DNA of 64,000 nt, taken from positions 9,255 to 73,254 of the forward strand of contig JBHGNT010000124.1 of NCBI GenBank assembly GCA_043228905.1, given 5' to 3'. Below, in pieces: positions 1 through 64,000 of the stretch; the first letter of the stretch is position 1, and every line of letters starts with the position of its first letter. Below the pieces are notes generated by a model. That model was given only the letters and a program-made list of their open reading frames with translations, searched no databases and was not told the origin of the DNA. The stretch comes from Azolla caroliniana (taxonomy: Eukaryota; Plantae; Polypodiophyta). The translations under genes were made by a program, and so were the position numbers.

Positions 1-2509
1 TACGAAACTTGATCTCCGTACTGGCTACCATCAAATACGAATAAGTGAGGACGATGTTCCTAAAACAGCATTTCGTACGCGCTACGGCCATTATGAGTTT
101 TTGGTTATGCCTTTTGGTTTGACCAATGCTCCGGCTACATTTCAACAAGAAATGAATGACATTTTCCGAGAACAACTTGGAAAATTTGTCGTTATCTTCT
201 TAGATGATATTTTAGTTTATAGCCGTACATTACAAGAACATGCTAGACATGTCCGCTTTGTTTTACAAATATTGCGTGACAAACAATTTTACGCGAAGAT
301 CTCAAAATGTGAGTTCTTCAAGAAATCAATTACTTATCTTGGACATCTCATAACCGAACGAGGAGTTGAAATTGATCCTTCTCGCATCGAGAAAATCAAG
401 CTTTGGCCCACTCTTCGGAATATTCGAGAAGTTCGATCATTCCTTGGTTTTGTCGGATTTTTGCGAAAATCTCTTCGTAATTACTCACAATTGACGACGC
501 CGTTTACTGATCTTCTAAAAGGTCAAACGCGTAAGTCTACAAAACCTATTGTGTGGAATGCTACACTAGACCTCGCCTTTAAGGAACTCAAGGACTTGGT
601 ATGCAAGGCTCCTTCACTTCTTTTACCCGATCCTTCAAAACCTTTTGAGGTTGAAACCGACGCAAGCGATTATGCTATAGGTGCTGTCTTGTATCAAGAT
701 GGTAAACCAATAGCATTCGAGAGTAAGAAACTTGATTCTGCTCAATGTCGGTATACCGTTCAAGAAAAGGAATTATTTGCGGTTATACATGCGCTCAAAA
801 CATGGCGCCATTATCTTTATGGAAATCGCTTTGTGGTAACTACGGACCACGAGTCCTTGAAATATTTTTGTGACCAACAAGACCTGAAAGGTCGTAAGGC
901 ACGATGGGCTGATCTCATCCAGGACTTTGATTTTTCCATACGATATCGTAAAGGTTCCATGAATACTGTCGCTGATGCACTAAGTCGCATCCGTGAAGTT
1001 AACATGCTTAGCTTCACTGAAATAACATCAGATCTTTATGATCACCTTCGAGGAAAGTATCCTGATGACAATTATTTTGCAAAATACTGGGCAAGAGTCG
1101 AGTCTGGAACAGACACCACCACACCCTCGAAGGAATACTTCCACATTGCTAACGGTCTGCTCTACCGTAATGGGAAGGTTTGTGTTCCAGATTTACCTGA
1201 GGTCAAAAAGAGAATTCTTTTTGAATGCCATGATGCACCCTCAGCAGGGCACCCTGGAATACATCGTACACTCGTTCTCATCTCCACTCAATTTTATTGG
1301 CCTAAGATGCGTCCTGACATACATAGCTATGTGACTAAATGTCACCAATGTCAGGTTAACAAAGCCGAGCGACTTAAAGCCGAAGGACTTTTACATCCCT
1401 TGGACATTCCCAATAATAAGTGGGAAAGTATATCCATGGATTTTATTGTTAGCCTTCCTCGCACCCAAAAAGGTCATGATGCCATATGGGTTGTGGTTGA
1501 CAGACTAACTAAAATGGCCAGATTTATTGCCACGGTAACAGCTCCTGAATTGGCTTACCAATTCGTTGATGACTTATTTCGTTTTTACGGGTTACCGATG
1601 GATATCGTGAGTGACCGAGATCCGAAGTTTACTAGTGACTTCTGGACGCAAGTCTTTAAGAAGTTAGAAACTACGTTGAGCATGAGCTCCACGGATCATC
1701 CTCAATCCGATGGACAGACAGAACGAGTAAATCAAATTATTGAGGACATGCTTCGAGCATACGTTGGTGCAAAACCAACAAAATGGGAACGTTACCTCCC
1801 AATTTTGGAGTTTGCTTATAACAGCTCCAAGCATACGTCGACGGGATATAGTCCTTTTATGTTGATGTATGGATTTCAGCCACGAGCCCCGATTGATGTT
1901 AATATACATCATGATGAGTTGCGAAGTACGCAAAACTTTCTTCGGGATATGCAAGATATGTTGCATATTGCACGGGATAATATAAAAACAGCTCAAGATA
2001 GAGCGCGTTTTTATGCCGATCATCACAAGCAACCTCGTGTATTCAGCCCTGGACAGAAGGTATTTTTACGTGTACCTCACAATTCTAAGACATTGTCTAC
2101 GGGTAAGTGCGCTAAGTTAGCCCCACGGTTTTGTGGACCTTTTACAGTCCTCAAACGCATTGGATCATCAGCCTATCGTCTCGCTCTTCCCGATGGTGTT
2201 GGAATCCATCCAGTCTTTCATGTAAGTCGTCTAAAAGAACTTCTAGGTTCTGGCGACAATACAGTCACAACTAAAACTCTGGTTACTTCTGAAGATTTAT
2301 CTTCTAAACCACATGTACCAGAAAGAATTCTCGATGTTAAAACAAAAAAATTACGTGCTAGGGAAATCCGAGAATTTAAAATAAAATGGATGGATAAATC
2401 AATCAAGGATGCCACATGGGAACGCGAAACGACTCTAAGAACTAACTTCCCTAACTTTCCATTGCAAGAGTGCAATGTTTTAAAGAGGGGGAGTATGTTA
2501 CGGGCATGA
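1..2509 (+). CDS. Ty3/Gypsy chromovirus pol, 5'-truncated by window edge (RT-RNase H-integrase-chromodomain)
   Basis: Open frame with RT motifs ([17 protein letters not shown]), RNase H ([10 protein letters not shown]), integrase HHCC zinc finger ([10 protein letters not shown]...CHQC) and core ([24 protein letters not shown]), GPF motif and C-terminal chromodomain (PERILD...KIKW...ATWE). Confidence 0.95.
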
Positions 2510-2950
2510 CCATATAATATCCCGTGGTGAGAATTGTCGTAGTATTCTATACACGTGGATAAGTGTGAGGTTTAAACAAAGAGTCTAAAGAAGGGGAGGA
2601 TTACTTTTAATCCTCGGGATTGAGACAACCCATGAGGCCAAGTGTGAACATGGCTGGGGGCCTTGAGAATTACTATAAATAAGAGGCCTAGCTACCCTCA
2701 TTTGGGCATGCATTGACTACGTCGAGACTCTGTCCGTGAGTGGAACGACTCTTGTAGCAAGCGCGCTATCGTCCAGGTACGACTCGACGCCAAGGCGGTG
2801 GTATGGGACGCCGATCGAGGCTCGAGTCCGTCTCGATCCCTTCGCTCGGGGGTGGTCGGGTGGATCGGCACCCTTCTTTCTCTCTTTTCTCTCTATTCTT
2901 TCTAGATCTATCATTGATATATCCTTATTTTATGCTTACTTTAGTACCTA
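2482..2950 (+). mobile_element. Polypurine tract and start of 3' LTR of the chromovirus (right end not resolved)
   Basis: AAAGAGGGGGAG at 2482-2493, then TGTTA at 2496 and TATAAAT at 2674-2680. No clear CA terminus or TSD found. Confidence 0.6.
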
Positions 2951-2954
2951 ATCT

Positions 2955-5000
2955 CTAATAGTTCGGCACCACCGTGCCGAACTCCGGTTACCCTTTCGCA
3001 TGCGTTGTCGGCCCTTGCCCGGCCAGATTGTGCATCGCCTTCCTCTCCGCATACCGGTGTCCTCCGTGTCCGAGGAACACCCTGTACTAGCCCGCTTGGC
3101 CCCCTTTCGTATCGCGCCCTTGCGACCGGTCCAGAGCCTTTTGCTTGCCGTCGTCCCCTCGTCCCCACCGGCTTGTCATCTCAGGCTTGGCTTGCCACTC
3201 TGACTGAGTCGCTGAGATCTCCAAAGCGAGTGTGGAGGATCCTTCTCCGGCTCTTGATACTGTCTCCGGTCTTCAACCGTGCAGTCTGTTACGCACCCAT
3301 GTTACCTCGTTCCCGACACTGTCATGTGCCGTCTTCCACCATCCTTGTTCGGCACCGCCCGTGCCGAACGTCGTCCCGTACTTGTGCTTCAAACCGGCCC
3401 TTAATGGCCACATGCACGTCTCTCGATCTGCTCCCAGGTGTGCCTTTCCGGCTTGGCACACTACTCCTTGCTTGCCCTTACTGGCTCCTTCCGAAACTGT
3501 AACCGACCGGTAAGGGTTCGCCCCTTTTTCAATTCGAGTCTTGCCAGCTCCCATCTCACCGGCTCCCAATCCGCTCTTTTGTGTTGCTGGGTCCCGTTTT
3601 CTGCTGCCACCATCCTTCTCACTCGGTCTCACGTTGCCATGTCGGCCTGAACTGCCGGTGTCAGTGTGAGGATCCCATAGGACTGGGCTTCCTTTCTCTA
3701 CTCCCGCCTTTTGTGTTGTCTTTCGGTCGAGTCAATTCCCGACTTTCCCCTTCTTCGTCTTTGTTGATTCGCCTTTGTCCCCTTGCCGCCACCATCAACC
3801 TCTTGGTCTTACGTAGACCCCGTTGCCGACCGTCGAAGTCTCTAGATCCGATGTGAAGGATCCTCCTCAGGCCTCCGATACGTCTTCCTAACCCTTTCTC
3901 GGGCCGTCCTTCTCCCCTTGCCGAGAGGGCGGTTTTCTCCGCACCCTCTCCCGTGGTATCAACATATAGTCTTTCCTCCCTTTGGGATCGGTTATCCGAA
4001 AGGCCGCTCTCACAGTTCTCGTCCGGGTCCGTCCATACCTTCTCCACATTGCCGGATCCCGTTCTCCCGCATATGATCAACTTCTTCGATCGCACTCTCA
4101 ACGGCTTCCAAACCGTTTCTCATCCACCCTTCTTCCGTGTATGTTCATCCTCGCCTTTGACATTGCCTTCACCACGAAGCCTCTACATCGACCTCCATTC
4201 TCCCTTGCCGCCTTTCACGTCGGGTTCACCAAAGATATGTCGCGGTATTCCGCGAGTACGTGTAGGATCCTAGGCGGGACCGCGACTAGGGAGACGAATG
4301 GTGGAGTCCTTAGGCTTTGTGGGTTTCAATCTGGAATCGGCTTCCGGCTCCAAGGAATGTAGGGTTTTGTTACTCTTTAGGGCTGGACAGTAGCCTAACA
4401 CATGGTGTTTACAGAAGACACTTCACCAAAGGGTGTTACGGTGAAACACAGTTAGACAGACGATTAATCAAACCTTAATCAGTTACTTAAGCAACATATC
4501 CTTAATCTTAATAGACGTGTAAGATCAAAAGTAATTAGCAGAAAACAGTAATCAATACGCAGAGATAAGAAAATAGAGCTTTATTAATTATCCGTCCTCA
4601 TTTACAATGTAACCGGGCCTTTTTATAGATCACCGGCTCTGGATACAAAATGGTGCCAACCGACACACTAATATGAACCGGTCCGGATCCGGATCGGCAT
4701 ACCGATTCCGGTCCGTCCATTCACTTCTCTAAAATCTACTTAATTACTTAATATCTTAATAACAGCCTCTGATTATTTCTGCCCTTTCATATTCTGGATT
4801 GTTCTACACTCCTTGCTGGCTGGCTAACAGGTTTCACAAAATGGTTCAACGCGAATATGGACCCGACTCAAATATGTTACAAGGAAGATAGATATACACT
4901 AACATGAATATATATTACAAGAGTTTTACAACAAGATGGTTACATGCCCCGAATCCGGTGGCTAATACAAACAATCGGTTAATACATCAAGATAAGAATG
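2955..5000 (-). mobile_element. Decayed non-autonomous tRNA-Trp-primed Gypsy-family element (internal region, PBS and partial 5' LTR)
   Basis: Minus strand reads ...CGCGACA (LTR end at 4238) then TGGTGAACCCGACGTGAA (4214-4231), identical to the PBS at 12130. Peptide YVDTTGEGAEKTALS resembles HDGTTGERVEQDTHS of the 12164 ORF. Outer boundaries are approximate. Confidence 0.6.
4368..4829 (-). mobile_element. Solo LTR (462 bp)
   Basis: TG...CA termini, perfect 5-bp TSD GGTTT (4363-4367 and 4830-4834), TATAAAA on minus strand near 4625; homologous to 30232-30683. Confidence 0.85.
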
Positions 5001-5053
5001 GGGGACCGGTGAAGGCGAGTCAAGTGGGCCGTCGGGACCGCGACGTCCACCGT

Positions 5054-5688
5054 TGGTCACGCCCCGAAGATGATGGAGTGTTCCCGTGCCGCTTCGTCCT
5101 CCCTTCTCGAACCGGCCGCCATGCGAAACGCTCTCCATCGAAGAGAGGAAACCGAATCTCTAAGCACCGCCACTGGAATGCCTAAAGCCGTTGTTGTAGG
5201 AACCCTCAAACCAAACCAAACTCTCACACGAAGAAGAGAGGGTAGCAATCGAAACCCTAAACAACATACCCTAACTCGCACAAACTCTCTCCGGGAGAAA
5301 AACCTAAACAAAATACTAACCTCCACTCAAAAGAATGAACCAAACCCATGAGACAATGATGAAGAAAGCTCAAAATGGAACCCTAAACGAAATAGGGTGA
5401 AAAGACCCAAGTAGAAACCCTAAGGGAACAAGAATAAAATGAAGAGGAAGAACACTATCAAACCCTAGACCTAAGTGGTATACCCTTCTAACTCCAAAAT
5501 TGGCAACCCCTTCCAAAGTGACCCCTCCCTTCCTTTTATAGCCCAAGGAGGGAGAGACGTTACAATGTGGGATAAGTTCTCCCCTTATTCTATATACCAT
5601 ATTACTACTATACATGTGCCCATGTTGCACACCACCGACTTGCCCTTTCCACCCCGGTTTCACACCGTAGCCGGAAATCTTCATGACA
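5054..5688 (-). mobile_element. LTR-like sequence (probable solo LTR)
   Basis: Minus strand starts TGTCATGAAGATTTCCGGC, has TATAAAA near 5535 and ends GGGGCGTGACCA; same 5' end as the plus-strand copy at 6612. TSD not convincing. Confidence 0.55.
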
Positions 5689-6611
5689 ACGGGCGCGCGA
5701 ACAGGCTGCACGGGGTGAAGACCGGAGACAAAGATCGGAAGTCGAAGGAGGATCCTCCACACCTGCTTCGGAGATCTCGATGGCTCAGTCGGAGTAGCAA
5801 CGACTAGTGTGACATGCCAAGCCCGAGATAACAACCTGGTGGGGGCGAGGGGACAACGGCGAGCAAAAGACTTCGAACCGATTGCGGCAGCGTGAGATGG
5901 GAGGAGCCAAGCAGGCTACTACGGGGTGATCCTCTGACGGAGGACACCGGCATGCGAATCGGTGGTGCACGATCTGGCCGGGCAAGGGCCGACGAAGGGT
6001 GCATGAAAGGTGACCGGAGTTCAGCATGACGATGTCGAACCGCGAGGAAGGGATGCACAACACACGGAGGTGTTGGAAAGAAAGTACGTGTGCGAAGGAT
6101 GGTTGCCGGATCAAGAGATATTCGGTAGAAGGCCGGACAGGGATCCTCCACACCGGTTCTAGAGACCTTGGCAATCTGAGCCGACGTGGCAACGTAAGAC
6201 CAAGGAGAAGGAAGGTGGCGGCGAGGGGACGAAGGTGATGGGCAACCGCACGGGATGGCAAACAGGATCACGCGGACGATCAACTAAGGCCAAGCGGGCC
6301 ACTACAAGTATTCCTCAAGCAGAGAACACCAGGTGTATGGCGGAGAGTGGAGCATGCATGTGGCCGAGTGAAGGGCCAACAAAGGGGCATGCGTACTACA
6401 GGGTCACGGCGAACGACCTATTGACGGGTCGAACGAGCCTAAAGAGAGGAAAACGCGAAGGACGAACCGGAGCCGACGGTTCAAACCGGCAGTGGTCGAC
6501 GTGGCAAGCCGGGATGCGGGTCACAGAAGACCAATTTCTCAACGGCCCGAATCTTTCGCCCTTCTCCGGATTTGGCACATACCGGTGGACGTGTGGTTTG
6601 GTGGCGGCAGA

Positions 6612-7305
6612 TGTCATGAAGATTTCGGGCCACAGTGAGAAACCGGAGAATATTGGAAGGATCGGCAAGGTGCACCATGTGCACCCACCCTTGTACAAAA
6701 TTAGCGTAGGAGCTAGGGGCGCCTTTATGGCGCCGAATAGGCAATAAAGTTGGGACAAAGGATCCCATGTATATCAGGATTTATCCCACATAGTCACGCG
6801 ACCTCGCCTTGTTCTATAAAAGGGAGGGTGTGCCCTTTGTATAGGGGTTCCTCGTTTTCGAGGTTCCAAGGGTTCCCACCCGTTGGGTTCCATTTTGTGT
6901 ATATACATTTCTATTTTTGTTTTCTGTTTCTATTTCGTCTTGGTCTCTCTCTTGTTTTTGCTAGGGATTCAAGTGTCTCTTTTTCTGTTAGGGTTCGTCT
7001 ACAGTGTGAATAGGAGGGTGGTTCGTCTGTGGTTGTGAGTGAATAAGCGTGGTTGGGGCGACAGACAACGTGCGGGCTATCTTTGGTTTCTTGCAGGGTT
7101 TTTGTGGGTTTCTGGAACACTTCGGTGTGTGTGGGTGTGCAACGGTGTTGATTTCTATTGCTCGCAACGAGCCTGCGCGCCAAGTGGTTCGTTGGTAGGC
7201 TCCCCTCCTTGTTGCGCAAGACCCCTCTCGTGCCGGTTAGCCCATGCGCTTCTGGAAGGCGACTTGGCGACAGGACGCGATCATTCTCAGAAGAGGCGTG
7301 CCCTG
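6612..7305 (+). mobile_element. LTR-like sequence related to 5054-5688
   Basis: Starts TGTCATGAAGATTTCGGGC, has TTATCCCACA and TATAAAA (6815) like the minus copy; right end approximate. Confidence 0.5.
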
Positions 7306-7472
7306 CACAAGGATCCCATCATGCGATCGAGCCCTAGTGCCCCCAATCAATCCTAGGATGCAAGTTCCCTCTTCCTCTCTATGTGAAACCGATACATCAA
7401 TAAGCATCTTGAACGTGTGTGTGTGTGTGTGTGTGCGTGTGCGCGGGCGCGGTTAACCGGGCCGTGACCCAT

Positions 7473-8232
7473 TGTCGTAGTGTATTTCGTACACTACATG
7501 AAAAACTTATAAAGTAACGTTTTAGTAAATGTGAAGAAATAGAAGAAAATGTCAAAATAAATAATACATGCATAGGGCAAGATTCAAACCTTGCACCTCC
7601 ATGTTAATAATGTAATGTCTTACCATTGCACTAACATTTCATTAGTGTTAAAAAGTAGATGTTCCACATAGAAAGGTTAATTCACCTAGGATAAACTTTA
7701 GTTAAAAGAAAACGCATGCTAAAAGAAAAAGCTACGCATGCACATCTACCGTGCATAAACGTTATAGTTGATAAAAAATGCACAAGTTAGAAAAAGCATG
7801 ATCACTTTAGATAAAGCATATAGTCTATCTATAGAAAAAGCATATAGTCTATCTATAGGAAAAGCATGGAGTCTATAGTTAGAGGGAAAAAAAAAAACAT
7901 GGATTACTAAGACTCCCTCATCACTACATAAGGATGGGAGCACAATGTAAAAGGTGTGTGAAATATTTGGGAAATTGGATATATTTCCTAAAACACCAAT
8001 TAATAAACTATACTCGTGGGATTCACGAGATTTCTATATCTTTCTCTATCAATCTAAATACATATTCTTACATAAATATTAATCAATAAAATACATTATA
8101 CTTGTGGGATTCACAAGTTTCTACTATTCTATTCATAATTAAAATCGCCTCAAATTCTTGGTCTTCCTAGTCCAAAACCCCAGCGATTCCCACCCGACTC
8201 ACGCAAACGATCTGGCACTTAAATGCATGACA
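7473..8232 (+). mobile_element. Solo LTR of the 11399-14916 family
   Basis: Starts TGTCGTAGTGTATTT and ends GCATGACA; colinear with 11399-12125. Flanks CCAT/CTGT are compatible with a deaminated CCGT TSD. Confidence 0.85.
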
Positions 8233-8496
8233 CTGTGCCTCTTTGGGCCCTTGTACATGCGAAGAGAAGGGCGTTAAGGATGGGTGCATGCCTTCCTACT
8301 CTGCAAGCGGTCACCGGTCGCATCCGGAGAGGAACCGGAACCGGCCGGCAAGGTCTGACCCGGACACCATCCGGATCCAAACAGGCCGGCTACACAACAA
8401 ACTCAAGAGGATTCGATCCTCCGGCAACTCCACTCCTGGTCCATGACCCCGGTGGTCCCGCCTGGATCCGACATGCAAGTGCGGATCTCCGCGACA
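8233..8496 (+). mobile_element. 3' part of an LTR related to the 4238 LTR end; truncates the Tcn1-like chromodomain
   Basis: Ends ...GGATCTCCGCGACA; its reverse complement resembles 4238-4290 (TGTCGCGG...GGATCC(T)AGGCGGGACC). Abuts the YLVDWLGYSPS chromodomain fragment. Confidence 0.55.
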
Positions 8497-11400
8497 TCGC
8501 TTGGACTATAGCCTAGCCAATCAACCAAATAGTAGAGCTTGTTGCGAACAATCTTGGAATTGAGGATGGCAACAACTTCATACTTCGGTCTTACTTCAAG
8601 CTCGATGGGGGGTGATGGTGGTGGTGTAATACAATCTGTAATAATGTTATCTTGATAGGGTTCGAGAAGAGAACTATGAAAAATCGGATGTAACCGTAGT
8701 TGCAGAGGTACATCAAGACGAAAAGTGATATCATTAAATTTTCCAATAATACAGAAAGGACCTAATTGTCAATAATCCAATTTATCGCATGGTCGAGTAG
8801 TCTTGATGTGTTGTCGTAATAGCCATACCCGATTTCCAATGTCAAAATAGGATGGAAGCCAATGATGATCCGCATAAGCCTTATGTGTTTGTTGAGGTTG
8901 ATTTAAATGGGTAGATAGGTCTGCCTGTATCTTTCATAGCCTCTCCAAATGATCCTCTGCACGAGGATTTGTGGGTAACTCCAGAGTTTCGAACACACAC
9001 CATCAAGAATGATAGCCTGTATAAGCATAAAATGATGTAACCCTAGTCGATGAGTGGATAGAGTTATTATAAGCAAATTCGGCAAAGTGGAGAATATCCG
9101 CCCAATCATCTTGTTGATAGCTTAGAAAACACCGAAGATATTGTACCAACGTTTGATTTGTTCGTTCTGCTTGTCTATATGTTTGAGGGTGATAGACGGA
9201 GGAGAGGTTACAAGTGACCTTGAGCATTTTGAAGAGATGCTTCCAGAATTTCGAGATGAATTGAGGTCCACGGTCACTAATGATACTTTCCAGGGCCATG
9301 ATGCCCCAATACCTCACGCATGAAAATTTCTACGGTTTCTTCACTAATGGTTGCCTTAGTACAAGGCATGAAATGTGCCATCTTAGTATATCAATCTACT
9401 ATTGTAAAGATTGCATCGAATCCCTTTGAAATTGGAATATGTGTGATAAAATCTAGAGAAATGGACTGCCACGGCTTGCTTGGAATTGGTAATGGTTCCA
9501 ATAAACCATATAGATGATGTCTTGACATCTTTGCTCTGCAACATGTATCACATGTCTGAACATAGTCTTCGACAAATCGTCGCATATGAGGCCACAAAAA
9601 TGGTTGTTGTACTAAATCCAACGTTTTAGTACTACCAAAATCTCAAGTTGTATATGTGTCATGACAATTTTGGACTACCTGAAGGCAACAAGAACCATTG
9701 GAAACATACAAGATTTTCTTAAAGAATAGTAATTCATCATGACATTCGAATTGTCAATTGTCCGTACCTAGTTGTTGGGATTGTGAACAGATTGCCCGCG
9801 AGGGATCAATTTGCACTAGAATGGCTTGAGCGAAAGCATCTATCTTCAAGTATTCACGTATGGTCTCAATAACGCGGGAATCCAATGGAGTGTCAAAAAC
9901 CAACGTTGCTTGCAGTCATGTTGGTCCTAGATTGACTTGCTTTTGATTATCGAATGTTGGATCACCAAGACAAGGTGCCAGATACGAGCACCACGATAAT
10001 GCATCTGGAAATAGGCAAGGTTTTTGTGATCACTGAATACGGTGACTTGATGAGAAGATCTGGAAATGCCTCCAGTGTGTAAAAGAGTCCACTATTGTTA
10101 GTAGCTCATTGTCATGTATCTCGCAGTTGATTCCGGCCACATTAAACTTGCGCAAGTGGAAAGCCACATGATGTAGTTTTTCATCATCGCCTTGTTGGGA
10201 TAGAATGCTACCAATGGCAAAATCCGACGCGTTTGCCTCCATGATGAACGATTTTTTCAGATCAACATAAGCTAGAATATGATCTAATGTAAATGCTTTC
10301 CTAAGACTTACAAAAGTTGTTTATGCTTCCTTAGACCAAACAAATGACTACCCCTACTTGGTAAGCTATGTGAGAGGCAAAATAAGCTTTGAGTAGTCCT
10401 GTATAAACTTGCGGTAGAAATTTGCGAAGCCTAAAAAAAATTGCACATCTCGCAACGAACAAGGAGTCTACCACCTTACCATAGTTCTGACCTTAGCTGG
10501 ATCCATAGAGATGCCTTCCGAGGAGATGACATAGCCTAGAAATTCCACCTGGTTGCACTCAAAACTACATTTTTCCAGTTTTGCATAAAGACCATGTTCT
10601 CAAATTCGTTTTAGTACTTATAGTACATGAGAATCATGCTCTTCTTGAGTCTTTGAATAAACTAGTAGATCATCCAAATAGTTGATCAAACAAATATCCA
10701 AGAGATCTCGGAATATATCATTTGCCATGTGCTGGAAGATTGATGGCGCATTGGTGAGACCGAATGACATAATTGTATACTCGAAGTGCCCATATCAGGT
10801 GCGAAAAGCGGTCTTCCATTCATCTCCTGGTCGGATCCGTAAAAGGTTATATGTGCCTTGTAAGTCGATCTTTGTGAAGAGACGATAATCCACGACAAGA
10901 CGAAGTGATCCATTTTTTTTCTTGACAAAGAGAATGGGTGCGCCGGCTAGAGATTCCGAATTTCGAATGAACCCATTTGCCAAGTTCTCCTCTATGTAGG
11001 CTCGAAGGACTTCTAGCTCGGTTGGTGACAAGTTGTAGATCCGTTCCCATGGTGGCTCTTTTCCTAGTTGTAAATTGTTGAGAGACAAGCTCAACATCGG
11101 CCGGATCGGTTGAAGAAGCCTAGGACCAGATTGGTTGGGACCGATCGGTTAAGCCGAGTGCGTAAACCAGGAGGTCGTTAGGAAAGATATTCCGTGAGGA
11201 ATATATTTGGGAGTTAGTGTAGTTAGTGTAGGAGCTCTTAAAGAGCATTGAAGTACGGTCAGTACTTCAGTCAGTCCTTCGAGGACTTGTATAAAAGTGT
11301 TCATGGAACACACATATGTATAGAGTAGTGAATTGAGATCTTTTGTTGAATATAGTTCTTGTATTTTCTCTCTCTCACTCTCTCTGTCTCTCCCGCGTTG

Positions 11401-11499
11401 TCGTAGTGTATTTTGTACACTACGTGAAAAACGTATATAGTATTAGATTCAATAAAAAATGAAGAAATAGAAGAAAATAGCAAAATAAATGGAACATGT

Positions 11500-11568
11500 A
11501 TAGGGCAAGATTCGAACCTTGCACCTCCATGTTAATAATGTAATGTCTTACCATTACACTAGCATTTC
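11500..11568 (-). promoter_or_regulatory. tRNA-like Pol III module in LTR U3 (copies also at ~14291-14359 and ~7572-7640)
   Basis: A box TAGTGTAATGG (11561-11551), B box GGTTCGAATCT (11518-11508), 32-nt spacing, T-arm stem GCAAG/CTTGC, downstream T4 runs. Confidence 0.7.
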
Positions 11569-12163
11569 ATTAGTGTTAAAGCATAGATGTCCCACATAGA
11601 AAGGTAAATTCACGCTAGGATAAACATTAGAAAAACGCATAACAAAAGAAAAAGCTACACATACACATCTAGCGTGCATGATAAAAAACGCACAAGTTAG
11701 AAAAAGCATGATCACTTTAGATAAAGCATATAGTCTATCTATAGGAAAAGCATGGGGTCTATAGTTAGAGAAAAAGCATGGATTACTAAGACTTCCTCAT
11801 CACTACATAAGGATGGGAAGCACAATGTAATTGTGTGTGAAAAATATTTGGAAACTGGATATGTTTCTAAAAAACACCAATTAATAAACTATACTCGTGG
11901 GATTCACGAGAATTCTATATCATTCTCTTTCAACCGAAGTTTATATTCTTATATTCATATTGATTAATCTAATACAATACACTCGTGGGATTCACGAGTT
12001 TGCTATAACTCTTTCTTACAACATATTTATATTCTTATTAGCCTTAAAACTCTCCTCTTCCTAGTCCAAAACCCCAGCGGTTCCCACCCGACTCACGCAA
12101 CGATCCGAAGCCGAAAGGCACGACACAGTTGGTGAACCCGACGTGAAGGCGGGTGGCAAGGAG

Positions 12164-14188
12164 ATGGAGAATCAACAAGAGGCAATGAGCATAACGATGA
12201 TGATGATGTTCGAGCGGATGCTACAAGAACAACGAGTGATGTCGGAGATCACGGGGGCAGTAAAGCGGCTCGTACAACAAAACGGACAATTCAACGGAAA
12301 CGATGTGTCACGCTATCTACGTGACTACAAGGCGGAGATGATACGATGTGGGATACCGGAAGGATTGCAAGTGACATCCTTCAATCGGGTGGCCACGGAT
12401 GAGCTACAAGAGAGAATCCACAAGATACGGCAACAAAACTCGACATGGGGGTCATTCGAAGAAGCTTTACGAGAGGCATATGATTACAAGAGATCGAAGG
12501 GACAAGATCGGCGAGAATTCGACGAATGGGTGGCATCGAAGAAGACCCACCGAAGTGCAACACAAGCATTCCTAGAGTTCGAGCATCGTTTTGCTCGACT
12601 CTCGAAGCGGGAACAACGATTGGTGGGAGAGGATAAAGTCCTAATGTTCGTAAAATCGATCGATCGAAAAGAAAGGATGGACATTCGGATCGAACTCGAA
12701 GATGATGACGGTGCGAACGGCCTTACCGAGGATTGGGCCAAAGTCGAAAGGGTATGCCGAAGACATGATGAAAGGAAGCTGAGAATCTCGTCAACAACGA
12801 CATGGCCCATGAAGGATGGTCGATTGAGGAAAAACGATGAAGCCAATATGAAGGCCGAAATACAACATGATGGTACCACGGGAGAAAGAGTGGAACAAGA
12901 CACCCACTCGTCTTGTGAAAGAACGATGGCGAAGGATAAGGCCGATAATGCAAGTGTAGAAGGAAATTTCGGGATACAAGTGCCCGAGACATCGGGTCAA
13001 AAAGGGGTAAGCATAATAGATGTTTGCATAATTGATGCAGATAAAGAGTGTGAAGCGGATGTGATTAAGGAGGTAGCCACAAAAGACGAAATCGAATCGG
13101 AGGTGGCTATGGACGAATCAATGGCGGATTGCCATATCGAGACTTCCCCACCACTGATTCCAAAGACTCCTGCGGTTGCGATCGAAAGGCAACGTGAGAC
13201 CGAAGAGACGGAAGGTGGCGGAGAGAAAACGAATGTCGAAGCCGACGAATACGATGAAGAGATAGCCGAGAAGAATGCTAAGGGTGAAACTACGAAAGAA
13301 GGTAATACCGAGGATTCATGCCAACAATATCTAGAGACTTCGGCGGTTGTGTCCGAGAACCAACGTGAGACCGGAGAGACGGGAGATGGCGGCGAGGAAG
13401 GTAAAGTCGAAAGTCGGTTCGGATGGAAAATGATCCATCCGAAATTCCAATCTAAAAGAAAGTGCGACAATGCGGAGGTCGGGTCTACGACGGGAGAAGC
13501 GCGTAATACAGAGCACGCTCTACGGCGAATAAAGAAACGTGTGTTATGGCGAATAAAGAAGCACGCGCTACGGCGAGAAAAGAAGCATGCATTACAACCA
13601 CACGAGGACCGAACAACGAGCACATATCGGAGGACCTACGTGGCGAACAACGGAAAGAAGTGCCGAAAGTCGAACCGGACAAGGCAGGTGAAAACGAAGA
13701 AAAGAAAGCAAATCCGGACGAAAAGAAAAGAAAAGAAACCGACCCGAAAGAGCACTGAATCGGTAAAAACCGATCAACCGAGTCCGGATCGACCGAATAC
13801 AAATCGGAAAGGAAGCCGAACTAAACGAAAGACGATCCGACGAGACCGAATCGGAAGTAAGCTAATCCGACTAAACCGAAAATCCGAAAAGAAGTCGAGA
13901 TTGATGAAGAAAAGAAAGAGGGCAAGAAAAGATACTACCGCGGATGACAAGGACCAAGCGGGCCATGCAAAAAGCGAACGAAGACTATGGTGGATCGGAT
14001 GTCGACAATGGTTCGAGTGGAAAGAATGGATGTGCTCCAAATGGAGAGACAAAGTCAACATAACAAGAGAAGTCGAGGGTACTACGAGCCGGCAACGAAA
14101 CCAATCGGGTAGAGACCGGACGGAGGAGACTAACAAACACCAACAACTTCGGCACATACCGGAGGATGTGCGGGTTTGGAGGGGGTGA
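12164..14188 (+). CDS. Gag capsid-like N-terminus fused to long acidic then basic low-complexity tail (674 aa)
   Basis: First ~200 aa align with the gag at 16241 (FNGNDVSRYLRDY vs FEGINLTRFLKIY; GLTEDW in both). Frame is open from just after the PBS to the PPT. Confidence 0.8.
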   Translation: MENQQEAMSITMMMMFERMLQEQRVMSEITGAVKRLVQQNGQFNGNDVSRYLRDYKAEMIRCGIPEGLQVTSFNRVATDELQERIHKIRQQNSTWGSFEEALREAYDYKRSKGQDRREFDEWVASKKTHRSATQAFLEFEHRFARLSKREQRLVGEDKVLMFVKSIDRKERMDIRIELEDDDGANGLTEDWAKVERVCRRHDERKLRISSTTTWPMKDGRLRKNDEANMKAEIQHDGTTGERVEQDTHSSCERTMAKDKADNASVEGNFGIQVPETSGQKGVSIIDVCIIDADKECEADVIKEVATKDEIESEVAMDESMADCHIETSPPLIPKTPAVAIERQRETEETEGGGEKTNVEADEYDEEIAEKNAKGETTKEGNTEDSCQQYLETSAVVSENQRETGETGDGGEEGKVESRFGWKMIHPKFQSKRKCDNAEVGSTTGEARNTEHALRRIKKRVLWRIKKHALRREKKHALQPHEDRTTSTYRRTYVANNGKKCRKSNRTRQVKTKKRKQIRTKRKEKKPTRKSTESVKTDQPSPDRPNTNRKGSRTKRKTIRRDRIGSKLIRLNRKSEKKSRLMKKRKRARKDTTADDKDQAGHAKSERRLWWIGCRQWFEWKEWMCSKWRDKVNITREVEGTTSRQRNQSGRDRTEETNKHQQLRHIPEDVRVWRG

Positions 14189-15354
14189 GTGTCGTAGTGT
14201 ATTTTGTACACTACGTGAAAAACGTATATAGTATTAGATTCAATAAAAAATGAAGAAATAGAAGAAAATAGCAAAATAAATGGAACATGTATAGGGCAAG
14301 ATTCGAACCTTGCACCTCCATGTTAATAATGTAATGTCTTACCATTACACTAGCATTTCATTAGTGTTAAAGCATAGATGTCCCACATAGAAAGGTAAAT
14401 TCACGCTAGGATAAACATTAGAAAAACGCATAACAAAAGAAAAAGCTACACATACACATCTAGCGTGCATGATAAAAAACGCACAAGTTAGAAAAAGCAT
14501 GATCACTTTAGATAAAGCATATAGTCTATCTATAGGAAAAGCATGGGGTCTATAGTTAGAGAAAAAGCATGGATTACTAAGACTTCCTCATCACTACATA
14601 AGGATGGGAAGCACAATGTAATTGTGTGTGAAAAATATTTGGAAACTGGATATGTTTCTAAAAAACACCAATTAATAAACTATACTCGTGGGATTCACGA
14701 GAATTCTATATCATTCTCTTTCAACCGAAGTTTATATTCTTATATTCATATTGATTAATCTAATACAATACACTCGTGGGATTCACGAGTTTGCTATAAC
14801 TCTTTCTTACAACATATTTATATTCTTATTAGCCTTAAAACTCTCCTCTTCCTAGTCCAAAACCCCAGCGGTTCCCACCCGACTCACGCAACGATCCGAA
14901 GCCGAAAGGCACGACAGCGTATACTACGTATACTGCGTAAGCTCAAGCTCTCCATTAAACCTGAGTTTTCTTCCTTCTGTTCGGTCTTCATACTTGCTTC
15001 CGCACGTTACTTTTTACATGGTATCAGAGCGCAAGGGTTGAGAACCTCTCTGCAGCCGACACAGCTTGACGAAGAAGAACAAGAACAATGGATAGAGGCA
15101 TGGCGAGCTCGCTTCCAACAGAGAAGCTCGACAGAACCAACTACGCGTCTTGGTCTTACAAGATGCACCAGTACCTGCTCGGGCACGACTATTGGAGTTA
15201 TGTCAAAGGAGCTAATGACGCGGCACCCGAATCGACACATAGAGACTTCCCGTCATGGGAGCAATCGGTGAGCAGGGTATTATACTGCTTCGCGTTGTCG
15301 TGAAGAATGTGCTTCACGATATAAAAATGAGCTTAAATGTTGTATTTAATAATA

Positions 15355-15558
15355 TTTGAGAGACTTGAACCCACATCCTTATATACGATGTACAATGTAC
15401 ATACCACTAGGCTAAGCTATTTATTTGTAAAAGTGTGTAATAAATGTGCTTCATGATATAAGAATGAAGCTATATATTGTATTAAGTAAAATTGAGGAAC
15501 TTGAACCCTCAACCTTGTATACCAAGCACCAAGCATACACCACTAAGCTAGGTTAGTT
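15355..15558 (-). promoter_or_regulatory. Two tandem tRNA-like Pol III modules in LTR U3 (one copy retained at ~21917-21979)
   Basis: A boxes TAGCCTAGTGG (15414-15404) and TAGCTTAGTGG (15550-15540); B boxes GGTTCAAGTCT (15371-15361) and GGTTCAAGTTC (15507-15497); both 32-nt spacing; T-arm GAGGG-TTCAAGT-TCCTC. Confidence 0.72.
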
Positions 15559-16240
15559 ATTTTAGAATGCATTTTCATCATTATAATTATCTCATATCTA
15601 TTTTCATACATAGCCATCATTCATCACATGCAATGCATGTGCGCCAAATGGCGATCATGCATTACATGTAACTCATGCATTGCATGCATGCCATGCTCCC
15701 ATACATTACCATATGCATGGCAACACTTATATAAAGAGGGGAAAGGGAAAACAAGGAGGGGAATCAAGAGAAAGTTAGAGAAATAAGATAATCACAAAAA
15801 CAAACAAGTTAGCTTGTTGGTGAAGAGGCTCGTGTTTCCAAGTTGGAGTCAAGAGTTCGAATCAAGGGTCGGTAGAGAATGTGTTCAGTTTGCGATCAAG
15901 GATTGTAAAGTTGGTAAAATATTGTCTTTTTAATATACATCATGTTTATATCAAATACTCTTGCTTCTTGATTCATACTTTGTCTCAATCTTCTTTCTTG
16001 AAGCATACATTGTCTCTATCTTTTATCTATGCTCATCTCTCTCTCTCACACACACACACACACATTACTCGTAACTCTTCTTCTTGCTATCCTTAACCAC
16101 TCTATCATCACCATACAAGCCTTATTAAAAGTTAAGTTTCTTCAACTCCCCTTAACCTTAGTCCCCGCGACTTTGCCGTACGAACCACAACTACCCCGAC
16201 ACATTTGGTGAACCCAACGTGAAGGCGGCGACGAGGAGAA

Positions 16241-19200
16241 ATGGAGGAGCAAATGAGGCTTATGTGTACAATGATGGAACGAGTGATGCGGGAACAAGGG
16301 ATGATGGCAAGCATCGACAAAGCCGTCGACAATATTCTCGCACGAGTAGGAATCTTCGAAGGTATAAATTTAACAAGATTTCTGAAGATTTATAATGAAG
16401 AAATGCTTAAACGCGGTGTCGACGAAGCTACAAAAATTAATAGCTTTAGTCGAGTCGCTGCGATTGGGCTACAAGAGAGGATCCAAGATCTTCAAAGGGA
16501 GAATCAGACATGGACAACATTCGAAAGGGCATTACTCAATGAATACAACCTCAACGATATGTCAAGGATGACAAGGCGAGCTTTCATGGATTGGGTAGAG
16601 TCTAATAAACATTTAAGTGTTTTGGAAGTATTAAAAGAGTTTTCTGAAAGATTTGAGCAACTAAATGTTAGAGATAGAAATATAATAGTGCCAGATAAAG
16701 TAATATTGTTTCTACAAGCTACTAATATTAAAGACAGGAAGGACTTGGGAATGCTTTTAGAAGATCAGAATAGTCCAAGTGGACTTACCGAAGATTGGGA
16801 GGAGGTGAAAAGGGCGTGCGCCCATTTCTGCAAAAGAAAGTTATGGTTTATGGAGTTGCCCGACAGAAATGATGAAGAAACGGGGAACGAGTCGGGAGAA
16901 AAGAAAGTAGAAGAATCACTCTTACACGAATTAGTGAAAGGCATGAAAGACTTGTCGATCAAAGTGACGAAGCTAGAATCGGGACAAAGCTCGACTTCAT
17001 CAAGGCAGGGAGGTGGAATGGTTCGAAGGTGTATGTGGTGTGATAGTATCGACCACCAGAAGAAAGATTGTCAAGAGCATAGGGATGCTCTTAATCATAA
17101 TAAAATCTACTATCAAGATGGCAAGATTCACTCAACTGAGACTCGACAACCACTTCAACTCAACTTCGGGTGAGGAGGAATGAAAAGGCTAATGGAAGAT
17201 GCCGAGAGAGAAACGACTCAAGCGATACAATCCGTGGCAACCTTAGGATTGTGCGTAGAAGACTCATATGGTGGATCTGGCTTTTGGCAAGATGTGATGG
17301 ATTATGCAAGAAAAGGGAAGGTTCGAGTGGATGAATTAAAAAGAGCGGGAGATGAAATACGAAACTTCACTGGATGGAATGATCCAGTAGACGCGCTATC
17401 AGCATTCGCCCAAGTGAGTGCACAAGATGTGCTAGTGGAAGAGAAGCGGAAGAGAGCTGAGGAAGCTGATCCGACAAAGAGACATGAGACACGAGAACAA
17501 AAGAGAAGGGAGATGGAAAAGGGTGCTATTGAGCCGAAGGAAGCTGATAAAGTAAAAGGAAAGACAGGCCCATCTTTCAAGCTTGCCTCAGACATAGAAA
17601 CAACGACGGATATAAAAAAGGTACTAGAAACAAGAATATTAAATAGTAAGGTAGAATTTACTTTAAGAGAAGTGTTGGGTATAGCAAAGAAAGAATTTCA
17701 TGAAGTTATCATAGATATTATTAGAAGGAAGAGACAGGTGACGGAGGAAATTACGGGAGGGTGTGCAGCAACACTCCAAGATTTGTATGGTGGCACCATC
17801 AATGCTGCAAGTGTAAAAAACCAGAATGATGTTGGCGTCCATGAAGGGGATAGGAGTCACTATACAAGGGACCATTGGGCTTGAGCAACAACGGAGGCAC
17901 CTGCAAAAATTGGGGAGCAGCAAATTCCATGTATTGCTTTGATCGATCATGGATCAGAGATTAACATGATGTCATCGGAATTTTACGCTCGAGGACGATG
18001 GCCGATCGATAAGAATCATGGGTGGAAAATAAGAGTTGCCACAGAAACTATGGAGGATCTATTCGGAGCATGTCCTAGTGTGAAGGTAACAATTGGTGAT
18101 GTCTCGGTGAATCAAAATTTCTTTGTGCAGGATCGATCAACCTACCCCATCATCCTTGGCCAGCCCTACATCACCGCAGTGAGGATGGAAACAAAGGTTA
18201 TTGATGATGGTTCGGCTTTCGCGAGAATCAAGAGTCAAGATGGAAGAAAGACTGTCCAATTCTTAACCGTGAGGCCCAACCATGAAAGAAACAAAGAATG
18301 CTTGAGGGAACATCCAATTCAAGAGATGGATGTAGAGTTTTCCCAGGATTTTTAGATAGGGCTTTTACAGGTAGGGGCTGTGATAGCCCGAGCATAAAAG
18401 AAAACCCCATAAATAATAATGTAAATAAAGATATTCCTTGTACAATCTCATCTAATGGTGCTACTTTTATACTAAATGTAAATAATAATAAAATACAAAA
18501 TGCTTTCGAGTACTTTAAGTGTTCTGGATTAATAGATGATGATGAAGAAATTCAGGATATGTTTGAAGAATTAAGTTTTGAAGATACAATAACTCATTTG
18601 GAAGCAATGGAAGAAGACAACGAAATCCAAGTTCCTGTCCATTCAATCAAGATGTATGAGGTCATTGAAGAAGTTGCTCGAAAGGATCATGAAGCACATG
18701 TACCAACAAAGTACAAGACAGTGGAGAAGAAGGTTCGTCCTATTGCTGCTCCACTTCCAGGGGATAGTGAAAAGGCAATCAAAGAAGCAGCCACAGAGCC
18801 AATGATCAGAGACCCACGAAAGGTAGGACATGTGTTTACTCCGGAAACAATACAAGGGATGAAAATAGGAGGGGGTGACTTCCTATTACCCGCTGAAGAA
18901 AAGCAGTTCAGGGAGATGTTAAAAAGGCATGGAAAGGCGTTCGCATTCCAACCGGAGGAAATAGGGTGTGTGGATCCAGAAATTGTGGAGCCCATGGTTA
19001 TATTCACTATCCCTCATATTCCATGGAACTTTAAGCCAATACCCATGCCTAGGGCTAGAATCCCTCAACTATTAGAACTTTTGAAAGAAAAGATAAGGAT
19101 GGGTATCTTGGAACCATCAAACGCTCCTTACTCGAGTCGATGGTTCACCGTGTTAAAGAAAGATGGGCGACTCCGATTTATCCAAGATATGCAACCCGTG

Positions 19201-21811
19201 AATAAGGTAACAATCCGAAACTCGGGAGTAGGGCCAATTGTGGATGAGTTTGCTGAGATGTTTGCAGGAAGAGCTATATATTCAATGGGAGACCTTTATT
19301 CCGGGTATGATCAATTTCAACTTGCTATCAAAAGTCGAGATATAACTTCTATCAAGACACCTATAGGGTTAGTACGGATGTGCACCTTGCCGCAAGGAGC
19401 GACCAACTCAATGGCGTATATGATGAATGGAATGAACAAGGTACTTCGTGATTTTATTCCTCATATTACAATGCCTTTTCTAGATGATGTTCCAATTAAG
19501 GGATGCAAGGAGGAAGAGAAGAACGAGGAATTGGACGAAAGTGGTTGCCGTCAATTCGTTGCTGATCATATCAAGGATTGTGAGAAGGTGCTATCAAGGA
19601 TGGAAGAAGTGCATTTGACCTTATCAGGGGCGAAGTCAATATTTGGGGCAAAAGAGATATTAATAGTTGGTCATATGTGTGGCCCGTATGGGAGAAAGCC
19701 ATCCCCAACCAAGGTCAATGCAATTCAAAATATGCAAGAGGAATGTACATCCATCTCAGAAGTACGAAGGTTTCTGGGGGTATGTGTTTTTTACTGTAAA
19801 TGGATTCCGCATTATGCCCATTTATCTGAACCTTTATATAGACTCCTAAGAAAAGGAGAGACATTTGAATGGAGTGAAGAGCATTCAGAGGCAATGAAGA
19901 AATTGAAGTACTACTTGGCACAAGCTCCACCATTAAAGCAACCAGACTACACCCGGCCCATATATCTCACAGTAGACTCTAGTCCCATTGGAATTGGATG
20001 GGTGATAAGCCAACAAGATAGGGAAGAAAGGTATCCAGTCCGATTCGGGGCAAAGGTTCTTAGTGGTCGACAAAGAAAATATGCACAGGTGAAGAGAGAG
20101 CTATGGGGGATAGTAACAGCTGTAAAGACAGACAAAGATTACTTAATTGGTGCTGAAGTAATAATAGAAACTGATTGTTTGCCTATTCTGGGTATCATAG
20201 CTAATTGTGATATTCCAGATCAAGCCATGTTAAGATGGTGTATCTATATTAGATCAATCAACCCTGAAGTTCAACATATCTCTGGGAATAGAAATGCAAT
20301 AGCAGATATGTTATCAAGAGGAAGAGGAGATTCCAGACTCGGACGATGAGGACAAAGAACAAACAGTCCTTACCACAAGCATTACTCGGGAAGGAGGAAT
20401 GCAGTTTCTAGAAGAAGAGTATGAAGAAGAATTCAAGGAAATAGGGAAATACCTACAAACCCCTGACAAGTACAAAGGTCGATCTGGAAAAGAGTTCGCA
20501 CAGTTTCGCAAGAAAGCCCATAAGTTCTTCCTACATGAAGGATATCTATGGCGACATCCGAAAACCCGCAAAGAAACCAAGACTGGAAACCCGCAAAGAG
20601 TAATAGGTTCTGAAGGGCAAAGAAAGGAGATAATCAGAGAGTTGCATGACAAAGAATGGGCTGGTCATCGAGGAGTGTGGGCCACTTTCAGTAAGATTAA
20701 AGAATGATTTTGGTGGCCTCGATACTATGAGCAAATAAAAAAGTATGTGGAAACTTGTCCCACTTGTCAATATTATTCAAATGTAAAATTTTGTGATGAA
20801 TTACACCCAACATACTCACCGGGGGTGCATTACAAGTGGATGATAGATTTGGTAACAATGCCACTTGGAGTAGGACAAAAGAGATACTTGGTTCTTGCTA
20901 GAGAAGATCTAACAAATCAAGTGGAAGGTCGTTCATTGCGAACAAAAGGGACATTAGGAGTATGTCAATTCATCTTGGAGGACATTGTTTGTAGATATGG
21001 ATGTATCGGGAAGATAGTGGCAGATAGGGGAGAACTCAATTCTGCGGAAGCTCAAGATTTTTTCGACAAAATAGGAATTCGGCTTTCTTTGACAACAGCG
21101 TACAATCCAGAAGCTAATGGAAAGGTAGAAAGGGGACATGGGCCAATAGTCAAAGCTTTGGCAAAGGCATGTAGAGGACGGGTTAGTGATTGGCCAAAAA
21201 CCTTACCCTATGCACTATGGGCTGATAGGACAACTCACAACACTGTTACTGGATATATGCCTGCAGAATTAATCACAGGACAGAAGCCAATAATGCCAAT
21301 TGAAGAAAAGATAACTACATGGGTTGTGTTGCCTTGGGAATCGGAAATGAGTAGGGAAGATTTACTTGCAGTTCGAATACGACAACTTCAATCAAGGATA
21401 GAAGACATAGAAAAAGCAGCTACTAGATTGAAAGAGGCAAGAATCAAGAATAAGGACAGATTTGACAAGATGAAAAGAATACGACCAAGAAAGGTGCAAG
21501 AGGGAGATTGGGTATTAGTATATGATAATAGCCTAGATAATCAATACAGTACTATTCGGAAGTTTGCAAAAAGATGGTTTGGACCTTATGAAGTTAGGAA
21601 AATAACAAATAAAGCCACATATTTCCTCAATGAATTAGATGGGACAGAAATTCGTATCCCAATTGCAGGAAAAAGGATTAAAATATTTAAAAGGAGGGAG
21701 TCATTAGAGCCTCAATTTTATGAAGAAGTAGAAGAACTAAAAGAATCGGAAGAAGTGTTGGATGAACTCTGCACAACCAATGTGCAAGTTCAGAGGGGGT
21801 GGGTGTCGTGA
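16241..21811 (+). pseudogene. Gypsy gag-protease and RT-RNase H-integrase, lightly disrupted
   Basis: Gag with CMWCDSIDHQKKDC knuckle, protease IDHGSEIN, RT (DLYSGYDQ, LPQGATNS, FLDD), RNase H (VDSSPIGIG, ETDC), integrase (H...GHRG...CPTC; DRGE; YNPEANGKVER; GPY). TGA stops at 17171, 17882, 20705 and a frameshift near 20330. No chromodomain. Confidence 0.93.
18346..18410 (+). promoter_or_regulatory. Probable programmed -1 ribosomal frameshift signal (slippery site plus pseudoknot)
   Basis: G GAT TTT at 18346-18352 just before the TAG of the protease frame, 6-nt spacer, stem 18359-18370/18378-18389 (11 of 12 pairs), loop GGGG complementary to CCCC 18405-18408. Pol continues in the -1 frame. 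Confidence 0.8.
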
Positions 21812-24800
21812 AGAATGTGCTTCACGATATAAAAATGAGCTTAAATGTTGTAAAAGTGTGTAATAAATGTGCTTCATGATATAAGAATGAAGCTATATAT
21901 TGTATTAAGTAAAATTGAGGAACTTGAACCCTCAACCTTGTATACCAAGCACCAAGCATACACCACTAAGCTAGGTTAGTTATTTTAGAATGCATTTTCA
22001 TCATTATAATTATCTCATATCTATTTTCATACATAGCCATCATTCATCACATGCAATGCATGTGCGCCAAATGGCGATCATGCATTACATGTAACTCATG
22101 CATTGCATGCATGCCATGCTCCCATACATTACCATATGCATGGCAACACTTATATAAAGAGGGGAAAGGGAAAACAAGGAGGGGAATCAAGAGAAAGTTA
22201 GAGAAATAAGATAATCACAAAAACAAACAAGTTAGCTTGTTGGTGAAGAGGCTCGTGTTTCCAAGTTGGAGTCAAGAGTTCGAATCAAGGGTCGGTAGAG
22301 AATGTGTTCAGTTTGCGATCAAGGATTGTAAAGTTGGTAAAATATTGTCTTTTTAATATACATCATGTTTATATCAAATACTCTTGCTTCTTGATTCATA
22401 CTTTGTCTCAATCTTCCTTATTAAATCATACTTTGTCTCAATCTTCTTTCTTGAAGCATACATTGTCTCTATCTTTTATCTATGCTCATCTCTCTCTCTC
22501 GCACACACACACACATTACTCGTAACTCTTCTTCTTGCTATCCTTAACCACTCTATCATCACCATACAAGCCTTATTAAAAGTTAAGTTTCTTCAACTCC
22601 CCTTAACCTTAGTCCCCGCGACTTTGCCGCACGAACCACAACTACCCCGACAGCGTCGTGTGTGGGCGAACAACTATTGAGCTATGTTCGGGATGCAATG
22701 ACGCCGAATGGTGTGTGGGAAAATCTGAAGAAGATCTTCGCCGCGAGCACCACAGCCAAGAAGCTTCAGCTCCGACAGGAGTTGAGCAACCTACGACAAC
22801 GCGACTCGTCGGTGGCGGACTATACCTCGAAGATCAAGGATATTTGCGACTCCCTCGCCTCCATAAAGGTGAACATCGAGGAGAGTGAGATGGTCCAGAT
22901 CTGTCTCGGAGGTTTGGCGTCGAAGTTCGGAGCGTTCCGGACGGCTGTGTGTACCCGGGAGAATACGCCGTCCTTTTTCGACTTACAGTCAATGCTCCTG
23001 GTAGAGGAGAACCACGCGGGTGCGTCTACAAGCACGCACACCAACAGCAGAATGTTGTACACGGAGGGAGATAGGCCCCGTGGACGTGGAGGACGAGGCG
23101 AGTCGGCACGCAATGGAGGCGGCCGACGAGATCAAGGAAGAAGGCACCGAAGTGATGCCGACAGCAACTCCGGACCCTCCGGAAACAGGGGGAGTCGAAG
23201 CGATGAGAATCGGCAAGGGAAGGCCATCGCGGAGTGCTGGTACTGTGGCAAGAAAGGCCACAGGGAAAGTGAGTGCTAGAAGAAGCGCGCCGATTCAGAG
23301 AGAACCAGTTCCGGAAACGGCTCTGGACATACCGACAAGGGAAATCGGCAGCGATCACACTACGCCGAAGACTCCGAGAGAGCCAGAGAAGGGTCTGCCT
23401 TCGTGACGAGACACAAAGCAAAGTCAATGAAACGGATCACCCCGAGATTGGACGAGGTGTGGTACGTAGACTCCGGCGCGTCAAACCACATGACGAGCCA
23501 TAAGGAGTGGTTCTCGTACCTTGAAAAACCGATACAACCTGGAGTAGTCGCAACTAGAGACGACACTCCGCATCCGATCGCGAATGTCGGAGAAGTTCCC
23601 CTTAGCCATGTCGGGCAGAAAGGGAAACTCATGAACGTGCTGCACGTTCCGACAATCACGAAGAGCTTGGTCTCGGTCGGACAGATCGTCGACCAAGGGA
23701 TGGAGGTTCGGTTTACACACCTCGGGTGCTTCATTGAGGAAGAAGGCCGTGTGATTGCGCAAGGGCACAGAGATGGGAGGATGTTCATCCTCGACTCCAC
23801 TGACGGCGGCACCGCAATGTTCGCGAAGGGAAGAAAACCGAGTCGGACATCGACTTGTGGCACAAGCGGATAGGCCACGTCAACTACCAGCGGCTTCAAG
23901 ATCTCCAATCGAAACAGGTAGTGTTCGGATTGCCCAAATTTAGTGGCCGAAAGGCACAAATTTGTGAAGCCTGCCAGCTCGGGAAGCAACACCGACTTCC
24001 TTTCCCCAACGAGCTAAACCGGAGCCGGAATAAGCTCGACCTTATACACTCCGATGTATGGGGGCTGGCACAAAACGTTAGTCTTGGCGGGAGCCGATAT
24101 TTCATCTCATTCATCGACGACCACACGCAGCACACGTGGATCTACCTCATTGAGAGGAAGAGTGAAGTCTTCGACTATTTCCGGGACCTCAAAGGGTTCG
24201 TGGAAACGGAAACGGGACGGAAGATCAAGTGCCTGCGGTCGGATGGCGGAAAAGAGTACTTTTCTGGTCAATTCAACGGTTATCTACAACAAATGGGAAT
24301 TCGGCGCGAATTCAGTTGTAGATACACGCCAGAGCAGAACGGCGTGGCCGAGAGGAAGAATCGGTCAGTTGTGGAAGCGGCACGGGCAATGTTGGAGGAG
24401 AAGAGTTTGCCCAAGTTCTACTGGGCTGAGGCGGTAAGGACCGCGGTATACATCCAGAACTGGATCGGAGACAAAGTGTCGGCGCACGAGCTGTATTTCG
24501 GAACGAAGCCGAACTTGCGACACTTGAGGGTGTTCGGTAGCATTGCGTATGTGCATGTACCGAAGGAGAAAAGGAGGAAGCTGGACGCAAAGGCCGAGAA
24601 ATGCATCTTGGTCGGTTACTCGGACGAGTAGAAGGGTTATAAGTGCTATAACCCTCGCACAACAAGCGTGTGTTAGCCGCGACGTTGTGTTTGACGAGTC
24701 CGCGTCCTAGTACCAGCCCCCGACTCCGAACCCCAACTCCAATCCGAGCTCTGACGATGAGGTCGGCGAGGCCGAGATGCCTCCGGATGAGCCCGAAATC

Positions 24801-27771
24801 GAGACCCGCGAAGAGAGTCCGATTTCACTCCGTTTAAGTGGACCGATTGGACAATTGAGTCGGTACGACCAGTCCGATGAAGAGTCGGCGAGTAGTGGAG
24901 ACTCGGTCGTGCATTCCCCGCGCAGGAAGCCGAGGAGACGGCTTACACGCAAAGAGAAAGGGAAGAAGAAGGTATCGGATTCCGGCACGGATAGGAACGA
25001 GTCAGACCGATGCGAGTCCGACTCCGAGGGAACCGATGACGGGTCTTTAAAGGTGAAGACCGCGTCAACCGAGAAGGCCTCGACATCGGCTAATGTGAGA
25101 TTACGCCGATCTACCCGCCAGAAGAATCTTGTTTTGTGGTTCGGATACAACGAGTACATGGCGCATCATTATGCGTACATGACCCGTGTAGCGGAAGTGC
25201 GTGAGCCGGAGAGCTACGCAGAAGCGGCTAAAGACGCGAATTGGCGTGCCGCGATGGAGGAAGAGTTGCACGCATTGGCGGAGAACGAGACCTGGGACCT
25301 GGTTGACGCACCAAGAGGAGTAAAACCGATCAGGTGTAGGTGGGTGTACAAGGTCAAGTACAACACCGATGGCTCGGTCAACCGGTACAAGGCTCGGCTA
25401 GTGGCAAAGGGCTACGCGCAGAAACACGGCATCGACTACGAAGAGACGTTTACGCCGGTCGCGAAAATGACGACCATCCGTGTTTTGCTCGCAGTAGCTG
25501 CGGTGAAGGGGTGGCACTTACATCAGATGGATGTAAAGAATGCGTTCCTGCAAGGTGACCTTGAGGAACAGGTGTACATGGTACAGCCTCCCGGATTTCA
25601 CTCTGGAACGAACTCCTCGGCAGTATGCCGACTGAAGAAGTCCCTTTACGGACTGAAGCAAGCCCCGCGTGTCTGGAACGTGAAGATCACGCAACAACTG
25701 CGTCGGATGGGCTTCGTCACGTCAAAATCGGACTCTTCCCTGTTCATCCGGAAAGGTCGACTCGGACCAGTCAGTATTTTACTATATGTTGATGACTTGG
25801 TCATCATTGGCGCCGACCTACGTGAAATCGACCGCGTGAAGCTCCAGCTTGCAGCATCATTCGACATGAAGGATCTGGGGGACCTTCATTACTTCCTCGG
25901 GATCGAAGTGATCCGTACCCCCGAAGGCATATTGATTAGCCAACGTCACTACGTGCTGAGTATGCTCTTCAAATTCGGGATGGCTGACTGTAAGTCAGTC
26001 TCGACTCCTCTGGACAGAACCGTCAAGCTTCGTCCCGATACGGGAACGGTATGCGACCCGATGAGGTTCCGACAAATTGTCGGAAGCCTCATATACTTGA
26101 CCATCACCCGACCCGACCTCAGTTATCCGGTCGGAGTGATCAGTCAGTTCATGGCGCAACCTACCGAGGAACACCTTCAGTGTGCGCAACGCATACTTCG
26201 GTATGTCAACGGCACTAAGGACCGGGGACTGCTATATCGGACCGGTGCAGCCGCGCAGTTAGTCGGCTACACCGATGCTGACTGGGCTGGCAACGCCGCC
26301 GATCGCCGATCCACGTCCGGATACGCGTTCTCCCTCGGGAGTGCCGCGATCACGTGGAGCAGTAAGAAGCAGCCGATAGTTGCACTGTTGAGCACCGAAG
26401 CTGAGTACTGAGGAGCGGCTGTCGCGACATGTGAAGCCATATGGTTGAAGCGGTTACTTAAGGACCTGCAAGAGGAGGTGTCAGATCCGACAACGATCTA
26501 CTGCGACAACCTCAGCAGCATCCAGCTCGCGAAAAACCCCGTTTTCCACGCACGGACCAAGCACATTGAGGTGCACTACCATTTCGTCTGTGAGCGTGTC
26601 CTTTCCGGTGAAGTCGAACTTCAATACGTTCCGACGGATCGGCAGACTGCCAACATCTTCACTAAGCCCCTTGGTCTGGACAAGTTGCGGCAATTCTCTG
26701 GTGCGCTCGGATTGCGTCACCTCGACGTGCCAAACTTGAGGGGGAGAACAGCCCCGAACGACCAAGCAAAGCAACAGGAAAGGAGCGGAGGCCGCGACAC
26801 CAAGTCGGTTGACTCGGTTGTCGAGTTCGACTTCAGATCGGCTGAAGAAGCCGAGGGCGGACCCGCGGAAAAGTCCGAAAGCGAACAGAAGGGGAGCAGC
26901 CGAAGGAGAGAGCCGAAGCCAACCATGCATGGGGAAGATGACGCCACCAAGGGCGAGAAGACCGAAGACGAGTTGGAGACAGCCAACTCGGATAGGAGCG
27001 AAAACCGATCGGAGGTAGCCAAGTCGGTTCGGATGTTTGATTCAGATACGCTGAATCAACCGAGGCCCAAGCGAAAGAAAAGGCAGCAGGAGAAGCGTCA
27101 ACACCGCAACAGCAGAAGAGCTGATAAGGGCTGCATGAGCAGACAAGCCGACCAGAAGGATCGAAGCACGCGGAGTGAAACAGGTCGAGGAGCGCGAGCG
27201 AGGCGTGAAGCCAGGAGGAACCGGAGTTGTGAGCCCGAGGATCCCGAAGAGCCTCGAGTTGAGCTTGAGGGGGAGTGTTGAGAGACAAGCTCAACATCGG
27301 CCGGATCGGCTGAAGAAGCCGAGGACCGGATCGGTTGGGACCGATCGGTTAGGCCGAGTGCGTAAACCGGGAGGCCATTAGGAAAGATATTCCGTGAGGA
27401 ATATATTTGGGAGTTAGTGTAGTTAGTGTAGGAGCTCTTAAAGAGCATTGAAGTACGGTCAGTACTTCGGTCAGTCCTTCGAGGACTTGTATAAAAGTGT
27501 TCATGGAACACACATATGTATAGAGTAGTGAATTGAGATCTTTTGTTGAATATAGTTCTTGTATTTTCTCTCTCTCACTCTCTCTGTCTCTCCCGCATAT
27601 ACTACGTAAGCTCAAGCTCTCCATTAAACCTGAGTTTTCTTCCTTCTGTTCGGTCTTCATACTTGCTTCCGCACGTTACTTTTTACATAAATCAATGGGA
27701 CAATCATCGGTCAATAGTGAAGAAGAGTATTGGCTTGTACCTTATCAAACACGTTTTCATAATGACGATAT

Positions 27772-28340
27772 TGTTAGAATCATAACTGGCCACAATTGAT
27801 TCCCGTTTCGTAGATTCACGTGTAGAAATGAACAATCTAACAGAAAACCGAGAAAAACAAAAAACAACACATATTTTAACATGGAAACCCGAGTAGGGAA
27901 AAACCATGTGGAGTCCACAAACTCCAAAACAAATCACTATGATGAAGAGGAGTACAATGAGGAACTCGGAGGCAATGACCTTGAGATCTCCTTCGTCTAC
28001 AAACAACTATGGAGTTACACAAGCTTCCACTCTCTCTCTCTCTCTCACTCTCTCTCTCTCCACACACACACTTATGCAGGCAACAACCTGTTCTAACTAT
28101 CTTACAACAAAACTCATCATAATACCCATAAAGTTTGCCCTAGTTGCTTATATACTAATGCAACTTTATGGCTATTTACAAACATAGCCCACATGGGACT
28201 CATTTTGACTGTTTACAAATGTAGTCTCTCGAGTTGGCTACATCCTTGTTTTCTGTTTCGACCTCAGCCTATCAGCCTTGATCGAGTTACTCATCAACTC
28301 AATTCTTTTCTTCCCATCTGGAGGAACATATTTCCCAATA
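27772..28340 (-). mobile_element. Solo LTR (569 bp) inserted in the Tcn1-like pol
   Basis: TGTTAG at 27772, CCCAATA at 28340 (CA to TA), TSD GATAT/GATAC; removing it restores LLEKY/RHYENVFDK. Confidence 0.75.
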
Positions 28341-29772
28341 GATACTTCTCTAGAAGTTGAACTATGGATTCCTCTTTAGTGGTGCTGGAAAGTCTTACTA
28401 ATACTACTAATACAAACATTAATTCCTTGCGTCCTTCGTCACACAATTGATGTAGTGAAATGGTTGAAACCTTATGACTAGATTCTCAAGGTTGTCGATA
28501 TCGGATTTCTCTTGTTCTCCAATTTATGTTTGGATTGTGTAACTCGAACCATGGTAACCCCAAAACAATGGGATGTTCTGGACTACTAATTATATTGAAT
28601 GATACTACACATGCCAAATTATATAGGACAACACTAATTGGCTCTGACACTTCTACGATATTTCCGGAAGCAATGGGACGACCATCAATGACTACTACAG
28701 AGGCTGGACAAGGGAGTTTTCTTAAGGATATATGATGAGCTTGGGCAAAATTCTTATCCATAAAGCAAGAATTAGCTCCGTAATCTAGGAGTGCTAAGAC
28801 ATGTATTGGAGGAGTACTTTTAGTACTACTTGTTACTTGAGCTAGGAAGACATTGATAACTTGCTTAAAGAGAATGGAACCACTAATGAGTTACATAGAT
28901 CTAGGGTTGTCCAACCAAACAGCTCCTATTTTGGTTGGACTTAGTCATTTAACTTTCCTTCTAGTTGACTAAGGACTTCAAATTTGTTTGATAGGCTTGG
29001 GCTATTAGAACTGTCAACCACTTCTAATGAAATAGACTCTGGCATAATACTATTAGTACTAATGGCTATTTGATTTACCTGTCTTCTTGGCCTATGGGGA
29101 CAATTTACTGCAATTTGCCTCGGTCCATTGCAATAAAGACATAGTCAATTGTAATTGACATTCCGAACGTCGTTCGAAAAGTCTTTTACCGCAACGTACC
29201 GCTTGACTAATTGCCTCTGTGACTTTGGTTCTTCAAGAAAAGTCAGAAGTAAATCTTTGACATCATTTCGAAGGCCATATTGAAACTGCTCCATCAATGC
29301 TACATCATCCTAGGGAATATTGGCGGCGAGTAGACGGAAATCCACACCATAGGCTGAGGCTGGACAATCACCTTGACACAATCTTCGGATTTTATTGATT
29401 GTCGTCCTAATGCTATCGGTGTCCCCGAAACAGGCTTTAAACTCGCTAATAAATTCCTCTAAATTATTTAATAATGGAGATCTTTGTTCTAATAAAGGTG
29501 CGAGCCATGCTAAAGTTGGGCCACTAAGCAACGTGCGTACTAATCCATCTCATGATGCATCGTGAAGTATGCACTGAATTGTGATCGCGTTTCGTCAAAT
29601 TTTGTAGGAAGACTGATCTTGGGTTCTTTATGAATTCTTTCAAGTACTTGGTCCATGTTGTTGCAAGGAATCAGTTCAAACTATCAGGAATAGTATAAAG
29701 ACAGAGAGGGAATTAGTACTAGAGATGAGGATTAGTACTAAGAGGAAAAGAGGGTGCAACACTCTCGACAGA

Positions 29773-29808
<36 letters not shown>

Positions 29809-30019
29809 TGATAACAAACAATATATTATATGCAGAGAATATACAAGAATAGCTAGGAGACTTAAGATTGGCGTTGAACCGAATAGGTTCTCAATAATGC
29901 CATATGCCTCTTTTTATAGTAGGAGTACTCTTGACATTTCTAGAATATTCTAGAGAAATCTAGAATATCCATGGATTTCCTAAGTGAAATAATAAATGGA
30001 AATAATATTTTTTGTATTA

Positions 30020-30090
30020 CAATGTATAGCTTAATAGTAGGGCTTTAACCCATGTGACACAAGGTCATGGTTTAAATCCTTTTGAAACCA
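30020..30090 (+). promoter_or_regulatory. Degenerate tRNA-like module, antisense in the Tcn1-like 5' LTR
   Basis: A box TAGCTTAATAG (30027-30037), AAGGTCAT variable loop, B box GGTTTAAATCC (30069-30079), 31-nt spacing, ends ACCA. Confidence 0.55.
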
Positions 30091-30231
30091 TACCATGCTA
30101 TATCATGACATAGACCATTTTAGATACATCTTACATTCGTCGTTGAACCAAAATTTATATGGAAAGCTACACATATTTTGCCCACCCACATGCCTCTTAA
30201 AGTAATGATACCCAACCTTAAGGATGATATC

Positions 30232-30683
30232 TGTTGGCCAGTGCCGGTCAAAGTATGTCAGGTACAGGGGACAAGTAGGTTTCCGAAATATATTGATAAT
30301 ATTTAGTAAAGAATTTTTGTAGGAACGGGCGGATCCGGAAAAGGTGTACCGATCCGGATTTGGACCGGTTCATAGCCGATTGCCGGTTGGACACCGTTTT
30401 GTAACACAAAACTAGATGCCTATAAAAGGATCCGGATACTAATGTATTAAGGGATGGGATTTAATATAAGAAAGTTTTGTTATTATGGTGCATTTGTGTA
30501 TTCCGTTCTGTACTTATTGCCTTATCTTACATGTGTGATGTATGTGATTGTGAATCTGGATACCGGCCGGAAGTTTACCGGTTTAAGTTAAAGTGAGTAA
30601 GAATCCCTTTCCGTAACCACTCTTTGGTGAAGTGTTCTGAAAGGATACCCTGTGTTAGCGGCTAGTCCAACCCAGGATTAACA
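30232..30683 (+). mobile_element. Solo LTR (452 bp)
   Basis: TGTTGG...TTAACA, perfect TSD ATATC (30227-30231 and 30684-30688), TATAAAA at 30421; related to 4368-4829. Confidence 0.88.
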
Positions 30684-30689
30684 ATATCC

Positions 30690-33600
30690 TTCAAATGTTG
30701 CCAATTTTATTTAATATCATTGCTTAGAGAAAAATTTAACAAATGGTTCTCCACTTCATTTGCATATATCTTAGCTTTTTCATAACAAGGTCAGATGATA
30801 CATCTCTTTTCATCTTTCACTCCATGGAATCTATTGGTGAAATGTGGAATTGCAAGATCTAAGTACAATGGCTTGTGGTCTAAGTCCGGAGATAGTTTTG
30901 CCTCATGCTCCCATATTTTAGGCAAAAATATAATATTCATACCTTGAGTTAAATCATTGAGTCCTGGATATCCTCTACAATTCCAAAACATTACTTTTAA
31001 TCGTGTAGCACTTATAGTGCCATAGGTCATTGCTTGTTATGCCTTTTGATTTGCTTTCCTAGATGCATATGCTTGCCTTCTACGTTCTTGCTCTTGTCAA
31101 GTTCTACGCTCTATTACCAAAAAACTTGACATCCCTTTTAAGTACACCTTACTACTAAGAGTATCCTTGACTAATAGAAAAAGAAACCAAATTGAGAGGA
31201 CGCGATGAACACAATCGTGTAGCCTGCAAACACATATTCTGCTGCCCACATCGCCAACACAACCGGATCATCTACCGCCGGATATGCCTCCACTGTCGGC
31301 CACATACCTGTCGGTTTTCTAGTCTTTGTTCCTGTGCCTACCATAGTAGCTGAGAACAGATCCATGATTGCTGAAATCAAGGCATCATCTGCAGCTGAAT
31401 CCTCTCTTGCTTCAACCTTCGTCGCCACATCCGCCAATCAAGAGCACTTGCCATGCCGTCGCGAACAATTTGATCGGGGCTCTTGTGCAGCTAACCTGGA
31501 TATTCCATCCATTTCGGATAGCGCAATAGAGCTCAAGTTGTCAGAACAAGATCGAACACGGATTGTGCCAAAGATTCAGTGTTTGGAAAAGAAGACTGTC
31601 ATTGCGCAGGTCTTGGGTCTTCGTCCGACACGGGCTAACCTCCGTTTGTTGCTTCAAGCCGCTTTGAAACAGGACCTTGACAACATTATAGATGTATAGA
31701 TACTTGGCAGGAATTACTACCAGTTAGAGTTCGAGTCAGAATGTATGACACCAGTTTTGTTGGAGAAGAAAGCAATAGCAGTCAAGGGAGGTTGGATCTC
31801 TTTTCACAAGTGGAGTCACAACTTTTCCGCAAATCAGGTGCATCATGATTTTGATTCATATCAAACATGTGTGGTTGTTTTTCCAAATTTAAGAAAAGAA
31901 TGGTTACCTTCTATGCATGTGATTGGTAGCACTATTGGTACGGTTCTAGAAATTTATGAAAGACCACGCCGGATCGAAGATAAGTCTTTAGGGGCTGCAT
32001 CTGCTAAGCTTTTGATTTCTAAGTCTACAAGGCTGCCCTCAAACATTTTGCTGCCCAATCTACTTGATCCTCTACAGGCCCCTTACTATCAAAAAATCTT
32101 GTATAGAGGTTTGTTGAACCAGTGTTTCCGTTGTTTTGGGTTTGGCCATTTGGCAAAGTATTGCCCGAATTTTAAGGAAGACATTAACAAACATACACCT
32201 AGCACAACTATAGTTCCATATCATAATATAATTGAGGGTTCAACCACAGTGGAGCATAAGAAGACACCGAAGACACATCCACGTATATCTCTAAATAAAC
32301 TTACACAAGTGCCAATAAACAATATGCAAGACTTCCCTCCCTTGCAGAATACATATAATGCTCTCCAAATGGAAGAGGAAAGTTTAGAAGAACTGAATAA
32401 TGGGGGTCACTTATCATTCCATCCTCCTCAAAAACTCAAGTCAGACTCTTCATCACAGAAGATAGTTCAACATTCTATTCAGTTTGATTCATCCTTTCCA
32501 AAGTTGGTGGTAGGACAACCACCAATAAAAATAGCTGAGAATCAACAACCTTTGGTTATGTCTACTAATTTGGATATCTCCAATAAGCTTAACGAAAACG
32601 TTGCCTCTAATCTACAAGTGGATTCGGATAAGTCTAAAGGACAACCAAGGGATATAGAAATGAACCAAGAGCACAATCATGCTGGATTTCAATTTACACA
32701 AGATCCTTTGGTAATCCAAAATCCTGAAAAGGTGGTCAAGGAACATAGGATGCATAAGTATGCAGGGAAGGATTTTCTCTTGAGAAGACAAATGAGAGCT
32801 CAAGAGGGAGCCAAGAAAGGACGCTAGGATGCTCTTCATGAGAAAAGGACATCGCTAACCCCTATATAATATGGATGCCCTACATCTTCTTTCCTGGAAT
32901 GTGCAAGGTCTGGGTGGTTAGGCTTTTCGCAGATTTAAAGGACTTGTACGTTCTGATTTAGGTATTTCTAATATTGGCATCATAGATATCCTCTTTCTGC
33001 AAGAGAATCACCTGTGCAGGGATAGGATTCAAAAGTGTGGATCCATTTTACCAAGACGGTGGACTCATTTTTGGGTTCCTACCTTTGGCCCAAATAGCCG
33101 TCAGGCTGGATTATGTATAGCTCTTAGACAACACTTGCAATCTATTATCTTGTCAGCAGGTACTGTTATGAATAAACGGGCACAATTTCTTATCATAAAA
33201 ATAGGGTCTCAGAAGGTTGGCCTAATGAATATCTATGCTCCTAACTCCACGTCAACGAGGGCGAGTTTTTGGCTGTCTCTTGTGGAATATGCAGGAGGCG
33301 ATTTTAATATGATCGAAGAGGCCTCTGATAGAATAGGAGGTACAACTACTACAATTTCAGGTTGGGAAGCTAAGTGTTGGGATTCCTTCTCTTTTGCTTT
33401 TGGTCTGCTTGACTTATGGAAGGTGCAATCTTTCTCACATATACAAGGGTCCCTAAATTTTTCTAGATCTAATGGGAGTGTGGTTAGTGCTCCTTTGTCT
33501 CAGCTAGATAGATTTTATGCCAACAGTTTCTTTTGGGATGCGAGAGGATCCATTGGCATTATTCCCAGATCAACAATATCTGACCATGACCCTCTGAAGT

Positions 33601-36600
33601 TAAATGTTACATTTTATAAGAAGAGATACTCTAAGCAGTGGCGTATTCCTCCGTCTTTACTATCTGATGATAGCCATCGGATGTCCATTATTCAGATATG
33701 GTCAAAATACAACTGGACAGATGATTGTTTGATTCTTCGTAATATGGTGGATGCCATACTTGATACAAAGAATTTCTTCATGAATATAGTCTTCGCTTCG
33801 ATGTATCGTTGCAATTCAGAAATTGCTAATTTGCGGCGTGCTCTTGCAACATTACAAAAACTGTTGGAAAGGTATCCAACTTCATCCATGCTACTTTCTG
33901 ATTTGCAGCATGCAAAAAGAAGTTTAAAAGAAAAGCAACAGGCACATTCGACATTCTTCTTTTATCGTAATGTTGCTCGCTGGTCACAAAAGCAAGATTG
34001 AGTTAATAAAGAATTTTTCAATCAGTTCAAAAGAAAACATAAACCTGTTTCTATTACCTCCTTGAAATGGCTTGATGGATCATATACATCAGATGAATCC
34101 GAGATGCGAGGTATAGTCTCAGATTACTATCAGCAATTGTTGTCTGCTACAACTTTTACAACAGATAGTCTTTGTAAGAAACAAGATATACTTGCAACTA
34201 TTCAGTAGAAGATCACTAATGAAATGGCATCTCATTTAATACAACCATTTACGTTCCAAGAGGTGTTATTTGCAACTAAATCCTTGGGTAAGGATGTCTG
34301 TCCAAGAAAAGACGGAATAGGAGTTGGCTTCTACTTACATTATTGGGATCTTCTTGGCCCTATCCTCACTAGAGTGACTAATCTAATTTTTTCAACGGGA
34401 GCTATGCCGGCGGAATGGAAGGAAGGAATAATATACATGATTCCTAAGTCTAATGTGCAATGTGATGAAGTTTCTAAGTGGCGGCCAATAACACTGCTCA
34501 ATGATATTTATAAGATTGTGGCAAAAACAATTGCCTTTAGATTACAATCTATGTTGCCATCTATTATTCATGATACACAGTCTAGTTTTATACAAGATAG
34601 AAGCATTTTCGATAATATCTTTTTGTTCTGGGAAATAGTTGCACTAGCTCAACAAAATAAACAACAAATGGCAGTTTTACTATTGGACTTTGAAAAAGCC
34701 TATGATAAAATAGATTGGGACTTTCTTGAGGCAGTGTTGTCAAGATTAGGCTTTCCTACTGTATGGATAAATGGTGTTTCGACCTTATATAGGCAAGCCT
34801 CTAGCTCAGTTTTGTTCGTTGGAGGTTATGGGCCAATATTTCCGATTTCCAGGTCGGTTAGGCAAGGATGTCCTCTTGCCCATTCTCTTTTTATCTTGTA
34901 TGGGGAAGCTCTAGCTTCATACCTAAGATCTTCTTCAGCTTGTATAAAAGGTATAGCATTACCTATTGCACAGTCTGTTGTATTGGATGTTGAGTTTGCA
35001 GATGATACGGCCCTCTATGTTGATGGGGAGATTGGTAATCTCGAGCAGGTACAAAATGCTTTGCAGAATTTCTCAGAAGCTACAGGTTCCTCTCTTAATT
35101 GGAATAAGTCGGTAGGGTTATGGGTGGGTGCAGAGCCTCATCCTACTTGGTATCCAGGTTCTACTTTCTGTTGGCTTAACCAAGGTGAACTTGTTCGGTA
35201 TTTGGGATGCCTAGTTGGTATAGATTTAAAATCAGAAGTTATGTTATCCCCGCTGCTATTATCAGTAAAGCATAAACTTTTATATTGGGATGTCCAACAA
35301 CTGTCCTTTGCAGGTCAGGTTGTAGTAGCAAATTTAGTACTTTTGGCCTCCATGTGGTTTATAGCTTCTGTTTGGTTATTTTCAAGGTCAGCAATAATGA
35401 AAGTACAAAGCTTGATTCGTAACTTCCTCTGGGGAGGAAAAAATGGATCTCGAACAATAGCCAAAGTTGCTTGGAAGGTGCTGATTCAACCTAAAATCCA
35501 TGGAGGCTTGGGTTTGATAGATCCTTTGATGCAGTCAAGAGCCCTCTTGGTTAAGTTTGTGATTCGAGGATTGTTACCAGGGTCAGAAGCCTGGAAAGGA
35601 ATTTTTGTAAAGCAGCTAATGAAGTTAAGTCCTAGGACGGGGGGAATTTGGTCTCCCTCTCTAAAATGGTTGTTCTTGAATGACGTACAAATGCCAAGGC
35701 GAGATCTAGCTTCTAACCATTTTTTGTTAGGAAACATAAGGGCATGGGATGGGATCAAGTCATTTCTAGTTAAGGAGAAGCCCTCGACTTGGGATGCATT
35801 GCTTAATCAGCCTCTTCTTGGAAATTCTCTATTTTAGGATAATATAGGAAAAGTATTGGGTCTCAGAGCTCACCTTGCCTAGGGTAAACTGGATAATGGG
35901 TCAGCTGCTTCTGTAAATACTTGGATTCATTTCCAACAGATGCCACAAGCAGATCGACTTGCGCATCTACAAACTATTCATGGAGCCAAGATAACGACGA
36001 CTGCCATTTCAGCTTCATATTCCTCATTAGCGGCGACTTTTGAACCCATACAGGAGTATTTCTGGTTTGGATGCTTCATAAATGATACATTGTTGGCTGT
36101 CAAGGGTATCTCACCTAATGGGTGCATCTCTTATTTTGAGGTTCTTGATAACAATAGAATGCAGCCTCATGCTTTTGACTGCAGCTACTTTCAGCATGTG
36201 TAGAATGCACCAGTCAGAGTGATTGCAAAAATGGGAAAGAAGTGGTTGCTGGATCCTATTGCACATATGTGTGATATGATGTGGTTGTATGCAAAAGAAC
36301 CTGTTGCAAGACTACTATGGGATCCGGGGGGTTGGTTCTGGACATATTCCTTGGGGGAACATATCATAAAGGTTCCCTTTTTTCAGTATTCAGTAAAGCT
36401 AGGAAGGTCATTACTAAGGTCTATTAATGTAATGACGCTAGTAGCACAAAAACATTGGACTAACTGGGGTGTTTCAACGTTGCAGCTGAAAACATATTGG
36501 AGATGGATATGGTCTTTCAAGGGGCCTTCTAAATTTATTCTTTTTAGATGGCTGTTAGTGCATGTTGCATTACTAGTTGGCCAGACGTTAAAAGGGAATG

Positions 36601-38150
36601 TCACACAGAATCTCAGGCAATGTGGATTATGCTATGCAACGCCGGAGACTACTAAGCATGACCTCTGGTCTTGTCCCTTGGCTCAACAAGTATGGAATAA
36701 AGTTCTTTCTTTATTCCTAACAATCAATGTTGGTTGCTTGTTCTCATGGGGAGCAGCAGTGTGGGGAGTATTACACTCCAGCCTGATGTTGTATGAGGCA
36801 GATGATATGCAAGAGGCCATGACAGCATATAACAGAAGATTGATATCAGTTAGTCCGTTTCAACAACCTCGAAAGCAAATGCGATCTGTCGAGATCTAGA
36901 AAACTGTGACTACGATAACATTATGGGTATTATGGAAATGCAGATGCGGTCGACTTTACAATGCCTCAAAGCTTGGCATTCTAGAGGTATTGCTTGAGAT
37001 ATGGGAAACATTGTTGACAGTAGTTTGTGTGCAGTATAATAACATGGTTGGTTCTCCAGAATATATTCATAAAAGAAGGATGAAGCTTCTTCACTTACGG
37101 AGGAAGGTGCCTCTCTTTGTAATGACAAACCAAAGACCTCAATGGAATTATCATCTTCCATGGACCTTTTCTTGATATAAAACCAACATGTTAATGTATC
37201 ATTTAAGGCTCAACAACCCTATATAAGTTGTTTTTGTATGTACAAGTTTAGGTGTACATACATTACATTGTAAACCTACAAGCAGATAACTTTCACTTGT
37301 ACTTTCTCAATGTTTTAATACTATTGAAGAAAATCTTTCATGGAAAAAAAAAGTACACCTTACTACCATCTAGAATCATTGCCCTATTACGTTCATCAAG
37401 GATTGTACAAACAATAGCTTGAGATGACTTTCCCTCTAGTTGCCTTTTGTCAACCATATGTGCGGCATATACAATAATATCTCGCATAGCAAACTTATCT
37501 TCAAAGAATTTCGTAATATTCTCTCCCAAATGATAATGCATTTCTGTTTTATTCTCTTGCATACCTCTAATGACAATATTATTCTTTCTTCTTTCGATTT
37601 CATTTTGCTCCTTTGCATCTAACACATCCATGGTATTAGAATGCCTTTGCATGATTTTCGGTGTTTCATTTAAGAGAACACATTTCCCCTTTGTCTTGAT
37701 CACATCTTCCCTCCCTTCAATTGTAGATTTTATTTCGGCATTTGCCTTCACCAAAACATCTTTTCCTGTTTCAAGACTCAACATTTTTCTTTCTATTTCA
37801 AGCATTCGATTATCTTGCATTTGAATAGTCATGTTCTTCATTACATGTAGTTCTTCATGCAAAGCTTTAATCTCTAACTTTTGCATTTCCATTGTATGTT
37901 GAAGAGTTAATTCTCTCTCCTTATAACCATACATTTCGCTTTGCATGTGCCTCACTGTCTTTTGCAATGAGATATACATAGCTGCCATCTTTTCCATTGA
38001 CAAAGTATGCATTTGATTGTTTGGACTTTCAATCACGTCATCATTGACTTTTACTCCTCTTGGATCAAATACGTCGTTAATGAGGATTGAACCTATAACC
38101 TCACATCTACAATACATCATGCCTAACCATTTCAATATGAGAGACAAAGA
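30690..38150 (-). mobile_element. Old, internally deleted non-LTR retrotransposon (coiled-coil/RRM-type ORF1 plus APE remnant), split by the L1
   Basis: ORF 37338-38147 is coiled-coil then EQNEIERRKNNIVIRG; it continues past the L1 TSD at 31155 into LKVMFWNCRG...IIFL...DHKPL, the start and end motifs of an AP endonuclease. Confidence 0.7.
31156..37350 (+). mobile_element. Full-length L1-clade LINE, inactivated
   Basis: 16-bp TSD AAGTACACCTTACTAC (31140-31155 and 37351-37366), short poly(A); ORF1 ~31205-32827 with CFRCFGFGHLAKYC; ORF2 32871-37175 with APE (SWNVQGL, GGDFN, LDRFY, SDHDP), RT (DFEKAYD, VRQGCPLA, FADD) and C-terminal zinc finger (CGLC...H...CP). Multiple stops. Confidence 0.95.
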
Positions 38151-38240
38151 AAAAAGAAATTAAAACTAAGAGACCAATTTTGACCTATGGGACCAAAGTA
38201 TACATGTGGTCTTGATATGTGTCTCCTTCCTAAGAAGGGG

Positions 38241-39150
38241 TGTTCATACACTGAAGCACGTGAAGTATAAAATCAAGAGGTGAAAGGTGGGTTTTGAACC
38301 CAAGACACAATGCTTGTAGTGTTAACAACTTACCAGTAGTGAGAGAGAGAGAGAGAGAGAAAGAGAGATTCAATAAGTTATAATATGGCACAACAACTCT
38401 CAACTTCATCTTGGACTAGGTTATAACTTCAGTTTATATATGAACTGAATTAGGACAACTGTCCTTTATAATATTTACATATATGGCCTAAACCTAGTCA
38501 TTCTACTAGGATAGTGTTAATATGTCCATTATAAGTCCGACAATCCCCCGCAATGGGCATATTCAACAAAAATATGTAATCAAAAGAAAAAAGTACAAAT
38601 GTATACAAACGGCTATCAACTGAAAAACAGAAGTTAGATAGGTTGTGCCAATTGTCAAAAACCAATTTCCAGAAGTGTTGAAGCCAATTGTCCAAAATCG
38701 TCCTTATGTCCAACTTAATCAGACTGATTTTTCTTGACACCCATTTGGTGCAGAAGAGATTGGAATTGGTCTACCCGAAGGCACTTGGTCATCTTATCTA
38801 CTACATTATTGTTCGAGCTCTACAATCCTCTATTGCGTCTTCTCCAACTGTTGTGCTGCTTTTATGGCTTTCCATTGGTTCTTGTTTTTTCTCCACCATA
38901 TCCTTGGCACCAATGGTAATCAAGGCGAGCTCCATGTGCACTTCAACCAGTGTTGTGTTGGGGGCGCAGCTCTTTTAGTCGACTCTTCAGGCGCCAACAT
39001 TCCTCTTTTAGCCGACTCTAGTGAAAGGGCCTTCGTCGTCACTCTCGGTCGTCTTCTCCATACCGTTATCGAAAGTTGAATCTTTGTATCAGTTTTGCAA
39101 TCTCCATTTGCTGTAGATTGTCTCCATTACCATTGCCCCAAACTCTAAAC
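38241..39150 (-). mobile_element. Internally deleted Copia remnant with 3' LTR
   Basis: Minus strand PPT GCGGGGGA (38551-38544) then LTR TGTCGG...GAACA (38542-38241); upstream peptides HMELALITIGAKDMV (gag-like) and DKMTKCLRVDQF (RNase H end-like). Confidence 0.5.
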
Positions 39151-39289
39151 CCTAAAGTCTGTATTACATCCATTTTGGCTTATTGCTCTTGCCCTGTTTC
39201 CCTGTAATTGAATCTACAAAACATGAATCCTGAGACGTTCACACACACAAGACGAATGAAGCCATAACCAAAGGGCATGAACAAGCTCT

Positions 39290-39593
39290 AAGCTCGGGCC
39301 ATGATTATTTCCAAGATTCCAAGAAATCTCTCTAATGTGAGAATCATAGAGTTGGACATAGGAGCTCTTGTTGTTAGGAACTAAATAATGCCTAGTGCCT
39401 CCTTTTATAGTGTTCTCAATAATAGTCTTAAAGCTTTTAGAATGGTCCAAAGAAATCTGGAATATACATTAATTTCCTATAATAAAACGTAAATGAAAAT
39501 AATATTTTATGTATTACAATAGATGATATAATGGTCAAGAGCTCAACCCATATAACATAAGGTCATGGGTTCGAGTTTTGCCATATCATGACA
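39290..39593 (-). mobile_element. LTR related to the Tcn1-like LTR 29682-30110, with antisense tRNA-like module at 39518-39583
   Basis: Starts TGTCATGATAT on minus strand; 39388-39580 aligns with 29898-30080. A box TGATATAATGG (39524-39534), AAGGTCATGGGTTCGAG, 33-nt spacing. Left end approximate. Confidence 0.65.
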
Positions 39594-42500
39594 CTAGGTA
39601 TACAAAAACTAAGAAAATTGTATTAACAAGGAGAAACAACCAACAACTACAAAGAAGAGGAGATTCAAGAGCTTATGTAGTCACCTTCTCTCTATATTCT
39701 ATTACTACAACCACCTCTTGGGAAGGAGGTGGAGACTTAACTTCTATGACACATTAGTTATGATACAAAATGGTGGGATGTTTACACACTTGGCTATTCC
39801 TAAGGTGTGTTCCCACAATAAGGAAGTTGAGTTTGATTCTCAACAATATATTTGTGATTATATTTTTCTTAAGCACATAATTACATAACTAAATATATGA
39901 GCCATTTGCAGGTTTATTCTGCCACTTGGCTCGATACAGATTATGTCCTTGGCACAACTCTAAGCAGGTGAAAATGCTCATCTACCATTAGCACCTATGA
40001 AGAAATTATTTTCTGAAAACTGAGCAAAGCATTTGTTGTTTGTAATGACAATACAAATCAATCACTTCATAAGGCTCTTATTGAGCCAATACAAAGACAC
40101 TCAATGTAGGGCCAAGTAGACCACTCATCTCTTGTTACTCAAATTTATGCGTAGAAAATGTTGCCACTATGAAAAATCTTGATCTACTCTCTGGTTTCCT
40201 TGCAAACATGTGAAAACTTCTCATCTTCAACAAAAACAAGAATTTGAAATTTTCGTTTTAAGTGTTATATTTGCAAGAATGGAAATTCAAACTCCCAACT
40301 ACTAAAGATCCCTAGGATCGGAAACCCTTTTCTTAGCTAATGCTTTAGATATGTGTCAAGCCCACAAGAGAACTTAAGTTCTCTTATGGTCAGCCCAAAC
40401 CATTGTGGAGACCCAACCTTCGTGTTTAGTTTTTGTTATTACTCATTGCGTAGAAAAGTCCACATGAAGGAACTCACATATTTCCATCATGGATGGAAAC
40501 AGTGTGTTGGCCATTTGAATCAGTCAAGAGTTCAAATCCTTCGTGCAAAGCTTTTGTACAATGCTTTTCGCGTAAAGCAACTAAATGGCAACAACTATTG
40601 CACAACATGAAGTGCCCTTCTGTTATGTGCCATTGTTTGTAGTGGATGAGGAGGACATTGTTGAACCTCCTGATCACCAAACCCCAACCCAATCCTAGGC
40701 TCTACATCGAGCCTTGGGTTCACATTACTCTTCGTTTCTTTGGCAAATGAAGGAAAAATAAATTCGCAAATACAAGCCCTTCAATTGAAAAGAAAATAAC
40801 GTTTTCCCTAAAATACATTTCTCCTCTTTATATTTATACCTAAACTAACCCACATAAAACTACGCTTCCTCTATTCCAAAAGTTCCTTGGCGCATACCCT
40901 TCTTTTTTCTCTTTGTAAACCATAAAACTCTTCTTTCTCCCCTAAACACAAAAATAGATGCAATGCAAACCAAAAATACAAGTGCGCATTAGACGAAGGA
41001 TAGTATAAAGAGTGAGGGCCTAGCATTGAAATATGGTATAAAGGTAATATCTATAAACCTTTACACCCTTCTCCCAAGTGTTAAAGAGACACTTGTGGAG
41101 GTTCTTTCTCATTATACTCCTTAGAGCTAAACCTTAGTCATTTTCTCTCAAGAGGACATCCTATCCTTGAACAAAGGCCAAGGATAGGATGTCTCTCATT
41201 TTTTATTGACATGCACCAAGGCCACCACTTTTGCCATCAATTGCACACTCACCCAATCGTTGTCTATACCCACCTCACTTTCTACCCTCTTCCCCATTGT
41301 TAGACTTAGTCCAAGTTATACAATGCACATGATCCATTCCTACTTGAGTAGCTAGCCTCCCCAAACCCCCACATGATTCATTCCTTATCCTTGCTCCCAA
41401 CATCCAAGCTTCCATTATCATTTTTTCTCTCCTTCCCATCCTCCTCTCCTCGCCTCTTTTTGAAGGACACTCTTTCCTAATGGGGCCTCAAGTTTAATCG
41501 CAATCGCAACCTATGCATATGTGCACGAGAGTTGGTATTGGCATACCTCCATGATTTTGAGTTCATGTCAAACATAGTTCCTCACGCTCATATCTTAGCT
41601 TTTTGAAGCCTCGCTTCCCCCACTCAACTTCTTTCACTTCACCCACCGATGTAGTCACCTGACACTCCAACACAAATGAAGACTTCTCATGTTTTTAAGA
41701 AACACTTCATCCTCATTGCTATTAAGTTAGTTTAGTTTAGTTTAGTTTAGGTTAAAACATCTTTCTTATATTTGTCGAAATCTTTTTTCATGAGAATTGT
41801 TATTGTTGTTTCTCCATGTCCACTTATAGTGTTTGGCACAAACACTTTATTTGAATGCTTGTGGTATTTATATCAAACCTTAAATTGGAACTTGAGCTAG
41901 ATTTAAGTAGAGGAAATCTCAAAACTATGTGAAATTGTAGTCAATATAAGATATACTATATTGCAATCTTCAAATAACCGTCTTTGACGCTTTCATTGCT
42001 TGAATCATTGAATGTAACATTGCATTGCTTGCATAAGCACTGTATGTTGCAATAATATAGCAACTTCTTTTCGCTACTTCAAAAGTATCTAGCATAATTG
42101 ACAAGAGAATGCAATTTTGTCCTTAGTGACCATGATATTCTAGAAAAATAATTGGAGCTTCATTGTTTAGATGCACAAATTTCTTTATCTAAATTTTGGC
42201 ATTGGCAAATTTTTTTGGAGGCAACATACTCCCAATATAACCGTTGATTATTGGTGAAAAAAACCTAAACACTAACTTTGTTGTGAGATAACATTTTGAG
42301 ATTTTTTTTGTTGGGAAATGATTTGTTGATATATAACATCAAAGACAGAAATGATTTGCTGCAATTTACGCATGAGGCTTCTATATTTGGATGGCTTCTC
42401 TTCTACATGTTGCAAAGTGAAGAACAATAACAAAAGAGAAGGAATTTATAGGCATCCTTTGAGTAGGGGATCAAGGAGATGATTTATGTTTGCAAAACAT

Positions 42501-43264
42501 GACTAAGCCAAGCCTCATGTTAAAGCTTGAAAAACCTTCTACAAAACAACTCATTTTCAGTGCACTTCCTATGGTACATACAATGATCACAATAATACGA
42601 TAGAGTTGCATCTACACATGGTAATTCTGGAACTTCTTGGGGGTGTCAATGCCATTCATTACATACAACAAATGGAGAGTTGGTTTATATAGGGTATTGT
42701 TTCGATATTAAGGGAGGGCAATATGCAACTAGACGGTTAAATGACATTCGAAGAAACAACCTATGGAGAGATAAGGTGATAGAAATGTGAGAGACTTGTC
42801 ATATATACGTATATATAGGCTAAAAATATGATGGTACAAAGGAGTTGAAAACAAGGATCCCATGGACATCAAATCAATTCTGAATAGGCTGCTTACACTA
42901 CAATAGGCTTGTTTCAAACATTCACCAAGAAGTTGTTCAGGCGTTGTTTTGTCCGTGTGAGAAAGAGCCCACTTTCATTCATGTTTCACTTTTCAATGTT
43001 CGGCACTTGTGAGGTTTTCGCTGGGTAATGTCCGGCTATCGACTCTCTTTGTCGGCATACAAAACAGCCTCTTAATGTTAGGAGCCCACTTTCCTTCGCG
43101 TTCCTTACAATGCTCTAGCATGATGAGGCTTCATTAGCTATAGTACATTCCACCTCTCTTGACATATATAAGAGAACCTCTTAATGTTAGGTTCGGATTG
43201 GTAAGTGTGCATCCATGGTGTGGAAAAATGCCTTAAGACTTGTTGTGACAGTGTGAAAAAGGTC

Positions 43265-45817
43265 TCATTGTCTCTTTGATATTGAATACAAGGATGGGAC
43301 ATGAAGAGCTTTCATGGATGTAAAAAAGCCAAGGCAACCCAATAATCCATGCCTATAGGGAAGAAGAGTTCTCTTCTTCATGACCTCAGCTTGTGCCCTT
43401 TGAGAGGATGCATATTGGTGATGAGCACCAGAGAAGAAGATGTGTGGATTGGATTGAGGACTAGACAATGAGGCCCTCTGAGACTCATGTATACCTCCTT
43501 TTCCTTCCATATCCATGTCTTTCATGAATGATCTCTTGTTATCACACACCTGACACATCATGTGTTGCTGGTTTCCATACATCCCACTCTCTTCTTGCAC
43601 ACACTTTCCATCATTCCTATTAGTTCCATGCTCTTTAAGGAGCTCCTCTAGTGTTCTCCTCTTAGGATATACAACTTTCTCTGAGATGTTGTTGTTGTTG
43701 TTGTTGTTGTAGGTGCTACTATAGATCATGTGGCTCTCAAAAGATGGCCTTGGTGGGACCATCATCAAATCATCTATGTGGAACACTCTAAGTGGAGATA
43801 AGGACCTTGCTCTCCTATGCGACTCGCCACGATGCCGGGGCATCGAGCTTGTGTGATTCGAATAGCTGTTTTGTCCATGATTTTGTTGTTCACGGTTAAT
43901 CTTACGCTTACTCGTCATCCCATCATGAAATTCAGGGGCCCTGTTTTTCACTTGATGGGGCATTGTGTATCCACTCATCTCGCCGGATTGTTGTTGATGA
44001 TGATACTGATGAGCATTGCTACACTCTAAGTTACTATGGATGTTGTTCATATCACCATGAGGAGGATCAGGCTTCATATGGCTGCTCTTCAAATCATCAT
44101 GGTCTGGATTGGGCTTCATGTGGATGCCCTTCAAATCACCATGAGAACAATTCGGCTGTGTATCGATGTAATTGTGATGACATCGAGGAGAATTCATCTT
44201 CATGTTGATGTTCTTCACATCACCAAAATGAGGATTAGGCTGCATGTTGATCATGCTTTGAACATCACCATGATACAGTTTGGGCTGAAAATGGAAGCCC
44301 TTTACATCACCATGATAAGGATTGGGCTGCATGTGGATGCTCCTCACATCACTATGATGATGGTTGTGCTGCATATGGATGTCCTTCACTATCCTGCAAT
44401 GATGGTTGGGCTGCATAGAGGTGTTAGTTACATGGCCATGATGAAGATATGGTTGCATCTTGATGTTCTCCCCATTACTATGATCTGGATAGTTCAGCAC
44501 CTTCATATTCCTCACATCACCATGATCTGGATAGGGCAGCATCATGCTTGTCCTCACATCACCATTATGTGGATAAGGGTGCATCTTGATGCTATTTATA
44601 TCATCAAGATGATTCATATTGATGGTGTTCAGATCAATATGATGAGAATTGGCATGCATTTTGATGGTGTTCACTTCATTATGATGAGGATTGGCATGCA
44701 TTTTGATGGTGTTCACATCAATTTGATGAGGATTGGCATGCATTTTGATGCTATTCACATCAATTTGATGAGGATTGGCATGCATTTTGATTCTGTTTGC
44801 ATCACGGCGGTGAGGATTGGCAAGCACTTTCATGTTGGTTGGATCACCATGATGAGGAATGGCGTGCATATAGAAGCTCTTCTCATCATCACTGTGATGG
44901 GTCATGGCTGCATGCATATCCATGCTTCTCACATCATCACCATGGCAGCTCATGGCTGCATGCATATCCATGTTCTTCACAGAATCACCATGACAGCTCA
45001 TGGCTGCATGCATATCCATGTTCTTCACAGAATCACCATGACAGGTCATGGCTGCATGCATATCCATGTTCTTCACGGAATCACCATGAAAAGCAATGGT
45101 TTGCATAGTGATGCCCTTCACATCATCCCTGTGTTGATGATTGGATATATGTACATTCCTCATCTCATTTTGATGATGATTAGGGATCTGAGAAAAGCAT
45201 CTTACCACATGATGTTGTAGTTGTCTCCTTCTTGCCCTGCTTCTCTTCCATATCTCTAAAGCAGTCTCATGGCCATCCTTGGTATCAGTATTAGCAGAGC
45301 TTTCTTGTTGAGAATAACCACAGTTTTCTTGTCTGGAGCCACAACAGTATTTGTGGATGCCATAATCTTCTTCATCATCATCATCATCATTATGAACCTT
45401 TCTTGAGGGCCTGCAACTGGCACCAATCTTAGTACCATAATTAAGTGAGCCAGAATTAACCCCGTTCTCCTGCGGAGCGGGATCGGGACAACCAAATGCT
45501 CTGTTTAGTGGTCTAATTTTGCCATTGTAGAAGAGCTCCTCTGCAGAGCACATGTAGCTAGTATTAATGGCACTACTAAATGCAGCAGTGTTAGAAGAGG
45601 AAGAGGTAGTAGTATTGCCATATCCAACATCAGAAAACCTTGCACTGAAGTCGAAATCGGAGCTGCTACTGCTACTGCTACTGCCTGTAGAATCACGAAC
45701 AAGAATATCTGTAGCAGTAGTAGTGGTATTAGGGCTAGGAGGATTAGAAATTAGGGTTTGGGTGCCATCTTCCTCATCTTGATTTCCTTTGCCATTATCC
45801 TCCAGAGAGCTGTGCAT
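43265..45817 (-). CDS. DUF1645-family protein (850 aa, intronless) with central His/Met-rich tandem repeat domain
   Basis: Motifs DFDFSARF, SAEELFYNGKIRPL, RRARSLSPLR and C-terminal RAQAEVMKKRTLLPYRHGLLGCLGF match my recollection of plant DUF1645 proteins. ATG at 45817 chosen because the upstream frame runs through CT/CA microsatellites. Confidence 0.85.
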   Translation of the reverse strand: MHSSLEDNGKGNQDEEDGTQTLISNPPSPNTTTTATDILVRDSTGSSSSSSSSDFDFSARFSDVGYGNTTTSSSSNTAAFSSAINTSYMCSAEELFYNGKIRPLNRAFGCPDPAPQENGVNSGSLNYGTKIGASCRPSRKVHNDDDDDEEDYGIHKYCCGSRQENCGYSQQESSANTDTKDGHETALEIWKRSRARRRQLQHHVVRCFSQIPNHHQNEMRNVHISNHQHRDDVKGITMQTIAFHGDSVKNMDMHAAMTCHGDSVKNMDMHAAMSCHGDSVKNMDMHAAMSCHGDDVRSMDMHAAMTHHSDDEKSFYMHAIPHHGDPTNMKVLANPHRRDANRIKMHANPHQIDVNSIKMHANPHQIDVNTIKMHANPHHNEVNTIKMHANSHHIDLNTINMNHLDDINSIKMHPYPHNGDVRTSMMLPYPDHGDVRNMKVLNYPDHSNGENIKMQPYLHHGHVTNTSMQPNHHCRIVKDIHMQHNHHHSDVRSIHMQPNPYHGDVKGFHFQPKLYHGDVQSMINMQPNPHFGDVKNINMKMNSPRCHHNYIDTQPNCSHGDLKGIHMKPNPDHDDLKSSHMKPDPPHGDMNNIHSNLECSNAHQYHHQQQSGEMSGYTMPHQVKNRAPEFHDGMTSKRKINREQQNHGQNSYSNHTSSMPRHRGESHRRARSLSPLRVFHIDDLMMVPPRPSFESHMIYSSTYNNNNNNNISEKVVYPKRRTLEELLKEHGTNRNDGKCVQEESGMYGNQQHMMCQVCDNKRSFMKDMDMEGKGGIHESQRASLSSPQSNPHIFFSGAHHQYASSQRAQAEVMKKRTLLPYRHGLLGCLGFFTSMKALHVPSLYSISKRQ
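44035..45190 (-). repeat. Coding minisatellite: ~27 units of 42 bp (14 aa) or 48 bp (16 aa)
   Basis: Units such as PHQIDVNSIKMHAN, PYHGDVKGFHFQPK and MSCHGDSVKNMDMHAA; frame preserved throughout. Confidence 0.92.
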
Positions 45818-45919
45818 TTCTTGGGGTACAGAGAGAAAGAATGGAGGATTCCCAAGAAGCCAAAGAAAAAGAAGCCGATAAGCAGAGATGCAGGCAAAGG
45901 GGTAAGTAATCTCTGCAAG

Positions 45920-45920
45920 A

Positions 45921-45955
<35 letters not shown>

Positions 45956-46090
45956 AGAGGGAGAGGGAGAAGAAACAGTAATTTTAATTGATTGAAGCAG
46001 AGAAAGTGATGGGCTCTCCCCAAGTTTATGTGTGTTGGGCCCAATGTGTGTGTGTGTATTCAAATCTCGAAGAGAAAGAAAGGGATGGGG

Positions 46091-46139
<49 letters not shown>

Positions 46140-46525
46140 AACAGAGAAGAAGAGAGAGAAGGAGAGAGAGTGTGTGTGAGAGAAGGAACAGAGAAGAGAG
46201 AGTGTGTGAATGGTGTGTGTGAGAGTGAACTGAGAGAAGAAGAGAGAGAGAGAAAGAGAGAGAAGGAACAGAGAAGAGAGAGAGTGTGTGAATGGTGTGT
46301 GTGAGAGTGAACTGAGAGAAGAAGAGAGAGAGTGTGTGGATATGGTGTGTGTGAGAGTGAACTGAGAAGGAGAGAGAGAGAGAGAGTGTGTGAGAGAAGG
46401 AACAGAGAAGAGAGAGAGTGTGTGAGAGAAGGAACAGAGAAGAGAGAGAGTGTGTGTATGGTGTGTGTGAGTGAGCTGATAGAAGGAGAGAGAGAGAGAG
46501 AACAGAGAGATAGAAGGAACAGAGT
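45920..46525. repeat. GA/GT-rich micro- and minisatellite upstream of the DUF1645 gene
   Basis: (GA)n runs and repeated GAGAAGGAACAGAGAAGAGAGAG...TGGTGTGTGTGAGAGTGAACTGAGA units. Confidence 0.85.
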
Positions 46526-46976
46526 ATGGTCTTCTTAACTTTTTTTCCTTCTTTCTTTCTTTTATTCTTTTGTCCTATTTCTCTCTATACATATCTAACT
46601 CTAATAGTTAGTGGTAACTGAAGAGGTTCCACCTCCAGTTACCACTTCCTATGGATCCTCAAAAGCTCATTTATCTATCCATCCATCCATCCATGGAGAA
46701 GTTCACGATTCCATCCATGTAGCCTTACATAGCCTTCGATCCGATCGATCGCCTAATGTGTCCTCTCTCTATGCCATAAATGTGTGTTGAAAATCCTCGT
46801 TATGTCTTGCTCGATTGCTCTTTTTGATACTTCGTTTGTAAAGAGACATATAGAGAGAGAGAGGGAGGGAGAGAGAGAACTCATCAATTGTGGGAAAGAT
46901 ATCTTTCTAATGTCCATTGGAGACCAATTATGATCTATGACACAAGTGCCTAGCCCATGGGAAGAGAGAGAGAGAG

Positions 46977-47031
<55 letters not shown>

Positions 47032-50000
47032 CGCGCACACATGTATGTGGGCGCCATATTGGTAAGCCCATATGGATGTAGCTCTATTGGTATGGTTCTC
47101 CCTCCAATGGGAACCAAAAGGTCATGGCTTCAACACCTTACATTCAACAGTGGCATCGACTAAACCAAGAGGATATGTATGGAGTAATAGAGAGGTGAGA
47201 AAGAAGACCCAAAATGTAGGGTTAGTATTCTTACAACTTGTTGCTACTTTGGGTAAGCTAATTACGATAATGTGTGTGTGTGAGAGAGAGAGAGAGAGAA
47301 AGAGAGAGATGGGAATGGGCTTTTTGGATGTCTGGTTGATCATGTCGAGCATGTGCAATTGTGTGGGGTGTGTGTGTGTGAAAGAGCGAGAGATGGGCTT
47401 TTTAGATGTTTGGTTGATCATGACGGCCATGTGCAATGAACTTATTGAAATCCATCGATATCGCTCGCATTTTGACACATACTCAAATGTGATGGCAAGT
47501 TATCATGCTACCAACCAAATTCACCTATGTTGTTTGCATGTGAAATCCCCCAATAATCTCTCCATATGGGATAGATAACATATATCATTGATCTTCGATT
47601 GCACTCTCGTAAATTCAAGATTGTGTTACCCAATTCGAATATGTGTATTATGGATGGGGGGCCAAGTGTAAAAGGGGAATTTCTCACTTAGAACATTGTT
47701 GAGGACTAAAAACAAGCACGCATCTCACCAATTCTCCATGTCTTAGGAGATGAGTGTTGAAAAGGTCTAATTGCCAACACAAACCTCTTGTTAGGGAATT
47801 TGGCCTGCAAAGGATTACATGATTACTACATCATTCACAAAAAGCACACGGTGTACTTCTTTTACATATATAATAAAGGACATGCTACAAAAGTATCAAA
47901 GACCACACTCTTTATGAAAAGCAAAATGGTCACCATTTACACGGTTGTAATCAATGACACTACAGAAGAGCGAGCCAAAACTGAAATGTTATATTAATGT
48001 TTGCAAAATGCCGACATGGCCTCCAAGGCTGCAAGAATCACATCCTTGTGATATCTCATAAAATGTTTTATAGCAATTAAAAAAGAGAAGGAATTGTGAC
48101 TAGACGATGTTGTTTTGTCATAGTTCTCAAGGGGTCAATAGCATGTCTTTATGAGAGAGACTTTTCTTTTAATTCATCCTCAAAGGCAAAATACAACCTA
48201 CGACACCAAAGAGAGGTAGTTTAGATGTTGGTTCTTGCATACAAACCACACACAAGTGTTCCCTTGATCATGAATGAGTAGGGTAGGCCAAACAGACAGT
48301 AAATTGAATATACTAGTTATGGCCATAGTCGTGAATTTGAGAGTTTAAAAATCCTTGAATAGTTATCAAACGACCATCTTATACCACCTATTTATCATTC
48401 TCTTAGATTGTTTATTTCAATGGCGTAATTCTTCAGTTCTATTAGTTTAACCTCCTAAGGAATCCAAAACTCGGTCTTTCAAGCATTGTGTTTATTGGAG
48501 GAGTCAAATTCAAATCATTGCCTTCCGGTTTAAGGACAACATATCACCAATGAAAGATTAGTTTGTTTTCCGCGTTGCATTTCATCACAATCTATTGTCC
48601 CAATGTGTGTTTGTCAAGAAATTTGATAATACACAACCACAATCAACTTCTTTATGTAATGATATTTCATAATTGCTAAAACAGTCCTTTAGAGTGGCCG
48701 TAGCAACCAATACCACGATGGCATCGAGAGTGGTAAGATTGAATATGAAGAATGTTATTTTTATTTCAACATAGAAGAGGAATAATGGGTTAAACTTCAA
48801 CATAGATGAGGATCTAGCCTTCATTGCTCAATTGAATAGACCCTCTTTCAAATGCAGAGGGGATTGCTCTTCCATGGTTTAATAAGGGATGCTTTTATAT
48901 AAATACAAGCAATTGGAATTGTTCATAACTTTGGTGGTTCACATTTTGATCTTTGGTATACTAATGCATATGGTTAGGGCTTTGGCCTCTAGATGCATTC
49001 CTATGTGGGGCATATCCAATGCTTATCCGCACACTGTGTGCGTGTGCATGTGTGTTGGTGTGTAAACACATAGAACATTGGTATTATTGTTGTTTTTATT
49101 GAATTTTTCAATGGATGAATTCTAAGAGTAGTGAAGTGACAAGGATTGTTGTCACATGACACAAAAGAGACTCTACTCTAGACTCATAATACTATGTTGA
49201 CCAGAACACCCCCATATAACCTTGGCGAAAGAGTTCTACCCCACTTTGCAGGATGCGAACCGTGATGTGCGTCCATGTGGTATATTTAAATTTTAAACCT
49301 TGTCGTCTTGGTATTGGCCATGTAGTCATGCAACCTTACATTAACGAATATTGAGTGTGAAACTGAATAGCTCAACAATGGTTGTAGTCCTAAAGTGCAG
49401 ACAAAGTGATGAAGTCCGATAGTTTAATATTATTTTTAGACCGATGGTGTAAAACAACATGTCTACTCAAAGTCATCACGAAGCCAAAGATGCTTATATT
49501 TATAGTCTTCAACACGTTAAAAAAAACTTCAATTTTAGTACATAGTTTAAAGTGATGAATGCATCCGCGGATCATGATCAAGAAGAAATGACAAGGAGGT
49601 AAGATGTCAACATCGTCACTTTACAGTATCGCAAATTGAATACATTTTGCACACACATACTTCAGTGTTGATGGCCACACAATATGTAGGGCGGCAACTT
49701 TTGGGAGCATTATGATTTAAATGATAATGCGAATATTTAAGAGCTAAAGAGAATATGACATGCATCATATAGCCATATGTGCATGATCTACAACATTCAA
49801 CAAACACGTCCACATTACAACTATGTATGTTAGGCAACAACCACGTTTTTTGAGCACTGTGATTAAAATGATGGCGTAAAATATTTAAGGGCTAAAGGGC
49901 GAATGATTTGAATTGGATAGGCTTGTGCACATTATTGACGACATTCGACTCCACGTGTATTTACAATATGTTTTTTTCAATGTGCTAAGGAAGGGAGGTG

Positions 50001-51794
50001 TAACTATATCCTCCTTTGCAGGCATTTCGAGAACGCGACCTTACAAGCAAGTTGTATAACCATCAACATTTTCTATCTTGTTGAATCACATATATTGTGA
50101 AGGGTTTCTTTGAAGGTTCAAGGGATCACATTCCTTTAGTGTCTTTGAGCATATCCCAGTGTTTATCAACCAAAGTTCCATATTCCTTATGAAGGATATT
50201 CAAATAGAAAATATTTTTGTATTCTAAGGATAATGATTTCGGTATCTTTTCATAGAAGCAAAACTCCCTTTGGAAATGAATCACTTCTAATATAAGCTAG
50301 TAATAAAGTATCTTTGACTCATTTTGTATTGATGAACGCAATCAAACATACTTTCCCCTTAACTATATCAATAAATATGGTGAATTGTGCGTATAAATAC
50401 GGTCAATAGACGAACATGGCCAAATGTTGAAAGCTTTTAAACAATGGCACCTACTATTGGTTTTTATAAAATATGTTGTTGTTATTGTATTGATCGTGCT
50501 AGGGACATAACAAGCATATCAATCAGAACTATAAATGAAACCATCATTCTCGAGCTAATTAATCATCAATGGCCATTGAATCAGTTGAACTTCGACCAAG
50601 TCTAGTTTATTGTTACTTGGAATTCAAAACACGTGTACTTGTTCAAGTTTTAACAAATGAGGTCGGATTCAAGCTAATACCATTAAAATAGTATCATTTT
50701 AAGTTATAATACATTACTTGAAGCACATGAGCACCTCACCTCTTTTTTTTATGAAAGGGTGTGGCAATATGCCCTCCATTTTTGGACCTTTCTTGTCCAA
50801 ACCCCATTGCCCAATCAAATGCATAAATGACACCATTGTCTTACATTCACCTAGGTAATGTACTAACACAAATTATTAAGTTTTTTATAGGGTTGTTGAA
50901 GGGATACATGTATATAGTGTGAAAACATTTGAACGAGTAAATGTACATGGAGAGAGGCAGTAGTACATAATGGTTTTATGTCCTCGAAAATATTTCTTTG
51001 ATAGTATGTTTTTGTCCCCCTTTAGAAATTGAGCCATACGTTTACAAAGAAATACGTGAGAACCAAGTGGACATTTCAAAATCTTGGCAATATATATTAG
51101 CTTTTGATGTTTTACGATTACGATTAACTGTTATTATTATTGTGATGATGACCATAGTTCGTTTTGTAATGGACATGTATAATTTGCTTCATCCGAAGTG
51201 TTACAGATGCGATGACAAGCCACTTACATGTGATTTTCGAGCACATACAAAGTAGATGCGCATATGTAGCACATACAAATACATGTCAAGCAAGCAAGTG
51301 TAATTAAGAGGCCTCTTTTAAAAAGAAAAAGAAAAGACAACACAACTTCCATGATCCGTGCATTAATTAACAATCAATAGTAACAAAAACTGAACAAAAT
51401 GACATGTGTCACGCTCTAATTTGGCAAGGAATATGCTTTGATAGAAGAGAATGCAAAAACCAAAGGCATTAAAAGAAACTTTGATGACAAAACCAAAAGT
51501 TGTTCTCTTCCTTCTTCTTCAATTCTTTTAGATTTTATACCACCCCAACCCCCCAATTAATTTCCCCATCAAATGTGTTTTTTTAGAATTTCTACCGTTT
51601 CCAAAATTAGTTTTGTTTTTTTAGAGATGCCCAAATAAATGAAAAGAAGAAAAGCATTAGTGTAAGTAACCACGTATGTGGGTTCATGCATTAAAAGGTA
51701 ACAACTACTCATGTGACTCAAACAAAAACATTCATCATTTTCTTTGACACCCATCCCAAGTTGTATCCTCATCCATTCCAAGAGGTCTCTGGAG

Positions 51795-54549
51795 ATGGTT
51801 GTTGGGCATTATGGCACCCACTCCCGCGGCATCACCACCACCACCACCGGTAACCCTTGTCACCCTCACTCACTTACTCATTACCCTCCTAATCTTGTCT
51901 CTTCACCCGAATTCATTTTTTATTCAACATTAAAATTATTCACTATATATCCTAATTCTTAACATTCTCAGAGTGTATTTTGGTTAGGGTTTGATACATC
52001 ATACATTTTGCTTTAATGCTTGCATGGCGTTTGATTATGTAATTTCTTAACATTCTCTGAGTGTGTGTTGGTTAGGGTTTGATATATCATACATTTGCAT
52101 TAATGCTTGTGCGGTGTTTGATTGTGTGTCCATGTCTTTCGATCATTTTTTGTACAATTTACTACGCGGTGTAATTCTTAACATTCTCTGAGTGTGTGTT
52201 GGTTATGCTTTAGTACATTGTACATTTGGTTTAACTTGTGCACGACGTTTATTGTGTGTGATCTCTTCCATACATTTTTTGTGCAATTCGCTACATAATG
52301 GAGTTCTTAACATTCTCTGAGACCATGTTGGTTACGGTTTGATACATTATACATTTGATTTAACTCTTGTGTGGCGTTTGATTGTGTGTCCATTTCTTTC
52401 TTGCATTTTTGTACAATTTAATGAACTTCGCCCTTGGTGATATGAACGCCTCCAACGACCAACATCACACCCCACTATGACTAAATTAAATAAGTTTAAT
52501 GAACATACATGTCAACAAGCGAGAAGATAGAATGTAGAAAATGAGAATGCCAACTAGGGTTTAGTGTTTATGTTCGATAATATGGTTCTCCTAGTTGCTT
52601 GGAGCTTACAAATAACTGCTCAAATGTCTCGATACACAACTTATGCATCATTTTTTCTTGCAATTCCACCCTATGTGAAGACCTATTTCATGTTCCCCAC
52701 TTGATGCTTTGGAAAGAGAGATGATGATAATGATTAATTATTGTTCGTTAGAGGCCATTAAGCATGTGGTAAGGACTTAGGGTTTGATTTGACAAATTAC
52801 ATCAAGGAGATGTGGTATGTTGATGCATTGCATAACCTATCCAAAAGGCAAGGCTCCATTAAAGTGTTATCATTTTATTTTAGGTGTTTATGCTCACACA
52901 TACTTTGAGTCTATATGTATTTGTTACCCATTAGTAATCTCGAAACTTTGTAAACTTTTGTTCTTCATAGGCATATAATGTTACGTGAAATCTGGATGCC
53001 CTTTTGTGACGACTAATATATATAATCTCTAAATTGTTTATTAAGAGAGAATGCATTGTATGGTTTATCCACAACAAATGACCTAAATAAGCACCATGCT
53101 TTGTTGTTTATGAACATTTGAGTATGTATTGCCTCTTCAACTTCAATAATTCCCATTCGTAAGATGCCGAATTACTCCTAGCTCTACACATAATCACAAG
53201 CTAAAGTAAAAGAAAACATATCAAATTGTAACCATCAAAAAAAGTTTAGTTGTTCATTTGTGTTTTTCTTATGTGATTGGGTGAAATCTTCGTGTACAAA
53301 ACAACAAATCCGCTAGAAGAGGCACTTGCCAAAGTTAATCAGTACAAAACGTTTTCATACATCAAAGCTTGGGAAGATAAGGAGAGAGCAAGTGCCAACA
53401 ATAGGTAAACAAATCAATTTCTTACTCATAACATGTTTGTTCATTGTTTCCTCCATTTATTAATACACATATTTGACCTCAACTGAAATAAATTGACAAT
53501 ACCTTTGATAGGTTCGAAAAGGCAGCAACTAAAGTAGAGTCTTGGGAAAATGGTCAAAAGGTTGCAATTGAATCAAGGGCAAGACAATCTATTGTAATTT
53601 TCAACACTTGTGGACACTTCATAAGTTTGACATAATCACATAGCAATGTGTGTGCTCACCAATAATACCATATAACGTTGTTTCAACTTCAATAATTGGA
53701 TGCCAATGAATGCCTATATTTGATTGGCAAATAAGGATTTGCAACCCAATGTTTGCACGAACACAGACAAACCCATGGACTCAAAAATCGGCTTGCAACA
53801 AAGTAGATTCTCCCTCACAAACAAATAGATTTACCAAGCCACTATGTATGGCTGGGGCTTGGGTTCTACAATCATCTAGCACTAATTACAAATTGTTCAT
53901 CATCCCACTTAGCATCTCGTCTTTTAGCCTCTAGCACGAGCTTATACACATGACTCCAATTTAAACTGCAATAAATGTGATATGGTAACTTTGTATTGGC
54001 CTTAGTGCCCTTACAATGAATCCATTTAATGCCAAGAGTATATGGTACGAACTCGAGGAGGGGGAGTTTGCTTTATTTATCGACCCTAATTATGGATGAC
54101 CTTGGGAGTATATGATTGTACAAAGGGACACACATATATATCCATCTATTATTACTAGTCCTAAGCGACGTTTCATGCCATCAACAATCATCCAAAGAAG
54201 GCGTGGCGTGCACGTATATTGCACGATCATAATATTTATGAATTGCCAAAATGTATATGCACAATTTATTTTTTTGTTTAGGTAGTAAAATATTATATGT
54301 TACAACGTGACACTCTTTTGCTAACATAGCCCTAACATATAGGAAGACTTGGAGAGGAAAAGGGCTGCCATACTAGAGAGAATGAGAAATGAAAGTGCAG
54401 AGGTTCATAGGGTGGCCCAACAAAAGATGGCAAAAGCAGAAGCTCAAAGACGGCAAGAATATGTGAGAATTGATGAAGAGGCAACTCGATATCGTAATGA
54501 AGGGCAAAAGCCAGTAAAAAATCTCATATGTTTTGAATTTTGCTCATGA
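51795..54549 (+). CDS. Remorin family protein (spliced)
   Basis: Exons ~53317-53404, 53512-53593 and 54343-54549 join in frame with GT-AG introns to give IKAWEDKERASANNRFEKAATKVESWEN...EDLERKRAAILERMRNE...AEAQR...CFEFCS, the Remorin_C pattern with terminal Cys. First exon (51795 or 51811 to 51849) and exon 2 acceptor are uncertain. Confidence 0.85.
51954..52420 (+). repeat. Four diverged tandem repeats (~90-130 bp) in the putative first remorin intron
   Basis: TTCTTAACATTCTC(A/T)GAG...TTGGTTA...TACATTT recurs near 51956, 52044, 52175 and 52304. Confidence 0.8.
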
Positions 54550-55332
54550 TGAAGCTACAATATACTCTCATCCTAGAAGGAAGATCCATATTCTAGCCAT
54601 GGGTAATATAATCTCCAAAAGAACTCTTGCAACATTTAATGTAATATTGTGAAGAATGTATATAAAATATTGTAAGGACGTTGCTTCATACTGTGCAATC
54701 ATTGTGTGTGTGTATTTGTTTTCCATGCTCGAGCAACAAGCTAATATGCAAAGCAACATAAAAGTCCAAAAGTATGAAGTGCAAAATTAAAATGAGAATG
54801 CATGAGCACCATGACTTCAAATATTAGTTGATACTAATCCATATATACACCTGCTTGAGGAATTTAAATTACAATTAATCATGAAAGAAATACATAAGTC
54901 ATAAATCTTTAAATATCTTTACCATATATTTTCAGACTTGAAATTTATACTTCCAAAGTTCCAATACCCTTAAGTCTCTATAGAAAGGTTCTCATGCAAC
55001 AAAAGACTTTCAAGCTCAATCACATGTTTCTTTGTGCATGTTTTTGTTTCAATGTGTCCACATCTCACTTCAACACGCGATCTCCATGAGATTCAATTTT
55101 GAATAATTTCATTATGAAAATTACGACAATGTCATAGATTTGGTCTTGTTTTCAATACAAATGTTGAGACCAAGTAACTCCCCTTAAAGCTCATCAGAGA
55201 GAGGTTGGGGAATTTTCAATTACTTGTAAACTACAAGTATCATGGCACCTTCATACAATAAAAAGTACGAATAATATTCTATCATAACATATATGGGATA
55301 GCTTTTCAATCAAGGCTTCCAATCTACCTATG

Positions 55333-55535
55333 GTTTGGAAGCAAAAAAAAAGATATAACTATAGGTTAACCTTGTGAATTAGGTTTCATAATGTGTACGA
55401 AAGATGATTCCGAAGTGGACTAACCTATACAAGTTTAGATTGGAAGCATAAAAAGAAGAGATAACTTTAGGTTAACCTTGTGAATTAGGTTTCACAATGT
55501 CTACAAAAGACAGAATTGGACGAACCTATACAAGT
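55333..55535 (+). repeat. ~105-bp tandem duplication
   Basis: TTGGAAGCA...TAGGTTAACCTTGTGAATTAGGTTTCA...AACCTATACAAGTT occurs twice. Confidence 0.75.
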
Positions 55536-55699
55536 TACCAATACCACCAAGATGAAGAAAAGAAGAAATTTCATCTTGCTCTACACGGAAATTTATGCCT
55601 TGAAATATCCTTTTGTAAGGGGCTCTTTGATAACTTTTCTAGTGCGAGGAAATTGATCATGTAAATAGAAAAATATTGCTTCCTCTAATCTCTTGCATC

Positions 55700-58600
55700 T
55701 TGGATACAAAGAATATAGCAATGTTGCGTCCTTCATTCATGATACTCAACTCAATACGGATGGTCGAGAGTCGAAACAATACATCCAGATGGCTCCTTCT
55801 CTAGAAATATGGGCTGAACCTCATGGCATTCAAACATCACACCAACAACATTATGTTATGATATTATATATCTACTCAAGAAACTTCGACATTAACAACA
55901 CTTACATTAAGAATGGCGATGATTGTTGTTCATCAGCATTATCCGTAGAGTGTGACATCAAGAAGACCAAAAAGGACTTTCGGTAACCTTGGATGGGTGA
56001 ATTTTATTGCAATCCTTGGTTTTTCTTATTGTGAGAACTTGTAACCTTGAGCGCAAGAGGACGTTGGCACACAATATAAGAGCACATAACAAGGAATTTG
56101 CCATAATGATGGAACATGTGACTTACTACATACATATCTTCGATATGAGATTACTGTCAAGAACATAGTTATACCTTATAGGATGATCACCTAATAGGCT
56201 AGTCTTTCCCTCATTTCGGTTATGTTTTTTTCCTTGGGACAAAATGTATATAAAAGCCTTTTGACGTTTGCTTACATCAAGAAATCCTGCAGATTTCTTG
56301 AAACTTGGTTGGACTCCCAACATTTGCCCCACATGATATGACAGAAGTGAAGGTGTGACTTAACACTGAAAAACATACGTTATAACTGCACTAATAGAAT
56401 AGGCTAGGCTTGAGGTTCAACAACAAAGTTTAAGCCTACATTCAAGGATGATGAAGTTAAGGTTAAGAGAATGCCAATTAGTACATGATTGCGAAATTTA
56501 AGGTTCACAAACAAAATGCTTACTTAAAGTTCAGAATCATGATTGATCCTACAAAGAAATTATAGTACCATTGAAATAGAATAAGACATTAATCATGATG
56601 AGCAAATTTGAAAACAGCACTGGAATTTAGAAGCATTCTTAACCACCAATTTAACAAAACAGCATTCAGTCATTAGGGTTTGTCCGAGGTATAATGCAAA
56701 GGAACAGGTCTCATAGTTTCAGACAAGATTTGGGCATTATGATGTAACTTGTTGGTTTCCTACCTATATCAAAGCAAATGTAGTGAACAACTTTTCTTTA
56801 GATCCAAGAATCAAGGCATGGAAAGTGCCTTGGGCTTTTCTGATCAAGCATCATGAGGACTCAAGGAGAATGAAAGATTGAGATAACATTTTAAGGGATC
56901 CACAAAGCACATACATAAGAAATGAGTGGATCATGCGTGATGCAATTGTACATGTAAACAAAGCTTTCAATAGTGAATCCATGTTTCTCGTGTGATCAAA
57001 GGTTTCAATAAAGAGGGGATGAGGAAAGCAAGCTAAAATGGTGCATAAAGTAGCCAGCCCGCATACTATAATACTCAAAAGGAAATAAGATTGTGATATT
57101 GATCTAACCACAAAAGCTCCACGAAGTTTGATTCAAATCACTAATCCCCATTTCAGAATAATCGAGTAGATGATTAGGTACTCCGAAACGAAATTATCAT
57201 CTGACCCTATGCGGAGGAGAAATTAACAGTAGGAATTTTCAACCTCTAGAGCTTTTTGTGCTGAAGGTAAGCTTCGTTATGCCTATGAACATGCCGCCTG
57301 TACTAATAGATCCAGACGAATAATCAAATAGAAATGATAAACAATTAGTTCGATTCAGACATCCTAACTAAATTGATTCCTAACTGGACGATAGTGTATT
57401 GGCATGGATTCTTTTAGAATTGTAGAGCATTGACCTACCCTTCATCAATTGCTCGCTTATTAGTCGGTAGGCCTTAACTTTATAGAATAATCATAAGGTT
57501 ATTACTTGCTAATTGTGGTTCTGATTAGAAGGCTGGCATGTGTTTCTGCGTCAAATCAGACAAGTATTTAATGCTAAGTTTGCGTCTAATTAAGTTAGAG
57601 GCAATCCTTTTGCAGGCATGCACCGATGATTCTTCGACGCTTTAGTTTCTAAATTATCTTCTAAATAGAAAGCGGTTCTGCCTGAATCAGGAGAATTAAG
57701 GTTGAAAAATTACTCACCTTCTTTTCAAGCTTATTCCATTATTGCTAAATTAATCAAGATTATCACGTGAAAAACTGTGATTATTTTAGGTTAATGCTGT
57801 GATTATTAAGATTATCACGGGTTAAAGCTAATGCTGTGATTATCTTAGGTTAATTAAGCACATTGGATTCCTAATTTGTTGAGTACTTTAGCTTACTTTT
57901 GGGCATAATCTTAGATTTGCATGTAATTAGAAAGCGGGTCTGCCTGAATAATTAGTCACCTTCTTGTGAAGCTTCTTCCATTCGATCCTAAATAGATCAA
58001 GATTATCGAGAGAATTGTGATTATATGTAATGTATGGATGTATGGATTCCTACATTGTTGCCTACTTTGCTTAATTGTGGGCATAATCTTTGCGTTTCTT
58101 GTAAATAGGAGGGCTTTTTCACAAGGACAGATGCAAATAAACAAGCACGCTCTATTTAAATATGTGAGCTGACATGTGCATAAGCATATTTTGGTATTTG
58201 TTTTATACAATTTATACAATGCATTATAGTATATTTTTCTGAACTATCCTCATTATGTCAGGACTCAGCAAAATCTGTAAATGATGTGAAAACAATAATT
58301 ATATTATCCTTTTACCTTATGAATAGTTTATCAGGATTCAGGAACCAGGATGCTCCAAAAGGATATGTATGTGAATGCAAAGAACTAGATGAAAGGATAA
58401 AATAAAGGTGTACTTAAAAAATCAATCTTAATTCTGTGGCTCTAAATGTCTGTCTTTCATGGCCTTATGTCCAACCGTGCAGAATGCATGAAATATCGCC
58501 ACAGCTCCAAATACAATAATTAAAACAGAAGAAAACATCACTTACTTTTTTGTCCCTGAAGTAATTATAGTCGCATCTAGTGAAGAAGGAACCATTAATG

Positions 58601-61600
58601 AAACCATAAGCCTGACCTTGAAAGGACAAATTAAAGCCATTGATTGCCATTGCAGCATCATCAAGATTCTCGCTGCTCCTGTATGAAAATAAAAACTTGA
58701 ACTGTATACAACAGATTAATTATTCTAGCAGTCGAATTCCCTATAATAATTCTCACAATAAATGAAAATGATTGTATCATTACTCTACTCTAAGAGCAGG
58801 TATCAGTATGTATATCCTACCGACTCCGAGTAATAATAACAATATACATACAAAGGTATATTGCATTTACCCATAAACAGGACATATACTTTATGCCAAT
58901 TAATGGCGCACTCTTTTCTGCTCATTTTCTATTGTATCATAATTTGACGAACATAAGCAATAATTTGAGGGAGATATAAAAAACCGTAGTTACATACGAA
59001 ACAGTTATGAATTACATATAGTAGTTCTTCTTTTCCAAAAGCTTTAATAGCAGCAGTGCAATAGAACTGCATTGTTTTGGGTGGGGGGGTGCATAAACTG
59101 CAATGAATGAAATGTTTGGATTACAAAGAGAAACCATCCTCCCTTAGACCAAAAGCGATATTATGTGGCCGCATGATCTATGGTGGGAATGCAGTGCAAT
59201 ATTGGTATACTATCCACAATAGAAACTAGTAAACCTTTCACGGTGGTGCTTCAGTTCAAATGCAATGGTGCAAGATACCAGGTGAGAACTAAATTGTTTT
59301 AGATTAGAACTCGAAAGAGTAAGTTTCCATTCCAAAAGCTTTAAAAGTAGCGCCTGCACCTGCCTGATATACATACATATATTCATTCATGCAGGACTCA
59401 GGAGGGAATGAAACGCAATCACTAGTACAGAATAAATTGAAACTCGAACTATGCTTAGATTGCGATTCATAAACCAAGTATGTATACAGGCTTCCGTAAC
59501 AAAAGCTTTAAAAGCATTGATGTAGTGATATATTGCATCAATGCAGGTGGGAATGTAGTGCAATGAATGCTCCAATATACTAGATAGATTTAACTATCAG
59601 ATGAAGATTTAGATTATTACCCTTATTTCTTGAAAAGGGATAGATGATGAGGGTAGAGCGTGAATCTTCATGATGCTTCAATTGCAATCATAGACCGAAT
59701 GTTCAAGAATACTGCAATACCATATTATTCCCTGATAATTCCACGACTACAGAACAATCGTTGCAAGCTTCTGTATATTTAGAAAATTCTCTCCCTCTCC
59801 TCTCTCTCTCTCTCTCTCTCTCCCTCTGTCAGTAATTCATTCATTGCATACAGAAACGCGTTCTTTTAATATGCTTACCGAACTTCAGAATGCAGATAGC
59901 ATGATTAATTCACAAAAGACAACTGACATGAAGATTGTGCAGCTGTAGTACAAAAGGCATTTTAGGAGAAAGCAATATGCTTTAACAGTATGGAAGGAAT
60001 GGGCTTGTATTGATAGCCTGAGCGAGTAAAAATTTCTTTTCGATATGCAGACGGAGAGAGAGAGAAAGAAAAGAAACTTTTGTATGAAAACGAAAGAACT
60101 AAAAAGGTAGTAATATTCACCCGTGCTCTGACAAGAAAAAGAAGAAGAGAAAAGCTCTTCTTGAATTTTACGATCAGATCATTTGTATCATTTGTAGCAG
60201 ACAAAAATGATTAGTTAATGAATGACACGAAGCAGCAATTTGCACCTCGAGAAGGATCACGGCATTTCATCTCTTTAAATTTGGAAGTTACTAGCTTCTG
60301 CGAACTGCACGTATCAGGAGGAGGCAAAATGAAAAACAATGTGAAAACTTGCGAGGTCTCCTGATATATATACATATGGCTGTTGCAAAAAACAGCAGAA
60401 ATGTTGCAAAAATGGTCTGCGGTGATTATAATTTTTTGCAAAACTGCAACTCTGAGAGCAGTCGAGATAAATGGTTTTACAACTGTACTACTTCCGCAGT
60501 CATTTGCAAAACATGAGCAGACTGCATGAGAATTTTTGCAATTTTTACTATGAATTGCAAGTAAAACAAGTGTAATATATGTAAGGATGTACACTCTGCA
60601 ATTTGAAAGGCTGCAGGTTGCATTTAATTATGGATCTCTTAGAACTGATGAGTTAACAAAGAATTTAAAAATAATTAAATACAGGATGGCACAACCTGCA
60701 TGGATTGTAGCTGAATAAACCTTCCATTTTCCAATCGCAGGTTATGTTGTTTAATAAGCGCAGATAAATATCGAGGTTTCCACAGGACGTTTCACAATGG
60801 AACGCCCAAGTAACTAATTTGGTAAAAACAATTAAATTAAAGTGTTGCACGAATGGTGGATGATTATTAACTAATTAGCAATGGTAATCAGCACGTAAAT
60901 GCAGACGTTGAACGTGTTATATATGTATGCTCAAATTCAAATTTGGTATCCGTATTATTCAATCTCTGGCTTAACCTCCAGTTATCTTCCAACTGAAACT
61001 TTAGGATTTTCAAACAAATTCGGTGATGATTTTGGCTCTAAATCATAAATGCGCTCTCTATTATCAACGGAATTTTTTACCTCGCTGCATCTTTCCCCCA
61101 AAATTCACAGACAACTGAATTCATGCATTACTGTAGCAACTGAATTTAAAACATTAGTACTGTGAATTACGAAAGTATGCTTACACGTTTTTATTATTTC
61201 CGAATTTACTCCTAATTCAGTTTTCTATTCCAGGCTTATAACTCCTATGTGGTTCGTTAATTCATATGTTTTACCCTACAATAGAAACCAGAGAGACGTT
61301 CAACTTGTATGCATATCAGGTGGAACCTCTGTTCGGTTCATCGTTATGCATTACAGATATATCATAGCTCAAATTCTGCTATTTAGAATTGTATTACCAC
61401 TGTTTCCCTTCCTCTATCTGGTGTGTCTTTCTAACTAAATCAGATAGGTTTTCCACGCTGTACTGGAGCAGGTTACCTTTTAAAGAACAGAAAAATGAGA
61501 ACGAAAACAGCAAATTATTGGTAATACAGTTCAAAATTCCTACTATTTAGTAATAAGCCATTACAACAATTTCGTGCATCTTTCTCGCCAATCATATATT

Positions 61601-62760
61601 ATAAATTGAATTACTTGAACCAAAACCATTAAACTAGCAAGTTTCAAGCAATAGAAAAGTTGAATTAAATTCTGATCTAAAAGATTTTCACTGATAGTCG
61701 GTAAATTACGAGCTCAATAGTTTTTTAGTTTGCATTCTTGCGTCTTCATGTCATGTTGTGTTGCATTGTTCGTGCAGTTTTTAACATGGCATTTCAATTA
61801 GAAAATTAGAGTTAACGCAACGAAACAAAAAGCATACAAAAATCAGACTTAAAATTAAAAAGTAAATTATACTAGATGTGCTGCGATCCTTACTCCAGTA
61901 GCTGCAGTTTTAACTAGCAACATCTTTCACGTTAATCAGAGAGTTTCAAAAAAAAGTTTAAGGTAGACTTTGAAGCTATTATCGAAGCAGAAGTAAAACG
62001 AACAAGGACAATGAAAAAACGAGAGCTTTACATGAAGAAAAGCTCACCGTGCTTGCAATGATATGAGGAAATTAACTCCGCCTACATCATAAAGAGCGCG
62101 TACAGAAAAAGGAGCAATCAGAAATAATGAAAGATATGTATCGTGTAAAGCCTAGACGTGGAATATTTGGGAACTAATATTAACAATGCATTTGAATCTT
62201 TTCAGCTTCTTTCACCTTTGAATCTCTCTTTGATGTCACTGTCTGAGATCTCCACAGACTTATACATATGGTCATCGCAACCAAACAAAGTGTGTCAGAA
62301 ACGGCAGACAAGAAACAAACCAGAGACAGCATTGATTTTTTTCTGCGTCGATGGTCGCAGTACAGACGATCTCCATCGCTCCTGATTTAATTCCTGTCCG
62401 CCTTGATTTCCATGGACAGAAGCAACCACTGGGAGAACCTTTCTTTTCATTTTTGGATTCGAGTGTCTCCAAAGCTTTCCATGGCTCCCCAATCTACTTC
62501 CGTTACGTATTCTTGCCATTGTCAAGACAGGCAGGCATGTAAACAGAAAGGCAGACAAAGACACAGACAGAGAGAAAGGGATTCTCCTTCCTGCTTTTTC
62601 CCTCTGATTCTGGAACGTCGGCAGCAGGCAGCAGTAGCTTGTAGCAGAAGCTCCATCATTTCTGCGTGGTCGTACAAGGGGAAGAAAAGCGAGGGGTACA
62701 CTCTGTAATTTCAGAAACTCAACTCCAGGAGTATTCCGATAAATACCAAAAATCCTCACG
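55700..62760 (-). other. Putative minus-strand multi-exon gene of unknown product
   Basis: Repeated AG/GT-bounded segments on the minus strand (62048-62081, ~59621-59730, ~58545-58678, ~57960-57987, ~56175-56360) in T-rich intron-like context with a GC-richer 5' region near 62300-62760. Could not assemble a recognisable protein. Confidence 0.4.
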
Positions 62761-62789
62761 AAGAGGAAGGACGATGAATCATAACAATC

Positions 62790-62887
62790 GGCACGGTTCG
62801 GTTTGAACCGAACCGAACCGAACCGAACAGCGAATCCGCGGCTAACAACTTAACGGCTCGGTTCACATTTTGGGTTTCTTAACTGTT
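62790..62887. mobile_element. AACCG-repeat DNA transposon-like fragment, continuing at 63718-64000
   Basis: CGGTT/AACCG arrays on both sides of the solo LTR followed by AT-rich sequence, as in subterminal regions of plant non-autonomous DNA elements. Confidence 0.4.
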
Positions 62888-63364
62888 TGAAATGCTTTCA
62901 CTCACGCGAAAGTTACAAACAAACTTAACCACAAACATAAATGAAACAAGTGGCACACGATTTACGCGGAAAACCCTGATTTCAGGGAAAAACCACGGGA
63001 ACAGAAATTTCCACTATGAGAAAAGATAAAATACAATCACGGAATGATAGAACTTGATCTGGTATGGATGGACGTGCATTGAAACCACGATTTCAGCCGA
63101 GCGCATCAAACCCTAACACGTAGATATCTATCCCCCTTTAAGGCTTTCAAAGCTTCTCTATTTTCTCTCTATTTCTCTTTGTTGCACTCTTCATTCTTCC
63201 TCTCACACTCAGCTTCTGAGTTATAGCACTCACATAGCCACAACTGTTGTTTCTCTCAATCATTCTCTGTGTTACTCTTCTCTTGCAACACGTCTTTCGC
63301 TCTATTTTTACACACTCGCGCCTATACTCACTCTATATATACCTATTTGTCCCACTTTAGTTCG

Positions 63365-63444
<80 letters not shown>

Positions 63445-63717
63445 CTACACTCACTATTTTACTCTGGGTCATTTATCCCACATACAAAGCCAACGAATAC
63501 CCTTTTTAGCCTATATATATATACTAGCCCACATTGACATATATGTATATGAGTACATATATATCATTCGAGTTGCCCCTTCAACTCTTGGCATGTTTTC
63601 GGCTCTTCAATTGTGCCATGTCTCGGGTCGGCTTTTCAGTCGTGCCGTGGCTCGTTTCGACCCTTCGGCCGATTTCGGCTTTTCAGCTGACTTTACGGGG
63701 GACAATTTTACACAACA
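62888..63717 (-). mobile_element. Copia-type solo LTR containing a (TA)n microsatellite at ~63366-63442
   Basis: Minus strand TGTTG...TTTCA, near-perfect TSD CTGTT/CAGTT, U5 motif CCCGTGGTTTTTCCC...GGGTTTTCCGCGTAAA typical of Copia LTRs. Confidence 0.7.
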
Positions 63718-64000
63718 CAGTTCGGTTTGGCTTCAACGGTTAGAAACCACCGTTTAACGGTTTTTATTTTTTATTTTTCGTTTTTTTAAAATTTTAAATT
63801 TAAAAATATGTTTTTAAACGATCTTTTCATTTTCATGATTTATTCTTGCAAACATTTTAGGAAAATCTTTAAAATTTTTTAATTTTTAAAAATAAAATTT
63901 TTTAATTTTTTAAAAATTAAAAATTAGACCTTGAAAAACCAAAATTGAACCATGAAAGCGCAGTTTAATGGTTTAAAGGTTTGAGAAATTTTTAATGGTT

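What the first reader, a model, noticed from the sequence alone, without database searches (positions are those of the whole stretch)
7572..39583. Antisense tRNA-like Pol III modules at the start of U3 in three dissimilar LTR families
Seen: eight modules (7572, 11500, 14291, 15355, 15494, 21917, 30020, 39518), all within ~270 bp of the LTR 5' end and all antisense to their element. The five I measured have an A box (TRGYNNARTGG-like) and B box (GGTTCRANYY-like) 31-33 nt apart, the spacing of intronless tRNA genes. Several keep T-arm and anticodon-arm pairing and have a T4 run shortly downstream, while acceptor stems are lost. The surrounding LTR sequences of the three families do not align, and one family is a chromovirus while two are tRNA-Trp-primed non-chromoviruses. 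Known: Cassandra TRIMs carry 5S-derived Pol III promoters in their LTRs, and TFIIIC-bound B boxes act as chromatin barriers in yeasts. Inference: a recurrent tRNA-mimic system in LTRs, acting as an insulator against silencing or producing a short regulatory RNA. I do not know of a description of this arrangement.
Basis: partly seen in the sequence, partly recalled or inferred. Interest (0 to 1): 0.85.

Follow-up and report, generated by a model that had tools for sequence, protein, structure and literature searches.

The report
tRNA-promoter cassettes in retrotransposon LTRs
Many full-length jumping genes of this plant group carry, near the front of their terminal repeats, a roughly 54-base remnant of a tRNA gene that no longer folds as a tRNA but keeps the letters matching the known docking site of the tRNA-gene transcription factor TFIIIC, so it likely serves as a borrowed protein-binding site that would help keep the element's own promoter open.

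Summary
All eight A/B-box modules are present (9 hits at <=2 mismatches; shuffles 0.06), but they amount to about five sequences in three lineages. In 80 related Phygy-like loci, 15 of 42 LTR clusters carry a module in the first 400 nt (shuffled 0.01; integrase 0 of 39). Many of these elements have open gag and pol frames, and a second chromovirus LTR has one too. tRNA stems pair no better than controls. The A box, B box, 31-33-nt spacing and an unsought AGGT at tRNA positions 44-47 (a published TFIIIC-binding determinant) are kept. Within lineages, AGGT varies in 2 of 28 columns against 72 of 182 elsewhere between the boxes. So this is most likely a selected DNA site, not a tRNA mimic. Antisense is not a rule (10 antisense, 5 sense lineages), and most families lack the module. 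Best reading (inferred): a TFIIIC/TFIIIB landing pad upstream of the LTR TATA box that opens or shields chromatin. Closest known: Helenus/Cassandra TRIMs, which are non-autonomous. The scan earlier noted antisense tRNA relics inside Gypsy elements of other genomes. There are no binding, RNA or chromatin data.

The parts
7473..8232 (+). Solo LTR of family 1 (Phygy-like); flanks CCAT/CTGT read as a CpG-decayed 4-bp target duplication (inference)
7580..7633 (-). A box-32 nt-B box module, antisense, 107 nt from LTR edge
11399..14916 (+). Family 1 element: identical 727-bp LTRs (11399-12125, 14190-14916), tRNA-Trp-type PBS, GCGT target duplication, one 707-aa open frame without Pfam hit and no pol (internally deleted copy)
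11508..11561 (-). Module, 0 mismatches, AGGT at tRNA positions 44-47, T4 run 22 nt after the B box
14299..14352 (-). Identical module in the 3' LTR
15296..22652 (+). Family 2 element (Phygy-like): LTRs 15296-16201 and 21804-22652, tRNA-Trp-type PBS, protease-RT-RNaseH-integrase with stops, GCGT target duplication
15361..15414 (-). Module in the outer tandem unit of the 5' LTR (this unit is missing from the 3' LTR; two units also in relative L001)
15497..15550 (-). Module, 176 nt upstream of the TATA-like box
15727..15736 (+). TATA-like box of the family 2 LTR (Pol II promoter, inferred)
15810..15864 (+). Weaker sense A/B pair downstream of the TATA box, without AGGT (also 22233-22287; homologous class in L001, L019, L038, L050)
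21920..21973 (-). Module in the family 2 3' LTR, identical to 15497
8406..8768 (-). SH3/chromodomain end of the chromovirus whose 5' LTR holds the 30027 module; the element is split by a Copia (11076-27688, TAAAT target duplication)
29313..29549 (-). gag fragment of that chromovirus
29910..29919 (-). TATA-like box of the family 3 LTR, 107 nt from the module
30027..30079 (+). Module antisense to the chromovirus 5' LTR (edge at 30110); weakest of the eight, spacing 31, AGGT shifted by one
39524..39578 (+). Module 15 nt from the edge (39593) of a minus-strand LTR that shares about 190 nt of U3 with the family 3 LTR (72%); element class not shown; no T4 run inside the LTR
38083..38137 (-).

Best explanation
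The module is a tRNA-derived A box/AGGT/B box sequence that LTRs keep under apparent selection as DNA, likely as a docking site for host TFIIIC (and, through the A box and AT-rich flank, likely TFIIIB), which would hold the U3 region open or shield the element's own Pol II promoter from surrounding heterochromatin. Shown: tRNA-gene geometry; location between the LTR edge and the TATA box; presence in full-length elements with open gag/pol of two Gypsy lineages; constraint on exactly the positions published as TFIIIC determinants; loss of stems; either orientation; tandem duplication of whole modules or of the AGGT+B-box part. Inferred: origin by repeated capture of tRNA genes or tRNA-SINE heads and spread by U3 exchange between families; factor binding; short (about 90-110 nt) Pol III by-product RNAs where a T run follows; the chromatin benefit.
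For: Enrichment: 15 of 42 LTR clusters against 0.01 in shuffled U3, 0-1 at five other spacings, and 0 of 39 integrase blocks. Unsought motif: A44 92%, G45 94%, G46 100%, T47 89% in 36 modules; 87% identity between 18 sequence clusters whose free positions are 31% identical; within 7 lineages 2 of 28 columns vary against 72 of 182 other inter-box columns (Fisher p=5e-4), and G45/G46 vary in 0 of 14 against 52 of 86 G/C-holding arm columns. PMC11724288 (passages) reports a TFIIIC base contact at 47, a 5-fold binding effect of G45A, altered transcription for changes at +44 to +47, and an A-box requirement for TFIIIB loading. Box-masked homology searches found 34 hits (some the same site twice), all with boxes intact at <=3 mismatches. 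Stems at control level: acceptor 99/252, D 70/144, anticodon 81/180, outer T 50/108. Flanks follow the module's own direction: 79% AT upstream; T4 in 21 of 31 U3 modules against A4 in 3, including 5 of 5 sense lineages; these are the plant Pol III flank features (PMC13578239 passages). Extra AGGT+B-box copies in L019 and L078, and double modules in L001, L019, L038, L045. In 7 of 8 antisense lineages at least one member has its A box 146-196 nt from a TATA-like box. TFIIIB/TFIIIC barriers are established in yeast (PMC9540200 passage).
Against: There is no direct evidence of binding, transcription or chromatin effect. 27 of 42 clusters, including close relatives with open frames (L002, L005), lack the module, so it is dispensable. 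Conservation of the A box and of T runs fits a transcribed unit as well as a pure DNA site. Only 3 of 10 antisense lineage representatives have T4 at +8 to +45. The TATA spacing has no proper control, reaches 241-261 nt in part of family 1, and no TATA match was found in the window's family 1 LTR. A and B boxes were the search criterion, so only the AGGT and box-masked tests are non-circular; lineages and columns are not independent. The loci are collapsed metagenome contigs and may be chimeric (e.g. L006, L033). The review passages seen give no plant example of a tDNA/TFIIIC barrier.
Confidence: 0.5

Rival explanations
1. The module is kept as a true Pol III gene and the act or product of transcription matters: a short unstructured RNA, or outward/antisense transcription that tunes silencing or copy number.
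For: Complete promoter anatomy (A box, B box, AT-rich upstream, oriented T runs). The A box matters for TFIIIB loading more than for TFIIIC binding. A divergent tRNA-like unit of Leishmania is itself transcribed (PMC4950102 abstract). Antisense is the commoner direction (13 of 15 clusters).
Against: The RNA body is unconstrained (31% identity between clusters, 19 different anticodon triplets in 36 rows, no stem signal). By lineage the orientation bias is not significant (10:5, p=0.30). Some modules lack a terminator inside the LTR (39524, L052).
Confidence: 0.22
2. Passenger: heads of decayed tRNA-derived SINEs or tRNA genes fell into AT-rich U3 regions many times, and the box/AGGT pattern was fixed during their earlier life as SINEs, not in the LTR.
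For: Patchy distribution (at least 5-7 changes on the integrase tree), both orientations, variable position; a tRNA-headed SINE-like relic exists outside LTRs (47067-47160, 75% like L079); a ninth module is unassigned.
Against: Constraint persists within lineages that already share LTR flanks. No target duplications above swapped controls (2 of 15 against 0-3). No shared body beyond the B box between lineages and no A-tail. None in integrase blocks. Repeated duplication of the module.
Confidence: 0.14
3. Helenus-like promoter: the module is, or descends from, a TRIMp3-type LTR promoter that makes the element's or a satellite TRIM's template RNA.
For: Same conserved features as Helenus (boxes kept, tRNA non-functional); a plant Helenus is known from Selaginella. 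Five lineages are sense.
Against: Host elements have 5.5-5.9-kb internal regions with open gag/pol; most modules point away from the element; sense modules are followed by T4 within 14-35 nt and by a separate TATA box; Kojima argues that autonomous elements must use Pol II.
Confidence: 0.08
4. Integration decoy or landing pad: TFIIIC/TFIIIB on the LTR attracts (or diverts) Pol III-targeting integrases, as for Ty3 or TRE5-A.
For: Pol III-factor targeting by retrotransposons is well known (search listings); the window is heavily nested.
Against: The Phygy-like insertions here follow an NCGN target and none of the window's nested insertions lies at a module's predicted start site.
Confidence: 0.06

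Closest known systems
Helenus TRIMs / TRIMp3 (Kojima 2024, PMC10886601; read parts 1-4 of 6 plus passages, no supplements)
   Same: tRNA-derived sequence inside LTRs, conservation centred on boxes A and B, non-functional tRNA, probable repeated origin from SINE2 heads, a lycophyte example
   Different: Helenus is non-autonomous (311-1263 bp) and the boxes are proposed to drive the element's own RNA. Here the hosts are 7-kb elements with open gag/pol and their own TATA box, the module is optional and mostly points outward. The paper notes that 'not a few' Repbase LTRs hold tRNA-like sequence but analyses only TRIMs; the passages I saw do not state orientation.
Cassandra and Ajax TRIMs (bioRxiv 10.1101/2023.07.14.548913, abstract and outline; PMC10886601)
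   Same: Pol III internal promoter captured in an LTR and kept by selection
   Different: 5S type-1 promoter that transcribes the short element itself; non-autonomous
tDNA/TFIIIC chromatin barriers and ETC sites (PMC9540200 and PMC11724288 passages)
   Same: B box plus upstream 44-47 determinant; function would be DNA-level and orientation-tolerant
   Different: Host loci in yeast and animals. ETC sites are B-box-centred (recalled), whereas these keep an A box at tRNA spacing and ride on mobile elements; no barrier activity shown here.
Divergent tRNA-like A/B boxes upstream of trypanosomatid U2 snRNA genes (PMC4950102, abstract and outline)
   Same: A non-functional tRNA-like unit whose A and B boxes act as upstream elements for a neighbouring transcription unit and which yields a ~109-nt RNA
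   Different: The neighbour there is a Pol III gene; here it would be a Pol II LTR promoter
Phygy non-chromovirus and Tcn1 chromovirus clades (Neumann 2019, PMC6317226 passages)
   Same: Host elements: NCGN 4-bp target, short internal region filled by gag-pol, no chromodomain (families 1, 2); chromodomain-bearing element (family 3)
   Different: No tRNA-like LTR module is mentioned in the passages seen; clade placement here rests on features, not on a tree with reference sequences

Membership tests
Helenus (TRIMp3) | tRNA-derived sequence with boxes A and B inside the LTR | tested here: met
Helenus (TRIMp3) | Non-autonomous TRIM, about 0.3-1.3 kb, no coding capacity | tested here: not met
   Internal regions 5.5-5.9 kb with open gag (about 700 aa) and pol (1158-1241 aa) in L001, L006, L014, L021, L043, L045, L065; window elements 3.5 and 7.4 kb
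Helenus (TRIMp3) | Boxes positioned to transcribe the element's own RNA by Pol III | tested here: not met
   All eight window modules and 10 of 15 lineages point outward; sense ones are followed by T4 within 14-35 nt
Functional tRNA gene | Cloverleaf with paired acceptor, D, anticodon and T stems | tested here: not met
tRNA-derived SINE | Target-site duplication, shared body and 3' tail | tested here: not met
   TSD 2 of 15 vs 0-3 in swapped flanks; no shared sequence beyond the module between lineages; old TSDs could have decayed
Type 2 Pol III promoter | A box and B box at tRNA spacing, AT-rich upstream region, downstream T run | tested here: met
   T run only in part of the lineages
Type 2 Pol III promoter | TFIIIC/TFIIIB binding and Pol III transcription | not testable with these tools
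   no ChIP or raw RNA reads available
tDNA/ETC chromatin barrier | Blocks spread of silent chromatin in a B-box-dependent way | not testable with these tools
   needs reporter and methylation data
Phygy (host of families 1, 2) | NCGN target-site preference, no chromodomain, gag-pol filling the internal region | tested here: met
   GCGT duplications; Pfam order and no chromodomain; open frames in relatives
Phygy (host of families 1, 2) | Placement in the Phygy clade on RT-RH-INT trees | not tested
   no REXdb reference sequences at hand
Chromovirus (host of family 3) | Chromodomain at the integrase C-terminus | tested here: met
   PF00385 at window 8406-8768 (24.8 bits, just under the 25.1 cut-off, truncated) and L052 (38.1 bits)

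The most novel reading that the evidence does not exclude
Autonomous LTR retrotransposons of at least two Gypsy lineages have repeatedly built a minimal TFIIIC/TFIIIB site into U3, about one nucleosome upstream of their Pol II TATA box, and trade it between families, as a portable tDNA-type insulator or promoter opener against host silencing. This would be a transposon-borne Pol III-factor barrier in plants, dispersing such sites across the genome through every LTR and solo LTR.
Probability: 0.35. Interest if true: 0.82.

Novelty: new variant of a known kind. Interest (0 to 1): 0.62.

Why it matters
If the inferred role holds, it gives a concrete cis-acting anti-silencing device for autonomous plant retrotransposons and a way to test whether TFIIIC acts as a barrier in plants, where the review passages seen give no example. 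Sister families with and without the module make natural controls. Even without that role, the conservation pattern is an evolutionary footprint of TFIIIC recognition (including positions 44-47), and it warns that high-copy LTRs can seed very many A/B-box sites that tRNA and SINE annotation would miss or misclassify.

Tried and rejected
No whole genome was held, so no genome-wide LTR scan was possible. Rfam and ARAGORN found no tRNA at the modules (the ARAGORN call at 44562 lies in an unrelated tandem repeat). Viral contigs gave no integrase relatives and no module pattern. A plasmid search was empty. No RNA holder listed among sequencing runs. The contig overlay printed only 40 of 439 variant places, too few for a per-site rate test; a finer overlay of the family 1 module was not obtained, so copy-level conservation within one genome stays open. 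My first LTR-start regex failed on many loci and was replaced. RNA-structure reading rejected. Strict antisense rule rejected. Free-SINE reading with TSDs not supported. A by-eye likeness of the family 1 module to tRNA-His/Asn is recalled, untested and not used. An early guess that the host is Physcomitrium patens was dropped: no such protein was among the 120 listed integrase hits. Six of the ten paper searches bore on novelty; none listed a description of A/B-box modules in U3 of autonomous plant LTR elements. Subscription journals, Repbase entries and the Helenus supplements were not seen and may hold one.


Full report
Setting. The window is a nested retrotransposon island of a plant; the best named relatives of the integrase come from Riccia and Ceratopteris, and closer ones are unnamed. 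No whole genome was held. Family 1 is a solo LTR (7473-8232) plus an element at 11399-14916 with identical 727-bp LTRs. Family 2 spans 15296-22652 with protease, RT, RNase H and integrase. Both have a tRNA-Trp-type PBS (identity of the tRNA recalled) and GCGT target duplications, which matches the NCGN preference given for Phygy (PMC6317226 passages). Family 3 is the 5' LTR (edge 30110, minus strand) of a chromovirus: its gag and protease lie at 28.5-29.6 kb, and its chromodomain lies at 8406-8768 across a Copia insertion with a TAAAT duplication. The LTR at 39593 shares only about 190 nt of U3 with it (72%).

Observation. A scan for an 11-nt A box and an 11-nt B box found all eight modules, at 31-33 nt spacing with 0-2 mismatches, plus a ninth at 38083. 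One hundred dinucleotide shuffles in 500-nt blocks gave 0.06 hits (max 1) against 9, and five other spacings gave 0-2. The eight reduce to about five sequences in three lineages. None is a tRNA by ARAGORN or Rfam; two modules gave sub-threshold tRNA matches of 13.4 and 17.3 bits against a cut-off of 29. Seven other LTR-like stretches tested in the window have no module. On four public contig sets (four organism labels, three studies), the family 1 module bins are covered as deeply as the rest of that LTR. At the one B-box mismatch of the 15497 module, 99-100% of the depth in all four runs carries the box-consensus letter (only 40 of 439 variant rows were shown).

Relatives. An alignment of the integrase C-terminus fetched 80 of 230 confirmed metagenome loci. 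Of these, 71 had a recognisable 3' LTR start and 59 had at least 400 nt of LTR; the other 21 were left out of the count. The 59 form 42 clusters, of which 15 carry a module at <=2 mismatches in the first 400 nt: 13 antisense, 2 sense. Shuffled U3 gave 0.01, other spacings 0-1, and integrase blocks 0 of 39. Carriers include contigs with open gag (about 700 aa) and pol (1158-1241 aa) frames, so these are not TRIMs. L052 holds a second chromovirus (chromodomain 38 bits) with an antisense module 33 nt inside its 3' LTR. On an integrase tree of 44 rows the antisense label needs 7 changes (5 forced by well-supported branches). Alignments show U3 blocks shared by elements with different integrases and one mosaic LTR (L006), which points to U3 exchange as well as gain and loss; assembly chimeras cannot be excluded.

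What is conserved. From 61 scan hits I hand-picked 36, dropping 25 near-duplicates and weak hits (listed). In tRNA numbering, stems pair at control level: acceptor 99/252 (shuffle 37%), D 70/144 (53%), anticodon 81/180 (45%), outer T 50/108 (45%); there are 19 anticodon triplets. In contrast, positions 44-47, which were not in the search pattern, read A 92%, G 94%, G 100%, T 89%. The 36 fall into 18 sequence clusters that are 31% identical at free positions but 87% at 44-47; AGGT is exact in 14 of 18 (two of the four exceptions belong to a separate sense class behind the TATA box). Within seven lineages that share LTR flanks, 44-47 varies in 2 of 28 columns against 72 of 182 other inter-box columns (p=5e-4, columns not independent), and G45/G46 never vary, although G>A and C>T are the commonest changes. 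Box-masked BLAST found 34 hits (some repeated), all with intact boxes. The yeast TFIIIC structure paper reports a base contact at 47, a 5-fold binding effect of G45A and transcription changes for +44 to +47, and says the A box is needed for TFIIIB loading (PMC11724288 passages). The conserved set is thus the TFIIIC footprint, not a tRNA fold.

Flanks and position. Upstream DNA is 79% AT. T4 follows within +8 to +45 in 21 of 31 U3 modules (A4 in 3): 5 of 5 sense but only 3 of 10 antisense lineage representatives. These are the flank features of plant Pol III genes (PMC13578239 passages). By lineage, orientation is 10 antisense to 5 sense (p=0.30). Target duplications are not enriched (2 of 15; swapped 0-3), and no body is shared between lineages. 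Where a TATA-like box was found, AGGT-bearing modules lie between it and the LTR edge. In 7 of 8 antisense lineages some member has its A box 146-196 nt from the TATA-like box, but family 3 has 107-113, part of family 1 has 241-261, and the window's family 1 LTR gave no TATA match; this is suggestive only. Whole modules or AGGT+B-box pieces are duplicated in L001, L019, L038, L045, L078 and window family 2.

Mechanism. Shown: geometry, place, recurrence, constraint pattern, orientation tolerance, dispensability. Inferred: capture from tRNA genes or SINE heads (a SINE-like relic lies at 47067-47160), TFIIIC then TFIIIB binding, and a benefit to the element. Because the RNA body is free and both directions occur, a DNA-level role is favoured: opening U3 or limiting silencing spread toward the Pol II promoter, as TFIIIB/TFIIIC do in yeast (PMC9540200 passage). 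I put this at 0.5, a transcription-dependent role at 0.22, passenger at 0.14, Helenus-type promoter at 0.08 and integration decoy at 0.06. A constrained Pol III-type site of some function is thus about 0.85.

Comparison and novelty. Helenus TRIMs carry tRNA-like LTR sequence with conserved boxes, and that paper remarks that not a few Repbase LTRs do so, but it studies only non-autonomous elements and assigns the boxes the role of element promoter (PMC10886601, parts 1-4 of 6 and passages; supplements not read). Cassandra is the 5S analogue (abstract). Leishmania U2 uses a neighbouring tRNA-like A/B unit as upstream elements (abstract). PMC7466625 was seen as passages only and added nothing. 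Six searches listed no description of this arrangement in autonomous plant elements. Earlier notes of this scan report antisense tRNA relics in internal regions of Gypsy elements in other genomes (unchecked). Verdict: a real, selected feature; a new variant of a known kind; function unproven; interest 0.62.

Noticed in passing
window 15810-15864, 22233-22287; L001:786, L019:3674, L038:266 and 7001, L050:302: A second class of A/B pair, sense, downstream of the TATA box in R/U5, mostly without AGGT and, where measured, without a nearby T run, in several Phygy-like families
   Followed up: partly
window 14120-14190, 6575-6611; most of L001-L080: A conserved short hairpin (GGCACATACC...GGATGTGC type) lies just before the polypurine tract, and many of these LTRs begin with TGTC plus an 8-9-bp palindrome
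   Followed up: no
window 38240-38541: An LTR-like stretch with purine-tract-like runs at both ends on opposite strands and a weak module (good B box, poor A box) near 38290-38340(-)
   Followed up: no
window 47067-47160; L079:3524: A tRNA-headed SINE-like relic (75% identical over about 95 nt) beside microsatellites in both places; a candidate source class for the modules
   Followed up: partly
window 15296-15562 vs 21804-21985: The 5' LTR of family 2 has two module units and the 3' LTR one, apparently lost between short direct repeats; relative L001 has two
   Followed up: partly
L006:7016-7300: LTR mosaic: its own start followed by a start-plus-module block homologous to family 2, suggesting U3 exchange or an assembly chimera
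   Followed up: partly
window 11422-11429, 38267-38274: ACGTG (G-box/ABRE-like; label recalled) motifs close to LTR starts, upstream of modules
   Followed up: no
window 43265-46534 (-): A 1089-aa open frame built from 42- and 48-bp tandem repeats with no convincing Pfam match
   Followed up: no
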